This document shows, piece after piece, positions 1 to 64,000 of a stretch of 64,000 nucleotides of DNA (its first letter is position 1; the number at the start of each line of letters is the position of its first letter). The notes beneath the pieces were generated by a model. That model ran no database searches. It saw only the letters and a program-made list of their open reading frames with translations, and was not told the DNA's origin. The stretch is from Candidatus Poribacteria bacterium (GTDB lineage Bacteria; Poribacteria; WGA-4E; WGA-3G), in NCBI GenBank assembly GCA_964291315.2, contig OZ219750.1, positions 416,001-480,000 of the forward strand, written 5' to 3'. Both the position numbers and the translations under genes were made by a program.

Positions 1-12
1 GGGAGGTTACCT

Positions 13-1506
13 TTGGACAAATTGAGTGTAAAAGATGAAAAGAGCACTTTGGCAGATGCGCTCACCCCGAAACAGATCGTCAAGGAGTTGGATAAGTATA
101 TTATCGGCCAGTTTGAAGCCAAACGTTCTGTAGCGATAGCACTCCGAAACCGGACGCGTCGTCAGATGTTAACAGAAGAGATGCAGGATGAGGTGTTACC
201 AAAGAACATAATCATGATAGGTTCAACGGGGGTTGGTAAGACAGAGATTGCTCGGAGACTTGCTCGCTTGGTGGACGCGCCTTTCATCAAGGTGGAGGCC
301 TCAAAATATACGGAGATTGGCTATGTCGGTCGAGATGTTGAGTCGATGATACGCGATCTGACAGAAACGGCAATTGGTCGTGTGAAATCTGAGCAGATGG
401 AAACCGTGGAAGAAAAGGCGCGAAAAGCTGTCGAAGAGCGTCTCCTTGATGCTATTTTCCCGATGCCTCGTTCGTTATTGCGGTCTCCTCCTTCTCTCCC
501 GAACGATGCCTCGGAAGAACACGAAGAACACAAGGAAGATGATAGGATGATTCAACTCCGATCTGATCTGGGATCTGATCCTGAAACAGAAGTGGAGGAG
601 GCACAAGAGAAGGAGCGGCAGCGGTATCTGAAAACTCGTGAAAAATTCAGAGATTATCTGCGGGAGGGTAAACTTGAAGATAAGCCTGTTGAAATCAAGG
701 CAAAACATCAAAGCATGCCGTTTGTGGAGATATTCTCCCCCGGTGGTATTGAGGAGATGGACATCAATTTTAAGGACATGTTTAGTAACATCCTTCCAAA
801 TCAGACGAAGAAACGGCGAGTTCCTGTATCTGAGGCGCGCACTATTCTCATACAAGAGGAAGCCGAAGAGCTTATTGATATGGATGCGGTTATTACGGAA
901 GCAATTCGACGCGTTGAGAACTCGGGTATCGTGTTTTTAGACGAGATTGACAAAATAGCCGGTAGAGAGTCTCGCCACGGTCCCGATATTTCCCGCGAAG
1001 GGGTCCAGCGCGATATTCTGCCTGTTATTGAGGGCAGCACCGTAACAACGAAATACGGAGCGGTGCGCACACATCATATTTTGTTCATCGCTGCAGGCGC
1101 TTTTCATGTCTCGAGTCCTTCAGACCTGATACCTGAGCTACAAGGGCGTTTCCCGATTCGTGTTGAACTTAAAAGTCTGAACAAGAGCGATTTTAAGTCC
1201 ATTCTCATAGAACCGAGGAACGCCTTGGTGAAACAGTATGCAGCGCTACTTCAAACGGAGGGGATAGAGGCAAAGATCACCGATGATGCCATTGATGAGG
1301 TTGCTGCATTGGCGTTTCAGTTAAATGAATCTGTTGAGGATATAGGGGCGCGCCGCCTGCATACGATCATGGAAAAACTCTTTGAAAACCTATTTTTCAA
1401 CGCTCCAGACCTTGATAAAGAGCAGGTCATTATTGATGCCGCCTACGTCAAATCAGAGTTGTCGGGTATTGTTGAAAATCAGGATTTGAGCAGGTACATC
1501 CTCTGA
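13..1506 (+). CDS. hslU: ATP-dependent protease ATPase subunit HslU (ClpY)
   Basis: [17 protein letters not shown] start, [22 protein letters not shown] Walker [33 protein letters not shown]-terminal DLSRYIL; TTG start after GGAGG. Confidence 0.97.
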
Positions 1507-1603
1507 GTGTTTATCGGTTATTAGACGGCGGTAAGCGAACCGGGCAACAGTTCCGAAGTTTCCCTTTCTACTCATTTATGTTTTATGCTTATCCTGCAGT
1601 ACC

Positions 1604-2240
1604 GATTCCGTTGTAGCTTTAGCATTTTCATCAGATCGTAACGTCCTCGCTAGTGGGAGTTTTAAGAGAAGCCGTTTATCGAACTTGACCGCAGGTTCGG
1701 TGTCTCGTGCCACGGTCCTTCAGGGGCATCAGGATATGGTTACCACTTGGCATTCTTGCCAGACAGTAGGACGCTTGCCAGTGTAAGTTTTTACTGTACG
1801 ATTTTATCGTGGGATGTAAGAGCAGCTCAACTCCGGCACAGTCCCGCTGCAGATACGGGTTCCATCTTGAAGTTCGCTTTTTCTCCCGACAACAACATCT
1901 TAGCAAAGCGGTGGGTATTGGAATTGGAACCGGGATGCCGAAAGTACAATCTATGTCTGGAATCTGCATACGGGAAAACTTATTTCCACTTTTGAAGATC
2001 ATACTGCCCCTGTCTTTGCTTTGTGATTCTCACCAGGCATTCAGGGTAGACGCTCGCTGGGGCCGGGTGGGATCACGTCGTGCGTTTATGGTATCCGCAA
2101 ACGGCATAATTGCAAGTAACTTTTGAAGGTGATGCTGCACCGATTGTGTTTGGAGGAGGATTCCCCGGATCTCAACGGCGATGGTTTGATGAATATTTTG
2201 GATTTGGTAAGCGTCGTACGTCACATTACGGAAAGGAGCT
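1604..2240 (+). pseudogene. Degraded WD40-repeat / dockerin-like protein remnant
   Basis: Fragments in different frames: LAFSSDRNVLASGS, LAFLPDSRTLASVS..ILSWDV, FAFSPDNNILA (WD40-like) and DLNGDGLMNILDLV (dockerin/EF-hand-like); boundaries approximate. Confidence 0.65.
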
Positions 2241-2395
2241 ATTGGCGAGCAGGCGTTTGTGGAGTGTTTACAAGTGTTTTCCAGTCCACGCAACTCTCTG
2301 TTCTGAGGTTGAAAGCTCTGCTACAATTTGACACCGTCCACGTTTTATGGTAGGATAGCAGTATTAGATTGGATGTGGAAAGGGAGAAAAAATAG

Positions 2396-4213
2396 ATGAA
2401 ATTTTTACAAAAATGCGCGTTTCTGCTGGGGTTGTTTGTCTTTGTTTCATCTGTGTTCGCGGGAGAACACAAGACGGAAGAAGTCGTTCCGGCTCTAAAA
2501 AAATATGTTGAGTTCACGTTGAGCGGATCCTACGCTGATACTAAGGTTGTTAGTCCGTTTAGTACTTCCTCAACTAAGACGTTGCGCCGACTCTTTAAAA
2601 AACTAGACGCCCTGAAAGCAGATAGTGAGATTGCAGGGGTTATCTTCAAAATAGGTGATGTGGGTGGAGGATGGGCAACGTTCCGAGAAATTCGTAACAA
2701 ACTTCGCGAATTCTCCGAAGTAGAAAAAGAGACGATTGGGTATTTGGAGAGTGGTGGGCGCGCTGAGTACCTCCTTGCAGCTGCGATGGATCGCGTTGTT
2801 CTGATGCCCACTGGTGGTCTCAATTTAACGGGCTTACGCGCCGAAGTCATGTTTTATAAAGGTTTATTCGACAAGTTAGATATTCAAGCCGATATGTTGG
2901 CTATGGGAAAATACAAATCCGGTATCGAGCCTTACATGCGCGAGGGGATGTCGGAGGCGTTTCGTGAATCGATGAGAGCGGTGCTTGATGATTTGTATGC
3001 TCAATTATTGAACTCTATCGTTGAGAGTCGAGACAGTTTTACTGCGGAAAGCGCGTCGGATTTGATAGACCGCGGGCCCTTTACAGCGGAAGAGGCACTG
3101 CAGGAGAAGCTGGTTGATACGTTACAATACTATGATGAACTCCTTGAGGCCTTGAAAACAGCATCTACAGAAGAGAATGTTGAAGTGGTTAGGCCGGACT
3201 ATGAGCGCAAACGGAAAGTCCCGGATATGAATAGTTTTGTTGGACTTATGCAGTTATTCAGTATGCTCAATCCCCAGCAGCGCCCGCAGCGCACTTCTGA
3301 TAATCAGATCGCGCTTATTTATGCTAATGGTCCTATCTTGCCGAGTGTTGGATCACTTTTCACTTCAATGTCTGTGATTACGCCGGATGTGTTAAAAGAG
3401 GCTTTAGAGAAAGCACGTACTGACGATTCGGTTCGGGCAGTTGTGCTGCGCATAGATAGCCCCGGTGGTTCTGCTCTTGCTTCCGATCTGATATGGCGAG
3501 AGGTGATGCTCACGCAGCGTGAGAAACCGGTCGTTGTTTCGATGGGCGATGTCGCTGCGTCAGGAGGTTACTACATCGCTATGGCGGCTGGAACGATCGT
3601 TGCGCATCCGAGTACACTGACCGGCTCAATCGGTGTGTTCGGTGGTAAACTGAACATGAAGGGATTCTATGACAAGATTGGGTTGACCAAGTCGATTATC
3701 AGAAACGGACAGAACGCTACCTTTCATTCAGATTATGGAGGTTTTACGTCTAGTGAACGGGAGCGCGTCGAGAAGATAATGACAACGGTCTATGAGAATT
3801 TTGTCAGCAAAGCCGCAGCCGGCAGAGGCAAATCCTTTGCTGAGGTTGATGAAATTGCACAAGGACGCATCTGGACTGGAAAACAGGCGAAGGCACTTGG
3901 ACTCGTTGATAAACTCGGTGGGCTTGATACTGCTGTGTCTATTGCTAAGGAACAGGCTGGTTTTTCTGCTGGCGATAAGGTTGACCTGATGGTATTGCCG
4001 AAACAGAAACCGTTTTTTGAACAACTCATGGAGCGGATGATTCAAGATACCGAGGGTTCGGTACAGCTGCCCCTACGGTTGACGGTGGGTCATCCTCTGC
4101 TGTTTATGTTAGGCTCGCGGTGGGAGTCTGTCGTTACTTGGTTGAGTCTGTTTGGTGTTGAGGATGGGATACAGGTGGCTACAATTTTACCTTATGATAT
4201 TTCAATTCGGTGA
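2396..4213 (+). CDS. sppA: Signal peptide peptidase SppA, 67K type (protease IV)
   Basis: Two S49 domains, GKYKS, LRIDSPGGSALASD, VSMGDVAASGGYYIA, TGSIGV, AQGRIWTG; N-terminal signal/TM segment. Confidence 0.95.
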   Translation: MKFLQKCAFLLGLFVFVSSVFAGEHKTEEVVPALKKYVEFTLSGSYADTKVVSPFSTSSTKTLRRLFKKLDALKADSEIAGVIFKIGDVGGGWATFREIRNKLREFSEVEKETIGYLESGGRAEYLLAAAMDRVVLMPTGGLNLTGLRAEVMFYKGLFDKLDIQADMLAMGKYKSGIEPYMREGMSEAFRESMRAVLDDLYAQLLNSIVESRDSFTAESASDLIDRGPFTAEEALQEKLVDTLQYYDELLEALKTASTEENVEVVRPDYERKRKVPDMNSFVGLMQLFSMLNPQQRPQRTSDNQIALIYANGPILPSVGSLFTSMSVITPDVLKEALEKARTDDSVRAVVLRIDSPGGSALASDLIWREVMLTQREKPVVVSMGDVAASGGYYIAMAAGTIVAHPSTLTGSIGVFGGKLNMKGFYDKIGLTKSIIRNGQNATFHSDYGGFTSSERERVEKIMTTVYENFVSKAAAGRGKSFAEVDEIAQGRIWTGKQAKALGLVDKLGGLDTAVSIAKEQAGFSAGDKVDLMVLPKQKPFFEQLMERMIQDTEGSVQLPLRLTVGHPLLFMLGSRWESVVTWLSLFGVEDGIQVATILPYDISIR

Positions 4214-4219
4214 TGGTTT

Positions 4220-5026
4220 ATGGAATCCAAGACTAACTTTCATGTTGATTTGACGGACGATCAGGTTGCTTTTTTCCAAGAAAACGGGTACCTGAGCATT
4301 CCGCGTATTACGACAGATGAAGAGATTGAGTGGCTCAAAGGGATTTATGATGTGCTTTTCACAGGGCGGACTGGAGAAGCAGAGGGGCGCTATTTTGATT
4401 TGGCGGGTCCGCGGGCACACGGTGGACGAGAAACGTTGCCACAGGTATTGGGGCCAGAGGCGCGATTTCCGGAACTCCGTGAGACTGTTTATTTTCGAAA
4501 TGCGCACAAGCTTGCCGCGATGCTACTTGGTATAGAAGGGGATCAGGTCAATGGGGGCGGTCACATGATTTTAAAGCCTGCATACTATGGAGGTGAAACG
4601 CCGTGGCATCAAGATGAAGCATATTGGAATCCTGAGATTCTACCGCATAGCTTGAGTGTTTGGCTTCCACTTGACAAAGCAACGGTTGAGAGCGGGTGCC
4701 TCCAGTTTATTCCAAAATCGCACAAAGCGGAGGTGCGTTGGCACCGTCATATTGACAATGATCCACTCGTGCATGGATTGGTAACGGATGACGTTGACAC
4801 ATCACAGACAGTGGCGTGTCCGATACCGGCTGGAGGAGCAACGTTCCATCATTGTAGGACTTTGCACTATTCCGCGCCTAACAGCACGTCAGAAGTCCGG
4901 CGGGCGTATATCCTCGTTCTGAGTGGGCCTCCGCGGAAATTGGATAAACCGGCGCATCGTCCGTGGCAAACGGAGGAGCAAGAGGCGCTTGCAAAACTGA
5001 AATCGTTAGCAGTAGGGTTGACCTAG
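4220..5026 (+). CDS. Phytanoyl-CoA dioxygenase (PhyH) family Fe(II)/2-oxoglutarate oxygenase
   Basis: LTDDQVAFFQENGYL, TPWHQDEAYW (HxD), GCLQFIPKSH, TLHYSAPN..RR. Confidence 0.9.
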   Translation: MESKTNFHVDLTDDQVAFFQENGYLSIPRITTDEEIEWLKGIYDVLFTGRTGEAEGRYFDLAGPRAHGGRETLPQVLGPEARFPELRETVYFRNAHKLAAMLLGIEGDQVNGGGHMILKPAYYGGETPWHQDEAYWNPEILPHSLSVWLPLDKATVESGCLQFIPKSHKAEVRWHRHIDNDPLVHGLVTDDVDTSQTVACPIPAGGATFHHCRTLHYSAPNSTSEVRRAYILVLSGPPRKLDKPAHRPWQTEEQEALAKLKSLAVGLT

Positions 5027-5061
5027 TTTAAGGATTTGCTATCGGGGCGGCATTCACGATT

Positions 5062-6096
5062 ATGAAAATTATCTGTACCGGCATCAGTTGTTCGGGACGC
5101 AAGGAATTGATGGCAGACTTCGCGGCGTTCTGTGCACAGAGGGGACTGAATATAGGCTTTTTCAATGTCGGTGATTTTATGCACCGGATTGGTGCGGAAT
5201 CTCACGTCGATTTTACCGAGAAAGTGCTTGATTCGGATCCAGCAGTTTTGTCATTAGCACGGCGTACGGCTTTCTATGAGATCGCACAACTCGCTGCGGA
5301 TTATGAACATACCCTTATCGGACTTCATGCGTGTTTTCGGTGGCGTGGTAGTCTTCTTGAGGGCTTCTCTTTCAAAGATATTGAGATTATCCAACCTGAT
5401 ATGCTCATCAACGTTGTTGATAATGTCGCAGACATATCTGCACGGATGGAAAAGTCGATGCAGTGGTCAGGCATGGGGAGATCGACACTCAATGTTTGGT
5501 TGGATGAGGAAGAGTTCCTCACTCGGCAACTGGCACAACTCATTGAGAAGCCGTACTATGCCGTAGCAAAACAACACACACTCAAAAATTTCTATGAATT
5601 ACTCTTCTCACCAAGGAAGCCGGTATTTTACCTCAGTTATCCGATTACGCTCTTAACAGATACACCAAAAGAGATTGAGACGATCCGCCAGATGGGAGAT
5701 GAGTTGAGTAGTTTTTTTATTGTTTTTGATCCCCTTTCTATTAAGGATATGGCATTGGTGACGGTTGGTGGAGAAGCAGGGGATAACACACAGAGCGTGT
5801 CGACTGTTGGTGAGATGCGTAAGGACGTGGTCGAGCAGATTAAAACCAGAACGATTTCGAGGGATTATCAATTTATCCATCAGAGTGATTTTGTGGTTGT
5901 CATTTATCCTACGGATAAATTATCACCTGGTGTGTTGAGTGAAATGAATTATGCGTCTCGCCATAATAAGCCGGTGTATGCAGTCTACAATGGGGTGCGG
6001 AGTATTTTCTTTGAAAACTTGTGTGAGCGCATCTTTGATACTTTTGAGGACCTCAAAGACTTTTTGTATAAAACATATAAGATGGATGCCTCGTAA
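5062..6096 (+). CDS. P-loop nucleotide-kinase-like domain fused to a nucleoside 2-deoxyribosyltransferase-like domain
   Basis: N-terminal ICTGISCSGRK P-loop-like motif; C-terminal FYLSYP..RDYQFIHQSDFVVV..SPGVLSEMNYA..KPVY resembles the NDT/DNPH1 fold signature. Confidence 0.6.
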   Translation: MKIICTGISCSGRKELMADFAAFCAQRGLNIGFFNVGDFMHRIGAESHVDFTEKVLDSDPAVLSLARRTAFYEIAQLAADYEHTLIGLHACFRWRGSLLEGFSFKDIEIIQPDMLINVVDNVADISARMEKSMQWSGMGRSTLNVWLDEEEFLTRQLAQLIEKPYYAVAKQHTLKNFYELLFSPRKPVFYLSYPITLLTDTPKEIETIRQMGDELSSFFIVFDPLSIKDMALVTVGGEAGDNTQSVSTVGEMRKDVVEQIKTRTISRDYQFIHQSDFVVVIYPTDKLSPGVLSEMNYASRHNKPVYAVYNGVRSIFFENLCERIFDTFEDLKDFLYKTYKMDAS

Positions 6097-6206
6097 GATT
6101 GGTATTCTGTTCTGAATGTTTCATGGGCTCCCAATTTTGAGACGTTCCGGCTCAAGTTAGAATGATAGGGTACAGGGCGTAATGCTGTACGGTACTACTT
6201 AAAAAC

Positions 6207-7103
6207 ATGAAAATCGCCATCCTCTCCCGGGGACCTCAAAACTATTCCACTCGCAGCCTCAGTGAAGCCGCACGGAGCAAAGGACACACTGTCGAAATTT
6301 TAGATCCCTTCGGTTTTTACCTCCATATCGGTTGCAATAATAGTCGCATCACCTATCATGGAAAACCGGCAGAAGATTTCGATGTTATTGTGCCGCGCCT
6401 GAGTCGTACAACGGTGCGTTATGGCGAAGCGGTCGTGATGCATTTTGAATGGATCGGTACGCCTGTGGTAAATCGGGCAAGAGCGATCGTGATGGCGCAG
6501 CACAAATTTCATTCTTTGCGTATCCTTGCACAGCACAGGTTACCTGTTCCACCGAGTCTCACCGTCGGATCCTCCACATTTTTAGAGGGTGCTGTAGCCG
6601 AAATGGGAGATTATCCGTTTATTTTAAAACCTTTTCATGGGACACAGGGCAGAGGTGTAATGTTATTAGAGACACCGACATCGTTTACTTCCGTGGTGGA
6701 TACCTTGTGTGATCTCCATGAAGATTACGTGATTCAGCCTTTTGTTTCAGAAGTGGGAGGCATGGACCTCCGAGTTCTCGTTGTAGGTGGTAGAGCGATT
6801 GCGGCCATGAAAAGGAGGGCACCTATGGGTGAATTTCGTGCGAATATCCACAGAGGGGGCTCTGGTGAAACGGTCACGCTTCAAGATAAATATACTGATG
6901 TTGCTATCAAAGCCGCCGCCGCACTTGAATTGGAAATAGCAGGAGTCGATCTACTCCAGACAAACGAAGGCCCTGTTGTGCTGGAGGTTAACCCGTCACC
7001 CGGGTTTGAGAAGCTAGAAGCGGTTACAGGAGTCAATATAGCGGATGCAATTATTGAATTCGTAACGGATTTTGCCCAAGGGCGTGCTTCTATTCATGCT
7101 TAA
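6207..7103 (+). CDS. rimK: RimK family alpha-L-glutamate ligase (ATP-grasp)
   Basis: MKIAILSR..YSTR, KPFHGTQGRGV, DLRVLVVGG, FRANIHRGG, AGVDLL, LEVNPSPG. Confidence 0.88.
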   Translation: MKIAILSRGPQNYSTRSLSEAARSKGHTVEILDPFGFYLHIGCNNSRITYHGKPAEDFDVIVPRLSRTTVRYGEAVVMHFEWIGTPVVNRARAIVMAQHKFHSLRILAQHRLPVPPSLTVGSSTFLEGAVAEMGDYPFILKPFHGTQGRGVMLLETPTSFTSVVDTLCDLHEDYVIQPFVSEVGGMDLRVLVVGGRAIAAMKRRAPMGEFRANIHRGGSGETVTLQDKYTDVAIKAAAALELEIAGVDLLQTNEGPVVLEVNPSPGFEKLEAVTGVNIADAIIEFVTDFAQGRASIHA

Positions 7104-7188
7104 TGTGTGAAATCTTGCCAGCCCTATTCTATCCAATGAAAGCAGATCCTAACCTATACCGATCCTTACGAGGCAAGTAGCAGCACAG

Positions 7189-8382
7189 ATGGATGATATT
7201 CCCCGGAAAATATTGATGTTCAATCACGAATTCCCACCGATCGGTGGCGGTGGCGGTTGGGTTAGCTATTTTTTAGGTAAACATTTTGCGGCAGCAGGAC
7301 ACGATGTACATCTGATTACTTCACAATTTCGTGGTTGTCCGAGAGAAGAGGAAGTTGAGGGTTTTCATGTGCATCGGGTGCGTGCGCTTCGGAAGAACCG
7401 GGATGTATGTGCGGTTCATGAGATGTTGACTTATGCGGTCAGCTCAAGTGTTTATGGACTTCGTTTCGCTAAGCGGTTTAAGCCCGATATCGTTCAAGTC
7501 TTTTTTGGTATTCCTGCCGGAGGAGGAGCGTATCTTTTGAAGAAATTCCGTAATGTACCGTATGTCGTGTTTTTAGGCGGGCGCGATGTGCCGCGCCGCA
7601 ATCCGGATCCTCCGTATTATCGCTGGCTATACTTACCGCTGAAGCCAATTATCCGATCGATTTGGAGCAACGCATCGATAGTTGTTGCTTGTAGCGCCGG
7701 TTTGCGTGAGCTTGCGCAAAAAACTGCTCCTGATGTGAAAATGCGTGTCATCCCGGATGGCTTAGACTTGGGTAGTTTCGAGCCTGCACCACGCAAGCCT
7801 TGTCTAGAGAGGGTTCGAATCCTCACTATCGGACGTCTCATTCCACGCAAGGGTTTCCAATTTCTGATCCGAGCGATTCCAGAAATCGTTGAAAATGCAG
7901 TCCACAACTTTGAAATTGAGATTGTCGGCGATGGACCCTATCAGAAAGATCTGCTGAAATTAGCGAATCAACTTGACGTAACTAAATATATCCGTTTTGC
8001 AGGTTCGGTGTCCTATTCGGAGCTACCGCAGAAATACCGGGAGGCTGACATCTTCATTTTGCCATCTCTTGCAGAAGGCATGCCGCTTGTCGTTTTAGAG
8101 GCAATGGGGACCGGGTTACCGATTGTTGCTAGCCGTGTTCAAGGTATTGAGGAACTCGTGGTAGAGGACGTTAACGGTGCACTTTTTGATCCAGGGGATG
8201 CTATTGGACTCGCGCGGAGCCTTGTCAAACTCATTAATGCAGGGCAGGGGCGTGTTGAAATGGGGAATGTCAGCGTTGAACGTGTTAAACCCTACGATTG
8301 GAAAAACATCTCCGCTGCTTACTTAACGCTTTATGCTGATATTTTGGGAAAAGATGCCAGTTGGTCTGATAGACATCAGTAG
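7189..8382 (+). CDS. Glycosyltransferase family 4 protein
   Basis: EFPPIGGGGG N-terminus, GRLIPRKG, DIFILPSLAEGMPLVVLEAM. Confidence 0.92.
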   Translation: MDDIPRKILMFNHEFPPIGGGGGWVSYFLGKHFAAAGHDVHLITSQFRGCPREEEVEGFHVHRVRALRKNRDVCAVHEMLTYAVSSSVYGLRFAKRFKPDIVQVFFGIPAGGGAYLLKKFRNVPYVVFLGGRDVPRRNPDPPYYRWLYLPLKPIIRSIWSNASIVVACSAGLRELAQKTAPDVKMRVIPDGLDLGSFEPAPRKPCLERVRILTIGRLIPRKGFQFLIRAIPEIVENAVHNFEIEIVGDGPYQKDLLKLANQLDVTKYIRFAGSVSYSELPQKYREADIFILPSLAEGMPLVVLEAMGTGLPIVASRVQGIEELVVEDVNGALFDPGDAIGLARSLVKLINAGQGRVEMGNVSVERVKPYDWKNISAAYLTLYADILGKDASWSDRHQ

Positions 8383-8456
8383 GGTGTGTAGGGAATGAAA
8401 ACGTTTCGCCTGCCCCAAAGATCGGTGTTGACAACCGTAAAGAAGGACAATAATAG

Positions 8457-9911
8457 ATGCTTCCGATAAGAATCCTTGCCATCGGTGCGGGTGGTCTACA
8501 ACGCGCCTTGACACACGAATTTGTTCATATCCTTAACCAGCGCGATCTCTACAGTGGCGGTATCTTTATTGGGCAGCCGCGCGGCAGTGAGAAAGCGGAT
8601 GCCTTTAACAGACAAAACGGGGTGTACCACGTTGTCACATTCGATTTAAATGGTATCCACAACGTCCAAGAGGTGTCAAGTGTCGTTGGCGCGACGACTC
8701 TTGCTACAGAAGCCGGTCGTGAGCGATTTTATAATCAGACCGAGAAGCCGCTGGATCTTGTCCTTATCGGTGTAACCGAAGCCGGTATTGCTAAGGGCGA
8801 GTTGGCAATGGATGTTTTGGAGGAGACTCTCTATCGCTATTTTTCCCACCACGGTGCCGGTGCGACGCTCTGCGTTATTAACACCGATAATCTCCGAAAT
8901 AACGCGGACATTATTCGGGGTATTCTCTGTGATGAGTATCCGAACCGCAGCAGGGACTACACTGGGTGGTTAGAGACAAACGTCGGTTTCCTCAACGAGA
9001 TAGGAGACCGGCTTGTGCCGCAAGTCTACGCTGTGCCAGATGAAATTAGAGAGGAGGCACGGTTCCAAATTGGGATCCCCGATGAACTGATAACCTACGC
9101 TGAGAAGATGCCGGCGGCACCACTTATCTTGGAGGACTTGGGGGGCATGTTACGCGTTCCGTTTGGTGAACTTCAGGACTATGGTGTTGTTGTGAGTCGA
9201 GAAAGTATCGAACCGTATCATGATTGGAAATTGCTCTTGGTGAATTCTGTGCATGTACCGGGAATTACGCACAAAGGTGTACTTTCTGGTATAGCGGCCG
9301 TTAACCAAGCTGCGACACATCCCACTTTCGCGCCGCACCTTGAACGCCTCATGGAGGGTTATGCTCAGATTGTGGAAGCGGACATTCCGATACCGGGAAA
9401 GAGTGCAAGGGCATATACGTTGGAGTTTGTTGACCGTATCCGCAACGTTAAAGATGACAATGCTCGAATTAACATCATCGAAACTGTGAAGTTGCGCGAG
9501 CGCGCTGCAGACATCGTCCGCTCGCCAAACTACGGTACCAGCACGGAACTTTTTAAAACTGATTTCGCGTATTCCTTCGCAGCGGTGCTCCGATTTCTAA
9601 CGCCGCATGCGGTATCCGAGGTGGACACCTATAACGGCATCACTGATTCTGGCTCTGTGTATGAGATCCGGGACCCTGACCTGACAATACAGAACGTCCT
9701 GAACGGGGCATTTGGGGCAAGCCGCACGGATGTGACGGAACGCATTTCTGCCATTTTTTCTAATGCGATGTTGTGGTCGCCTGCTGGGACTATATCACCG
9801 GCCGGTTTGGACGAGAATCAGGATTTTATGGGACGCGTCGTGAAATATTATCATCGATTAGTTAGCGGAGAAACGTGTCTTGAAGTTTTAGAAAGTATTA
9901 ATGGCACATAA
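8457..9911 (+). CDS. Mannitol dehydrogenase family protein (tagaturonate/altronate reductase-like, divergent)
   Basis: IGAGGLQRA Rossmann motif, GVTEAGI, NTDNLRNN, IGDRLVP, WKLLLVNSVH. Confidence 0.65.
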   Translation: MLPIRILAIGAGGLQRALTHEFVHILNQRDLYSGGIFIGQPRGSEKADAFNRQNGVYHVVTFDLNGIHNVQEVSSVVGATTLATEAGRERFYNQTEKPLDLVLIGVTEAGIAKGELAMDVLEETLYRYFSHHGAGATLCVINTDNLRNNADIIRGILCDEYPNRSRDYTGWLETNVGFLNEIGDRLVPQVYAVPDEIREEARFQIGIPDELITYAEKMPAAPLILEDLGGMLRVPFGELQDYGVVVSRESIEPYHDWKLLLVNSVHVPGITHKGVLSGIAAVNQAATHPTFAPHLERLMEGYAQIVEADIPIPGKSARAYTLEFVDRIRNVKDDNARINIIETVKLRERAADIVRSPNYGTSTELFKTDFAYSFAAVLRFLTPHAVSEVDTYNGITDSGSVYEIRDPDLTIQNVLNGAFGASRTDVTERISAIFSNAMLWSPAGTISPAGLDENQDFMGRVVKYYHRLVSGETCLEVLESINGT

Positions 9912-10053
9912 CCGTCAGCAGCCAGTTAATAATTAACGGTTTTCAGTCTCTAGTTATCAAGATAGAGACTTTGTAAAATTTAAGTATATTGTCCTTACCG
10001 TAATACTTGATTGACGACTGACGGCTATTCTGAAAGCTGGCAGCTGATAACGA
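9912..10053. repeat. Heptamer-periodic imperfect inverted repeat (REP/MITE-like)
   Basis: Left arm CCGTCAG CAGCCAG..TTTTCAG..TTATCAA; right arm TTGACGA CTGACGG..CTGAAAG CTGGCAG CTGATAA; lies between convergent genes. Confidence 0.65.
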
Positions 10054-10054
10054 A

Positions 10055-11002
10055 TTAAAGCGAAATAACGCCTTTTTTGCGTTGCAGGACGGCCTCGTAG
10101 AACTGCATGGTGCCGACACAGTCGTGGATGCTTGAGACGGGCTCTCGGTCTTCACGGATAGCCGTGACAAATTCGGTGAGGCTGATACCGTCCCCTGTTA
10201 GTTCTCCGTTACGCTGGTCGGAAAAATTTGAGGTGAAGGTATTCCCGGATTCTGTGTAGTGTTGGGCACCCCACAATCCATCTAAGACGATGTATTCGTG
10301 TTGTCCGGTAATTTCGATATAGTCGTAGTTGCGCTGCCATAGGCGTTGACTGTTTAGTTGTAAGCTTCCTACTGCACCGTTTGTGTATTCTACGGCGACA
10401 GCAAATGCGCCTTGTCCATCAACTTCATTGCAAAAAACGCTGAGTTCCTTCACGTCCGCACCGGCGATGTACCGCGCTAAATCGAAATGGTGGATGGCAA
10501 AATCGAGCAGATAACTTTTGATTGTCGGATATTTCCCACTACAGAAAGAGCAGAAAAGTTGTGTGAGCTGTCCGAAGGGTTTGGTCTGCATAATTTGCTT
10601 TGCTTTTCGAACACCGAGGCTAAACCGGCGTTGAAAATTCACCATTAGTGTTTTGCCGTGTTGTTCTGCTGTTTCTGCCAAAGCGATAGTTTCTGCAAGA
10701 GAAGGGGCCGGAGGTTTCGGAACAAAGACATGATAGCCGGCAGCGAGCGTTTCAAGCACGAGCGGTTGTCGTGGATCGGGTCCCATGCAGATGACGACAG
10801 CCTCAAGGTCTTCCTTTTCAAACATTTCATGCCGATCGGTGTAGTATCTACCTGTTCCGAATTTACCGGCAGCATCTTTTGCCCGATTTTCATCGGCATC
10901 GCAAACGGCTTGCAATGCGACAGGGGCGAGGTGAAGGGCGGGATAAATAGTGTGTCTTGCAAAACCGCCGGCACCGAGAAATCCAATCCGAAGAGGTTCC
11001 AT
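10055..11002 (-). CDS. Gfo/Idh/MocA family oxidoreductase
   Basis: LRIGFLGAGGFA, HVFVPKPPA, VNFQRRF, DFAIHHFD; start moved to ATG 11002 (MEPLRIG). Confidence 0.9.
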   Translation of the reverse strand: MEPLRIGFLGAGGFARHTIYPALHLAPVALQAVCDADENRAKDAAGKFGTGRYYTDRHEMFEKEDLEAVVICMGPDPRQPLVLETLAAGYHVFVPKPPAPSLAETIALAETAEQHGKTLMVNFQRRFSLGVRKAKQIMQTKPFGQLTQLFCSFCSGKYPTIKSYLLDFAIHHFDLARYIAGADVKELSVFCNEVDGQGAFAVAVEYTNGAVGSLQLNSQRLWQRNYDYIEITGQHEYIVLDGLWGAQHYTESGNTFTSNFSDQRNGELTGDGISLTEFVTAIREDREPVSSIHDCVGTMQFYEAVLQRKKGVISL

Positions 11003-11363
11003 ATCTGTTTCCTTTTTTGGCTGTCGACTAAGCAACGGTATCAACGGTTTATAGTATTCCCCGGGTTTTCAGGGGCGAAAGGTGTAGCAGTTGTGTATCA
11101 CTTTCTGCCATAAAATACTTTCGCTGGCTGCTAACAGCCAACCGCTATTTTGCTGACAGCTATTGAAGATATAAGTTTATTTGGAATTTAGCACAACTTT
11201 CGAGATCTGTAAAGAATTTTTTTTATTTTTCTATTCGGCAGGTGTGAGAAATTTCAATTCAACCTAATTGTGGAAATTATGTCAAAGGATAAAATACAGA
11301 ATTTCTGGTTGCTGCAGTTATTATACAAAAATGAGATAGGGACAAAAGAGAGAATGAGAGAGA

Positions 11364-12755
11364 ATGTTTAAGAAAGCAGGGTACCAACGGAGAAACTTTC
11401 GATTTGCGCTGCTTCAAGGTACCTTCATGCGTATTAACTTGGCTTTTGCGGATTCATCGACTGTGCTTCCTGCTTTTATCCATAAGTTAAGTGGTTCGGA
11501 CCTCCTTGTAGGTTTAACTGGTTCAATGATGACAGTTGGTTGGATGTGGCCCCAGCTGCTGATATCAAACCTGCTTGAACATCGTCCACGCAAAATGCCA
11601 TTCTACGTACTGGGCATGAGCGTTCGTGTTTTGGCATGGCTCGCTATCTTTTTCTCTACTATTGTGATTGGTGAGCGAAGTCCGATGTTGCTTGCGGGCT
11701 GTTTCTTGTGCCTCTATTTTGTGTCCTCCTCTGCGATGGGCGTTTCGACGCTGCCTTACATGGACATTGTTTCTAAAGCGATAGCGCCGCCGCAGCGCGC
11801 TCGTTTCTTTAGTTTACGCCAACTGTATGGTGGTTTTTTTGCGATCTGGGTCGGTTTCTTGGTTCGCGCCGTGCTCGGAGATGAATCCGAATTTACGGGC
11901 ATACTCGGAAATATTACGCGAGCGTTTAGAACGTTCACCATTTATTTTATTGGTGTTGTTTGTCGCGTGGAAACGGATCTTGGATTCCCGTATAACTACT
12001 CTTTTCTCTTTATCTGTTCGGTGATGGCGGCGTTCTTTTCTTTCATTAGTTTCTTAGGAGTACGTGAACCTATTCATCCAGTCCAACCATCCCGAAAACC
12101 TATCTCACAACACTTGAAACAGGGTTTGTACTTTCTACAGACAGACCATAATTATAGAAGGTTCATCCTCTTCCGCGTCTTTGCACATTTCTCTGGGATG
12201 GCCACGCCCTTCTATATGCCTTATGCTCTGAATGAACTTGAGTTTTCAGAAGCGACGATGGGTTTTTTCATTGTGTGTTCTGCTCTGAGCGGTGTAATTT
12301 CAAACACAACCTGGGGATATATTGGCGAGAAATATGGCGTTCGCTCGTTACTGATTATCGCAGCGGGCTTGATGGGTATTCCTCCTGCTCTCGCCTTTTC
12401 TTCGAGTATATTGCCTGTTTCATTACAGATACCTGCTTTCTTTATGATTTTTATAGTTGGTGGTATTCTGTCAAACGGTACGATGGTAGGTTTTATGGCG
12501 TACATGCTGAATCTCGCCCCACCACGGAATCGTCCGAGTTACATCGGTTTCATGAACACTTTGCTCCTGCCTGTGAGTTTTGCGCCGCTTCTTGGAGGGG
12601 TTATAGCACCGCGTGTCGGTTATCAGTGGTTGTTTGCTATTTCGATGGGTATTTGCATCGCGGCCTTTTACAGTGGGATGAAGCTGGAAGAGGTTATGCA
12701 AGAAAATGAGGTGACAGAGGAACCCGAAGACGAAAAATTAGATCACGGTTCTTAA
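11364..12755 (+). CDS. MFS transporter
   Basis: About 12 hydrophobic segments, WGYIGEKYG motif, MLNLAPPRNRPSYIG. Confidence 0.85.
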   Translation: MFKKAGYQRRNFRFALLQGTFMRINLAFADSSTVLPAFIHKLSGSDLLVGLTGSMMTVGWMWPQLLISNLLEHRPRKMPFYVLGMSVRVLAWLAIFFSTIVIGERSPMLLAGCFLCLYFVSSSAMGVSTLPYMDIVSKAIAPPQRARFFSLRQLYGGFFAIWVGFLVRAVLGDESEFTGILGNITRAFRTFTIYFIGVVCRVETDLGFPYNYSFLFICSVMAAFFSFISFLGVREPIHPVQPSRKPISQHLKQGLYFLQTDHNYRRFILFRVFAHFSGMATPFYMPYALNELEFSEATMGFFIVCSALSGVISNTTWGYIGEKYGVRSLLIIAAGLMGIPPALAFSSSILPVSLQIPAFFMIFIVGGILSNGTMVGFMAYMLNLAPPRNRPSYIGFMNTLLLPVSFAPLLGGVIAPRVGYQWLFAISMGICIAAFYSGMKLEEVMQENEVTEEPEDEKLDHGS

Positions 12756-13020
12756 AAATCTCTCCACGATTTCTTTCCAAATGAAGCTGCTGCTTTAATA
12801 GTAAAATAGAAAACCTCACTATACCGCGTTGAGGGTGTTGACAACTCTTTCAAAAATCCTTATTCTGACAGTTCGCTGCTAAAATTTGATACCCCCAGAA
12901 ATTCTTATCCAATTTGTAAGCTTCAGGTTATAATAACAAACGCAGACACTATGCGTCTGCATCTGATACCGAGCGAAATGGGGCGGTGAATATAAAATCT
13001 AACTGTAAGAATCAAGTTAA

Positions 13021-13716
13021 GTGCAGAGCAACATGCATCAATTAATGTGGATAGAACGGAGTTTGTTCTGTGTAATTTTCTGCGTTATAGCATTCGCGGC
13101 AGGCCCCTTGGCCTCCTATGCAGAATACCGGGTGGGCATTGGGAAGGTAGTTCTTTCTGTTGATAGTGCCGACTGGCGCGGTACTATCGGGATTCCTCTG
13201 CAAGGAGCAGAATCTTTCCTGCTCTTTGAAATTTACGTTGAAGAAAACGAGGACAGGGTAGATGTTAAGTTTCCATTCGTAGGGTGCCTGGGAATCCGAC
13301 CTTTGATGGACTGCCAAGCCGAGTCATTAGTGGTAGGTTCAGTCAAGGCATTGCTAAATTCAGTTTCCGCATGTCCTTTGAGGTTGTCGCCTGAGACCAC
13401 AAGAACCGAAGCCTGATTTCCTTACCAAATCGACGATGTTTTATTTGAGGGGCTGTCGTCCTTTCTGGCACCTTGACAGTGCATCTGAGGTCTGGTCCCT
13501 TTCCCTCGGTGCCCTCATCTCCGGTAGCGGTTTGCAGAACCCAGGCGAGCCTGTGTTTGACCCCCCTTTTTGGGTGCTTGCTGATCACTTAAGCCGCGCA
13601 GGTGTTGCTGTACTTCGTATTGATGATCCCGGCATCGGTAAATCAACACGGCATCCTAGAAAAAACAACAGCGGATGTCGCAACTGATGCAGAGGCGGGT
13701 GTAGCGTTTCTCAGAG
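13021..13716 (+). pseudogene. Alpha/beta hydrolase remnant
   Basis: LISGSGLQN..FWVLADHLSRAGVAVLRIDDPGIGKS fragment; broken across several frames; boundaries approximate. Confidence 0.65.
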
Positions 13717-13878
13717 TTTTTCTGCTCAGTTTTCAATTCTTTCCGATCTTCGAAGAGTTGACACTCTCAGAATTATAAGAGTTAAAAGCCTTAATGATAA
13801 TGTGAGTTTGATAAATACTTGGCCAATTTTTGTCCAAAGAGAGTATTGTGGTGCAATGAAGCTATCAAATGAGTTTGT

Positions 13879-15880
13879 TCATAGCGGTTTGCTGTAAAAC
13901 ACCCTATTCAACGTCTTATCTGCCTCACTGACCTGAAATGTTTCGTCTTCTATTTCAGAGAGATGCACATACAACTGGTTCTTATCCAATAACTCCGCTA
14001 ACAGCCGCTTCTGTTGCTCAACGTCCTTGATAGCGCTAAAGTGTGCTTCGGCCCCCTCCGGGGCATCAGGGGTGATGTACCAATTGAGAGCGGAGTCTTC
14101 TGCCATATCGCGCCAGATGTCTAGCAGCTCTGCAGAAGTGGTTGCGAACTGGATCCGCTCCATGAAAACTTGGTTGTAAGGCATTAGCTCACAGGATATG
14201 AAATTCTCGCCGAGGAGTTTCTCTTTTTCAATGACTTTCCGGAGTCGTTCTTTGCAAACGGCTATGTGCTTTTCCAGCTGCTCTACCAGTATAAACTGCC
14301 GATTGCCGCTATCGTGTTTGTTCAGTTCTAAGACCGCATGTCCTGTAGTGCCTGAACCCGCAAAGAAGTCAAGCACAATGTCGTCTTCATTTGTTGTGAG
14401 TTTCAATATATCTGAAACAGTATATAGAGATTTGGGATAACTTACTTCAACTCGTCTACCGAGAAGCTTTTCTAATAAAAGGGTTCCATGGGAGGTTGCG
14501 TTGTACTTTGGAGCTACCCAGTGCGTCGTGATAATTTGCTGTTCCCTAAATTTCCTATAGATTACTATTTTCTTTTTTTCGCGTTTTATAACGACCTCAT
14601 TATCTTCAAAACGTTTCAGAAAGGTTTCTGGTTTTGTTACCCAAGTCATCTCCCGCCCGGTGTTTGTTACTGGAAAGATTTCTTCATAACCTTCAGCTTT
14701 CTCCAATGAAACGGTGCTGAGGTCATTGCTGACATAGATTGGATACCAATATGCAGGTTTATCTTCTCTTGTACATCCGCGACTTCCACCTTGAACCATA
14801 ATGTAGTTTTTTAAGTAATAATTCCCCTTCTCATCTTTCAAATTGAATTTTTTCTTCTTCTCTTCATCGATCACTACATTTTTTATGTTGATTCCGGTAG
14901 TCCTTGTATAAATTAACATAAACTCATTACTCGCTGAGAAGCCTTTGTCCATATTACGACCTCTTGCTTGATGGACCACTGAAACTACCGCTAACTTGTT
15001 CTTTCTTCCAAAAACTTCATCCGCTAGTACTCCCAAATAAAAAAGTTCATGATGATCAATAGCAATAGCAATGAATCCATCAGGGGTCAGCAATTCTCTT
15101 GCAACCTCTAACCTATTTTTCATAAACGTCAGCCACGTTGAGTGATTAAAAGCGTTGTTGTAGGTAAAGGTCTCCGATGAACCACCCGTATTATACGGCG
15201 GGTCTATGTAAATGAGTTTGACCCGCCCGCGAAATTGCTCTTTAAGGGTGTGCAGGACAATCAGGTTGTTGCCTTTGATGACAAGGTTCTCACGGATAAC
15301 ACCGGCATCATCTCGCTTCAGTTTGAGAGTTCCGTTTTCTATGTGCTTATCACAGATTACCCCCCCCGCTCTTATCAACCTCTCCTCCCATCGCCCTAAC
15401 ACCATGACGCTCCCAACACGTCAGAACCTTCGCATCAAACATACGATCTATCTCATCCGGCGCCAGAACCTCATTGAAGAATATCTCTTCACGTCTCTCC
15501 TCTTCATGTATCTGACCGCCTTCCAATATACAATCCTTATACGGCCAGACCAAAGCGACTTCCCCCCGCTCACGCAGATATTTGCCATCAATATTCAAAC
15601 CTATTCTATTACGGAACTGGGTATAGGAATCGGCAAAGAAGTTCTTATCCGTGATATAATCAACGAAGGTGTTGTTATCGAAGATCCAACGTCCTGCTAT
15701 CTCTTTGAAGAACTTCACCGCTATTTCTTCTTCTGTGGAGAGCAGGCTGATCAGCTCGGGGTCGAGTTTCCAAGCCCGTTCTCTGACGCTTGCACGCTGG
15801 AGTGCTCCGGTAGCATCAACAAAGTTAGAGTTGGTTTCAAGAAGTCTCATCAGTTTTTGGTCAAAACGTTTCTTTGACAT
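13879..15880 (-). CDS. mod: Type III R-M Mod subunit (N6-adenine DNA methyltransferase, beta class), frameshifted at a G8 tract; allele A
   Basis: ENLVIKGNNL, IYIDPPYNTG, YPKS, VLDFFAGSGTT; 176 aa and 508 aa ORFs overlap at C8 (15360-15367); deleting one G fuses them into about 666 aa. Confidence 0.9.
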
Positions 15881-16011
15881 ATAGATACATCCTTTTTGTC
15901 TTCCTGTGAGCTAATATGAGTTGATAAATACTTGGTCAATTTTTGTATAAAGCGAGTCTTCTGGTGTGATGAGGTCATCAAATGTTGTCTTGAAAGGGAG
16001 TTCTCTGATGG

Positions 16012-16040
16012 ATTATACCACTATTCTGTGAAATAGACAA
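16012..16040 (-). promoter_or_regulatory. Sigma70-type promoter of mod copy 1
   Basis: TTGTCT-17 nt-TATAAT with extended -10 TG on the minus strand. Confidence 0.7.
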
Positions 16041-16481
16041 CTTTTTTCTCCGTTATGAGCAAAGCTGTTTAGGTTTCACTATTCCTTCTATTTTTGATCC
16101 AAGCAGAGCTAGTGTGCCTTTCACGTACTGATCTATTGAAAACTGTAGAATCCAATACCTTCTCGGCGTTGATGATTTATCAGCTCTCGGAGAATAAACC
16201 GGTTCTGAACTTCTCCGAGCTTCAGCATGGACAGGATTTTACTAAGCATCTCTAAACTTTTTTCAAACTCATGTTATTATACCAAAGAGCACCGACTTCC
16301 GTTATTCCCGACCTGATCGATTAATTTGACTGACGAGCAGCGTAAAGTCGCTGAATTCGTGCAGAACAAGGCCCTAGCAGGTGATAAGGTGCTTTTTATC
16401 ATGCTTTCTGGTAGGCATAAACCGCCGTGGGAAGAGTGGCAAGCCAGCCTTCGTACGATGTGGCTTTGAAGTCAAGTTTAC

Positions 16482-17027
16482 TTAAAAATAGGCATGTATG
16501 CCTGATCCTACATAGACACCGGCAAGCCCCTTAGATTGAAATTCGGTTTTTTCCCTGCCGAATCCTTGACCTACTTCTACGTTCAAACCGAGGGGGATCC
16601 CACCAAGTGAAAACACAAGCTCGCCGCCGAAAGCAATTCCACCGCCTAACCTTGTGGTCAAACTGTTTTTATGTGTTTCATACTGTGAGATAGGATCTCC
16701 TGTTCTTTTTTCATAATGCCAAGCACCTTCTAACGTGAAGTAGAGTCGTGCTATGTTCCATTTGCTTTGATGTTCAAATATGGCATACGAAATGCCAGCT
16801 CCTAACATGTGATCGTTGTTCTGGTCCTTGAGAATAAAACGGCCAACGGTTTGAAGGTATACGGGTGCGAGGCCGGTATAGCGAAAACTAATTCCACCAA
16901 AGGCAGGAGTTGCTCCCTGGATGCCGATCCCGAAACTTTTGGTGAAATCAGCTGCTTGTACCTGAGTCGCAAAACTAAGGGGTATTCCTATGAAAATGCA
17001 TGTTAGGCAAAAAATTGTACTTTTCAC
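16482..17027 (-). CDS. Secreted outer-membrane beta-barrel-like hypothetical protein
   Basis: Signal peptide, Gly/aromatic alternating strands, C-terminal ..GIHAYF. Confidence 0.6.
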   Translation of the reverse strand: MKSTIFCLTCIFIGIPLSFATQVQAADFTKSFGIGIQGATPAFGGISFRYTGLAPVYLQTVGRFILKDQNNDHMLGAGISYAIFEHQSKWNIARLYFTLEGAWHYEKRTGDPISQYETHKNSLTTRLGGGIAFGGELVFSLGGIPLGLNVEVGQGFGREKTEFQSKGLAGVYVGSGIHAYF

Positions 17028-17051
17028 TGTTTTTTTCCCTTTTTTTAATGA

Positions 17052-17138
17052 CTATCGGTTGTCGGTTAGCAGTAAAGAAAGATGTTTGAAATCCCCACAG
17101 ATTTCCCTATTGACAACCGGCAACTGAGAGTTGACAGA
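17052..17138. repeat. Heptamer-periodic imperfect inverted repeat
   Basis: CTATCGG TTGTCGG TTAGCAG ... TTGACAA CCGGCAA CTGAGAG TTGACAG. Confidence 0.6.
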
Positions 17139-17146
17139 TATTTCAT

Positions 17147-18820
17147 TTATCGGGCAATCAACAACGTTACCCGATGCGATTTAGTCGCAGATGGATGGAA
17201 CATGAGAAGGTCCTGTTTCTCATCTTTGTTAAGGTCGGCCAGCCATATATTTCGTTCGTCAAAAGGCGTGGCGACTGCTACTTTTTGCGGTTTTTGGGTG
17301 AATAGTTTGGAATCTGGAATGCCCATAAAAACGTGTATTTTTTTCGGTTCATGTTGAATTAGCAGATCGAGGCGTTTGTCACCGTTCACATCGGCAATCA
17401 GCACAGCCGAAAAAGCGGTTCTTCCACCTGTTGCGCCAGATGGATATGATTTGAATCTGTGAGTTGTATTTGAGTTATGAGGGTAAGTGTTGTTTTCCAT
17501 GCGGTAGAACTCTATATCCAACGACACGGAACCTGTCAGAAGAGAACCGATGATCATACCGATGGCCTTGAGGATATGAGGCTTGATAGTGGCAAACATC
17601 ATATCGATTTTTACATCGCCGTTAAAATCGTGTTGCTCCATCCCGAATGGGATACCGTCTGAGTAGAGTGCGGTATTGGCATCTAGCGAGAACGTCGTGT
17701 CTCCATCGGATGTTGGTGCCCCGAAGTATACCTCATAGGTAGAATGCATGTGCCACAGATTCCCACCCTCCAGCGAAAAGACCCCGAGGTCGGTAACACC
17801 GTCCGCGTTCATATCCTTTATGGCGTGTAGCACCCTCCCTGTTAGAGCTCCGGCCGGTTGATGATCTCTACGTCGCCTGCGGACTCCATGAGGAGCAGCG
17901 AGTGCAGCGAGTTCATCGGACTCGAAAACCACATCGGTCGTGAAAGTTGTGGTGTCTGCGGAAAATAGCCCATGTTCGTTTTGGTGATGGACGACAAAGT
18001 GGTCTTCATTCCAAAAGACTAGGTCATTGCGCCCGTCTCGGTTGTAGTCTGTCTCATGAATACGACTCTGATTCCACGGATTGTAGCGGGATACATCGGT
18101 TTCATAGGTGCTATCTACCGTGGGTGGAGGGCCGAGTTTCACGGGTTTGGCAAATACACCGTCGGCCATCTGGATGAACACCCAAAATCCGTCGGAGTCG
18201 GGTACCACAAAGTCATCACGAGCATCGCCGTTCACATCGCGGGAGATATTTACATGAGGGATCTTGTCGTCGGGTGGTAAAGTCAGGGAAGGAACGCTTA
18301 CCAGCATGTGTGCTGTCTCCGCTTTGAGGTCAAGCCAGTTCAGGCGACTATGCTGGTATGTGATTAAGCGGTCGCGTCCAGCGATATTTGCGACATCGAC
18401 AAAGAGTACTTCGGTAGGCAATATTGTGTCTAGCCTCAGCCTCCAAGCGTTGTTATCGAATCCATAGATATGTAGCTGGCGGTTGTTGTTTTCGTCAATG
18501 CTCGCTACGGCGAGTTCAGCGCGATCGCCGCCAAGTAGAAATCCCGTTAAAACGGTTTGGTGTTTTCTTGTACCAATAGCGACTTCGTGCTGCTCGAAAG
18601 TGAATTCGTCACTTGTAGATACCAGCGGCTCAACCTTTTCGCCGATCAGACCTGAACACCCCGTTAGAAACAAACTGAAAACCCATATAGAGAACAGCTT
18701 CCATTCGAAGTGCTTCGTGGACTCGGTTACCAAGTTCGGTTTTGCCCAAAGGAACCTTTTATGCAATAGGTTTCGCCTTTTCACTTTTCTTTTCCTTTCG
18801 TTTTTTTTGGATATTAACAT
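17147..18820 (-). CDS. FG-GAP/VCBS repeat protein, probable lipoprotein
   Basis: Repeated DxNxDG motifs (DVNGDARDD, DYNRDGRND, DMNADGVTD, DVNGDKRLD); LFLTGC lipobox; start uncertain. Confidence 0.8.
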   Translation of the reverse strand: MLISKKNERKRKVKRRNLLHKRFLWAKPNLVTESTKHFEWKLFSIWVFSLFLTGCSGLIGEKVEPLVSTSDEFTFEQHEVAIGTRKHQTVLTGFLLGGDRAELAVASIDENNNRQLHIYGFDNNAWRLRLDTILPTEVLFVDVANIAGRDRLITYQHSRLNWLDLKAETAHMLVSVPSLTLPPDDKIPHVNISRDVNGDARDDFVVPDSDGFWVFIQMADGVFAKPVKLGPPPTVDSTYETDVSRYNPWNQSRIHETDYNRDGRNDLVFWNEDHFVVHHQNEHGLFSADTTTFTTDVVFESDELAALAAPHGVRRRRRDHQPAGALTGRVLHAIKDMNADGVTDLGVFSLEGGNLWHMHSTYEVYFGAPTSDGDTTFSLDANTALYSDGIPFGMEQHDFNGDVKIDMMFATIKPHILKAIGMIIGSLLTGSVSLDIEFYRMENNTYPHNSNTTHRFKSYPSGATGGRTAFSAVLIADVNGDKRLDLLIQHEPKKIHVFMGIPDSKLFTQKPQKVAVATPFDERNIWLADLNKDEKQDLLMFHPSATKSHRVTLLIAR

Positions 18821-19387
18821 AAATGAATTAATGATGTTAACTTAAAGGTAAAAATATGCGCGACCTGCTCTTGCTGAAAGTAAGCACTAGACACACGGAT
18901 TATCTTTGAAATTTTGCATTAGGATGAGCGTTTCTTTTCTTCCTTTTTTCAACGTTTCCTATTTTTCACGATCCCTGCCCTCAGAAAAGGTACAAGAATC
19001 TTATTAGTATCCCGTGCTTAAATTGACTCTGTACTCAATTCTAAATAGGACACTATCTGCAGAGGTTTAGAACCTTTTCTGAATGGCTCAGGTCAGTTCT
19101 CTTTCAATTTTGATTGGTACGAGTCTCTCTCTTTAAAATAGTTCTAGCAATTATCGAGTCGAACACCGTAGCTGGATTTTCCATAGTAGTTTTTAGAATC
19201 ACACAGTGTCTTACTGCAGCTATCTTAACTACTTATGCCTTTTAAGCAGAGTCGGTGTCTTTCTATATGGATATCATTGACAAATAGATCGCGTACTACC
19301 TGAACGGTTTGCTGTCGCTGTTCTTTTATTTTCATTGCCTTAGCCTCCATTTACATAGAAAACTAACTTAACAATGTTAATATTATA

Positions 19388-19651
19388 TTATCTGTTTTTG
19401 TTTTTGTCAAGTTTATTTTCAAAGGCGGGCGAAATCATGCCTTCTGAGAAATCAAATGTCTCAACTGTATCAGCGATTTGTGAAAGGAAGCGCTTATTCT
19501 TCCCGGGGCCACAGCTAACTTCAAGGATGGTTGGACAATATAGATGAGGGAGGTTTTTCTCGGTGACAATCTGATCAAGGTTCTGTGTGCGGTTCCCATC
19601 TATGTCGTAAGTCGTTGATCGACTGTCGTATACCTTTTGGAGGTTATTCAT
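19388..19651 (-). pseudogene. Class I SAM-dependent methyltransferase fragment
   Basis: ILEVSCGPGKN..FDFSEGMI motif I region, truncated at 87 aa. Confidence 0.6.
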
Positions 19652-19751
19652 AATGGAAACTTGTTAGATGGGCATCATCAGATTTTGTTTGTCTTTATCA
19701 GAAAAATTAAGTATAATATCAGAGAATTTTTTTCTAATAGAACGGAGAACA

Positions 19752-20498
19752 ATGTACAACCTAAACTTTGTTCGGATCAAGGATCTACCTAAAGATGAGC
19801 GTCCACGTGAACGGCTTCGCAAATATGGTCCGGAAAGTCTGAGAGACTCTGATCTTTTGGCTATTATCCTCAGAGATGGCTTTAAAGGAGCAACGGCCGT
19901 TCATCTCGGTGAGCAGATCCTCACGGCATTTGAAGGCGATTTGAAGCGGATGGCGGACAACAACTCTAAGCAATTTGAGAAAATTAAAGGGGTCGGCGAG
20001 GCAAAGGCTGCACAGATTGTCGCTGCTTTTGAACTCGGAAAAAGATTGGCACGCTTTCACGGTGACCGCGACAAGATTACTTCTCCAAGTGATGTTGCAG
20101 ACTTAATGATGTCTAAAATGCGGTACCTACAGAAAGAGATTGTTTGTGTTCTGTGCCTGGATACAAAAGGGGGTGTAACAACCAAGGGGATCGCGGGCGA
20201 CCTTGGTCCTGATCCAACGTGGGGAAAAAAGTTGTCGGAAGGAACAGTTTTTGAGGGCACCCTGAACGCTAGTGTTTTTCATCCTCGCGAAATTTTTCGA
20301 TTTGCAATTGAGGAAGCCGCGAATTCCATTGTACTGGTCCACAATCATCCATCAGGTGATCCACAACCTAGCCAAGAAGACATTCGAGCCACAAAACAAT
20401 TGATAGAGGCGGGAAACCACATCGGAATTAAAGTGTTGGATCATGTCATTATCGGAGACGGAATTTTTGTCAGTCTGAAGGAGGAAGGCTTCATTTGA
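19752..20498 (+). CDS. radC: RadC/UPF0758 JAB-domain protein
   Basis: DERPRERL..GPESL, IKGVGEAKA, HPREIF, VHNHPSGDP.PS.ED, VLDHVIIG; start moved to ATG 19752 after GGAG. Confidence 0.95.
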   Translation: MYNLNFVRIKDLPKDERPRERLRKYGPESLRDSDLLAIILRDGFKGATAVHLGEQILTAFEGDLKRMADNNSKQFEKIKGVGEAKAAQIVAAFELGKRLARFHGDRDKITSPSDVADLMMSKMRYLQKEIVCVLCLDTKGGVTTKGIAGDLGPDPTWGKKLSEGTVFEGTLNASVFHPREIFRFAIEEAANSIVLVHNHPSGDPQPSQEDIRATKQLIEAGNHIGIKVLDHVIIGDGIFVSLKEEGFI

Positions 20499-20515
20499 AC
20501 GGTTCAAACTTATGT

Positions 20516-21250
20516 TCAAGAACGTTGCCGAAGCACTTCGTATAAAAGAACACCGGCTGCAACGGAGACGTTCAGAGATTCAATTTGTCCAAACATTGGC
20601 AAACTCACGAGATAGTCACATTTTTGTTCTACGAGTCGCCGAATACCTTTACCTTCACTTCCGAGAACGATGCACAAAGGGACACTGAAATTCGCATCTG
20701 TATATGAGCAGGTTGCGGCTTCATCAGAGCCTACAACCCATATGCCAGCTTTTTTGATTCGATCTATAGTTTGTCCAATATTCTGCACTTTAATGATAGG
20801 CACGTGTTCAGACGCGCCTGCTGATGCTTTGTGCACAGCAGGCGTAATGCCGACAGCATTATTCTTTGGAATGATGACACCGTCGGCGTTAGCAGCATCA
20901 GCCGTCCGGAGAATCGCGCCAAGGTTCCTCGGATCTTGGACCCCATCCAATATTATCAACAATGCCTCTCTCTTTTCACTTTGTAGCTTCGCGAGTATTG
21001 ATGGTAGGTTGCTATAGCGGTTCAGATTGATGAGGGCAATAACATCTTGGTGCGGGACAGATGATTCCATTCTATCTAATTCGCGTCTTGAGCAGCGTCT
21101 TACTGGCACCCCGGCCTGTTGTGCTCTTGTGATGATATAGCGAATGCGAGAGTGGTTATTCCCCTCAGCAATCCAAATTTTTTCGATACAACGCGCATGA
21201 TGTTGTAGGTATTCAATAACTGGGCTTCTGCCAACAACGTATTCAGACAT
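20516..21250 (-). CDS. rlmB: 23S rRNA (guanosine-2'-O)-methyltransferase RlmB (TrmH/SpoU family)
   Basis: LDGVQDPRNLGAILRTA, KASAGA, VLGSEGKG, SLNVSVAAG..LYE. Confidence 0.93.
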   Translation of the reverse strand: MSEYVVGRSPVIEYLQHHARCIEKIWIAEGNNHSRIRYIITRAQQAGVPVRRCSRRELDRMESSVPHQDVIALINLNRYSNLPSILAKLQSEKREALLIILDGVQDPRNLGAILRTADAANADGVIIPKNNAVGITPAVHKASAGASEHVPIIKVQNIGQTIDRIKKAGIWVVGSDEAATCSYTDANFSVPLCIVLGSEGKGIRRLVEQKCDYLVSLPMFGQIESLNVSVAAGVLLYEVLRQRS

Positions 21251-21289
21251 CTTGAAGTGTGGATAGATAGACCTATCTGTTCCTCTGAA

Positions 21290-21529
21290 TTAGTTTCCAC
21301 GGACAAACTTAATGTCTGGGCCGCGGGGTGTGATCTTGATATCCGGGTCTGCCTCCTGACACTGTACACAAGTAATGACACTGACGTTTGCGTTTTCCAT
21401 GCGCGGGGCGAGTTTTTCCAACTTAAACGCAAACTCCAGAACCTCATCTGCGGGGATTTTCCTGTTGCATGAAATGCATGGAATAGCTTCTCCTGATTTA
21501 ACGCTCTTTAAAAGTTCTAATGCTTTCAT
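21290..21529 (-). CDS. Small hypothetical protein with two CxxC pairs (possible zinc binding)
   Basis: CISC and CVQC; AGGGG RBS; lies between iolD and rlmB on the same strand. Confidence 0.65.
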   Translation of the reverse strand: MKALELLKSVKSGEAIPCISCNRKIPADEVLEFAFKLEKLAPRMENANVSVITCVQCQEADPDIKITPRGPDIKFVRGN

Positions 21530-21562
21530 AATTTCCCCTTTCATTGAAAGTTATCCTGACTT

Positions 21563-23428
21563 CTATAAAAAATAACGTTCTTTCCGTTTATCAGATTTGT
21601 ATTCTTCGTATGCCTTCTGTGCGCTATCTACTTCGGAAACTTCTGCGACAGGAACATCCCACCAAGATTCGTAGCGTGGGACTTGCTCGTAATAGTCTAC
21701 ATCGATTTTCACAACGGTTGTTTCCTTTGCCTCGCGCGCCTCATACAGGGCGGTTTTTAGGCTTTGTAGGTTTGTCGTTTCAATTACCTTTGCACCGAGA
21801 CTTGCAGCATTAGCTGCAAGATCTACTGGTAAAAAGTCACCTGCAAGTTGGCCGGTTTCTTCGTCGCGGTAACGGAAACGGGTGGCAAAGCCTTGGGCAC
21901 CTGTTGCCCGGGAGAGTGCCCCGATGCTGCTGTGTCCTTCGTTATTCACGAGAATAATGATTAATTTATATCCTTCTTGAATTGATGTGATGATTTCCTG
22001 GGCCAACATTAGGTATGAACCATCACCTACCATGACATAGACATCGCGGCTCGGATCTGCCATCTTGATGCCTAACCCACCGGCGATTTCATACCCCATA
22101 CACGAATAGCCGTATTCCAAGTGGTACTGTTTTGGATTACGGGTCCTCCACAATTTGTGTAAGTCCCCGGGTAGGCTCCCTGCCGCACAAACCATAACAT
22201 CTTCAGGACGTGAGAACTCATTAACCACACCAATCACTTCGCTTTGGCTCGGCAAGGGGCCGTGTCCAAGGTGATAAAGTCTATCAACTTCCATTTCCCA
22301 TTCCTCGCGATGCTTCCTAATTTGTGCCGCGTAGGTTGCGTCGACGTGATAATTTCCCACGGCTGTCGTAAGTTCATCAAGCGTGACACGAGCATCCGCG
22401 ACAAGAGGTAAAGCAGCGTGTTTATAGGCATCGAATTCGGCGACATTGATATTGATAAAGCGGACATCTGGGTTTTGGAAAGCGGTTTTAGAAGCAGTTG
22501 TGAAATCACTCAGGCGGGTGCCAATCGCGATCACAAGGTCGGTTTCCCGCGCGGTGATGTTTGCCCCCGGTGTTCCAGTTGCGCCTATTGCTCCGAGGTT
22601 CTGTAGGTGATTATATGACAGAGCACCTTTTCCGGCAAAGGTCTCACCGACAGGGATACCGGTCTGCTCTACAAATTGGGCGAGTAGTTCCGTGGCCTCA
22701 CTATAGATAACACCGCCCCCGGCGATGATCAACGGCCGTTTGCTCTCACGAATCCATGCCGCTGCCCGATTGAAGAGCCTCTCGTCCGCACGAGGCCGAG
22801 ATATAGTGTAAATACGCTTCTCAAAAAGTTGTGAAGGATAATCGTATGCCTCAGCCTGAACGTCTTGAGGGAGGGCTAAAGTTACAGCCCCTGTATCTGT
22901 TTGTGATGTCAGGACACGCATCACCTCCGGTAAGGCTGTGATGATTTGTTCTGGACGATTAATCCGGTCCCAATAGCGTGAGATAGGCTTGAAGCAATCG
23001 TTTACTGAATAATCTTGTGAACTCGATGACTCTAGCTGCTGTAAAACGGGGGCGACTAAACGGGTAGAAAAGATGTCGCCCGGTAACAAGAGGACAGGTA
23101 ACCGGTTAATTGTTGCCCCCGCTGCGCCGGTAAGCATGTTCGTCGCGCCAGGTCCAATAGAAGTTGTGCAGGCAAAGGTCCGAAGACGGTTATTCATTTT
23201 GGCAAACGCAGCAGCCGTATGTACCATTGATTGCTCATTTCGTGCCTGAAAGAACCGAAAAGAATCAGAATATTGTTGCAAAGCCTGTCCAATACCAGCG
23301 ACGTTTCCGTGACCAAAGATGCCGAACATACCGGCGAAAAACTGTGTTTCGTTTCCATCTCGTTCAACGTATTGTTGCTGGAGAAATTGAATGATGGTTT
23401 GTCCCATCGTAAGTTTTCGTGTTTTCAT
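21563..23428 (-). CDS. iolD: 3D-(3,5/4)-trihydroxycyclohexane-1,2-dione acylhydrolase (TPP-dependent)
   Basis: MKTRKLTMGQ, GIFGHGNVAG, TSIGPGATN, HLEYGYSCMGYE, VGDGSYLM, SWWDVPV; start moved to ATG 23428. Confidence 0.96.
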   Translation of the reverse strand: MKTRKLTMGQTIIQFLQQQYVERDGNETQFFAGMFGIFGHGNVAGIGQALQQYSDSFRFFQARNEQSMVHTAAAFAKMNNRLRTFACTTSIGPGATNMLTGAAGATINRLPVLLLPGDIFSTRLVAPVLQQLESSSSQDYSVNDCFKPISRYWDRINRPEQIITALPEVMRVLTSQTDTGAVTLALPQDVQAEAYDYPSQLFEKRIYTISRPRADERLFNRAAAWIRESKRPLIIAGGGVIYSEATELLAQFVEQTGIPVGETFAGKGALSYNHLQNLGAIGATGTPGANITARETDLVIAIGTRLSDFTTASKTAFQNPDVRFININVAEFDAYKHAALPLVADARVTLDELTTAVGNYHVDATYAAQIRKHREEWEMEVDRLYHLGHGPLPSQSEVIGVVNEFSRPEDVMVCAAGSLPGDLHKLWRTRNPKQYHLEYGYSCMGYEIAGGLGIKMADPSRDVYVMVGDGSYLMLAQEIITSIQEGYKLIIILVNNEGHSSIGALSRATGAQGFATRFRYRDEETGQLAGDFLPVDLAANAASLGAKVIETTNLQSLKTALYEAREAKETTVVKIDVDYYEQVPRYESWWDVPVAEVSEVDSAQKAYEEYKSDKRKERYFL

Positions 23429-23543
23429 GAATGTTGCTATGCGTTTTCCGTGAGGGAAACGACTTCTCCTTTTAATAAAGCAATATAGTGTGTAGAAACT
23501 GAGGCGCGGAAACGTAGTTGCATGATTTTGAAAACCACATTGA

Positions 23544-24551
23544 TCACCATCCGCCATGCTCCGCGACAAACTCATTAACCTCCGGCATCGTTGGCATAAA
23601 GTTAGCACAACCATGCCGCGTTACAACAATTGCACCAGTCGCGTTGCCAAGACGTGCGGCTTTTTCCCATCCCCAATTGCTGAGGTTACCATAAATAAAA
23701 CCGCTGGCGAAGGCATCTCCGGCACCGAGAGTGTTGTAAATTTCGACTGGAAATGGGGCTGCGTAAACGACCTCACCGCTTGTCAGGTGGACATCTGCTC
23801 CTTTAATACCGCGCTTCACAATCAGAGCATCTGGACCTGCCCCTAAGAGTGTCTCAATAGCTACCGCCATATTCCCTTCAATTGTGGGGTTCGAGATTTG
23901 CGAGTGTTCAATTGTAAGTTGTGAAAGATTTGTAAGTGTAGCCGCTTTGATTTCTTCCTCTGTACCAATTGCGATGTCAATATAACGGAGAGCTGACCGA
24001 ACAATAACTCCAAACGCTCTTGGGTCATGCCACTGATCTGCTCGGAAATCGAGGTCCAAAAAGACACGGCTGCCGATTCCGTGTGCTAGTTCTGCCGCAT
24101 AGAGCGTTGCGCTGCGGCTCGGCTCCTTGCTCAAACCTGTTCCGGATATTAACACAGCTCGACTCTCAGCAATTGGTGCGGCGAGGACATCATCTATTGT
24201 GAGTTCAATATCGGCGCAGTTATCACGGTAATAGATTAGTGGGAATCGGTCTGGCGGTTCAATACCTAGAACAACAGCGCTCGTTCTATACCCAGGTTTG
24301 CACGGAATAAATTGCGTTTCAACGCCTTCATCCTTCAAAAACTTGAGTAGAAACTCTCCAACTGGATCCTCGCCGACAGCCGTAAGTAGTGCTGCTTGAA
24401 GTCCAAGCCTTTGTACACCAACTCCGATGTTGGTAGGACACCCGCCAACGAAAGCCCCAAAGCTCTTAATGTCTGTGAACGTGGCTCCGATGTCATTCGC
24501 GTAGAGATCTATAGAGCTCCGTCCGATTGTCAGAATGTCATAGATTTCCAT
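23544..24551 (-). CDS. iolC: 5-dehydro-2-deoxygluconokinase (PfkB family)
   Basis: DILTIGRSSIDLY, GGCPTNIGVG, PPDRFPLIYYR, LGAGDAFASG; adjacent to iolD. Confidence 0.93.
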   Translation of the reverse strand: MEIYDILTIGRSSIDLYANDIGATFTDIKSFGAFVGGCPTNIGVGVQRLGLQAALLTAVGEDPVGEFLLKFLKDEGVETQFIPCKPGYRTSAVVLGIEPPDRFPLIYYRDNCADIELTIDDVLAAPIAESRAVLISGTGLSKEPSRSATLYAAELAHGIGSRVFLDLDFRADQWHDPRAFGVIVRSALRYIDIAIGTEEEIKAATLTNLSQLTIEHSQISNPTIEGNMAVAIETLLGAGPDALIVKRGIKGADVHLTSGEVVYAAPFPVEIYNTLGAGDAFASGFIYGNLSNWGWEKAARLGNATGAIVVTRHGCANFMPTMPEVNEFVAEHGGW

Positions 24552-24639
24552 CTTTTCGCAGCAAGGTTTGCGTTCAAGAACGTCTTGCTTCCGTAAATTT
24601 TTGACTTTCCTCAGCCAATTTACATGTTAATAGAAACGC

Positions 24640-25224
24640 GTCATTGCCACAGGCGATCAATTGAACACCCAGTCTCAACCATTATTCGCCGCTTTCAAAA
24701 TCGTTGATATAACACCCTAACGGAACATTGTATTTTTGTGTAACCTGATGCTCTTTTTATTTCATCTAAAAGTAGAGGGTGAGTGAGTTAACCGGAAATC
24801 CCCATAGAGGTGGATAAATCATACGGCATTTGATCGCTGTACGTACGCTTGTGTGTTGAGTTTCGTGAAATCTCGATAGTCAGTCCGATACCAAACGCGA
24901 TACTGTATTTTGTCCATTTTCGGATTTTTTCGAGAACTTTACTCGATTCTCCCATGGGATCATGACACCTATTGCTCCTCCTTCAAGGATTCGAGAGACA
25001 AAATGGTGTTCGAGAACAGGGACACGAACAATACAAGGCAAATTTTCACCTCGCGCGTCCGGGATGATCTCTTCAACGGTTTCTATAGCAAAAGAGCTAT
25101 GTTCCAAATCAGTGATGATAAATTCTGCCCCCGCATGTGCTAAAAGTGTTGCTATTGCGGATCTTCCGAATTCAAGGACAAAGGTCCCGATAAGAATGTT
25201 TCCGCGCTTCAAAGATGCCTTCAC
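24640..25224 (-). pseudogene. HpcH/HpaI aldolase family remnant
   Basis: GAEFIITDLEHS, IVRVP, ILEGGAIGVMIP, then frame is lost; 3' boundary approximate. Confidence 0.7.
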
Positions 25225-25237
25225 TTTAACTGCACCT

Positions 25238-27175
25238 CTAGCTTTGAACAGGTATTTCTGAGATTAGTTGTTGGGCTTCACTTACCATTTTCGTGGGTGT
25301 TGACATTTTTTCTCCGATCGCCAAAATCAACATGTAATAGTCGTAGGCGGTTTGTAAATCACAATTGAGGTGTGCACTTTCAGCTGCGTTAAAGTAGCAT
25401 ACAGTTGCCATTCTGTGACATTCTTCAACGAGATCTGGAAAATTTGCATAGCTATAGTTGTAGGCGGCAAGAATATAAGATTTTCCGGCTTCTTCCCATG
25501 AGCGCTGAAGTTCGAATCGGCGTCCAAGGCGAATGTAGTAAACCCCACCATTTTTCGCGTTCCGTCTGGCAAGTCGATACTTTCCTGCGACGGTGTAAGC
25601 GAATCTGGCGCGGGTATAACAGTTAGCAACAAGCTCTATGTTGTCTTGTTTGACAAAATGGCGGGCCTGTTTTTGGTAGAATTTCCCGAGTTTATTATAG
25701 AGATCTAGGGATTGCCGCGTTCGGCCCTGTTGCTGGTAAATCCGGATCTTTTGAAAGATATGAACTGCCTCTTCTTCATGTGGGTATAGGATATCGATAT
25801 GGATCTCGTCGAGTAAAAATTCTGGTGACGCTTCCTCAATTAACACGCGGTAGCTGCCTGCTGCCTTAATTTGAGGTTGGATAGGAACTATATCGGTTTC
25901 CAGTTTTTCATTGGTAAGTTCTTGATGGTCTAGCCGCGTTCTAAGGACTGCATTTTCGTTATCTGGTAATTTCTGAATGAGAGCAATGATTTCCTCAACA
26001 GTAGGGTTTGATGCTAGCGATGGTGAGGCAATATTCAGCTTCTGAAACAAGTTATCAACCGCTTTGGTCAAACTTTGTTCATCCATGCAAAGGCGAGTCG
26101 CTTTGTGAACTTCTTCAAGGGCACTTGGGTAGTCTTGGCCTTCAATGTACCCGGTGGCGAGGTTATAATGATTGTGAATTTGGGTAATCAACTTCTTGCG
26201 TTTATTATTTTCTTCTTTCTGTCGTCGTTGGAAGAAAAGGTTTTGATTTATTCGTTCTGTGACTTCAAGGGGTAGGCGGAATGTTTTCCGATAGCGTTCT
26301 AGTGCTTCTGCTAATCTTGGATTATTGGAATTGACGCTTGCATCAATGAGCTTCAAAGCTTGTCTGATGTACTCGGCTTGGTGGATACGATCTAACTCTT
26401 CATGCATCTCGGTCGCGTTCTGATGGCGCTCGGAAACCTGTCGATGGAGTGCTTTTTGTAAGAATTTGCGGAGCACCTCTGGACACCTATCTATTTCCTC
26501 TATTGCTCCGGCAGCTTTCTTCTTATCAATTTCCGTATTTTCACCTGAGAATGGAAAGCGTCCCGTTGCGGCTTGATAGAGGATGAGTGCTGTGGAATAG
26601 AGGTCGGCGCGATAGTCGTAAGATCCATAATGTTGTTCAGGTGCCATATAGCGGTGTGTGCCTGCCATAGTTTCAGCAAATTCGGTCGTTTCTCCAAAAA
26701 TGCGGGCAATACTGAAATCGGCAACTTTTGCTTGTTTATCGTCGGTGAGTAATATGTTTTGGGGCTTGATGTCGCGATGCATAATCTTGTGTGCATGTGC
26801 TTCTCTTAATCCGCAGCAGATGTCTAAGCCAATATTAATTGTGTCTGTTAGCGTCAGGGGGCCTTCCTTCATAAGTTCATAAAGACTTTTTCCTTCAACA
26901 TATTCCATCACGATCCACGCGACATAGTCATCCCTTCCCGGTTCGACTGTATGGATCGAGACAATATTCGGATGTCCCCAAATCTTTGACATCGCTTGAA
27001 ATTCATTCAGAAGGAACTTCATCCTGCTTGGTGGATAGGCTACTTTTGTTAAGGCTTTAATTGCAACAATTCTGTTTGTCAATTCTTCGCGCGCGCGGAA
27101 AACCGATGAGAATCCTCCTGAATTCAGAAACTCTAGCAACCTATATTTACCTAAGATTAATTGGTCGATTTGCAT
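25238..27175 (-). CDS. Serine/threonine protein kinase with helical (TPR-like) C-terminal region
   Basis: NSGGFSSV, VAIK, HRDIKPQN, DFS (DFG variant), YMAPEQ, DLYS; start moved to MQIDQ. Confidence 0.9.
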   Translation of the reverse strand: MQIDQLILGKYRLLEFLNSGGFSSVFRAREELTNRIVAIKALTKVAYPPSRMKFLLNEFQAMSKIWGHPNIVSIHTVEPGRDDYVAWIVMEYVEGKSLYELMKEGPLTLTDTINIGLDICCGLREAHAHKIMHRDIKPQNILLTDDKQAKVADFSIARIFGETTEFAETMAGTHRYMAPEQHYGSYDYRADLYSTALILYQAATGRFPFSGENTEIDKKKAAGAIEEIDRCPEVLRKFLQKALHRQVSERHQNATEMHEELDRIHQAEYIRQALKLIDASVNSNNPRLAEALERYRKTFRLPLEVTERINQNLFFQRRQKEENNKRKKLITQIHNHYNLATGYIEGQDYPSALEEVHKATRLCMDEQSLTKAVDNLFQKLNIASPSLASNPTVEEIIALIQKLPDNENAVLRTRLDHQELTNEKLETDIVPIQPQIKAAGSYRVLIEEASPEFLLDEIHIDILYPHEEEAVHIFQKIRIYQQQGRTRQSLDLYNKLGKFYQKQARHFVKQDNIELVANCYTRARFAYTVAGKYRLARRNAKNGGVYYIRLGRRFELQRSWEEAGKSYILAAYNYSYANFPDLVEECHRMATVCYFNAAESAHLNCDLQTAYDYYMLILAIGEKMSTPTKMVSEAQQLISEIPVQS

Positions 27176-27274
27176 AACAGCGTTTAGAGAAGTAGACAAG
27201 AACAGCTTCTAATGATGAAATTAACAAAAGTAACATTAAGCTTGAAGAAAAAGCAATTTTGGATAAACTTCAAG

Positions 27275-27928
27275 TCAGATTCTTGTGGAACGCTCGCGCT
27301 GGACCTCTGTATACAGTCTTTCAGCCCTTTCAGTGAGGGATTTGAATTCTCTTGCTTCAATGAGTTGATTATTAACCAATGCACTTCCAACGCCCAAAGC
27401 GGTAGCCCCCGCGCTGATAAATTCAGCTGCGTTTTTAGCATCGATACCTCCAGTCGGAACAAGAGGGATATGAGGTAATGGGGCTTTTATGTCCTTTATA
27501 TAGGAAGCACCGACTCCGCTCGATGGAAACACCTTGACATAATCTGCTCCGGCTTCCCATGCCATCAAAATTTCTGTTGGCGTAAATGCGCCTGGAATAA
27601 CGACTTTGCCATAGCGATTACAGGTTTCAATGACATCCACTTTGGTAACCGGACTGACGATGAACTCCGCACCTGCCAGCATCACAGCGCGAGCTGTTTC
27701 CGCGTCTAATACTGAGCCGGCCCCGACGAGAAGAGTCTCTCCATACGCTGATGATACATCGCTAATTATTTGCAACGCATTCGGTGTCGTCATCGTCACT
27801 TCAATTATGTCAACACCCCCGGCGTGAATTGCCGCTGCTGCATCAATCAACTTGTTTGCACTATTCGCGCGAATTATAGCCACAATACCACACGCTTCGA
27901 TTCGTTGCATCTGTTCTAACTTTGTCAT
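27275..27928 (-). CDS. eda: KDPG/KHG aldolase
   Basis: IVAIIR, IEVTMTTP, GAGSVLD, FIVSP, TPTEI, VKVFP, PTGG. Confidence 0.93.
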   Translation of the reverse strand: MTKLEQMQRIEACGIVAIIRANSANKLIDAAAAIHAGGVDIIEVTMTTPNALQIISDVSSAYGETLLVGAGSVLDAETARAVMLAGAEFIVSPVTKVDVIETCNRYGKVVIPGAFTPTEILMAWEAGADYVKVFPSSGVGASYIKDIKAPLPHIPLVPTGGIDAKNAAEFISAGATALGVGSALVNNQLIEAREFKSLTERAERLYTEVQRERSTRI

Positions 27929-28178
27929 GAATATCCTCAACATGAGTCCTATTAAAGCTTTGATTCAGGTAATCAGGATTAAGATACTTTCCAAGATATG
28001 AACCCTTCAGCGATGTCAGAGAAAAATGGTAAACGTTTTTTATTGTGATTTAGTTGTCAATATGTTATTATTGAACAAATCAAGTAAAAGTTCTAATTCG
28101 TAGATTCTCGCTAATTTTGTGTAATTGAGAGCAAATTTTGGTTCGTTAACTCTGCCGAAAGATTGCTTGATAAAAAGA

Positions 28179-29510
28179 ATGGAAGTTGTTCCACTGCTCC
28201 CTTACCTAATCAGTTTGATAGGTTTACTCCTTTTGTCCGGTTTCTTTTCGGGATCCGAGACAGCTTTATGCGCCCTTACCCAGGTACAAATTGAGCGTTT
28301 CCGTTTTGAAAAGGTCGGAACATCTGCTATTGTTAGTTTCGTTGATAATCCTGCTCGACTCTTTATTACTGTACTGCTTGGTAATAATCTTGTAAACGTT
28401 TCGTTTGCAATCCTCATGTTGTGGCTTATTAAACGAATTTTGCCCGATAGTACGGAAGTACTCCAATTTGCTGTAGCGACAGTCCTGAGTGTGCTGCTGA
28501 TGCTCATTTTTGGTGAGATGGCTCCAAAGACGTACGCAATTAAGCATGCAGAGACTTTTGCAAAAATAACAGCCCCGATTCTGTGGATATTTTCGATCTG
28601 CATTACACCGTTACGAGCGTTGCTGCGCTGCATTATCGACTTTCTTGTTCCTATATTTATTGGACATACACCTGACACCGAGCACCTCACTACCACGGAT
28701 TTCAAAGAAATTGTTGATGCCTATCACGAAGAAGCACTTCCCGAAGGCGAACGAGAAATTGTGAGCAATATTCTCGAATTACGCGACATTGAAGCAAGAG
28801 AAATCATGGTGCCTCGAACTGAAGTTGTTGCGGCTCCTACATCTAACACTATCCAAGAGACCCTAAAACAAGCAAAGGACTCCGGGTTTTCACGCATTCC
28901 AGTCTATCGTGAGCAGATTGATAATGTTTGCGGGATCTTTTATGTGAAAGACTTACCGCTTTGGCGGCATGCGTCAGTGAGTTCGCTCACATTGGATGCC
29001 TTCCTCGAGAAACAAGACAAAATTCCGAGAGCACCCTCTAACGCCCCTCTTATCCGAGAGCCGATTTTGGTGCTTGAAACTCGTAAGATCGGTGTATTAC
29101 TGCTGCAACTCAAACGCGAAAAAACAAAAATGGCGATTCTCCTTGATGAATATGGAGGCGTTTCAGGTATCGTTACAACTGAAGATATCGTTGAACAAGT
29201 CGTTGGCGACATCATTGATGAACATGATAGAAACGAACCTTTGGCTGATTTCGTTAAACACTCTACAGACCCGTTGTTTCTAGAAGTTTCCGGGCGAATG
29301 AGCATTAGAGAACTCAACCAACAATTCGACGAACTAAAACTGAGCGAAGACGATGTTGACACTATCGGCGGCTATACTTTCAGGCTCTTTGGTAGAATCC
29401 CTTCAGTTGGGGAATCATACATCGATGAAAACGGTATCAAATTTGAAATAATTGCTACAGAGGGCAATGTTATCACGAGCCTATTTATCGAGCTGCCAGA
29501 GAATCGTTAG
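28179..29510 (+). CDS. CNNM/DUF21-CBS-CorC hemolysin family protein (paralog 1)
   Basis: SGFFSGSETAL, LLGNNLVN, FGEMAPK, IMVPR, GFSRIPVY, DEYGG..EDIVE, DTIGG. Confidence 0.92.
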   Translation: MEVVPLLPYLISLIGLLLLSGFFSGSETALCALTQVQIERFRFEKVGTSAIVSFVDNPARLFITVLLGNNLVNVSFAILMLWLIKRILPDSTEVLQFAVATVLSVLLMLIFGEMAPKTYAIKHAETFAKITAPILWIFSICITPLRALLRCIIDFLVPIFIGHTPDTEHLTTTDFKEIVDAYHEEALPEGEREIVSNILELRDIEAREIMVPRTEVVAAPTSNTIQETLKQAKDSGFSRIPVYREQIDNVCGIFYVKDLPLWRHASVSSLTLDAFLEKQDKIPRAPSNAPLIREPILVLETRKIGVLLLQLKREKTKMAILLDEYGGVSGIVTTEDIVEQVVGDIIDEHDRNEPLADFVKHSTDPLFLEVSGRMSIRELNQQFDELKLSEDDVDTIGGYTFRLFGRIPSVGESYIDENGIKFEIIATEGNVITSLFIELPENR

Positions 29511-29639
29511 CTATCAGGGCGTTCTACTGCACTTCAATCTCAGTAATCAACAGGGTGGCAGTTGGCTGCGTTTCATCTACTAAGGTGGGTGCCTACCTGC
29601 TGGCCGCTATGTCGTAGGTTTTCCTAACAAATACAAAAA

Positions 29640-31046
29640 TTGAAAGTTCTCTTACTGTCCCTCTTTTTAATCGGTGCCAGCGGTACAACACAGCTCGCGG
29701 TGCTCAGTTCATTCGTAGTTGTTTTGCTCATTTGCCTAGTTCTATCGGCTTTCTACTCTGGTTCAGAGACAGCTCTTGTGTCAGTTAATAAAGTTCGTCT
29801 CAATCAGCTTGTTGAATCCGAGGATGCTAAAGCGAACATCATTCGTCGCTTAGTTGAATCCCCACAGCGAATGCTTGCACTTACCTTAGTTGGAACGAAT
29901 CTTGCAAATGTGCTCATTGCACAACTCGGTGAGGGGCTTGTTACACGAGGGCTTCCGAACCTCCCTGTAGGTTTACAAGGATTAATCGCTACTGCTGGTA
30001 TAACGGCTCTGCTCCTCATTTTTGCAGAAATTTTGCCGAAAACAATCTTTCGGGTCAAAGCAGATACTTTAGCACTTCGTTATGCTTATCCTTTAAGGGT
30101 TTCTGAACTGATTTTTGCCCCACTCATTTATCTCGTCCAAAATTTTACGCAATTTCTCATCAAACTCGTAGACAGAAGGGCCCGCGGTCAAAGTCCTGAT
30201 GCCCAACGTGAAGAATTGCGACTCCTTGCAATTATCGGTGAACGTTCGGGAAACCTGCTCACAGACCAACGTAGGATGATTCATAGCCTGCTCGATCTTC
30301 AAAACCGAACGGTTGCTCAAGTCATGGTCCCCCTTGTTGATATTGTTGCTATAGAAAAAAACACAAAATGCGAAGATTTTTTGCAAATTGCTGCTGACTC
30401 GGGATTTTCGAGAATACCTGTCTACGAAGAACAAATCTATAATATTATTGGGATCATTAATCTCTTGGATGTTATTTACGATGATGTTTCAGACACATAT
30501 GCCGACGGCTCAAGTTCCTTGAAAAAGAGTAATACATTAACGGATTGCAGTCAACCTAAGAAAGAGCACAACCGACCTGAAACAATTGAACCGTTTATCC
30601 GTACTGCCTTACACTTTGTGCCTGAATCAAAAGATATTAGTGCCCTTCTGAGAGAAATTCAAGACACACGGCACACTATGGTATTCCCTGTCGATGAGTA
30701 CGGTGGCACCGTTGGGCTTGTTACCGTCGAGGACCTCGTTGAAGAAATCGTCGGTGAATTTGCCGACGAGCGAGACGAGCCTGACTTCATTCGTTTAATT
30801 GCTCCGAAAATTCTTGAATGTGACGGGCGAACTGAAGTCAGTCTACTAAAAGAAAATTATGGACTTGTAATTCCCGAAGGTGACTATGAAACAGTTGCAG
30901 GTTATATCTTGGAGCGGACCGGAACCATTCCCAAAGTGGGGACTAAACTTAATTTACGCGATGCTGCTATTACAGTTAAAGATGCTGATGCCCGCGCTAT
31001 CCGCAAAATTCGTATTCAACGGAGGTTCGGGACCTTCCAATCTTAA
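29640..31046 (+). CDS. CNNM/DUF21-CBS-CorC hemolysin family protein (paralog 2)
   Basis: SAFYSGSETAL, LVGTNLAN, FAEILPK, GFSRIPVY, DEYGG..EDLVEEIVGE, ETVAG. Confidence 0.92.
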   Translation: MKVLLLSLFLIGASGTTQLAVLSSFVVVLLICLVLSAFYSGSETALVSVNKVRLNQLVESEDAKANIIRRLVESPQRMLALTLVGTNLANVLIAQLGEGLVTRGLPNLPVGLQGLIATAGITALLLIFAEILPKTIFRVKADTLALRYAYPLRVSELIFAPLIYLVQNFTQFLIKLVDRRARGQSPDAQREELRLLAIIGERSGNLLTDQRRMIHSLLDLQNRTVAQVMVPLVDIVAIEKNTKCEDFLQIAADSGFSRIPVYEEQIYNIIGIINLLDVIYDDVSDTYADGSSSLKKSNTLTDCSQPKKEHNRPETIEPFIRTALHFVPESKDISALLREIQDTRHTMVFPVDEYGGTVGLVTVEDLVEEIVGEFADERDEPDFIRLIAPKILECDGRTEVSLLKENYGLVIPEGDYETVAGYILERTGTIPKVGTKLNLRDAAITVKDADARAIRKIRIQRRFGTFQS

Positions 31047-31100
31047 ACGTGCCGACACAAGCCGTAAAACGATCTTCCCTATGCTTATTAACAAACACTA

Positions 31101-31865
31101 TTAGAGAATACCGAGTGGTGGCATCACTGTAATTTCCTCTGTTACCATACTCGACGGTTGTTGACAAATCGAAACGACGGTACCCGCTACATGTTCCGGT
31201 GTGAGCATCTGTTCAAAGTCCGGATGTTGCGGAATCTCATCCCAAAACGAGGTATGCACCGAGCCGGGTAGCACAGCAGTAACTCGAATATTTTGGTGGC
31301 GAACTTCGCTAGCTAATACCTTTGTGAATGCCAGAGCTCCTGCCTTTGCGGCACAATAAGCGCTGGATGCCTCAAAAGTAACTTTTGCCGCGATCGAAAG
31401 CACATTTACAATCTGTCCGCTGCCTTGTGCTAACATAGGTGAAAGGATAGACTTTGTGCAGAGATAAATCGCCTTTAAATTGGAGTTGATCACTGTATCC
31501 CAATCACTTGGAGTGAAATCAATAAGCGGTCCGAAACGTCCGATTCCAGCGTTATTAATCAGAATATCCACGCCTTGGTGAATGTCTAATGTCCTTTGAA
31601 TAAGCCGTTGCACAGCTCCTGGGTCGGTCACGTCTGTTGGCACGGTGAGCACGTCAGCACCACTTTCCCTGAGGTTTTCTGCGGCCTTTTCAAGGGTTTC
31701 ACGGGTCCTAGCGGCAAGCACGACTTTCGCGCCTGCGGTGGCCATACCGAACGCAATAGCTTTACCAATCCCTTTTGATCCCCCGGTAATCACGGCGACT
31801 TTTCCCTCAAGTGTTTCTGTATTTCTCTGGTGAGAAGGGGTAGGTCGCACCATCTTCGCCTCCAT
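31101..31865 (-). CDS. SDR family NAD(P)-dependent oxidoreductase
   Basis: TGGSKGIG, NNAG, YCAAK. Confidence 0.92.
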   Translation of the reverse strand: MEAKMVRPTPSHQRNTETLEGKVAVITGGSKGIGKAIAFGMATAGAKVVLAARTRETLEKAAENLRESGADVLTVPTDVTDPGAVQRLIQRTLDIHQGVDILINNAGIGRFGPLIDFTPSDWDTVINSNLKAIYLCTKSILSPMLAQGSGQIVNVLSIAAKVTFEASSAYCAAKAGALAFTKVLASEVRHQNIRVTAVLPGSVHTSFWDEIPQHPDFEQMLTPEHVAGTVVSICQQPSSMVTEEITVMPPLGIL

Positions 31866-31926
31866 ATTTCGATTTGTACTTGTGTTTTATCCGAATTAGG
31901 TATCTACAAGAACCAAAAAATTTATG

Positions 31927-32505
31927 TTAAGATATCTGGATACACCGCAAAAACTCTGCCCGCGTTGAAAAGTGCTCTCGGAATGTTCCTAACATGACAT
32001 TTGTTGTCATCCTCGGTGCCTGTTTTTGTACACCGCGTGCCATCATGCACAGATGTCGTCCTTCTATGACTATCGCGACACCTCGCGGTTCAAGTGCTGT
32101 TTCTAGAGCTTCAGCGATTTCACGTGTGAGCCGTTCTTGTACCTGTAAGCGTCGAGAAAACATATCTACGATACGCGGAATCTTACTTAGACCGATAATC
32201 CTGTTTTGTGGGAGATACCCAACGTGACACTTGCCCCAAAACGGGAGAATATGGTGTTCGCAAAGACTATAAAACTCAATATCTTTGACGATCACCATTT
32301 CATCATAATCTTCGTCAAAGATAGCCTTGTTCAAAATTTTATCGATATCTTGGTGGTAGCCGCTGGTTAGAAACTCCATTGCCTTGGCAGCGCGACTCGG
32401 GGTCCTCACAAGACCTTGTCGGTTTGGGTCTTCACCTAAATTTTTAAGAAGGTTGGCGAAAAGTTCCTCTAATTCTGGGCTAGGATCCCCGTTCTTAAAA
32501 TCCAT
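31927..32505 (-). CDS. folE: GTP cyclohydrolase I
   Basis: GEDPNRQGL..TP.R, SLCEHHILPF, GLSKIPR, RRLQVQERLT, HLCMMARG; start moved to MDFKNG. Confidence 0.96.
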   Translation of the reverse strand: MDFKNGDPSPELEELFANLLKNLGEDPNRQGLVRTPSRAAKAMEFLTSGYHQDIDKILNKAIFDEDYDEMVIVKDIEFYSLCEHHILPFWGKCHVGYLPQNRIIGLSKIPRIVDMFSRRLQVQERLTREIAEALETALEPRGVAIVIEGRHLCMMARGVQKQAPRMTTNVMLGTFREHFSTRAEFLRCIQIS

Positions 32506-32539
32506 TATGTTAAAATAGTCTCCATTGGAATAAAACAGA

Positions 32540-33367
32540 TTACTCGCCGTAGTAGTCAAAGTGGTTTTTTGGCGTTTCCCGTAAGCGAAGGCGGTATAAA
32601 ACCACAGGGTGCAAATTCGGTTCTAGTACATGCCATAGCACTTTGACGAAGTTCTCTGAAGTAGGATTAAGTTTTTCAAATTCAGGTGTATCGAAGTTCA
32701 GGTGTTTGTAGTCGAATCGCGCGTAAACCTGTTTCTGAACGACTTCATCGAGAAAATCCAACCGTGCAACCAATCCGGTTCTTGGATCTACTTTACCTTT
32801 CACGGTAACTTCAAGGACGTAGTTATGTCCGTGTCCGAACGGATTGTTACACTTTCCGAAGATATCTAGATTTTCCTCGTCGCTGAGAACGTGGCTGTGC
32901 AAGCGGTGGGCAGAACTGAATTCGTAGACTTTGGTAAGGTAAACCATCTTTCCTTCTCCATAATAATCGGCAAAATTCGTTGTCCTTTCGTAGAGGCGCA
33001 CGCGGTGTAACATTCCACTTGGCAGAGAAGGTACAAGCTGTTGCCAAATCTCGATAGCAATATTTTCACATGTTGGTTGAACATGCGGGTTTCCTGCAAA
33101 AAACGGATGTTGGCAGTTCAGATGCTTATGATCGTACTTAGGAAGTACTTCTGTTTTTAACAGGGCATCCAACGTCACGAGATTGATAACTATTCCGTCG
33201 TCAACGTCTACAGTGCCTTTCACCATAACTTCAAGAATGTAATTATGTCCGTGGCCATTGGGATTCGTGGCGGCCCCGAATAACTTGAGGTTCTCGGTGT
33301 TGCTTAATTCGGGGATTCGATTATAATGGGATGCTTCAAATGCCGTCTGTCGGGTTAAGTAATACAT
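32540..33367 (-). CDS. Tandem-domain 6-pyruvoyl-tetrahydropterin synthase (PTPS/QueD family)
   Basis: Two PTPS domains: NPNGHGHNY..DHKHLN..PTCENIA and CNNPFGHGHNY..DYKHLN..PTSENF. Confidence 0.92.
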   Translation of the reverse strand: MYYLTRQTAFEASHYNRIPELSNTENLKLFGAATNPNGHGHNYILEVMVKGTVDVDDGIVINLVTLDALLKTEVLPKYDHKHLNCQHPFFAGNPHVQPTCENIAIEIWQQLVPSLPSGMLHRVRLYERTTNFADYYGEGKMVYLTKVYEFSSAHRLHSHVLSDEENLDIFGKCNNPFGHGHNYVLEVTVKGKVDPRTGLVARLDFLDEVVQKQVYARFDYKHLNFDTPEFEKLNPTSENFVKVLWHVLEPNLHPVVLYRLRLRETPKNHFDYYGE

Positions 33368-33402
33368 GAGTCTTTACGTCGCTACGGTATATGTTTGGAA
33401 AT

Positions 33403-33696
33403 TTATAGGGCAACCCGAGGTGGAACGACAAGTTCATCATCTACTGACTCGTATTGGACTGCCATGATCCATTCACCGGTTCCTCTAAGGTGGACGTTAC
33501 ACTTTTTAAGCCATTCAACTAAGGTAATGCGGTCGCGCGCCTCCCATTCGCAAACCATCCGTCCTGACAACGTATCGCACAGGATTCGGGTATTGCTCAC
33601 CTCGGTGTTTTCGTTCTCTCTGAAACGATTCAGCAAGCGAGCAACATCTTGTCGGGTCATACAAGCAATGATATGTACAGAAACGAATTTAGACAT
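33403..33696 (-). CDS. Hypothetical protein (possibly DUF4242-like)
   Basis: 97 aa ORF in line with neighbours; GRMVCEWEA motif; family assignment tentative. Confidence 0.6.
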   Translation of the reverse strand: MSKFVSVHIIACMTRQDVARLLNRFRENENTEVSNTRILCDTLSGRMVCEWEARDRITLVEWLKKCNVHLRGTGEWIMAVQYESVDDELVVPPRVAL

Positions 33697-33708
33697 TGTT
33701 TTATAGAT

Positions 33709-33800
33709 AGCAGCTGTTGGCCTTCAGTCGTCAGAGCGGAAGGTTCAGATATCGCGAGCTCCGTTTACTGATGACTGACTGCCAAAAACTGACAACTGTT
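33709..33800. repeat. Heptamer-periodic imperfect inverted repeat
   Basis: CTGTTGG CCTTCAG TCGTCAG ... CTGATGA CTGACTG CCAAAAA CTGACAA. Confidence 0.65.
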
Positions 33801-33803
33801 CGT

Positions 33804-34652
33804 TTAGTCGCGAGCGATAGGGGATCCGACAAGATTACCCCATTCTGTCCAACTACCATCGTAGTTGCGGACCTTTTCATAGCCTAGTAGGTACTTCAAC
33901 ACGAACCATGTATGTGATGAACGTTCGCCGATACGACAGTAGGCGATTGTTTCTTTGTTTTCGTCAACACCTGCGCCGCCGTATATCGCTTGCAGTTCGT
34001 CGTGAGACTTAAAGGTGCCGTCTTCAGCCACTGCTGTCGCCCACGGAATATTTGCGGCACCGGGGATATGTCCTCCGCGCTGCGCAGTTTCGCTCATGCC
34101 AGGTGGAGCAATGACTTCCCCTGAAAATTCAGCAGGTGAACGGACATCAACGAGGTTAATGATGTCTTGTTGAAGTGTGGGGAGAATGTTGTCTTTTGTT
34201 GCGCGGACATTGTCATCGGGAAATCTCGCTTGATATCCTGTGCTGGAATAGTTAGGAACGTCCGTGACAAGTGCTCTGCCTTCATCAATCCATTTCTGAC
34301 GCCCGCCATTCATCACCTTGAGTTTGTGTTCGGCGTGTCCGTAGTAGCGGAATTGCCATAAAGCATACGTGGCAAACCAGTTGTTATTATCTCCGTAGAA
34401 GATAACCGTTGTCTCGTTAGCGATACCACTGTCATTGCAGAGCGTCTCAAATTGTTCTTTGGTGAGGATGTCGCGTCGAATTTGGTCACACAATTGCGTT
34501 TGCCAATTGAGTCCGACTGCGCCAGTGATATGTCCTTCAGCATAAGCTGAAGTGTCAACATCAACTTCCAACAATCGGATGCCATCATCACTACCGTGGG
34601 CAGCTACCCATTCCGTACTCACTAAAACATCAGGATTTGCGTAATCAGCCAT
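33804..34652 (-). CDS. Two-domain sulfurtransferase (rhodanese, CysA/SseA-like)
   Basis: LVSTEWV, GHITGAV, DVRSPAEF, GHIPGA, YCRIGERS, YDGSWTEWG. Confidence 0.95.
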   Translation of the reverse strand: MADYANPDVLVSTEWVAAHGSDDGIRLLEVDVDTSAYAEGHITGAVGLNWQTQLCDQIRRDILTKEQFETLCNDSGIANETTVIFYGDNNNWFATYALWQFRYYGHAEHKLKVMNGGRQKWIDEGRALVTDVPNYSSTGYQARFPDDNVRATKDNILPTLQQDIINLVDVRSPAEFSGEVIAPPGMSETAQRGGHIPGAANIPWATAVAEDGTFKSHDELQAIYGGAGVDENKETIAYCRIGERSSHTWFVLKYLLGYEKVRNYDGSWTEWGNLVGSPIARD

Positions 34653-34719
34653 TTCTATGTTAAGCCTCCATATTTATTTTTTTAGAGCTTTATTAATACC
34701 GGGCTTTGACATCCTCTGC

Positions 34720-34865
34720 CGAGCGAAATCTGGTCAGATTCCGCTGTGAATCGTGTTAATATTGCTTCGCTTGCGCGAAGGTTTCCAACTGAGGCACCCG
34801 TAGTCGTTGACCTCTGGAGGCTGCCATGGACCCCGCTACTAGGATCGTATCTCCCAGATACTTTC
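34720..34865 (-). ncRNA. Candidate SAM-clan (SAM-IV or SAM-I/IV-like) riboswitch in the sulfurtransferase leader
   Basis: GGCAGCC..GGGUGCC P3-like pair, followed by GGAAACC, a GCAA-tetraloop hairpin and GCAA; lies between a promoter and a sulfur-metabolism gene. Confidence 0.45.
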
Positions 34866-34880
34866 TGTAAATATTCATCT

Positions 34881-34909
34881 ATGCTAATACATTTCAAAGA
34901 AAAAAGCAA
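34881..34909 (-). promoter_or_regulatory. Sigma70-type promoter upstream of the sulfurtransferase leader
   Basis: TTGCTT-17 nt-TAGCAT on the minus strand. Confidence 0.5.
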
Positions 34910-35560
34910 GTGAATCAGACCAGGTGGCCTGCATCTGCCATCGTAAGATCGGCAGTTTAGGCAGGAAAATATGATAAATTATGTTCTGATAAACCAATTC
35001 TTTATTACATTATACATTTCAAGGTGCAAATTGTCAAATAGAAATGTGATTTTGATACTACCTTGTCTATTTTTGAAGAATTTGTTTAAGTTTCTCGAAA
35101 AAAGAAAAGCCGCGTCTAGAGATTGACGCGGCCTATTTTTTCCAGATAGTCCTTTGTTATTCATTACAACTGACCAGCAACATTTGATGTTGTTTTCGGC
35201 CTGTTATCTATGTCCACATCCGGGATCTGTGGAGATATAATTGCTGTAATCCGAGATGCTCCAGTCGGATGTAGTGGGTATCTTGTGTTTTAATTTATTT
35301 AATGAGATTGCGATGTATCCGACAACGCCTCCAAGGCCGACGTGTACGACAAGCGACACCATCCATGCAAGAGGCAGGCATACGGCGCTGTTTCATGCTA
35401 TGCACCTCCTATGGCTTCAAGAGTTGATACTTCATGTTTGTTCAATACCTTTGCCAAAAATCGGGGCCCGAGTTGCATATGGAAAAAACTTCTCTGAAGA
35501 CACGTCAGCTAATAGAACTGACAATTCAACTGCAAGTTTCTCTGACGTTTTATCTTGAAC

Positions 35561-36311
35561 TCACGTTATACTATTACGCGATAAGAGACTGGTTAAAGAG
35601 GCATACTCACTGTCTGGATACAGTTCGGTAATGACAGTGCCTCCTTTACGTTTGAACAGTTTGTATGCTTTTGCATTCGGAGTATAGGCGAGCACTCACA
35701 ACGCTCCCCAACAATTTCAATTGCAGCGTTGTTGTCGCAGGCAATTCCGATGCCACCGCGTTTTGTGATCAGCTGCGAGAAATTGGATTCCCGTTTCTGA
35801 CTGTGATAATAGGGGCAGTACACAGCATTGATAAGTCCTAATCCGCTGACTCGAATATAATTCCATTCTGCGCTCGAAAAATAACGGGAGTCGCTGCGCC
35901 CGTATCTGAACCAGCAAATTGCCCCCGCGCTGAGACCTGACAAGACGGTCCCTCGTGATGCTGCCTCTGCTAACACAGTATCCAATCCGAACCTCCGCCA
36001 TATTTTCATCATCTTGTAGGTGTTTCCGCCACCAACATAAATCAAATCTGAATCCAGTACTAGCTCTGACATTTCATCGAAGATAGGAGGTTTCTTAGGT
36101 TGAGGGTGCGTGTGTGGCATCCCAAGTATTTACCGTAACACGCCTTAAAGGTCTCCATGTATTCCATAGCATCACCACTTGCGGTTGGAATAAAGAGCTC
36201 TTGTGGTAGTGTTTTGCCTGTTAATGCAACAATTTGTTTGTCGATCTCAAGGGTTTCTAGGTCCTTAAGCTCTCCACCGCCGATAGCGACAATCTTTCGC
36301 GTCGTTTTCAT
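35561..36311 (-). pseudogene. Peptidase E (S51) family gene, frameshifted
   Basis: IVAIGGGE..FIPTASGD in one frame; IYVGGGNT, GLSAGAICW in another; a second shift near VGER. Confidence 0.85.
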
Positions 36312-36338
36312 CAAATTCTCTCTGGTGCAATTTAAGGG

Positions 36339-38795
36339 TTACGCCTCGAACCAATAGCGACATTTAATCAGAAAGATATTCTTCCCCGGATCCGTAAAAC
36401 TGCTTCGTAAGCGGTTCACAGGACGAAATTCAAGGTCATCTGCTCCTACATCTTCTAACTCGATTTCACGTGCCTGAGACCAAACCAAAAACAGCGTACT
36501 TCCCGGGCGAAATTCCCAACGAAGAACAGTGTTGCCCCTTAAAGACCGTAGATGGAAATCAGGATTTCGCTTCAGCGGATATGGCTTGAACTGATAAGAC
36601 CTCGGTTCTACCAATTCTTTGAAGTTCGTATAGTCGCCGATAGTAATGAAGGGCTGCACGTAGAATTGGAGACTCAGCGTTGGGGTGAAACTAATGTTTG
36701 CTCGTGTGGTGAAATCAAGCGTTTGACTCGTTAATTCTCCATAAATGTAGTGGTTTTTAATATGTCCGTTGATGTTTTCTTCAACTAACTCGACCCATTG
36801 TGCGTCGTAAATATGGTAGCGGTACATCGGTCCAATACTTAATTCAATATTCGACACAGGCCGGATGTTCAAGCGGAGGCTTACTACTTTCTCAGAACTT
36901 TTGTTATCGTCGTCCCAGGCGAAAATTGGATTCAGTTCAAGCTGAATCATTTTACGACTATCGGTTCTAAGTTGGGTAAAAATCCACCAACCTGCGGGAT
37001 TTTTAATCAGTATTCCGCCGCGTCGGACATCTTCGTCGTTAAACGACTCCAAATTTCGCCCGACCCATAGGTCATATTCCCAATAATTTTTCAGTTTGCC
37101 ATCTGTCCATATTTCAGAGTAGCGGCCGATGCTAGTGCCATCATAATTCCATTCTCGCCAGCCGTAAAGCCCAAAAGTGGCTTCTCGAAAGATGATGAAC
37201 GGCTGCTCTTTCTTGATGATGAAGTCGTAGAACCATCGCATCATATCGCTGCGGCGCGTATACCCCATGTCATTTGCATCGAAGTCTGGGGAGCGAACGT
37301 TAAAATTGGTATCAAGTCGCCACCATCCGCCCTGTTTACCAAATTTGAGGTGGGCAAAGTAGCCTGACTTACGTGCCTCAAGTTTTCCTGTTTGGCTTGC
37401 TGCTATTATGCCGCTGATTGTATATCGTTCCTTCGCAAATCTCAAGTCCAAGTCAAGTCCATTGACGTACGCGGGGTTGGAAGTTTGTCTATTCACTGCT
37501 GTCATCATCAGTCCGATGTGAGAATTCCGTTCCAATATGTCTTGTGTTACTCGCCCTACAAAGTAATGGGTCAACGGTTCAATGAGATAGTCTCGGGTTT
37601 CGCCATTTTCCTTAATCTGTGAATATTCCGGTGCGGTGAGAGCTTGCATAATACCGAAGGAAGTGTTGGTGTTGGTTCTTCCAACAATTTTGGTAGCCCC
37701 CAAGATTGTTGTTGTTTCCGGGCGCGTTACTTCAGTAGCGCCTTCTGGCATTTCAAAATGCCCGGGTTGCTGTCCGATCCGTCTTGAATAAAAGAATTGA
37801 TTTTGCCCATCTCCGAGGTTAAAAATAGATGCTCCTTTGACAAAGAAGGGTCGCCGTTCCTCAAAGAATTCTTCGTAGGCGGAGAGGTTCAGGGCAGCAG
37901 GATCTGTTTCTACTTGTCCAAAGTCAGGGCTGATTGTGGCGTTGAGCGTGATGCCAGAAGTAATCCCGTATTGGACATCGCCTCCGATATTTTTCCACAA
38001 GTCAGTCTTGCTGTTCAAGGTTGTTTTGCCCATTGCATAGGGTATTATTTCCAGATGACGGGAGAGACGAATGTTTTCAATCCCTATCAAGTCACCGAAG
38101 TGTGGTAGCCAACCCGGGGTGCCTTTCTTAATTAATCGCCAGTGGGAACGCTCTTTTCTACGGCTGATTTCCCGTTCTACCTGCAGTCCCCAAGTATATT
38201 TATCTTTCGGTGAGAAGCGGAACATATAAAACGGGATTTTACACTCTATTGCCCACCCATTTTTGTGAATCCGGGTTTTTGCTTCCCACACGCCATCCCA
38301 TGCACCGTTCCAACCATCTGTCCCGCCACCTTCGATAATACCATCTATTACCGAGCCAGAAGGATAAATCGTGAACGAGAAGCCGCGCTGCCGATTATAG
38401 TGTGGGTCAAGGATAATCTGAACTTTATCGGATTCAACGTAATCATCCCGTCTGACGAGGCGGGAGACTATTTTGTCAGGTTCGCTGTCATAACACATGA
38501 TAGCAAAATAGACCGCCTCATCATCATAACCAACTTGAAATGTGGTGCGTTGGGAAGCGGGCTCGCCTTGATCGGGATCGCGTTGACGGAAACCTTCATG
38601 AAGCGGGGCGGTTTGCCAAATGTGGTCATCTAAAACGCCGTCTAATTGTGGTGGTGTGTCGATAATGCGGACGGCTGTCGCGATTCTGTGGGCAGGCGAT
38701 GTTTCTGTGTTAGCTTTTACTCTCCTTGCAAGGTGTAACACAAAAAAAGCAGCTAGCAATACTACAGCTCTCCAAAACACTGATTTTGTTTCCAC
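36339..38795 (-). CDS. CBM9-like / DUF5916 outer-membrane protein
   Basis: PQLDGVLDD..W, GWAIECKIPF, ATISPDFGQVETD, FFEERRPFF, FFYSRRIG, VLRWEFRPGSTLFLVW. Confidence 0.85.
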   Translation of the reverse strand: METKSVFWRAVVLLAAFFVLHLARRVKANTETSPAHRIATAVRIIDTPPQLDGVLDDHIWQTAPLHEGFRQRDPDQGEPASQRTTFQVGYDDEAVYFAIMCYDSEPDKIVSRLVRRDDYVESDKVQIILDPHYNRQRGFSFTIYPSGSVIDGIIEGGGTDGWNGAWDGVWEAKTRIHKNGWAIECKIPFYMFRFSPKDKYTWGLQVEREISRRKERSHWRLIKKGTPGWLPHFGDLIGIENIRLSRHLEIIPYAMGKTTLNSKTDLWKNIGGDVQYGITSGITLNATISPDFGQVETDPAALNLSAYEEFFEERRPFFVKGASIFNLGDGQNQFFYSRRIGQQPGHFEMPEGATEVTRPETTTILGATKIVGRTNTNTSFGIMQALTAPEYSQIKENGETRDYLIEPLTHYFVGRVTQDILERNSHIGLMMTAVNRQTSNPAYVNGLDLDLRFAKERYTISGIIAASQTGKLEARKSGYFAHLKFGKQGGWWRLDTNFNVRSPDFDANDMGYTRRSDMMRWFYDFIIKKEQPFIIFREATFGLYGWREWNYDGTSIGRYSEIWTDGKLKNYWEYDLWVGRNLESFNDEDVRRGGILIKNPAGWWIFTQLRTDSRKMIQLELNPIFAWDDDNKSSEKVVSLRLNIRPVSNIELSIGPMYRYHIYDAQWVELVEENINGHIKNHYIYGELTSQTLDFTTRANISFTPTLSLQFYVQPFITIGDYTNFKELVEPRSYQFKPYPLKRNPDFHLRSLRGNTVLRWEFRPGSTLFLVWSQAREIELEDVGADDLEFRPVNRLRSSFTDPGKNIFLIKCRYWFEA

Positions 38796-38878
38796 TTGTT
38801 TTCCCTCGGTTTTCTATAGATATATTTACCTACCTATTGAAACCTGATTCGGCCGAAAAACTTCAGAATTCTTGAGGA

Positions 38879-39346
38879 TTAATCAGAAACATCTGCACCA
38901 CATTGTGGACAGGTATTTTTCCAAGTTGAACGTTTGCCTTCGCCACACACATCACAGACCCCGAATGGAAATTCATCTGGTTTTGCGCGACTCCCGCCTT
39001 TCTTATAGGTGATGATGCGCCATACCGTCTCGCCATCGTTTTCATAGCAGAGCCAGATTCCCTCTTTTCTTCCATCAGCGGAGCCTCCATCATGTTTTCG
39101 ATAGGGACCACCCCATTTACGATTGCCGTTCTCATAGTATGCCATATAATTGCCTTCGTTTTTGCCATTGCGGAAAAAGCCTTCGCTTGCCTTTTTCCCA
39201 TTTTTATGGTACTGTATCCAAAGTCCTTCTTTTTTCCCTTCAATGTAATGTCCTTCACTCCGCTTAAAACCGTTGGCGTAGTAGGTAACCCAATAGCCGT
39301 GTTTCTTGCCATTGACTATTTCGCCATCTGTCAGTGATTTTGCCAT
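38879..39346 (-). CDS. MORN-variant repeat protein (YwqK antitoxin-like) with C-terminal zinc ribbon
   Basis: Repeats GKKHGYWVTYYANG, GKKEGLWIQYHKNG, GKNEGNYMAYYENG; CDVC..CPQC; start moved to MAKSL. Confidence 0.8.
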   Translation of the reverse strand: MAKSLTDGEIVNGKKHGYWVTYYANGFKRSEGHYIEGKKEGLWIQYHKNGKKASEGFFRNGKNEGNYMAYYENGNRKWGGPYRKHDGGSADGRKEGIWLCYENDGETVWRIITYKKGGSRAKPDEFPFGVCDVCGEGKRSTWKNTCPQCGADVSD

Positions 39347-39606
39347 AGTTAGATTTATGGGACGCGAACATCCAATATAGGCTTGCAAGAGGTGTCTTGA
39401 TGATGCGTCCTGATTACCTCCGATTGGTTTTAATATAAGTTTCATATACTGATCACTCTTACCGTTTTATGTGTCTTGATGTTGTTGTAGGACTCTCATT
39501 CCTTTTTCAAACTATGCATCCAGTTTGTTACCGCGCTCTGGACAAAAGGTGCCTTACTTCCGACCAGAAACGAGCTTCATGATCTGCTTGTTATCGGACA
39601 TCGCAC

Positions 39607-40125
39607 TTATAAAACTTCATTAAGATATGTTTCAATTTTCTCTAATGTTTTTTTGCCGATGCCGCGGAAGTCTTTAAGCTTTCCATCGTCAATTGCCGCT
39701 CGGAGGGAAACAAGACTATCCACGCCGAGTTCTTCATAGAGTCGTTTAATTGTTTTTGCTCCAAGTCCGTGTATAGGCACAAGTTCTAGAACGGTTCGTG
39801 GGGTATCCCCGGCGAACTCCTCCAGTTTCGTACTTGTGCCGGTATTCACGAATTCCTCAATAAGTTTTGCAATGACTTCTCCCGCCCCCGGAATCTCTTC
39901 TATCAATCGGCCTTGAGCTATTAGAGTCGACATCGGTTCAGGAAAGCGGGATATATAATGTGCTAGCCACGGATATCGCGAGGCGTGGTCTTCTGGGTAG
40001 CCTGCAATGATCAAGAAAGTGTGAAGTTCCAAGAATCTGAGTGAGATGATGTCATTTTCCGGCCAGCGTGTCCGTCCTTTTGCGTCAATATAAGGCCCGT
40101 CTTCTAATTTTTTCTTTTCATGCAT
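39607..40125 (-). CDS. Helix-hairpin-helix protein resembling the N-terminal part of DNA polymerase X
   Basis: EEIPGAGEVIAKLIEEF..TG, IHGLGAKTIKRLYEELGVDSL, GIGKKT. Confidence 0.75.
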   Translation of the reverse strand: MHEKKKLEDGPYIDAKGRTRWPENDIISLRFLELHTFLIIAGYPEDHASRYPWLAHYISRFPEPMSTLIAQGRLIEEIPGAGEVIAKLIEEFVNTGTSTKLEEFAGDTPRTVLELVPIHGLGAKTIKRLYEELGVDSLVSLRAAIDDGKLKDFRGIGKKTLEKIETYLNEVL

Positions 40126-40189
40126 CGTTCATGCCCCCAGTTTAAAAAAGACACGGTAAAGAGGGGCAAATGTCCCCCCTCTCGTCATC

Positions 40190-41467
40190 CTAAATTTTTC
40201 CCTCCGTGCCATTGATATATCCCGTGAGAAAGTTCGCAACAACTTTTTTCTTCGCTTTCCGAGCATAGTCAAGTGGGGTATTGCCATCCGCGTCATGGGC
40301 GCGTATGTTACCTCCGTATTTTATAAGTAGCTGCACCTGATTTTTTCCAAACCCTTTTTGTGCGATAATATGTATCGGGTTACGTCCCTTATCATCGCTT
40401 ACATTCGGATCAGCGCCGTTTTCTAAAAGACATGAAATGCCCTGCGTCAGACCGCGTTTTGCCAACCAATGCAAAGGTGTCCACAGGCCATGCCGGTGTT
40501 TCTGACGAGCGTTAATATCCAAACCGTTTTCGAGAAACATCTTTACGAGTCTGTCCATATTGCGTGGTCCCTGTCCGGCGATCATGTACCATTCCCTGAG
40601 TTTAATTTGGTAACCGCATTCTATGAGCATCTCCACTATTGCTGGCTGCTTTGCTTGTAAGGCGACCTCAAGCAGCGGCATACTCGGTCCCACTTTATAG
40701 ACGTAGACGTGCCCACCGGGTACCTCACCAATCCGTTTGGCGTGATGATGGGGCCACCGCAGCGGTGCCACGGTGTAGCCTTCAGGAGCTTTGCCATCTA
40801 TTCGTAAGTCGAGAAGTTCAGGGGTGTCTTGCAGCGTCGCTTTCGCGCGAGCAACGTCCCCGACGACACAGTAGATAACAATATCAGCCTCAGCCCCGCG
40901 TTCAAGGAGATACTGACAGACTTCGGGGCGATTCACTAGTGTCCACTGCACAGGGGTACCATTATGGTCGAGGTCTCGAAGGTTTCTATCTGCTCCGTGT
41001 TCAAGCAGCAGTTCAGCGATTCGCGGGGTTGCAGCGAAATGGAGCGGTGACATACCATCCGTAGCAGTTGTGTTAATGACTTCGGGGTTCTCGCGTATCA
41101 ATTCAGCAAGAGTTTTATACATATCTAGACCAGCTGCTGCGTGTGCATCGATTGTTGCACCTTGTTCAATCAGGTATTCAGCAAGTTCTCTATTGTAATT
41201 TAGCATGGAGCCTGCGGTGTGCTGTAGTGCCGAGGTGCCGCCGGCCCACCAGCTGCTTTTGACATCAATATCCGCTCCAGCATCGAGGAGAACGTCAATG
41301 AGTTCACGGTTGCCGGATGCCGCTGCAAACACAATTGCGGGGGCATCGAAACTGAACCAGGGTGTATCGATTTGTGAGGTGAGTTTCTGGTTGCTTGTTA
41401 ATAGGTTTTTGACTGCTTGTGCGTCGCCATTTTCGACTGCTGTGATAAACGTGTGTTTACTTGTCAT
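40190..41467 (-). CDS. Ankyrin repeat protein
   Basis: LLDAGAD, SPLHFAA..LLEHGAD, TPLHWLA..LLENGADPN, TPLDYA. Confidence 0.9.
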   Translation of the reverse strand: MTSKHTFITAVENGDAQAVKNLLTSNQKLTSQIDTPWFSFDAPAIVFAAASGNRELIDVLLDAGADIDVKSSWWAGGTSALQHTAGSMLNYNRELAEYLIEQGATIDAHAAAGLDMYKTLAELIRENPEVINTTATDGMSPLHFAATPRIAELLLEHGADRNLRDLDHNGTPVQWTLVNRPEVCQYLLERGAEADIVIYCVVGDVARAKATLQDTPELLDLRIDGKAPEGYTVAPLRWPHHHAKRIGEVPGGHVYVYKVGPSMPLLEVALQAKQPAIVEMLIECGYQIKLREWYMIAGQGPRNMDRLVKMFLENGLDINARQKHRHGLWTPLHWLAKRGLTQGISCLLENGADPNVSDDKGRNPIHIIAQKGFGKNQVQLLIKYGGNIRAHDADGNTPLDYARKAKKKVVANFLTGYINGTEGKI

Positions 41468-41488
41468 AGGATCTTCCTGTAGGTGTTT

Positions 41489-42727
41489 CTAATCGACGGT
41501 AAACTGAATTGTATCGAACCGCTGTGCCACCTTTGCAACCTGTGGTTTAAGTTTTTCAGGGTTACCTCCCGAAAGGGCGGTAACGATACACGCTGCGATG
41601 TCCGGGGCATCCTCGGGGGTCATTCCCCATCGGGTGACCTCTTGAACGCCGATACGTAACCCTGACTTTCCAACTTCTGGTGAGATCTGAGTTGTGTCTG
41701 TAATAATATGACATGCTTCCAAGTGGGTTGCGAGTGTCTCGCTGTCGCCATATTTATCTACGATCAGGATCAAAGTATGAGATTCCGTGAAGTCCAGATC
41801 GGCACTGAGTATCGTAACATCTCGTTCTGCTAATGCTCGCCCGAGTGCTTTAGCGTTGGTAACAATTGCGTCTGCTTGTGCCTCACCGCATTCCATCCAC
41901 TCTATAAACGTTCCCGCTAATGCTGGGAGCCGGTTCAGGTGGTGGTTGCTCATTAACAGAGGGTAGAGAGCTTTTGCCACCTGTTCAGCAATAGAGGCAT
42001 TATTTGTTAGGATCATTCCTCCTTGGGGGCCCGCGAGTGTTTTGTGGGTGCTGGAGATGATGACATCCGCTCCCTCATCGAACGGTGCCTGAAACCGGTT
42101 ACCCGCGATGAGTCCAATAACATGTGAGGCATCATAGATGAGATAGGAATCTGGATGTGCTTTTCTCATTGCTTGCTTCAGTTCTCGTACGGGTTGTGGG
42201 AAAAGGAAGACACCGGAGCCGACGTTAACAATCTTGGGTTTGTGTTCGGCAATTAGGGCGATCGTTCCGTCGAGGTCGATGTTTGAACGTCGTTCGTTCC
42301 ACGGAATGGGAATTGATCGTAGTTCCACTTTGAGTTTTGAGACCAGTAGTTTTTCAGCATAGCGGTGTCCGTTGTGGACTTCCAGTACTGTGTCCCCTGG
42401 TTTGGCTAATGCGAACATTGTTCCAATCCCGGCAATGTTTCCTGATAGGGGACGGAAGTCGACATATGCTGCGCCAAAAACCTCTTTTGCTAAGTTTTGG
42501 GTGTATCCTTCTATCTCGGCGATGTAGCGGTTGCCTTTGTAATTGCGTTTGTAAATATCGGTGCCAGAGTAATTCCCGTACCGCCGCGCCAACCGTTCGT
42601 CGAAAAGTTCTTCTACTAACGGGGAGGGGGTGTTCTCCGAAGCGATGAGATTCAGACAGGTGTTCCGGTATGCTTGATGCTTGTCAAGAAGTGAAGTGAG
42701 TTTTTGGATCTTTGCGTTATGTGTCAT
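41489..42727 (-). CDS. Serine hydroxymethyltransferase-like PLP-dependent enzyme (divergent)
   Basis: LNLIASEN, RPLSGNIA, YDASH..GLIAG, STHKTLAGPQGG, GLRIG. Confidence 0.85.
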   Translation of the reverse strand: MTHNAKIQKLTSLLDKHQAYRNTCLNLIASENTPSPLVEELFDERLARRYGNYSGTDIYKRNYKGNRYIAEIEGYTQNLAKEVFGAAYVDFRPLSGNIAGIGTMFALAKPGDTVLEVHNGHRYAEKLLVSKLKVELRSIPIPWNERRSNIDLDGTIALIAEHKPKIVNVGSGVFLFPQPVRELKQAMRKAHPDSYLIYDASHVIGLIAGNRFQAPFDEGADVIISSTHKTLAGPQGGMILTNNASIAEQVAKALYPLLMSNHHLNRLPALAGTFIEWMECGEAQADAIVTNAKALGRALAERDVTILSADLDFTESHTLILIVDKYGDSETLATHLEACHIITDTTQISPEVGKSGLRIGVQEVTRWGMTPEDAPDIAACIVTALSGGNPEKLKPQVAKVAQRFDTIQFTVD

Positions 42728-42934
42728 TGAAAGAAGTCTCCATTATTCAGAATTCAGACAGAGTTTGGACTGTTTGTATTGAGACAGAAATTGCTCAGAG
42801 CCATTCAATTGTCGATGTGTAGTTTCCGTATGTGTATGTTTGGATATGGTTACATCAGAGATAGCGTGACATTTCAGGCTATCTCTGATAGAATAGACCT
42901 CATTCTTATGAACAGACATATTTTGAGGTATATC

Positions 42935-43051
42935 ATGACGAAAGCGAACGCTCGCCATCTGCTGAATATATTAGCAGATATTCCAGATTTTCGCAACCTG
43001 CGCGGCAGGCGGCATCTGCTCTCTGCTATCTACGCGCCCTCAACCTCATGA
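42935..43051 (+). mobile_element. ISAs1-family transposase N-terminal remnant
   Basis: MTKANARHLLNILADIPDFRNLRGRRHLLSAI resembles the IPDxR..GRRHxL DDE_Tnp_1-associated motif; truncated. Confidence 0.65.
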
Positions 43052-43100
43052 AAAAATATGAACGACAATTGAATGGCTCTGGATTTTCTATTAAAAAAAC

Positions 43101-43129
43101 TTGACATGAGGTGCGTTTTAAGATATACT
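43101..43129 (+). promoter_or_regulatory. Near-consensus sigma70 promoter
   Basis: TTGACA-17 nt-TATACT with an A-tract upstream. Confidence 0.7.
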
Positions 43130-43760
43130 TAAAATAATATATTGTAGAAGCTGCAGCATGAAATAGTCCGAAAGCGAATTTGTAACCTATGCGACATATG
43201 AAAGCTTTAGACACAGGTTCCAGAATTAGCACGTCAGATCGGCTTAGCCCCCTCTTGGGTATTCAGTGCCTATTATATCGTCTAATTTCTGCCTTTAGTT
43301 GGATTTTTAGCGATTACCCCCCCCCTTACCTTTACACATAGTAAGTATTTTATCCCCTTTATCACAAGACATACCCGCGCGCCGCGGCACTACCCACTTT
43401 GCGCCTGCTCGCCAGCTGACCCAACAGCACAAGATCGCACACCGGCCACAGAGCATCCGGCAGCCGAAGATAGGCAGGAGCAAAGCCGATCCTATAGCAA
43501 AAGAGACAGCCGCTCTATTCTTTTCATATGTTTTATGCTGGCGTTCCGTTTTCACGCACTTTAGGGACACTTGGTGCCGCCATTCAAAATACGCAAGGAC
43601 AAGGAGGACTGAAATTTGGAGGCTGCCCCTGTTACCTCTTCCTATGGAGAGCTGGAGGGTTCTTCACATAAAGTTTGTTTCGTAAGCAGAGAGAATGGAT
43701 CTGTCATCCGTGATTCCATTCTTATTTGATTTATGTTTAATATATGAATAACAGAGGAGG

Positions 43761-46646
43761 ATGAGACTGATGTTAATGTTATGGAATAAAATGAGACTAT
43801 TTGTGGTGTTGGGCCTGGTGTGTTTCTTCTCAACATCCCGGGCTTCCGCTCTTCAGCAGGATAACGCATGGCAATCGAAGAAAGGTAGTTTTTATGTTTT
43901 CACAGCCGGAAGTGAATCCTTAATACCTACACTCGCTGACAACGGCATCGTGGACACGGTAAAAGGGGGACCGATAACTTGGGGTAGAGCTTCTGGCCTT
44001 ACTTATTTTCCGGACACCTGGTCGGAACTGCAGGAGCTATTCCGCGGAGGCGGCGGGCTTGCCGTTGCAGTGAGGATTCCGGCTACAAGCGACACGGGCC
44101 AGTTCACGTTTGCTAAGCATAAAAGTTGGGCTGCTACAAAGGCAGAGGCGGACAAGTTCGAGGTTACCGAGGAGACAAAAGCCTTGGCGAAGACGTTCAA
44201 GCAGGCAATTGTTTTCAGCGAGGTCATGTGGGGTCGGGATTTCGCTGCGAGAACTGATGGTCCCGGCGAGTTTGGGGCCCAATGGGTTGAATTTTACGTC
44301 AACAAACTTTTGAAAAGCGACGATGAGGTGGTATTCAGATCATATAGTAATGCTACCGAGATGCCTGCTCCGGGTGAGATAGTATCAGTAACTACGGGCG
44401 GCGGTTCTAATTTTTATCGCTATCATTATGTCTTTTTGGATCGTATATCAACGATCGATCGTTGGGGTAGGAATTGGTTCCCGGATGCGCCGGGTAAAGA
44501 TGGTGATAGCGACGGCAACACAAATGCCGGCCTGCCTCCGACGCCTGTGGTCTCTATGTATCGGGATATCAAACTTGACAGCACAGGGAAGGCGTATGCG
44601 GTCAAAGATGGTAACCTGGATGGACTCGGTGATGGCAGCGAACCCAGCGCCTGGAAGGAGTCCGTCGGCCGCGTGAACATGGCGGGGCACTTCATCGGTT
44701 CCCCGGGCAGCGTTCACGTGCTTCATCCTGGCGGTCCCCATGTAACAAGGTTTGATAAGGCGCCTAAGGATGAAGATATCACGGCTACCGGCATCATCAT
44801 CAATGAGGTGTACAACGACCCGTCAAGTGCGAACTTGGATTGGATAGAGTTGTTCTATAATACCGATGACGCGGCAGCTGCATCTATAAGCATAGAGAAC
44901 TATAAGTTGAGCTTGGTGATGGGCAAGATGAAGTCTGATGGTAGCGGGTATAACGAGTCTGGGGATGCCAACTTCACGGAGACGAGCCTTGCGGTGCTGC
45001 CGAAATACAAGATGCGGCCTGGGGAGTATCTGGTGGTCTATAACCGGGAGCCTGGGAAGAGCGTTAAGCTCGCTGGGGGTGTGAACGTTAGCAACCTGTT
45101 GGACAGAACGGACATCAACATGGGTGCGACGCACAAGTATGCGGTTGCGAAGGATCTGAGTCTGCCTGCTACGGGCAAGTTCCTGATCCTGTTGCGCACG
45201 CGGAATAGTGCGGATGACGTTGGCAAGCCGACGAACATCAAAGACTACGCTGGCAACGGTTTCTTCAAGCGCATGGAAGATGGAAAGTTCAACACGTACC
45301 TCTGGCCGTTCGTGGGTTGGACGAAGCCGGGAGATGTGGATGATAACGACTTCGGTGGTATGAACAGCTTCTCTTCTCGGAGCATGTCGTTCGGTCGCGG
45401 TGTCCACTTGAACGCGAAGGGGATGTATTGGGCGAAGTCTCGTGCGAATCGTGTCCACAAAGACGACTGGCAGTCGTTTGGTTTCATGGGTGCTGGCTAC
45501 GATCGCGGCAAAGATAAAACGATTGACAAGGCGAGTTCCCCTGGCACGCCGGGGTATCCGAACATGGTAGTGGGCATGATCGCTGATGACAAAGACACCG
45601 CATCGACTGAAGACGACTATGCGTTTGATGGAACAGTGACGATCAGCGAGATCATGTATGATGCGGGACCGCGCTGGGACTTGGTGCAGTGGATAGAGCT
45701 CTACAATAGTTCTATGACGGAGACGCTAAACCTTGAAGGGTGGGAGTTTGAGATCCGCAACGCCGACACAAACGTAGATGCGTATGTGGATGCGTCTTTC
45801 ACGTTTGCTGCGGGGACGTATCTGCCGCCGAATCAGACGTTGCTGCTGGTGTCGAAGAACGGTGTGAACGATGTGCCGGAGAACTACGTATACAATCTGC
45901 AGCAGAAGCATCGTAGCGATCTCGGGTTGACGGCGAACGGTCGCCGGTTGCTGAGTGCGGAGGGTTTCCGTCTGGAGCTGCGTGCGAAGATCAGCGAAGG
46001 CGGTCAGTCCCGGTTGCGGGTGATGGACACGGCTGGCAACGTTGAGATAGTGGAGGGTCTGCGCAAGCGTGCGTGGGAACTGCCGAAGCGTGGGGATGTG
46101 CGGATGTCTATTGTGCGCAAGTCTGGAGGCATCTTCAATAACATGACAGAGGGTTCTGGTCCGCATGCTGCGGATGACGGTCTGATGAAAACCTCTTGGC
46201 GGAAGGGTTCCTCGCTGACGTACTACGGACATCGTGACGATATCGGCACGCCGGGTCATCGTGCTGGGGGACCGCTGCCCGTGTCGCTCTCGAGTTTCCG
46301 GCCTGTTCGCGATGCCTCGACGGGCCACGTTGAGATTACGTGGGTAACGCAGTCAGAGCTGAACAATGCGGGGTTCAATATCCTACGCAGTGAGAGCAAG
46401 ACCGGTGAGTTTGCGGTTATCAACGCCGAGGGTCTGATTGCTGGCCACGGCACGACGTCTGAGAGGCATGTGTATCGCTACACAGATACGACTGCGAAGC
46501 CGAGTGTGGTGTATTATTACCAGATAGAAGATGTCTCTATGGATGGGGTGCGCACGACGTTACGGACGACGCATCTGCGTGGGGATGTCTCTGCGAATGG
46601 TAAGCTCACGACGCGTTGGGGAGAGCTGAAATCGTCTGATAAATAA
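43761..46646 (+). CDS. Secreted lamin-tail-domain (LTD) repeat protein
   Basis: Signal peptide; three modules (IVFSEVMW..QWVEFY..GSPG; IIINEVY..DWIELFY..GTPG; VTISEIMY..QWIELYN..GTPG); PLPVSLSSF Ig-like domain; terminal GKLTTRWGELK; exact start among several Met codons uncertain. Confidence 0.85.
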   Translation: MRLMLMLWNKMRLFVVLGLVCFFSTSRASALQQDNAWQSKKGSFYVFTAGSESLIPTLADNGIVDTVKGGPITWGRASGLTYFPDTWSELQELFRGGGGLAVAVRIPATSDTGQFTFAKHKSWAATKAEADKFEVTEETKALAKTFKQAIVFSEVMWGRDFAARTDGPGEFGAQWVEFYVNKLLKSDDEVVFRSYSNATEMPAPGEIVSVTTGGGSNFYRYHYVFLDRISTIDRWGRNWFPDAPGKDGDSDGNTNAGLPPTPVVSMYRDIKLDSTGKAYAVKDGNLDGLGDGSEPSAWKESVGRVNMAGHFIGSPGSVHVLHPGGPHVTRFDKAPKDEDITATGIIINEVYNDPSSANLDWIELFYNTDDAAAASISIENYKLSLVMGKMKSDGSGYNESGDANFTETSLAVLPKYKMRPGEYLVVYNREPGKSVKLAGGVNVSNLLDRTDINMGATHKYAVAKDLSLPATGKFLILLRTRNSADDVGKPTNIKDYAGNGFFKRMEDGKFNTYLWPFVGWTKPGDVDDNDFGGMNSFSSRSMSFGRGVHLNAKGMYWAKSRANRVHKDDWQSFGFMGAGYDRGKDKTIDKASSPGTPGYPNMVVGMIADDKDTASTEDDYAFDGTVTISEIMYDAGPRWDLVQWIELYNSSMTETLNLEGWEFEIRNADTNVDAYVDASFTFAAGTYLPPNQTLLLVSKNGVNDVPENYVYNLQQKHRSDLGLTANGRRLLSAEGFRLELRAKISEGGQSRLRVMDTAGNVEIVEGLRKRAWELPKRGDVRMSIVRKSGGIFNNMTEGSGPHAADDGLMKTSWRKGSSLTYYGHRDDIGTPGHRAGGPLPVSLSSFRPVRDASTGHVEITWVTQSELNNAGFNILRSESKTGEFAVINAEGLIAGHGTTSERHVYRYTDTTAKPSVVYYYQIEDVSMDGVRTTLRTTHLRGDVSANGKLTTRWGELKSSDK

Positions 46647-46698
46647 CAGACAAGAAGGTTAGACAGAGATAGACAACTCTGAATCCGACTAACCAAAC

Positions 46699-46739
46699 GT
46701 TGGGGGGTGGAACGTATGTTTCGCCCCCCAACTTTTTTT
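46699..46739 (+). terminator. Rho-independent terminator
   Basis: GTTGGGGGGTGGAAC-GTAT-GTTTCGCCCCCCAAC followed by T7. Confidence 0.85.
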
Positions 46740-46832
46740 AAGAAAGTGATAGAGGCACAGGATACCAGCAGCCTATGCTACAACACTGCACAGCCGCATC
46801 TGATACATGCTAATGTTGGCTATGGAAATTGC

Positions 46833-46861
46833 TTGACGTTCCTTAAAAATTCTATTAAGAT
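46833..46861 (+). promoter_or_regulatory. Sigma70-type promoter of the enolase-superfamily gene
   Basis: TTGACG-17 nt-TAAGAT, 30 nt before the ATG. Confidence 0.6.
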
Positions 46862-46890
46862 GAGAGAAAACAGACTGGAACGAGGAAATT

Positions 46891-48243
46891 ATGCCGAAAC
46901 CGACAGATATCCGCATTCTTAATGTTGGTTATGATTTTGAAGAACATAAATACCGCACCCCGCTCAAGTTCGGAGGAGTACCGACGGATCGCTGTGTTCT
47001 GTTTAACGTACGTATGCGAGTTCAGACACGTGCTGGGAAAGAAGCAGAAGGTAAAGGTTCAATGCCGCTTGGCAATGTTTGGGCGTTTCCGCCGCGCTAT
47101 GCCCCTTTTGACCAGAGTCTCACAGCGATGAAGAAACTTGCTGAATTAGCGGTTAGGGCAACACAGGATTGTACGTTGTGTGCGCACCCGCTTGAACTCT
47201 CCGAAGTGCTTGAACCCGAATTTCTACGAATCGCCGACGCTTTGTCCAACACTATGCAGCTTGCGTCACCAATACCCAAGCTCTGTACTGTTGTTACGAC
47301 GAGTCCTATTGACGCAGCCATTCACGATGGGTTTGGGAAAGCAAACGGTGTTAATAGTTATAACGGATTAGGCGAAGATTTTATTGAGGCAGATCTGTCT
47401 CACTTTTTGAATGAACACTTCGCGGGAAAATATCTGGACCGGTACACGTCCCGCCACCCCAAGATAAGTATGCCGCTTTACCATCTCGTCGGTGCCCTCG
47501 ATCCACTCACTGATGCGGATATTGCAGAACGTCTCGATGACGGTTTACCGGAAACCCTTCCGGAATGGATCGTTGCTGATGGTTTGACGCACTTGAAAAT
47601 CAAACTCAACGGCGATGACCTGGCTTGGGACGTGGCGCGCGTCCTTGCAATTGATAAAATTGCCGCAGAAACGCAGGCAAAACGTGGCATTGACGTGTGG
47701 CGCTATTCGGTTGATTTTAATGAAACCTGCCAAGACGTAGAATATCTGTTGGCATTCCTCAGCCAGATCCAGGAGGCAGAGCGTGGAGTTTTTCAACGTC
47801 TTGCCTACATCGAGCAACCCACAGATCGGAATCTGAAGGGGCATCCCGAAAATAAGATGCACAAAGCCGCCGAGATAAAACCGGTGGTCATTGACGAATC
47901 ACTGACCGACTTTGAGACTTTTCTGCTCGCGCGCGAGCAAGGATATTCGGGGGTTGCGCTCAAAGCATGTAAGGGACAATCTCAGGCGTTGTTAATGGGT
48001 GCAGCAGCTGCAGAATACGGTATGTTTCTTGCGGTTCAGGACCTAACATGTCCGGGGGCTTCCTTCTTGCATTCAGCGGGACTTGCTGCCCGCATTCCCG
48101 GTGTAACGGCTATTGAAGGCAACTCACGTCAATTCTGTCCAAGTGCTAATGACAGTTGGATCGATAAATTTCCATCAATTTTTAACATCACTGACGGTAC
48201 TGTGGGAACGTATGTACTGACGGCCCCCGGACTTGGACATTGA
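46891..48243 (+). CDS. Mandelate racemase/muconate lactonizing enzyme (enolase superfamily) protein
   Basis: IDAAIHD, HLKIKL, VDFNE, YIEQP, VVIDES, ALKACK. Confidence 0.85.
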   Translation: MPKPTDIRILNVGYDFEEHKYRTPLKFGGVPTDRCVLFNVRMRVQTRAGKEAEGKGSMPLGNVWAFPPRYAPFDQSLTAMKKLAELAVRATQDCTLCAHPLELSEVLEPEFLRIADALSNTMQLASPIPKLCTVVTTSPIDAAIHDGFGKANGVNSYNGLGEDFIEADLSHFLNEHFAGKYLDRYTSRHPKISMPLYHLVGALDPLTDADIAERLDDGLPETLPEWIVADGLTHLKIKLNGDDLAWDVARVLAIDKIAAETQAKRGIDVWRYSVDFNETCQDVEYLLAFLSQIQEAERGVFQRLAYIEQPTDRNLKGHPENKMHKAAEIKPVVIDESLTDFETFLLAREQGYSGVALKACKGQSQALLMGAAAAEYGMFLAVQDLTCPGASFLHSAGLAARIPGVTAIEGNSRQFCPSANDSWIDKFPSIFNITDGTVGTYVLTAPGLGH

Positions 48244-49010
48244 TCGCTAAAGTAGGACTGAAATATGCCAATTGTCTCGCACAGAGCATTTGAGTGGTTT
48301 GATATTAAGAGTGCCGGCGGATTTTTATGCTTCCGGCTTCCGGGAGAAATAACGTTAAACGCGTTCCGCAATTCGAGCTTCTGATTTCAAGATTATACCA
48401 AAAGGGTTCTGTTTGAACAAAGAAAACACGGAATTATTTACCAAACTTGCGTAAAAATGTTAGACTAGTATAACATTGCAACCTCGGCGCTGAGTGTTTG
48501 TAACCCTGTGTGAGGCGTGGATTCCGAGCCCTTTTTAAGTGTTGATTTTTGCTGTGAAAAAAGGATTTAGCCAAAAGTGTAAAATTTTATTGTTCGCATT
48601 ATTAATTCAAGTTTGCGTTATATATGATACCATATATAATGTCGGGATGCAATTTTTTTATCAATGGATAGATGGCCTCTGCTGTGTCCGCAATTTTAGA
48701 TTTTCGGTTTTAGAGACCCTAACCTACTATATCGTTTGGGCGTTTTTTTGCGTTTCCGTGTACTGTTTCCGAACTGTCCGCACGATGAACGTCATGCTTG
48801 AGGTGTTAAAAATTAAACAGGTAAAAAGGGCGTGATAGCTATTAGGAAGAGCACCGACTCTTAACGCAATGTGTTTATCAGTAATGTCTGCCCCGGAATA
48901 TAAAACGCGGAGTTCCTTGGAAATTTCGTCCTGATGTTTGCCCTTCCCTCGTGTTGAGAAACGCTGTGTATTATGGGGTTGTTATTGTGTATCCATATAA
49001 ATGGGTCAGC

Positions 49011-50669
49011 CTATTTTCCTGGCTCCACAATTGTTATGTATGTATTGATTGGCGCGTCGTCCAATTCCTGTGTTGTGCCGCTTTGCCAAACAACAGTAAT
49101 CTTCTGAACGTGTTGATGCATTCCTAAGCCGAATAGCAGGCGTGTGTCGCTTCCGGAGGCGTAGCTTGAACCGCTCTTTACTTCCCGAATCTGTGTCACG
49201 CCGCCGGTTACAAGTTGGACCTTTGCCCCAATACCGTCCCTATTGCTACGGGTGCCGATTAGTTTAATGCCGACCCAATTCTTCATGTTTCCGCCATCAT
49301 TTCGAAGCAAAACGGCGCGCTGGTTGGAATTCATGATAACAATATCGGTATCCCCGTCATTGTCGTAGTCTGCCATAGCGGCGGCTCTTCCGACAAGCGT
49401 TTCTTGAAAGTAAACGCCAGCGGTTTCTGAAACGTCCGTGTAACGCCCGTTTCCGTTGTTCCGAAACATCTGGTCGCGCTGCGCGTAAGTTTCGTGATCG
49501 GTCAAAGTCGCGATGACATCTTGTGGATGTCCGTTTGCACAAAACAGGTCGAGATGTCCGTCATTATCGTAATCTAGAAAGAGTGGACTGAAACCAACGA
49601 AAGAGAGTGTTGGCTGCTCTAGGCCGCTATCGGCAGTTGCATCAACGAAGAAGAGACCTTCTTGATTTTTATAAAGGGTTGCCTTCTCTGAATTCGCGAT
49701 AATGAAATCAGACCATCCATCCCCGTTATAATCCCCGGTGTCCACGCCCATAGAGCCTTCGGCGACCCCCTTTTCATCGTAACCGATCCCAATAAAGAGG
49801 CTCTCATCAGTGAAGGTGCCGTCGCTGTTGTTATGATACATGAAATTCCGGTTGGTATCGTTGGCGACGTAAACGTCAGAAAATCCGTCATGATCGTAGT
49901 CACAGGCAATGGCTGCCATCCCTCTGCCTTCACTCGGGTTTGTGACCCCGGCTGCTTCGGCGATGTTCGTAAAGGTGCCGTCCCCGTTGTTCCGATAAAG
50001 CACATCAGGTGTTCCCTCATAGCTGCGCGGGTGTCCGTATCCGACAATACCTCTATAGGTTGTTATTGGCATCGACAGTTCGTAAACAAGATAGTTAACA
50101 ACAAAAATATCCAAATCGCCATCGATGTCAAAATCGAGGTAGACAGCTGCAATACCCCAGAGGGGGTTATCAATCCCCGCGGCTTTGGTGATGTCGGTGA
50201 ATGTACCGTCCCCGTTATTTCGGTAGAGCGTATCGTTTCCGAAGTTTGCGATGTAGAGATCTGCATCGCCGTCATTATCAATATCTCCTGCAGCAGCTGC
50301 CATCCCGTAGCTTGTATCTCCTACGCCTGCCTGTTCGGTGACATCTGTCCAACGTCCATTCCCTTCGTTGCGATAGAGGGCATTTCCGGGGTTTCTCTGT
50401 TGTCGGTTTGGTGCCTCTTGTGGAATAGATCCGCTGTTAACAAAATAAAGATCGACATCACTATCTGCATCATAATCAAAAAAGACGACCCCGGATCCCA
50501 TCGTTTCAATAATGTGTTTATGCTCAGTTTTACCGTTGTTGTGCCTGAATTGGATGCCGGCTGCTTCGGTAACATCCGTGAAAGTAGGCAGTTCTGCGGC
50601 AGCATTGCCGATAGTGAGTAGGAAGAATATCTGTACGCTTAATTTAAGTTGCCGCTTATTCATGGACAT
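49011..50669 (-). CDS. CRTAC1 family protein (FG-GAP repeats plus ASPIC/UnbV)
   Basis: FTDVTEAAGI, many DYDxDGxxD and LYRNNGDGTF repeats, SNRDGIGAKV..SGSSYAS..LLFGLG. Confidence 0.92.
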   Translation of the reverse strand: MSMNKRQLKLSVQIFFLLTIGNAAAELPTFTDVTEAAGIQFRHNNGKTEHKHIIETMGSGVVFFDYDADSDVDLYFVNSGSIPQEAPNRQQRNPGNALYRNEGNGRWTDVTEQAGVGDTSYGMAAAAGDIDNDGDADLYIANFGNDTLYRNNGDGTFTDITKAAGIDNPLWGIAAVYLDFDIDGDLDIFVVNYLVYELSMPITTYRGIVGYGHPRSYEGTPDVLYRNNGDGTFTNIAEAAGVTNPSEGRGMAAIACDYDHDGFSDVYVANDTNRNFMYHNNSDGTFTDESLFIGIGYDEKGVAEGSMGVDTGDYNGDGWSDFIIANSEKATLYKNQEGLFFVDATADSGLEQPTLSFVGFSPLFLDYDNDGHLDLFCANGHPQDVIATLTDHETYAQRDQMFRNNGNGRYTDVSETAGVYFQETLVGRAAAMADYDNDGDTDIVIMNSNQRAVLLRNDGGNMKNWVGIKLIGTRSNRDGIGAKVQLVTGGVTQIREVKSGSSYASGSDTRLLFGLGMHQHVQKITVVWQSGTTQELDDAPINTYITIVEPGK

Positions 50670-50887
50670 AACACCTCGCTGGAGTGCAGCTTGCCCGATC
50701 GTTTTCTATGAACATGGCACACCCTTGAGGTGTGAAGAGATACTTTTCCGTGAAATCCGTAAAATCCGAGAGCGCAAGTTTACAGGGCTTATTAGGTAGC
50801 AAAACTTAATGTGAGTTTGGTAAATACTTGGCTAATTTTTGTCCAAAGAGAGTATTGTGGTGCAATGAAGCTATCAAATGAGTTTGT

Positions 50888-52874
50888 TCATAGCGGTTTG
50901 CTGTAAAACACCCTATTCAACGTCTTATCTGCCTCACTGACCTGAAATGTTTCGTCTTCTATTTCAGAGAGATGCACATACAACTGGTTCTTATCCAATA
51001 ACTCCGCTAACAGACGCTTCTGTTGCTCAACGTCCTTGATAGCGCTAAAGTGTGCTTCGGCCCCCTCCGGGGCATCAGGGGTGATGTACCAATTGAGAGC
51101 GGAGTCTTCTGCCATATCGCGCCAGATGTCTAGCAGCTCTGCAGAAGTGGTTGCGAACTGGATCCGCTCCATGAAAACTTGGTTGTAAGGCATTAGCTCA
51201 CAGGATATGAAATTCTCGCCGAGGAGTTTCTCTTTTTCAATGACTTTCCGGAGTCGTTCTTTGCAAACGGCTATGTGCTTTTCCAGCTGCTCTACCAGTA
51301 TAAACTGCCGATTGCCGCTATCGTGTTTGTTCAGTTCTAAGACCGCATGTCCTGTAGTGCCTGAACCCGCAAAGAAGTCAAGCACAATATCTCCTGGATC
51401 TGTTGTAATTTTTATGATGTCTAAAACTGTATATAGGGACTTCGGGTACGAAACGCTTTTTCTTCCAATAATTTTTTCCAAAAGTTTGGTGCCATGGCTT
51501 ACCGCATTGTATTTCTTGGCAATCCAATGGGTTGTAAATACTTCAACTTCCCTAACCTTATAGAAAATTCTGATTTCGTCCTTCTGGTTTTTCTGCGCAA
51601 CGATTTCGTCACGTCTTACTTTTTTTAAAAAACTTTTGGGCTTTAGAAACCAGATTCTTTCAACACCGTTGTTAATTGGTAAAATCTTGTGATAATTTTT
51701 TTCTTCGATTAATGAAATATCGTCTAAATTAGAGCTGACATAGATAGGATAGAAGTTGTCTGGTTTGTTTCTTCGCAGTTCCTCGCCTCTAATAAACGAT
51801 CTGAGTTTATATTTTCCATTTTCATCTTCAAGATTAAAATTCGCTTTTTTCCCCTCTGAAATTAGAACTTTCCGGAAATTTGCAAGCGATCTATCTCTGG
51901 CATACACAAGCATAAATTCATTACTTGTCCCGAAAAACTTTTCCTGGCTTCTGCCTTCTGGTTTGTGTACAACAGTTATAACGCCTAATTTATTTTCTCT
52001 CCCAAATATCTCATCTACCAACGCTCCTAAATAAAAAAGTTCATGATGATCAATAGCAATAGCAATGAATCCATCAGGGGTCAGCAATTCTCTTGCAACC
52101 TCTAACCTATTTTTCATAAACGTCAGCCACGTTGAGTGATTAAAAGCGTTGTTGTAGGTAAAGGTCTCCGATGAACCACCCGTATTATACGGCGGGTCTA
52201 TGTAAATGAGTTTGACCCGCCCGCGAAATTGCTCTTTAAGGGTGTGCAGGACAATCAGGTTGTTGCCTTTGATGACAAGGTTCTCACGGATAACACCGGC
52301 ATCATCTCGCTTCAGTTTGAGAGTTCCGTTTTCTATGTGCTTATCACAGATTACCCCCCCCGCTCTTATCAACCTCTCCTCCCATCGCCCTAACACCATG
52401 ACGCTCCCAACACGTCAGAACCTTCGCATCAAACATACGATCTATCTCATCCGGCGCCAGAACCTCATTGAAGAATATCTCTTCACGTCTCTCCTCTTCA
52501 TGTATCTGACCGCCTTCCAATATACAATCCTTATACGGCCAGACCAAAGCGACTTCCCCCCGCTCACGCAGATATTTGCCATCAATATTCAAACCTATTC
52601 TATTACGGAACTGGGTATAGGAATCGGCAAAGAAGTTCTTATCCGTGATATAATCAACGAAGGTGTTGTTATCGAAGATCCAACGTCCTGCTATCTCTTT
52701 GAAGAACTTCACCGCTATTTCTTCTTCTGTGGAGAGCAGGCTGATCAGCTCGGGGTCGAGTTTCCAAGCCCGTTCTCTGACGCTTGCACGCTGGAGTGCT
52801 CCGGTAGCATCAACAAAGTTAGAGTTGGTTTCAAGAAGTCTCATCAGTTTTTGGTCAAAACGTTTCTTTGACAT
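50888..52874 (-). CDS. mod: Type III R-M Mod subunit, frameshifted at a G8 tract; allele B (different TRD)
   Basis: Same DPPY and FAGSG motifs; 176 aa and 503 aa ORFs overlap at C8 (52354-52361); fused product about 661 aa. Confidence 0.9.
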
Positions 52875-53005
52875 ATAGATACATCCTTTTTGTCTTCCTG
52901 TGAGCTAATATGAGTTGATAAATACTTGGTCAATTTTTGTATAAAGCGAGTCTTCTGGTGTGATGAGGTCATCAAATGTTGTCTTGAAAGGGAGTTCTCT
53001 GATGG

Positions 53006-53034
53006 ATTATACCACTATTCTGTGAAATAGACAA
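53006..53034 (-). promoter_or_regulatory. Sigma70-type promoter of mod copy 2
   Basis: TTGTCT-17 nt-TATAAT, identical to copy 1. Confidence 0.7.
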
Positions 53035-53136
53035 CTTTTTTCTCCGTTATGAGCAAAGCTGTTTAGGTTTCTGTATTTCTGTTCCTATTAATTCTAGATC
53101 ATCCTCTGACGTTGTTAGGGAGGTTTCTAACCTCGC

Positions 53137-53973
53137 TTATTTTTCGGCTTTTCCAGCGGTTTTTGCCAGTCGAAAACCGACAAAAGAGGTCTTAAGGTTC
53201 GGGTAGAGATAAAACCTAAAAGTGGTGCTACATCGGTTGATCGTATCGATATAAGAGCCTCCTCGGAGGACGCGCCAGCTGCCGAGGCTCGGTCCCATCG
53301 GATTCTTTTTTGGACGTTTTCCTCTGGTCTGCAAACTTGCCGCATAATAGACATCGCTGTACCAATCGGCTGTCCATTCCCAGACGTTGCCAGCCATATC
53401 CATCGCTCCAAAGTAACTTTTGCCTTTTGGGAAACTCCCGACAGGTGCGATGCGGTTCTCATAGTCGTCGTCTGCTTCAGCAGTATTGGCGTGCATTTCC
53501 ACTGTATTGCCCCAGGGCCATATTCTATTGGTATAACCGCGCGCGGCCTTCTCCCACTCGGCTTCTGTCGGGAGTCGCATGCCTTTCCATGTGGCATAAG
53601 CGATAGCATCATGCCATGATACACCTACGACGGGATGATTCGGAAATTCTTCTGCGCGTGCTGGCCAGTTGCCGATATCGGGCAGGTGTGAGAAGTTTTC
53701 TGGCGTGTGTCGGGGCATTTGTTCTGGTTGGAGTTTCCAAAACTCATAGTATTCGGTGTTCGTTACCTCGTACTTGCCGATATAGTAGGCATCAAGATAG
53801 ACTTTGTGCATCGGTTTTTCGTCGGCTGCACGATTCCCACTTCCCATTGTAAAAGTTCCAGCAGGGATAAGTATGAGTTCTGTTTCCGGTGTCCCAAAAC
53901 AGAGACTGGTACTGAAGAGCAGGATACATACAACCCCAATATGTTTATTTTTGCTTGGATAAGAGGTATTCAT
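53137..53973 (-). CDS. Formylglycine-generating enzyme (FGE-sulfatase/SUMF1) family protein
   Basis: IPAGTFTMG, KYEVTN, HPVVGVSW, RLPTEAEWEKAARG, DMAGNVWEW, VLRGGS, GFR. Confidence 0.93.
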   Translation of the reverse strand: MNTSYPSKNKHIGVVCILLFSTSLCFGTPETELILIPAGTFTMGSGNRAADEKPMHKVYLDAYYIGKYEVTNTEYYEFWKLQPEQMPRHTPENFSHLPDIGNWPARAEEFPNHPVVGVSWHDAIAYATWKGMRLPTEAEWEKAARGYTNRIWPWGNTVEMHANTAEADDDYENRIAPVGSFPKGKSYFGAMDMAGNVWEWTADWYSDVYYAASLQTRGKRPKKNPMGPSLGSWRVLRGGSYIDTINRCSTTFRFYLYPNLKTSFVGFRLAKTAGKAEK

Positions 53974-55111
53974 AAATGTGATAATGCTCCTGTGCGAGTT
54001 TTTGGTTACCTATTCCTTGGTAGAGTCTTGAGAGGCTAAGATGATAGTAGGGCTGCTCGCTCTCGAGCTCGACGGCTTTTTGGAATGCAGCAATTGCGTT
54101 TTGCGTTTCGCCCTGCATCGCATAGAGGCTGCCGAGAGTGTTGTAAAGAATGGCTTCATCTGGTCTGAGGCGGATCGCTTTCAGAGCGGCTTCCATGCCA
54201 TGTTTGGGGTAGTTGAGGCTCATGAATGCTCGGCTTAGCCCGTGATAAAAATTGGCGTTGTTTGGATCCAGTTTGATGCATTTTTGAAAAGCTTGGATGG
54301 CTTTTCCGTAGTTTTTTTGTTGCATCAACAGCGTAGTTAAACCTGTCCAGGCTTCGAGGTTATCCGGTTCATTACGGGTCAAACGAGTGAGGCGTTCATA
54401 TTCGGCATGTTCTTTCTGGTATTGCTGAAAGATTTGCATTTCGGCTCGGCTTTTTTCCCTGTTTCCCAATCGGAAATATGCTGTGCCGAGTCCATAGTGT
54501 GGATCAGCATAGCGGGCGGGTCCGAATGCTATTGCCTGTTTAAAGTTTTCTATCGCTGCGTTGTATTCTTTTAGATTAAGATAGGCGGTACCGAGTTCGT
54601 AGTAACTGCCTGCTGCTTTTGGTTTCAGCGTGAGTGCTTGTTTTAAGATTGGGACGGCTTCGGCGTACCGGCGGAGTTTCATGAGTGATTTGCCGAGCAC
54701 CTCGTGTCCGCGTGCATGTTGCGGGTCTATCTCAACGACTCGTTGTAGCATTGTGAAAGCTTCTGTCCATTTGTCAAGTCTGAAATAGGCGACACCAAGT
54801 GAATAGAGTGCCTCTATATTATCTGGCATCAATGTGAGAGAACGTTTGTAACTCTCAACGGCTTTGTTCAGAAGTTCTTCTTGGGCGTACGCCATTCCGA
54901 GGTAGTGAAATATCTCGGGGTGCGCGGATTCGAGTGTGAGGGCGGCTTCAAACTCGGAAATCGCCCCTTGATTATCGCCTTGAAACGTGAGAAGAAAACC
55001 GCGTTCTACGTGTTGTACGTATCTGCTGTGGTTCCCAGGTTTTTCGTCTGCGGGACCTAGCAGCGGCGAACAGAGCCAGAGGATGATGGTAAATTTTAAC
55101 CAATTTTGCAT
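53945..55111 (-). CDS. Tetratricopeptide repeat protein (secreted)
   Basis: Signal peptide and about nine TPR units (YLGMAY, YSLGVAY, YELGTAY, NTLGSLY). Confidence 0.9.
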   Translation of the reverse strand: MQNWLKFTIILWLCSPLLGPADEKPGNHSRYVQHVERGFLLTFQGDNQGAISEFEAALTLESAHPEIFHYLGMAYAQEELLNKAVESYKRSLTLMPDNIEALYSLGVAYFRLDKWTEAFTMLQRVVEIDPQHARGHEVLGKSLMKLRRYAEAVPILKQALTLKPKAAGSYYELGTAYLNLKEYNAAIENFKQAIAFGPARYADPHYGLGTAYFRLGNREKSRAEMQIFQQYQKEHAEYERLTRLTRNEPDNLEAWTGLTTLLMQQKNYGKAIQAFQKCIKLDPNNANFYHGLSRAFMSLNYPKHGMEAALKAIRLRPDEAILYNTLGSLYAMQGETQNAIAAFQKAVELESEQPYYHLSLSRLYQGIGNQKLAQEHYHIYEYLLSKQK

Positions 55112-55174
55112 AAGACGGTCCTGATTTAGAGTTTTGATGTTGTGTTATGTCTGTGGTTCTCGAAGTACATTTAC

Positions 55175-55203
55175 ATTTTAACCACACGGGTGGAAAAAGT
55201 CAA
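55175..55203 (-). promoter_or_regulatory. Sigma70-type promoter of the TPR-FGE genes
   Basis: TTGACT-17 nt-TAAAAT with extended -10 TG on the minus strand. Confidence 0.65.
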
Positions 55204-55325
55204 GTTTTTTGGTGATTGGAAGTTGGCTTTCACGAGATCCAATATTCAAAGGGTGACATGTATCAAGTTCACATTACCATCGATAGTCAACCGCTGCGTG
55301 CCCTTACTAACAATCCAAAATTCAA

Positions 55326-55354
55326 TTGACATTAGCGACACTTTTTGATACAAT
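55326..55354 (+). promoter_or_regulatory. Consensus-like sigma70 promoter, probably giving a leaderless mRNA
   Basis: TTGACA-17 nt-TACAAT; ATG begins 7 nt downstream; no SD sequence. Confidence 0.75.
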
Positions 55355-55360
55355 CTGACT

Positions 55361-55861
55361 ATGCCACGAAAAAACAGAATTCTCAGTGTCGGTGATACCG
55401 CGCCGCTATTTACGCTCCGTTCTCATCAACGGAGGGAAGTTTCTCTCGAAGCATACCGAGACACGCAAAATGTTGTTTTAACCTTTTTTCGCGGGACGTG
55501 GTGACCGAACAGCCGCCGCCAGTTGGTGGCGGTTCAAGACAACTTTGAGGCGTACGTCGAATGGGCAGCAACGCCGCTTGCTATTGCGGGCCAGTGGCCT
55601 CGTGAGATCCGCAGCTATGCCGAGAAAAACGGTATCACATTTCCGCTGTTGGTTGACAGAACACGAGAGGTTATCAAAAGTTATGGGGTTTATCATTGGC
55701 TGAGTCTGGAGGCTTACAACATCGCGCGTCCGGCAACCTTTATCATTGACCAAACCGGCATCATTAGATATATGTATATCGGCTCACATCAGTTCGATCT
55801 CGTCGATCAGACAAAAGTCCTTGAATCTCTAATGAGAATGGCGGTAGGTAGTCAAGTGTGA
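55361..55861 (+). CDS. Selenocysteine-containing AhpC/TSA (peroxiredoxin-like) protein, 166 aa, Sec at codon 48
   Basis: MPRKNRILSVGDTAPLFTL..VVLTFFRGTW-TGA-PNS continues in frame into FPLLVD..ARPATFIIDQTGIIRY; TGA at 55502-55504 occupies the redox-Cys position. Confidence 0.88.
55511..55534 (+). promoter_or_regulatory. Bacterial SECIS-like hairpin
   Basis: AGCCGCCGCC-AGTT-GGTGGCGGTT; 16 nt between the UGA and the loop; G at loop position 2. Confidence 0.75.
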
Positions 55862-55981
55862 GCTGTTAAAGAGCCCCTTTTTAACCGGCGACTGACAATT
55901 GTCCAAGAAATGATTTTTATTTTACGGTTGAATATGGTATACTATATGAAAACATGGATTGATTGTAGGTAGTGGATTTTC

Positions 55982-57085
55982 ATGGAGGCAGGACATAAAA
56001 CCTTTATGAAACGCGCTTTGGATTTAGCGCGTCGAGGCAAGGGACGCACGAGTCCGAATCCGATCGTGGGTGCGGTTATTGTAAAGGCCGGTCAGGTCGT
56101 CGGTGAAGGGTTTCATCAGAAAGCGGGGACACCACACGCCGAGGTCCACGCTTTGAACGCTGCCGGTGAAAATGCTGAAGGTGCAACGCTTTACACGAAC
56201 CTTGAACCTTGTTGTCATTGGGGGCGGACCCCGCCCTGCGTGGGGGCACTCCTTCAGGCAGGTATTGCTGAAGTCTATGTGGCTGAAGTTGATCCAAACC
56301 CGAGTGTTGCCGGCAAGGGCGTTCGCCAATTGAGGAATGCAGGAGTTCGCGTGCATGTGGGTCTATGTGCTGAAGAGGCCGCGCGTTTGAATGAAGTTCA
56401 CAGAAAATATATTCAGACCGGCAAGCCGTTTGTTATCTTGAAGACCGCTATGAGTCTTGATGGGAAAATTGCTACTGTGTCGGGTGAATCGCAATGGATT
56501 ACTGCTGAGGTGTCCCGGTATCGCGGGCATGAGATTCGAGATACTGTAGATGCTATTCTCGTTGGGAGGGGCACAGTTGTTCACGATAATCCTGAACTAA
56601 CCACGCGGCTTCAAGATAGACATGGACGCGATCCCATCCGGATTGTATTAGATTCACACGGCCGGACATCTCCTGATGCCCGCATTTTCAACCCTGAAAG
56701 CAGTGCGGGGGTTATGATTGCTGTAACGCCGGACGCACCGATGCACAATGTCAACGTTCTCAAAAAGACAGGGGCGGAGGTCATAACCGTTCCAGAGGTG
56801 CATGGTAGGATCTGTTTCAAGCATTTGATGAAGATACTTGGCGACTGTAAGATAACGAGTGTTCTGATAGAGGGTGGTGGCGAAATCAACGCCGCTGCGG
56901 TGGCAGCGGGTGTCGTCGATAAGATTATGTGTTTCGTTGCTCCTAAGCTTATTGGTGGAAGGGGTGCTCCGGGGCCTATCGGTGGCGAAGGGTTCGCTAC
57001 TTTGCGGAATGTGCCGCATGTGCAACGTATTCATATCACACCCATGCCCGGTTCCGACGACTTTCTAATTGAGGGGTATCTATAG
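55982..57085 (+). CDS. ribD: Bifunctional riboflavin deaminase/reductase
   Basis: TSPNPIVGAV, HAE, LEPCCH.GRTPPC, SLDGKIA, DNPELT, LIEGG. Confidence 0.97.
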   Translation: MEAGHKTFMKRALDLARRGKGRTSPNPIVGAVIVKAGQVVGEGFHQKAGTPHAEVHALNAAGENAEGATLYTNLEPCCHWGRTPPCVGALLQAGIAEVYVAEVDPNPSVAGKGVRQLRNAGVRVHVGLCAEEAARLNEVHRKYIQTGKPFVILKTAMSLDGKIATVSGESQWITAEVSRYRGHEIRDTVDAILVGRGTVVHDNPELTTRLQDRHGRDPIRIVLDSHGRTSPDARIFNPESSAGVMIAVTPDAPMHNVNVLKKTGAEVITVPEVHGRICFKHLMKILGDCKITSVLIEGGGEINAAAVAAGVVDKIMCFVAPKLIGGRGAPGPIGGEGFATLRNVPHVQRIHITPMPGSDDFLIEGYL

Positions 57086-57086
57086 G

Positions 57087-57758
57087 ATGTTTACAGGAAT
57101 TATAGAAGAACGGGGAACAGTTAGAAATATCCAGTCTTCATGCGAAAATACTACGCTTGAAATTCAAGCGAGCGAAATTCTCACAGATGCAAAAGTCGGA
57201 GCTAGTATTTCCGTTGATGGTGTTTGTCTCACAATCCGATCCTTGACCCCAAGGGCATTCACTGCAGATATTTCTGCTGAAACCCTACGTCGGACGACGT
57301 TGGGTGAGCGAAGGGTCGGTGAACAGGTTAACTTGGAAGGTTCGCTCCGGTTAAGCGACAGATTGTGCGGACATCTGGTGCTTGGGCATGTGGATGAGGT
57401 GGCGAGAATCTGCGCGTGGCGGGATGAAGGCGATGCTTCATTGATGCGGGTCACAATGAGCAGTCATACCAGACGCTATATCACCTACAAGGGTTCTGTC
57501 ACGGTTGACGGTATCAGTTTAACGGTGTCAGGTGTCCACGAAGATTCCTTTGAGGTTGCTTTGATTCCGCATACAAAGCAGGTTACAACCTTAAGAACGC
57601 GACGAAACGGGGCTAACGTAAACATTGAAGTAGATATTATTGCGCGTTATCTTGAGACACTTCTGACAAATAGTGCGGAGGCAGCGGGTTGGCGTGAACG
57701 GCCGCGCTGTGAGACGCTCAATTTAAGTTTTTTAGCGAGACACGGTTACATTGATTAA
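57087..57758 (+). CDS. ribE: Riboflavin synthase (alpha chain)
   Basis: MFTGIIEE N-terminus, VDGVCLT, GHLVLGHVD, DGISLTV, LIPHT, VNIEVD. Confidence 0.96.
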   Translation: MFTGIIEERGTVRNIQSSCENTTLEIQASEILTDAKVGASISVDGVCLTIRSLTPRAFTADISAETLRRTTLGERRVGEQVNLEGSLRLSDRLCGHLVLGHVDEVARICAWRDEGDASLMRVTMSSHTRRYITYKGSVTVDGISLTVSGVHEDSFEVALIPHTKQVTTLRTRRNGANVNIEVDIIARYLETLLTNSAEAAGWRERPRCETLNLSFLARHGYID

Positions 57759-57897
57759 AGGTTGTCAGTACGTCTGTTGTGTGGATTTTCAGGGATCAGT
57801 TACAGAGCCGTTTGTGGCAGAAATTTGCTTGGCGTATGAAGATGGAACTGGTACAAGGCTCAACCGACAACCGATACCTATAAGATGGTAGGCAAGA

Positions 57898-59130
57898 ATG
57901 CCCAATAGATTTAATACCATTCCTGAAGCACTCGATGCAATCCGGAACGGGGAACTGATTGTCGTTGTTGATGAACCCGACCGTGAAAACGAAGGGGACC
58001 TCATCATGGCGGCTGAAAAAGTGACTGCAGAGACTATCAATTTCATGGCGAAATACGGGCGCGGTTTGGTATGTCTGCCTACCTGTTCCGAACGGCTTTC
58101 TGAACTTGAGCTCTACCCCATGGTGACCTCGAATACCGACCAGATGCAGACCGCTTTCACTGTCACGATTGACGCAAAAGAGGTCACGACGGGGATCTCG
58201 GCGCAAGAACGGGCATATACTATTCGCAAGTTTGTTGACCCAAACGCGGTACCATCGGATTTTGTGCGCCCTGGACACATTTTCCCGTTGGAGGCTAAGC
58301 CCGGCGGGGTGCTTAGGCGCGCTGGGCATACAGAGGCAACTGTTGATCTGGCACGTATGGCGGGATTCTATCCGGCGGGTGTGCTTTGTGAGATACTCAA
58401 CGAAGACGGGAGCATGGCACGCGTGCCGGAGCTGATGGAATTCGCTGCACAACACCGCCTGAAAATTATCACGATTGCCGACCTGATCGCCTACCGCCGT
58501 CAGACAGAAACACTGATTAAACGAGTTGCGACGGCTGACATTCCGACTGCACATGGTGAATTCAAACTCTATGCCTATGAGAGCACTGACACCGGTGGGG
58601 AGAGCGTCGAATCTGATAAAACCCACGTCGCGCTCACAAAAGGGGATGTTGCAGATGCTTCCCCTATCTTGGTCCGCGTGCATTCGCAATGCCTCACTGG
58701 AGATGTTTTTGGCTCACTCAGGTGTGATTGCGGAGAGCAGCTTGAAATTGCCTTGCAAACTATAGAGAAAGAGGGTAAGGGTGTACTCGTGTATATGCGC
58801 CAGGAAGGTAGAGGAATGGGGCTCAAGCAGAAGCTCCGGGCTTATCAACTGCAGGACAATGACGGGTTGGACACCGTTGAAGCGAATGAACACCTCGGTT
58901 TTCCGGCAGATCTCCGCGATTATGGCATCGGGGCGCAGATACTCGCCGCCCTCGGCGTTCAAAAGATGCGATTAATGACAAACAATCCACAGAAGATCAG
59001 AGGGTTAGCGGGCCATGGTCTCGAAATTGTGGAGCGCGTTCCGTTGCAAACTGAGCCGACCCCCTTTAACCGGAGATATTTACAGACAAAACGTTCTAAG
59101 CTTGGACACCTCCTTTTGGATGAGGAATAA
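57898..59130 (+). CDS. ribBA: Bifunctional DHBP synthase / GTP cyclohydrolase II
   Basis: [42 protein letters not shown]. Confidence 0.97.
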
Positions 59131-59305
59131 ATTGCTGTCCGGGTAAGAGATCAAGTCATTAACAGACTCCTAATATGAAGTATTAGAAACTTTTCAGAAG
59201 TCTGATGAGTTGAATTTAACGATAAACCGCCGTGAAGCAGAGTACTTATGAGCAAGTCCGCCGCAAAACGAAGTGGAACGGTGACCGGATTTAATAGGTA
59301 GAAAT

Positions 59306-59785
59306 ATGCCAAACGTTTACGAAGGGCACCTCCTCGGCGAGGGACTCACGTTCGGAGTTGTTGTGAGTCGATTCAATAGTTTTGTTACGGAAAAACTCCT
59401 TGTTGGTGCCTTGGATGCCCTAAAACGACACGCTGTTGATCTGGACAAAGTTGATGTTTTTTGGACATCTGGTGCCTTTGAGATTCCCGCAATTGCTAAA
59501 CGCCTCGCGGCGAGTAAGAAATATGATGCTGTTCTCTGTCTTGGAGCAGTGATCCGGGGCGCGACACCACATTTTGACTATGTTGCTGCTGAGAGCGCGA
59601 AGGGAATAGCCCAGGCATCCGTCAGTACTGACATCCCGGTTATCTATGGGGTTATTACTGCGGATACTATAGAACAGGCACTTGAACGCTCTGGAATAAA
59701 GCTAGGAAACAAAGGTTTTGAAGTCGCTGTTACTGGAATTGAGATGGCGAATCTTTATAAAACGATTGACAAAGCTCTCACTTGA
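59306..59785 (+). CDS. ribH: 6,7-dimethyl-8-ribityllumazine synthase
   Basis: [31 protein letters not shown]. Confidence 0.97.
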
Positions 59786-60430
59786 GTCGTTAAAAAACTT
59801 TGCTACAACTTCTCTCTAATTTCACGGAGGTAGATGTCTTTCTAAAGCCGGTAATCTGATGTTATTTGCTAGGACGTTCTATGAGATTCGAGCCCGCTTA
59901 TCTCCAATAAACAAGTGGACAACAGAGATATGCGAATTAGCCACGGACGGAGAAATTATCGAACGCTGGCTGATGGTTCAGATGGACGCGGAGGCCCACA
60001 AAGAATTCCCAAAATAGCTTCAGAGCATTCGAAACGTCAAACGTAAAAAAAACAAAAGGGTGACAGATTTCAAAATGTGGTTTTATCCGTCGATGCTGTC
60101 ACCACAGGCATTATTTTCTTTTATGCCTGGGTAAACGGAGACCCTCATGAGAGAAAAATCTGGTGTCTTCTGTTTCCCTTGTTCAGCGGGTCCCTATAAT
60201 CGAGAAATCAATGCTTCTTCGGTGTTGTTTTACCCACCGCCTGCGGCCTGTGTATCCTCTAGATAGGGAATGTAAAGAGGCGGACTTAACCGTAGACCGC
60301 CGTGAGATGATTTTCTAACCGTGAATGCTCTTCTGTGTTTCGCAGCGGTTTTTAGGAGATTCAATCTACTCTAAGTGTTCAAAGGGTTCTGACTTTGTCC
60401 TGGATCAGCGCGGAAGGTGATGGTTAAAAT

Positions 60431-61051
60431 ATGGTTGCAATCATAGATTACGACGCGGGTAACCTGACAAGTGTTGCTCGCGCATTGACATATCTGGGTT
60501 ACGAAAATCAGATTACATCAGCTGCTGAGAGTATAGCCGCCGCTGAACGTGTTATTTTCCCTGGCGTCGGTGCAGCGAAAGCCACAATAGCAACCTTGAA
60601 GAAGCGCGGACTTAACGAGGTTTTGATTGACTTCTATCGCACCGGTAGACCGATGCTCGGTATCTGCATCGGTATCCAGATTCTCTTTTCACACAGCGAC
60701 GAAGAAGATACCGAGTGTCTTGGGATCCTGCCGGGATATGTCAAGAAATATCCTGTGCCGCGGGCAAGTATGGAAGTCGAAGCATTAAAAGTTCCACAGA
60801 TTGGGTGGAACGAGGTCTACCAGACAGTTCCGCATCCAATCTTTAAAGATGTTCCGAATCCGGCGCATTTCTATTTTGTCAATTCTTATTATCCTGTGCC
60901 GGACAATACGGATGTTGTTATTGGGAAAACGAAGTATGGGCTTGAATTCTGTAGTGCTGCCGCACACGATAACCTTGTTGCAACGCAGTTCCACCTTGAA
61001 AAGAGCGGACGCGTCGGGTTAAAGATGCTCAATAACTTCCTAACGTTTTAG
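60431..61051 (+). CDS. hisH: Imidazole glycerol phosphate synthase glutaminase subunit
   Basis: IIDYDAGNLTSV, FPGVG, LGICIG.Q, VPQIGWN, YFVNSY, QFHLEKS. Confidence 0.93.
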   Translation: MVAIIDYDAGNLTSVARALTYLGYENQITSAAESIAAAERVIFPGVGAAKATIATLKKRGLNEVLIDFYRTGRPMLGICIGIQILFSHSDEEDTECLGILPGYVKKYPVPRASMEVEALKVPQIGWNEVYQTVPHPIFKDVPNPAHFYFVNSYYPVPDNTDVVIGKTKYGLEFCSAAAHDNLVATQFHLEKSGRVGLKMLNNFLTF

Positions 61052-61149
61052 GGGTAGCGGTAGTAGGGCATTTATGATATGTGCAGATCTGTTTGCTGCC
61101 ACAAACATATGTCTGACGGTTGGCAGCCCAAGGTTTTCCATAGGAAAAG

Positions 61150-62727
61150 ATGCTAACGTTTTTCCTCACGTTCTTTGTACTCCTCATCAATGCTGGTACA
61201 CATCTTTTTCAGATGCAGGGATACTATCTTGCGGTCAGCCATTGTTATTACGGTGTTGCTATTCTTGCTGTTATATACGTTAGACCTCGCGAGCAAAACG
61301 TCCTATTTGGTGTTACGGCGATAGCCAATTGGGTTTACGTTTTCCGCTATCCGGGGCAAGCGGAGGGTATCATTGTTGCACTCCTTTATCCGTTTCTTAT
61401 GTTCGGTGTTATTCGTGTCATTCGCCAATTTCAGTATCAACGCCGCAGTCGTGTTGAAGAGATAGAGGAGATAAACAGTGTCAACGCGAATTTAGAAAAA
61501 CAGATAAGAGACATCTCTACGCTTTTTGAGGTGAGCCAAGCTGCCAACGCCGACATTGAGTTGGAGGGACTCTTTCAGCGTATCATTAAGATCCTCTCTA
61601 AGCGACTCGGTATATACCGCGGGGCGTTGCATCTTTATGAGGACGGCAAGGTTGTTACGGAGGTGGAAACCTTCTTAGGCCTCACCGCTGCTGAGATGAA
61701 ACGAGGCACCGACAATCAAATAGAAGATATTCAGAGACAGGTGCTTGCATCGGGTAAAGCGATCGGTGTGCCACAAACACGGAGGTCCCGCAGTTATGTT
61801 AAACTCTTTGAACCGGAACGCCTCGAGTCGAAGGATATAATTGCGTTCTGGTGCATCCCGGTTATTATAGAGGAGCAGGTTATCGGCACCTTAACTATTG
61901 ACAAAGCATCGGATGAATTTTCGGCGGAGGACGACAGGCGGCTCTTGACAATTATCGCCTCCACCATCGCGCAACGAGTTAAAATTCAGCAGACAATTGA
62001 CGCGCTCGTTGAGTCAGAACGGATGGCAACACTCGGCAGATTGGTTGGAACTATTGCACACGAGGTGCGAAATCCTTTAGGGAGTATCCGACTTGGTACC
62101 CAACTCCTGCAGCATACTGATCTGGCGGAATCGGATTCTCCCGTCGGATTCTGTTCTAACCAGAAACGGCTTTCTCAGAACGAGGTTAAGGAATATACGG
62201 CGATCATTATCAAAGAGGTGGACAGGCTGAACCGGTTCATTGAGCAACTTCTCGCTTTCAGCAAACCGGCAATGCAAGCTACAAAACAGATAGATGTTCA
62301 TCAACTCATTGATAATAGTCTTGCTGTCTGTCGTCCGGAATTAGATCATCGTACAATTACGGTAGCAACTCAATATGATAACGATTGTCCGCAGATCAAT
62401 ATCAACGAAGACGGAATAACGCAAGTACTTCTAAACTTGTTTTACAATGCTATTGAGGCGATCGATGCAGAGGGAACGCTGAGCGTACAGACAGAATATC
62501 TACCAGAGACACAAATTGTCCAAGTGCGGGTTCAAGATGACGGCCCCGGGATTCCGCCTGAGGATATTCCAATGCTCTTCGATCCGTTTTATACCACAAA
62601 ACAGAAGGGGACTGGGCTGGGACTCTATATTAGTCAAAAGATTCTTGCCCAACACCAGGGCAGCATTGAAGTTGATGCAGATCTTGCAGTCGGCACAGCG
62701 TTTGTTATATCTTTTCTTGTAGATTAA
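61150..62727 (+). CDS. Membrane GAF-domain sensor histidine kinase (NtrB-like)
   Basis: TM N-terminus, GAF-like region, IAHEVRNPL, NLFYNAIEA, DDGPG, FDPFYTTK..GTGLGL. Confidence 0.92.
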   Translation: MLTFFLTFFVLLINAGTHLFQMQGYYLAVSHCYYGVAILAVIYVRPREQNVLFGVTAIANWVYVFRYPGQAEGIIVALLYPFLMFGVIRVIRQFQYQRRSRVEEIEEINSVNANLEKQIRDISTLFEVSQAANADIELEGLFQRIIKILSKRLGIYRGALHLYEDGKVVTEVETFLGLTAAEMKRGTDNQIEDIQRQVLASGKAIGVPQTRRSRSYVKLFEPERLESKDIIAFWCIPVIIEEQVIGTLTIDKASDEFSAEDDRRLLTIIASTIAQRVKIQQTIDALVESERMATLGRLVGTIAHEVRNPLGSIRLGTQLLQHTDLAESDSPVGFCSNQKRLSQNEVKEYTAIIIKEVDRLNRFIEQLLAFSKPAMQATKQIDVHQLIDNSLAVCRPELDHRTITVATQYDNDCPQININEDGITQVLLNLFYNAIEAIDAEGTLSVQTEYLPETQIVQVRVQDDGPGIPPEDIPMLFDPFYTTKQKGTGLGLYISQKILAQHQGSIEVDADLAVGTAFVISFLVD

Positions 62728-62872
62728 CGTGAGTTCGAGGATCCGAGTGCTGTTGTCTTCTGTAGGGGGTCTTTCTATTCCTAAGTATAGTCTACAAAAG
62801 GCAACGAAAGTCGGGCTTTGGAAATCTCTCGTACAGAAGAGGGTTTTAATAGCGAAACTAATGGGGAAGAAT

Positions 62873-64000
62873 ATGTCGAATGTAGTCCTTATCGCTGATG
62901 ATGATCATAGTCTGCGACATATACTCGCTGCGACTCTCGAAAGGGCAGGCTATGATACCGTCAAGGCGAGAAATGGAAGTGAAACCTTGGAGGCTGTCAA
63001 GCGAGCTAATGTTGATGTCATTCTGCTCGATATTTGGTTAGGTGATGTGAATGGGCTAGCGTTGATTGAGGAAATCCAACAGCATAATAGCACTGCCTCG
63101 ATCATTATAATTACGGCACATGGAACGACGCAGACCGCTATTGATGCAGCGAAGCAACGTGCTTATTGGTATTTGACGAAACCGATTGACCAGAGGCAGC
63201 TCTTGGAGCTGGTGGAGCGCGCTGCTGATGCGAGCAACCAGACGAAGAGCGCTAGCACATCTGTACTGCCTGATGTTGACAAACAGGGCAGAATAGTTGG
63301 GCAGGGCCCGGCGATGCAGGAGATATACCTTAAGATTGGACGCGCCGCCGTCAGTGACGAAACCGTCCTTGTTTTAGGCGAGAGCGGTACCGGAAAGGAG
63401 CTTGTCGCCCAATTGATTCACCAAAACAGTCATCGGGCACATAATCCGTTCGTTGTTGTCGATTGTGGGGCTATGCCGTCTAGTCTTATCGAGAGCACGC
63501 TCTTTGGGCACGTCAAAGGTGCGTATACTGATGCCCACACCGCGAGAAAGGGGAAATTTCAACAAGCAGATAGTGGGACGATTTTTCTTGATGAAATTGG
63601 GGAGCTGCCAGTTGAAGTCCAGATGAAACTCCTCCGCGTGCTACAGGAGCGAGAGGTAGAACCGATGGGAGGCACCGAAACACATGCTGTTGATGTCCGC
63701 ATTATTGCAGCGACTAACCGCCGTCTTGAAACCGCAATTAAACAGAGGGTGTTCAGAGAAGACCTTTACTATCGTCTTAACGTTATTCCGATTTCGCTGC
63801 CACCTCTCCGGGAAAGAAAAGAGGATATTCCAGAACTGATAGATCTATTTACGCACCGGTTTGTAGAAGAATATGAGCTCCCAGAAATTCGTATCTCCAC
63901 GGAGGTCATCAAACTCCTCACATCTTATGAGTGGCCCGGCAACGTTCGCGAATTGGAGAACACTATCAAGCGCGCATTGGTCATGTGTGCGGGCCAGATG
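62873..64000 (+). CDS. Sigma54-dependent response regulator (NtrC family), truncated by the window end
   Basis: LIADDD receiver, LLDIW, ITAHG, GESGTGKE, LFGHVKGAYT, FLDEIG, FREDLYYRLNV, WPGNVRELEN; absent from the ORF track because it has no stop codon in the window. Confidence 0.93.
   Translation, partial: MSNVVLIADDDHSLRHILAATLERAGYDTVKARNGSETLEAVKRANVDVILLDIWLGDVNGLALIEEIQQHNSTASIIIITAHGTTQTAIDAAKQRAYWYLTKPIDQRQLLELVERAADASNQTKSASTSVLPDVDKQGRIVGQGPAMQEIYLKIGRAAVSDETVLVLGESGTGKELVAQLIHQNSHRAHNPFVVVDCGAMPSSLIESTLFGHVKGAYTDAHTARKGKFQQADSGTIFLDEIGELPVEVQMKLLRVLQEREVEPMGGTETHAVDVRIIAATNRRLETAIKQRVFREDLYYRLNVIPISLPPLRERKEDIPELIDLFTHRFVEEYELPEIRISTEVIKLLTSYEWPGNVRELENTIKRALVMCAGQM

What the first reader, a model, noticed from the sequence alone, without database searches (positions are those of the whole stretch)
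13798..53071. Two dispersed copies of an orphan Type III Mod cassette with swapped target-recognition domains
Seen: 13798-16077 and 50807-53071 are direct repeats, almost identical including promoter and non-coding flanks, except for a sharply bounded central block (14380-15034, 655 bp, versus 51389-52028, 640 bp). That block lies between the DPPY and FxGxG motifs. No res gene adjoins either copy and no transposase or integrase flanks them. Established: in beta-class Type III Mod proteins this interval is the TRD, and TRD exchange by recombination at conserved flanks changes the methylated motif (Helicobacter, Haemophilus, Neisseria mod alleles). Inference: one chromosome holds two specificity alleles of a restriction-less methyltransferase on a portable, self-promoted cassette. 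This could be an intragenomic TRD library reshuffled by gene conversion, acting in epigenetic regulation or protection from restriction in a symbiont lineage where I know of no such description.
Basis: partly seen in the sequence, partly recalled or inferred. Interest (0 to 1): 0.88.

Follow-up and report, generated by a model that had tools for sequence, protein, structure and literature searches.

The report
Two switchable DNA methylase gene copies
Two copies of a DNA-marking enzyme gene in a sponge-symbiont genome differ only in the part that picks the target sequence, and both are knocked out of frame by a slippery run of eight G's, a familiar kind of on/off switch that here recurs in dozens of such genes.

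Summary
Window 13798-16077 and 50807-53071 are near-identical apart from a bounded block, 14380-15034 versus 51389-52028, between the DPPY and FxGxG motifs of a Type III Mod.

- Both genes lie on the minus strand and are split into a 176-aa and a 508/503-aa ORF by a G8 run. G7 or G10 would restore about 666 aa.
- They belong to a family of five close and two distant mod paralogs in this Candidatus Poribacteria genome. Three sit in tandem beside the only adjacent res, 100 kb away.
- The same G8/G9 module interrupts three other multi-copy DNA methyltransferase families. All 28 genes are out of frame.

Both halves of mod are under purifying selection (dN/dS 0.12-0.27). The tract is G7-G11 in congeners, and one G10 allele is in frame. 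Each TRD has a 76-86% match in another Poribacteria species.

Best reading: orphan alleles of a multi-allelic, poly-G phase-variable mod family, both OFF in this assembly. I found no sign of a mobile cassette. Dispersed and tandem mod alleles with swapped TRDs are already described in Mycoplasma, so this is a new member of a known kind. The motif shared across families (AGC-G8/9-TAATC...) is unexplained and is the most novel lead.

The parts
13798..16077 (-). Copy A: duplicated 2280-nt unit holding upstream region, split mod gene and 3' spacer
   Evidence: In one search the contig branch points of run X1 fall exactly at 13798 and 16077, and the loose ends map to the flanks of copy B.
50807..53071 (-). 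Copy B: the same unit, 2265 nt, with a different TRD
15350..15880 (-). Copy A upstream ORF, 176 aa: Type III Mod N-terminal domain (PF12564, E 5e-19). It ends 5 codons after the G run.
13879..15405 (-). Copy A downstream ORF, 508 aa, in the +1 frame: N6_N4_Mtase (PF01555, E 3e-34) with DPPY, TRD, FxGxG and a C-terminal domain
52344..52874 (-). Copy B upstream ORF, 176 aa, identical to that of copy A
50888..52399 (-). Copy B downstream ORF, 503 aa (PF01555, E 2e-37)
15360..15367 (-). G8 tract of copy A, inside the 25-mer AGC-G8-TAATCTGTGATAAG. G7 or G10 would join the two ORFs into about 666 aa.
52354..52361 (-). G8 tract of copy B, in the same 25-mer
14380..15034 (-). TRD block A, 655 nt. Its protein is 83% identical to the TRD at locus L038 of another Poribacteria MAG.
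51389..52028 (-). TRD block B, 640 nt. It is 76% identical to the TRD at L078 of another Poribacteria MAG and 48% to TRD A.
16012..16040 (-). Promoter-like site TTGTCT-17-TATAAT with TG extension, inside the unit. The copy B equivalent is at 53006-53034. Weak evidence.
   Evidence: 10 of 12 positions match, but there is no excess of such sites over shuffled sequence
13798..13871 (-). 74-nt 3' spacer repeat of copy A, 82% identical to 15912-15984 upstream of the same gene. In the tandem array this spacer occurs once between successive mod genes.
15912..15984 (-). 74-nt 5' spacer repeat of copy A
50807..50880 (-). 74-nt 3' spacer repeat of copy B
52906..52978 (-). 74-nt 5' spacer repeat of copy B

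Best explanation
The two loci are orphan paralogs (alleles) of one Type III mod gene in a Candidatus Poribacteria genome.

Origin (inferred). One period of a tandem mod array was copied to one site and then to a second. That array of three mod alleles plus the only adjacent res lies 100 kb upstream. The central TRD was replaced by homologous recombination within the conserved arms, drawing on old TRD alleles shared across species. The two enzymes should therefore methylate different motifs.

Switch. Each gene carries a G8 tract in the linker between the N-terminal domain and the methyltransferase core, and at G8 the gene is out of frame. The tract most likely works as a slipped-strand, phase-variable ON/OFF switch, with G7 or G10 as ON. 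In this assembly both copies are OFF.

Shown: the mosaic structure, the frameshift, purifying selection on both halves, tract-length variation between paralogs and species, and one in-frame allele.

Inferred: that switching occurs within the population, that the two TRDs read different motifs, and what the enzymes do when ON. They could supply alternative specificities to the distant Res in trans, or act as res-less epigenetic regulators.
For: Identity as Type III Mod:
- PF12564 plus PF01555.
- DPPY lies before FxGxG.
- Best solved relatives are Mbo45V, an H. pylori Mod and EcoP15I Mod.

Family:
- 5 close and 2 distant paralogs.
- The array sits next to an 883-aa PF04851 Res.

TRD exchange:
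- The five TRDs are 31-48% identical to one another.
- Each is 76-86% identical to a TRD in another Poribacteria species, equal to or above the identity of the 3' arm (62-79%).

Frameshift:
- G8 sits at the ORF junction in all 5 close copies; the distant pair carry G8 and G9.

Not dead genes:
- dN/dS is 0.12-0.27 for the N-ORF, the pre-TRD segment and the post-TRD segment between window and array copies, with dS 0.4-0.9.
- All 15 tract-bearing alleles keep long open halves.

Hypermutable tract:
- At the same linker site in congeners the run is G7, G8, G8, G9, G9, G10, G10 and G11.
- The G10 allele of G003:C378 is in frame, with a 664-aa open frame.
- 15 of 19 relatives' loci examined have no run and a linker about 17 aa shorter.
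- Contigs with one extra C at 15359 occur in 2 of 4 runs: X2 in 2 contigs (5180 of 125818 depth) and X3 in 6 contigs (8818 of 67018).

Not a homopolymer error:
- ORF breaks occur at 26 of 65 G/C runs of 8 or more.
- They occur at only 2 of 47 G/C7, 9 of 510 G/C6, 3 of 70 A/T runs of 9 or more, and 6 of 320 A/T8.
- The X1 contig 15225-15472 reproduces G8 with no difference.
- Fragmented assemblies, probably from short reads, show the same break (G003, G021, G063).
Against: - Only 1 of 15 tract-bearing mod alleles is in frame: 0 of 7 in this genome and 1 of 8 in relatives. All 28 tract-bearing methyltransferase genes of four families here are out of frame. Neutral switching would give about one third ON. 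The paralogs are not independent, though, and 1 of 8 among relatives is not significantly low.
- No G7 (ON) variant appeared in the contigs laid. Contigs drop rare variants, and the +1 variants in X2 and X3 could come from paralogs or related strains.
- No raw reads, RNA data or methylation data were available.
- The conserved flanks of the tract are not needed for simple slippage and remain unexplained.
- No Res adjoins either copy, so a defence role needs an untested partnership in trans.
Confidence: 0.6

Rival explanations
1. Programmed recoding. The G8/G9 tract with its conserved flanks is a transcriptional-slippage or ribosomal-frameshift site. A fixed out-of-frame genotype would then yield a small, constant share of full-length enzyme, and DNA-level switching would be secondary.
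For: - All 28 tract-bearing methyltransferase genes here are out of frame. Both G8 (+1 needed) and G9 (+2 needed) occur within one family.
- Both halves are under purifying selection.
- Tract lengths are narrowly 8-9 (45 and 18 runs, against 2 of G10 and none longer). This is about the length of an RNA-DNA hybrid (my recollection).
- The flanks are conserved: TAA follows 34 of 45 G8 and 11 of 18 G9 runs, against 47 of 3665 G5-G7 runs.
- In one family a perfect 7-bp hairpin abuts the run (GGTAATC ACA GATTACC).
Against: - An in-frame G10 allele exists, and tract length varies from 7 to 11 between genomes. That is what DNA slippage predicts.
- The module works in either orientation relative to the gene (C run in the coding strand of the N6_N4 family). 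This argues against a single ribosomal mechanism.
- ARAGORN finds a normal tRNA set with no four-base anticodon.
- G/C runs are poorer slippage templates for RNA polymerase than A/T runs (my recollection).
Confidence: 0.15
2. Decay. The copies are redundant duplicates inactivated by a one-base insertion at a mutation-prone run, on their way to loss in a shrinking symbiont genome.
For: - Both copies are out of frame and lack res.
- This genome is small for its genus: 4.4 Mb against 4.3-6.7 Mb.
- An earlier scan note on another Poribacteria genome described a poly-G methyltransferase in a decaying defence locus (e1-1115309; not checked here).
Against: - dN/dS is 0.12-0.27 on both sides of the break.
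- No second lesion occurs in any of the 7 paralogs or 8 relatives' alleles.
- The same single-site break in 28 genes of four families, each otherwise open, is not how random decay looks.
Confidence: 0.12
3. Artefact. Either the G8 call is a homopolymer consensus error, or two strain variants of one locus were assembled into two places.
For: - Four contigs suggest a long-read assembly, though the sequencing platform is on no record I saw.
- The arms are identical, so collapse or duplication is conceivable.
Against: - A/T runs of 8 or more show only background breaks: 9 of 390.
- An independent contig of run X1 gives G8.
- Fragmented assemblies of other species break at the same site.
- Both copies have their own unique flanks in the X1 and X2 contigs.
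- The depth of TRD block A (846.6) is close to that of its single-copy flanks (985-1123).
Confidence: 0.05
4. Mobile cassette. The 2.28-kb unit moves by its own or a borrowed recombinase.
For: Both copies have identical, sharp boundaries in unrelated housekeeping neighbourhoods. The unit is flanked by 74-nt direct repeats.
Against: - There are no terminal inverted repeats: the best match is 22 of 60 and the longest shared inverted word is 6 nt.
- There is no target-site duplication.
- None of the 17 neighbouring ORFs is a recombinase.
- The 74-nt repeat is the inter-mod spacer of the tandem array.
- There are only two copies with these boundaries in the genome.
Confidence: 0.05

Closest known systems
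Mycoplasma Type III mod allele sets: M. hyopneumoniae J ORF399P/ORF423P (separately located) and M. bovis PG45 M1/M2/M3.Mbo45ORF167P (tandem). Atack et al. 2018, PMC5909438, passages read.
   Same: Several alleles of one mod gene sit in one chromosome. They share conserved 5' and 3' ends and differ in the central TRD. A simple repeat lies at the same place in each copy, and both tandem and dispersed layouts occur. The best solved-structure match of the window protein is Mbo45V itself.
   Different: The repeat there is a GA dinucleotide repeat; here it is a G homopolymer. The phylum and lifestyle differ (sponge symbiont). Here the same tract module also occurs in three unrelated methyltransferase families.
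Phasevarion mod genes: modA (H. influenzae, Neisseria; 21 TRD alleles), modB and modH (Helicobacter pylori). The first two are as summarised in PMC5909438 (passages). For modH I saw only the abstract start of PMC5700931. That its tract is poly-G is my recollection.
   Same: An in-frame repeat tract gives ON/OFF switching. The arms are conserved and the TRD is exchangeable and horizontally shuffled. Res is often absent or inactive (my recollection).
   Different: Those are one allele per locus per strain, with alleles spread across strains. Here 5+2 alleles coexist in one genome. No regulon or switching has been shown here.
Poly-G/C contingency loci of Campylobacter jejuni (PhasomeIt paper PMC6321876, abstract start only)
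   Same: Dozens of G/C tracts of 8 or more per genome lie inside genes or at their 5' ends. They include R-M genes.
   Different: I know of no report there of a conserved flanking motif shared between unrelated genes. Here TAATC follows 36 of 65 tracts.
Earlier notes of this scan: e1-2633822 (tandem mod alleles sharing one Res, same genome) and e1-1115309 (G10-split methyltransferase in another Poribacteria genome)
   Same: The first describes the array that the window copies derive from. I re-found it and its Res. The second reports variable poly-G tracts in Poribacteria methyltransferases.
   Different: Neither listing mentions the dispersed orphan copies, the poly-G break in these mod genes or the cross-family motif.

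Membership tests
Type III R-M Mod subunit (beta-class N6-adenine methyltransferase) | N6_N4_Mtase catalytic domain | tested here: met
   PF01555, E 2.7e-34 (copy A) and 2.3e-37 (copy B), both above the cut-off
Type III R-M Mod subunit (beta-class N6-adenine methyltransferase) | Motif order DPPY (IV), then TRD, then FxGxG (I) | tested here: met
   IDPPYNTG lies upstream of FFAGSGTTG, with the variable block between them
Type III R-M Mod subunit (beta-class N6-adenine methyltransferase) | Type III-specific N-terminal domain | tested here: met
   PF12564, E 5.3e-19, in the 176-aa upstream ORF of both copies
Type III R-M Mod subunit (beta-class N6-adenine methyltransferase) | Sequence relationship to solved Type III Mods | tested here: met
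   Mbo45V 7dsu E 2e-41, Mod 6k0w E 1e-35, EcoP15I Mod 4zcf E 1e-30
Type III R-M Mod subunit (beta-class N6-adenine methyltransferase) | Adjacent cognate res gene | tested here: not met
   No PF04851 match in the window and none among 17 neighbouring ORFs. The feature is met only for the third gene of the array at C1:325998-328649. The window copies are therefore orphan Mods.
Type III R-M Mod subunit (beta-class N6-adenine methyltransferase) | One uninterrupted reading frame | tested here: not met
   G8 puts the catalytic part in the +1 frame
Phase-variable mod gene (phasevarion type) | Simple sequence repeat inside the coding sequence | tested here: met
   G8 at 15360-15367 and 52354-52361
Phase-variable mod gene (phasevarion type) | Repeat length differs between strains or genomes, with both in-frame and out-of-frame states | tested here: met
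   G7 to G11 across 15 alleles, one of them in frame (G10, 664 aa)
Phase-variable mod gene (phasevarion type) | Length heterogeneity within one population | tested here: inconclusive
   Only contigs could be laid. +1 variants appear in X2 and X3 but cannot be assigned to a locus or strain.
Phase-variable mod gene (phasevarion type) | Alleles defined by more than 90% identical 5' and 3' regions with a divergent TRD (criterion quoted in PMC5909438) | tested here: met
   A versus B: 5' arm 1047 of 1048, 3' arm 579 of 582 outside the junction zone. Against the array copies the arms are about 85-91% identical, which is borderline.
Phase-variable mod gene (phasevarion type) | ON/OFF switching changes methylation and gene expression | not testable with these tools
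   No raw reads with kinetics and no RNA run were listed
Transposable or integrative cassette | Terminal inverted repeats, target-site duplication or an associated recombinase | tested here: not met

The most novel reading that the evidence does not exclude
The long G tracts of this genome are not ordinary, independently evolved contingency repeats. They are instances of one dedicated switch motif, roughly AG(C)-G8/9-TAATC-NNN-GATAAG.

- It occurs 36 times here (as GGGGGGGGTAATC) against 0-3 times in each of 60 congeners.
- Its 25-nt core is base-for-base identical between unrelated methyltransferase families.
- It occurs in both orientations relative to the gene.
- It holds a library of at least 28 specificity alleles (four families, each with conserved arms and a variable TRD) OFF by default.

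On this reading the motif is either copied between genes by short-patch conversion, or it is recognised by a dedicated factor or recoding mechanism that decides which methyltransferases are expressed.
Probability: 0.3. Interest if true: 0.8.

Novelty: new member of a known kind. Interest (0 to 1): 0.5.

Why it matters
Phase-variable, multi-allelic mod genes are known almost only from host-adapted pathogens. Finding the full pattern in an uncultured sponge symbiont extends it to a mutualist in a phage-rich filter feeder. That pattern is tandem plus dispersed alleles, TRD alleles shared across species, and a hypermutable tract.

It also gives a concrete prediction. The methylome should be heterogeneous between cells and should track tract length read by read.

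The wider pattern suggests that specificity repertoires for defence or epigenetic control can be organised genome-wide. It comprises 28 methyltransferase genes of four families, each with variable TRDs and the same poly-G motif. The existing long-read data of such symbiont projects could test this without cultivation.

Tried and rejected
- Expression: no RNA holder was listed for the stretch.
- Reads: only contigs could be laid, so there is no per-read tract-length distribution. All 11 loose-end sequences mapped to paralogs already in the assembly, so no extra TRD allele was found.
- Empty-site test for insertion: the right flank of copy A (181-aa gene plus FG-GAP gene) is conserved in congeners. 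The left flank and mod are not beside it in the three genomes fetched, so there is no informative empty site.
- Scan of JGI metagenome contigs for the module: one hit, a chance look-alike (G6 plus CA) in an unrelated in-frame gene.
- Exact 25-mer in 40 relatives: none.
- Rfam on the whole window: no match.
- Frameshift-suppressor tRNA: ARAGORN shows a standard set, with Gly-CCC, Gly-GCC and Gly-UCC.
- Independent start of the downstream ORF: the ATG at 15405 is not conserved in the other tract-bearing orthologs, so I rejected this.
- Silent TRD-only cassettes: none by tblastn.
- Earlier scan notes by sequence: none.
- Literature: four searches found no paper linking Poribacteria or sponge symbionts with phase-variable methyltransferases. 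The supplements of Atack et al. 2018, which list the 662 repeat-bearing mod genes, were closed. A Poribacteria entry there cannot be excluded.
- Slips: one search scanned a 25-aa fragment by a coordinate mistake. One search failed on a search-term format, so I saw only the listing and abstract start of PMC9465063.
- Mod-Res complex prediction: not sent. The pair is too close to solved structures and exceeds the size limit.

Full report
**Observation**

A self-comparison of the window gives exactly two repeat pairs.
- 15030-16077 matches 52024-53071 at 99.9% over 1048 nt.
- 13798-14436 matches 50807-51446 at 96.9% over 640 nt.

Base by base, the 5' arm has a single mismatch, at 15034. The 3' arm has three differences in 13798-14379, followed by 18 differences packed into 14380-14436.

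The genes lie on the minus strand. The block falls between IDPPYNTG and FFAGSGTTG. It covers the stretch that lies between the catalytic motifs of the solved Type III Mods Mbo45V, an H. pylori Mod and EcoP15I Mod. These are the three best matches in the PDB.

**What the gene is**

Each copy is split into two ORFs.
- A 176-aa ORF carries the Type III N-terminal domain (PF12564, E 5e-19).
- A 508-aa (copy A) or 503-aa (copy B) ORF lies in the +1 frame and carries PF01555.

The junction is a run of eight G (C8 on the + strand at 15360-15367 and 52354-52361). One G fewer, or two more, would join the halves into about 666 aa. That is the size of uninterrupted orthologs in the genus, which have open frames of 645-680 aa.

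**Organism and family**

The nearest named records are Candidatus Poribacteria MAGs. The window is C1:416001-480000 of a 4.40-Mb, four-contig genome.

The genome holds five close mod paralogs and two distant ones.
- The two window copies.
- Three in tandem at C1:317912-326053.
- Two distant ones on C4, 64-65% identical in the N-terminal ORF.

The third array gene overlaps an 883-aa PF04851 Res. No other mod has a res beside it, and no PF04851 match lies in the window.

I scanned 17 ORFs around the two window copies with Pfam. They are RimK, a glycosyltransferase, dehydrogenases, an MFS transporter, FG-GAP/ASPIC proteins, RadC, SpoU, a TPP enzyme, FGE-sulfatase, TPR, RibD, RibBA and an enolase-like protein. 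Two have no match. None is a res, integrase or transposase.

**TRD mosaic**

An alignment of the five units shows conserved arms and a central block of 40-60% nucleotide identity in every pair.

In protein, the five TRDs are 31-48% identical to one another. Each has a counterpart at 76-86% in another Poribacteria species:

| TRD | Counterpart locus | Identity |
|---|---|---|
| A | L038 | 83% |
| B | L078 | 76% |
| array 1 | L040 / L019 | 85% |
| array 2 | L023 | 86% |
| array 3 | L087 | 82% |

The 3' arms of those same loci are only 62-79% identical. TRDs are therefore old alleles that move between backbones.

No TRD occurs twice in this genome and there are no TRD-only fragments. Intragenomic reshuffling is therefore not shown.

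**Origin of the dispersed copies**

Each unit ends in a 74-nt copy (82% identical) of its own upstream spacer. In the array that spacer occurs once between successive mod genes. Both window copies share the same two end points. They have no terminal inverted repeats and no target-site duplication.

The simplest history is as follows. One array period was copied out, with its 3' end in the next spacer. It was then duplicated to a second site, and the TRD was replaced.
- Between the window copies, dS is 0-0.014 upstream of the TRD and 0.088 in the last 185 codons, which include the junction zone.
- Between window and array copies, dS is 0.4-0.9.

So the pair is either young or kept alike by gene conversion. 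A search for an empty site in congeners was uninformative.

**Is the frameshift real?**

- ORF breaks coincide with 26 of 65 G/C runs of 8 or more.
- They coincide with only 2 of 47 G/C7, 9 of 510 G/C6, 3 of 70 A/T runs of 9 or more, and 6 of 320 A/T8. The assembly therefore has no general homopolymer problem.
- A contig of run X1 reproduces 15225-15472 without a difference.
- Both copies have their own flanks in the X1 and X2 contigs.
- The depth of TRD block A (846.6) is near that of its unique flanks (985-1123).
- Fragmented assemblies of other species break at the same place.

**Is the gene dead?**

Between window and array copies, dN/dS is:
- 0.14-0.17 for the N-terminal ORF,
- 0.14-0.22 for the pre-TRD part of the downstream ORF,
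- 0.12-0.20 for the post-TRD part.

Both sides of the break have therefore been translated in their own frames while they diverged. None of the 15 tract-bearing alleles I examined has a second lesion.

**The tract in relatives**

Of the 19 relatives' loci looked at, 15 have no run at the site. Those I translated have a linker about 17 aa shorter (...WKRHTANGEQDVTDIQRDENG...).

Eight alleles in five species carry a run at the same linker position. Their lengths are G7, G8, G8, G9, G9, G10, G10 and G11. Seven are out of frame. One, the G10 allele at G003:C378, is in frame with a 664-aa open frame. A tract whose length differs in nearly every genome, and that can be in frame, is what a slipped-strand switch looks like.

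In the laid contigs, one extra C at 15359 appears in X2 (2 contigs) and X3 (6 contigs) but not in X1 or X4. These contigs sum over paralogs and strains, so this is only weak evidence for heterogeneity within a population.

**A genome-wide pattern**

The 25-mer AGC-G8-TAATCTGTGATAAG around the tract also occurs in other multi-copy methyltransferase families.
- It is exact in six copies of an N6_N4 methyltransferase family. There it lies in the opposite orientation, with C8 in the coding strand.
- With one mismatch it occurs in eight copies of an Eco57I/MmeI/TaqI_C-type family.
- A related form, AGC/AGT-G8/9-TAATCACAGATTACC, interrupts seven copies of an MmeI/Eco57I-like family.

All 28 genes (7+6+8+7) are out of frame. 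I found one in-frame G8 in R-M genes here. It lies in a mod-like gene at C4:2872878, close to a PF04851 helicase match.

Congeners mostly carry uninterrupted orthologs of these families: 7 of 10 and 9 of 9 loci examined. Two of the three families show conserved arms with a strongly variable block in the part compared. The third shows a variable stretch in the upstream ORF.

The motif statistics are as follows.
- G/C runs number 510 (6), 47 (7), 45 (8), 18 (9) and 2 (10).
- TAA follows 34 of 45 G8 and 11 of 18 G9 runs, but only 47 of 3665 G5-G7 runs.
- TAATC follows 36 of 65 long runs, against 2 of 3665 short ones.
- GGGGGGGGTAATC occurs 36 times here and 0-3 times in each of 60 congeners. Its reversed control occurs 0 times here.

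**What the shared motif means is open**

In the sense orientation the motif puts a stop in each wrong frame within five codons (TAA, and TGA in TAATCTGTGA). This could be a selected property. It does not explain the reversed copies.

Comparison with orthologs shows that the flanks look native in both families.
- The mod lineage has Gn-TAAT-NNN-TGATAAG in several species.
- The N6_N4 family encodes L-S-Q-V/I-T-P at that spot in relatives. The tract there replaces native sequence with no change of length apart from the extra C.

The exact 25-nt identity could therefore be short-patch conversion between already similar sequences, or convergence on a functional motif. In species G063 the two families' tract flanks differ. 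The identity across families is thus specific to this lineage. I could not decide between these readings.

**Mechanism and odds**

- Most likely (0.6): the window copies are two OFF-state alleles of a phase-variable, multi-allelic Type III mod family. When ON they may lend new specificities to the distant Res, or they may act as res-less regulators.
- Recoding by slippage during transcription or translation: 0.15. It fits the near-universal OFF state and the conserved flanks.
- Decay: 0.12.
- Artefact: 0.05.
- Mobile cassette: 0.05.

**Comparison with what is known**

Atack et al. 2018 (PMC5909438, passages read) report the following.
- Alleles are defined by ends more than 90% identical with a variable TRD.
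- M. bovis has three tandem alleles of one mod.
- M. hyopneumoniae J has separately located alleles of one mod.

Here it is a new member, in a new phylum and with a homopolymer tract.

Four literature searches found nothing on phase-variable methyltransferases in Poribacteria or sponge symbionts. The supplements were closed. An earlier scan note reports a variable poly-G methyltransferase in another Poribacteria genome (e1-1115309).

Noticed in passing
window 43100-43560 (C9 at 43317-43325): A C9 run with the same flank (GATTA-C9, i.e. G9-TAATC on the other strand) lies in an intergenic stretch between a 412-aa ORF (41489-42727) and a 961-aa ORF that starts at 43761. The surrounding sequence belongs to a repeat family whose conceptual translations recur at several other G/C-run sites in the genome and do not look like coding sequence. 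Rfam has no match.
   Followed up: partly
G000 C4, e.g. 1126001-1131000 (L034), 2070001-2076000 (L035), 1636001-1642000 (L036): Three further multi-copy DNA methyltransferase families have 8, 6 and 7 copies: Eco57I/MmeI/TaqI_C type, N6_N4 type and MmeI/Eco57I-like. Each copy is split at a G8/G9 or C8 run. Two of the families show conserved arms with a strongly variable block, like the mod TRD.
   Followed up: partly
G000 C4:2872878 (minus strand): An in-frame G8 followed by TAA lies in a 1054-codon open frame that contains a mod-like methyltransferase match. It is close to a PF04851 helicase match. It is the only in-frame long G run I found in an R-M gene of this genome.
   Followed up: no
G000 C4:330232, 775135, 2769968: Three long genes (open frames of 643-1192 codons) have a C8 run about 25 codons upstream of a start that is followed by a signal-peptide-like sequence (MKRT...). 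The run therefore lies in the leader or promoter rather than in the coding part.
   Followed up: no
L033:6026-7486 (G000 C1:322026-323486, minus strand): A 486-aa ORF with no Pfam match lies on the opposite strand between the second and third mod genes of the tandem array.
   Followed up: no
L041, L037, L076 (loci from the search for related loci): TRD A has 67-71% protein identity to TRDs in MAGs labelled Sneathiellales, Pseudomonadota and Nomurabacteria. This hints that this TRD is shared across phyla.
   Followed up: no
whole genome G000 versus congeners: G000 is small for its genus (4.4 Mb against 4.3-6.7 Mb). It holds 36 copies of GGGGGGGGTAATC, while 60 congeners hold 0-3 each.
   Followed up: partly
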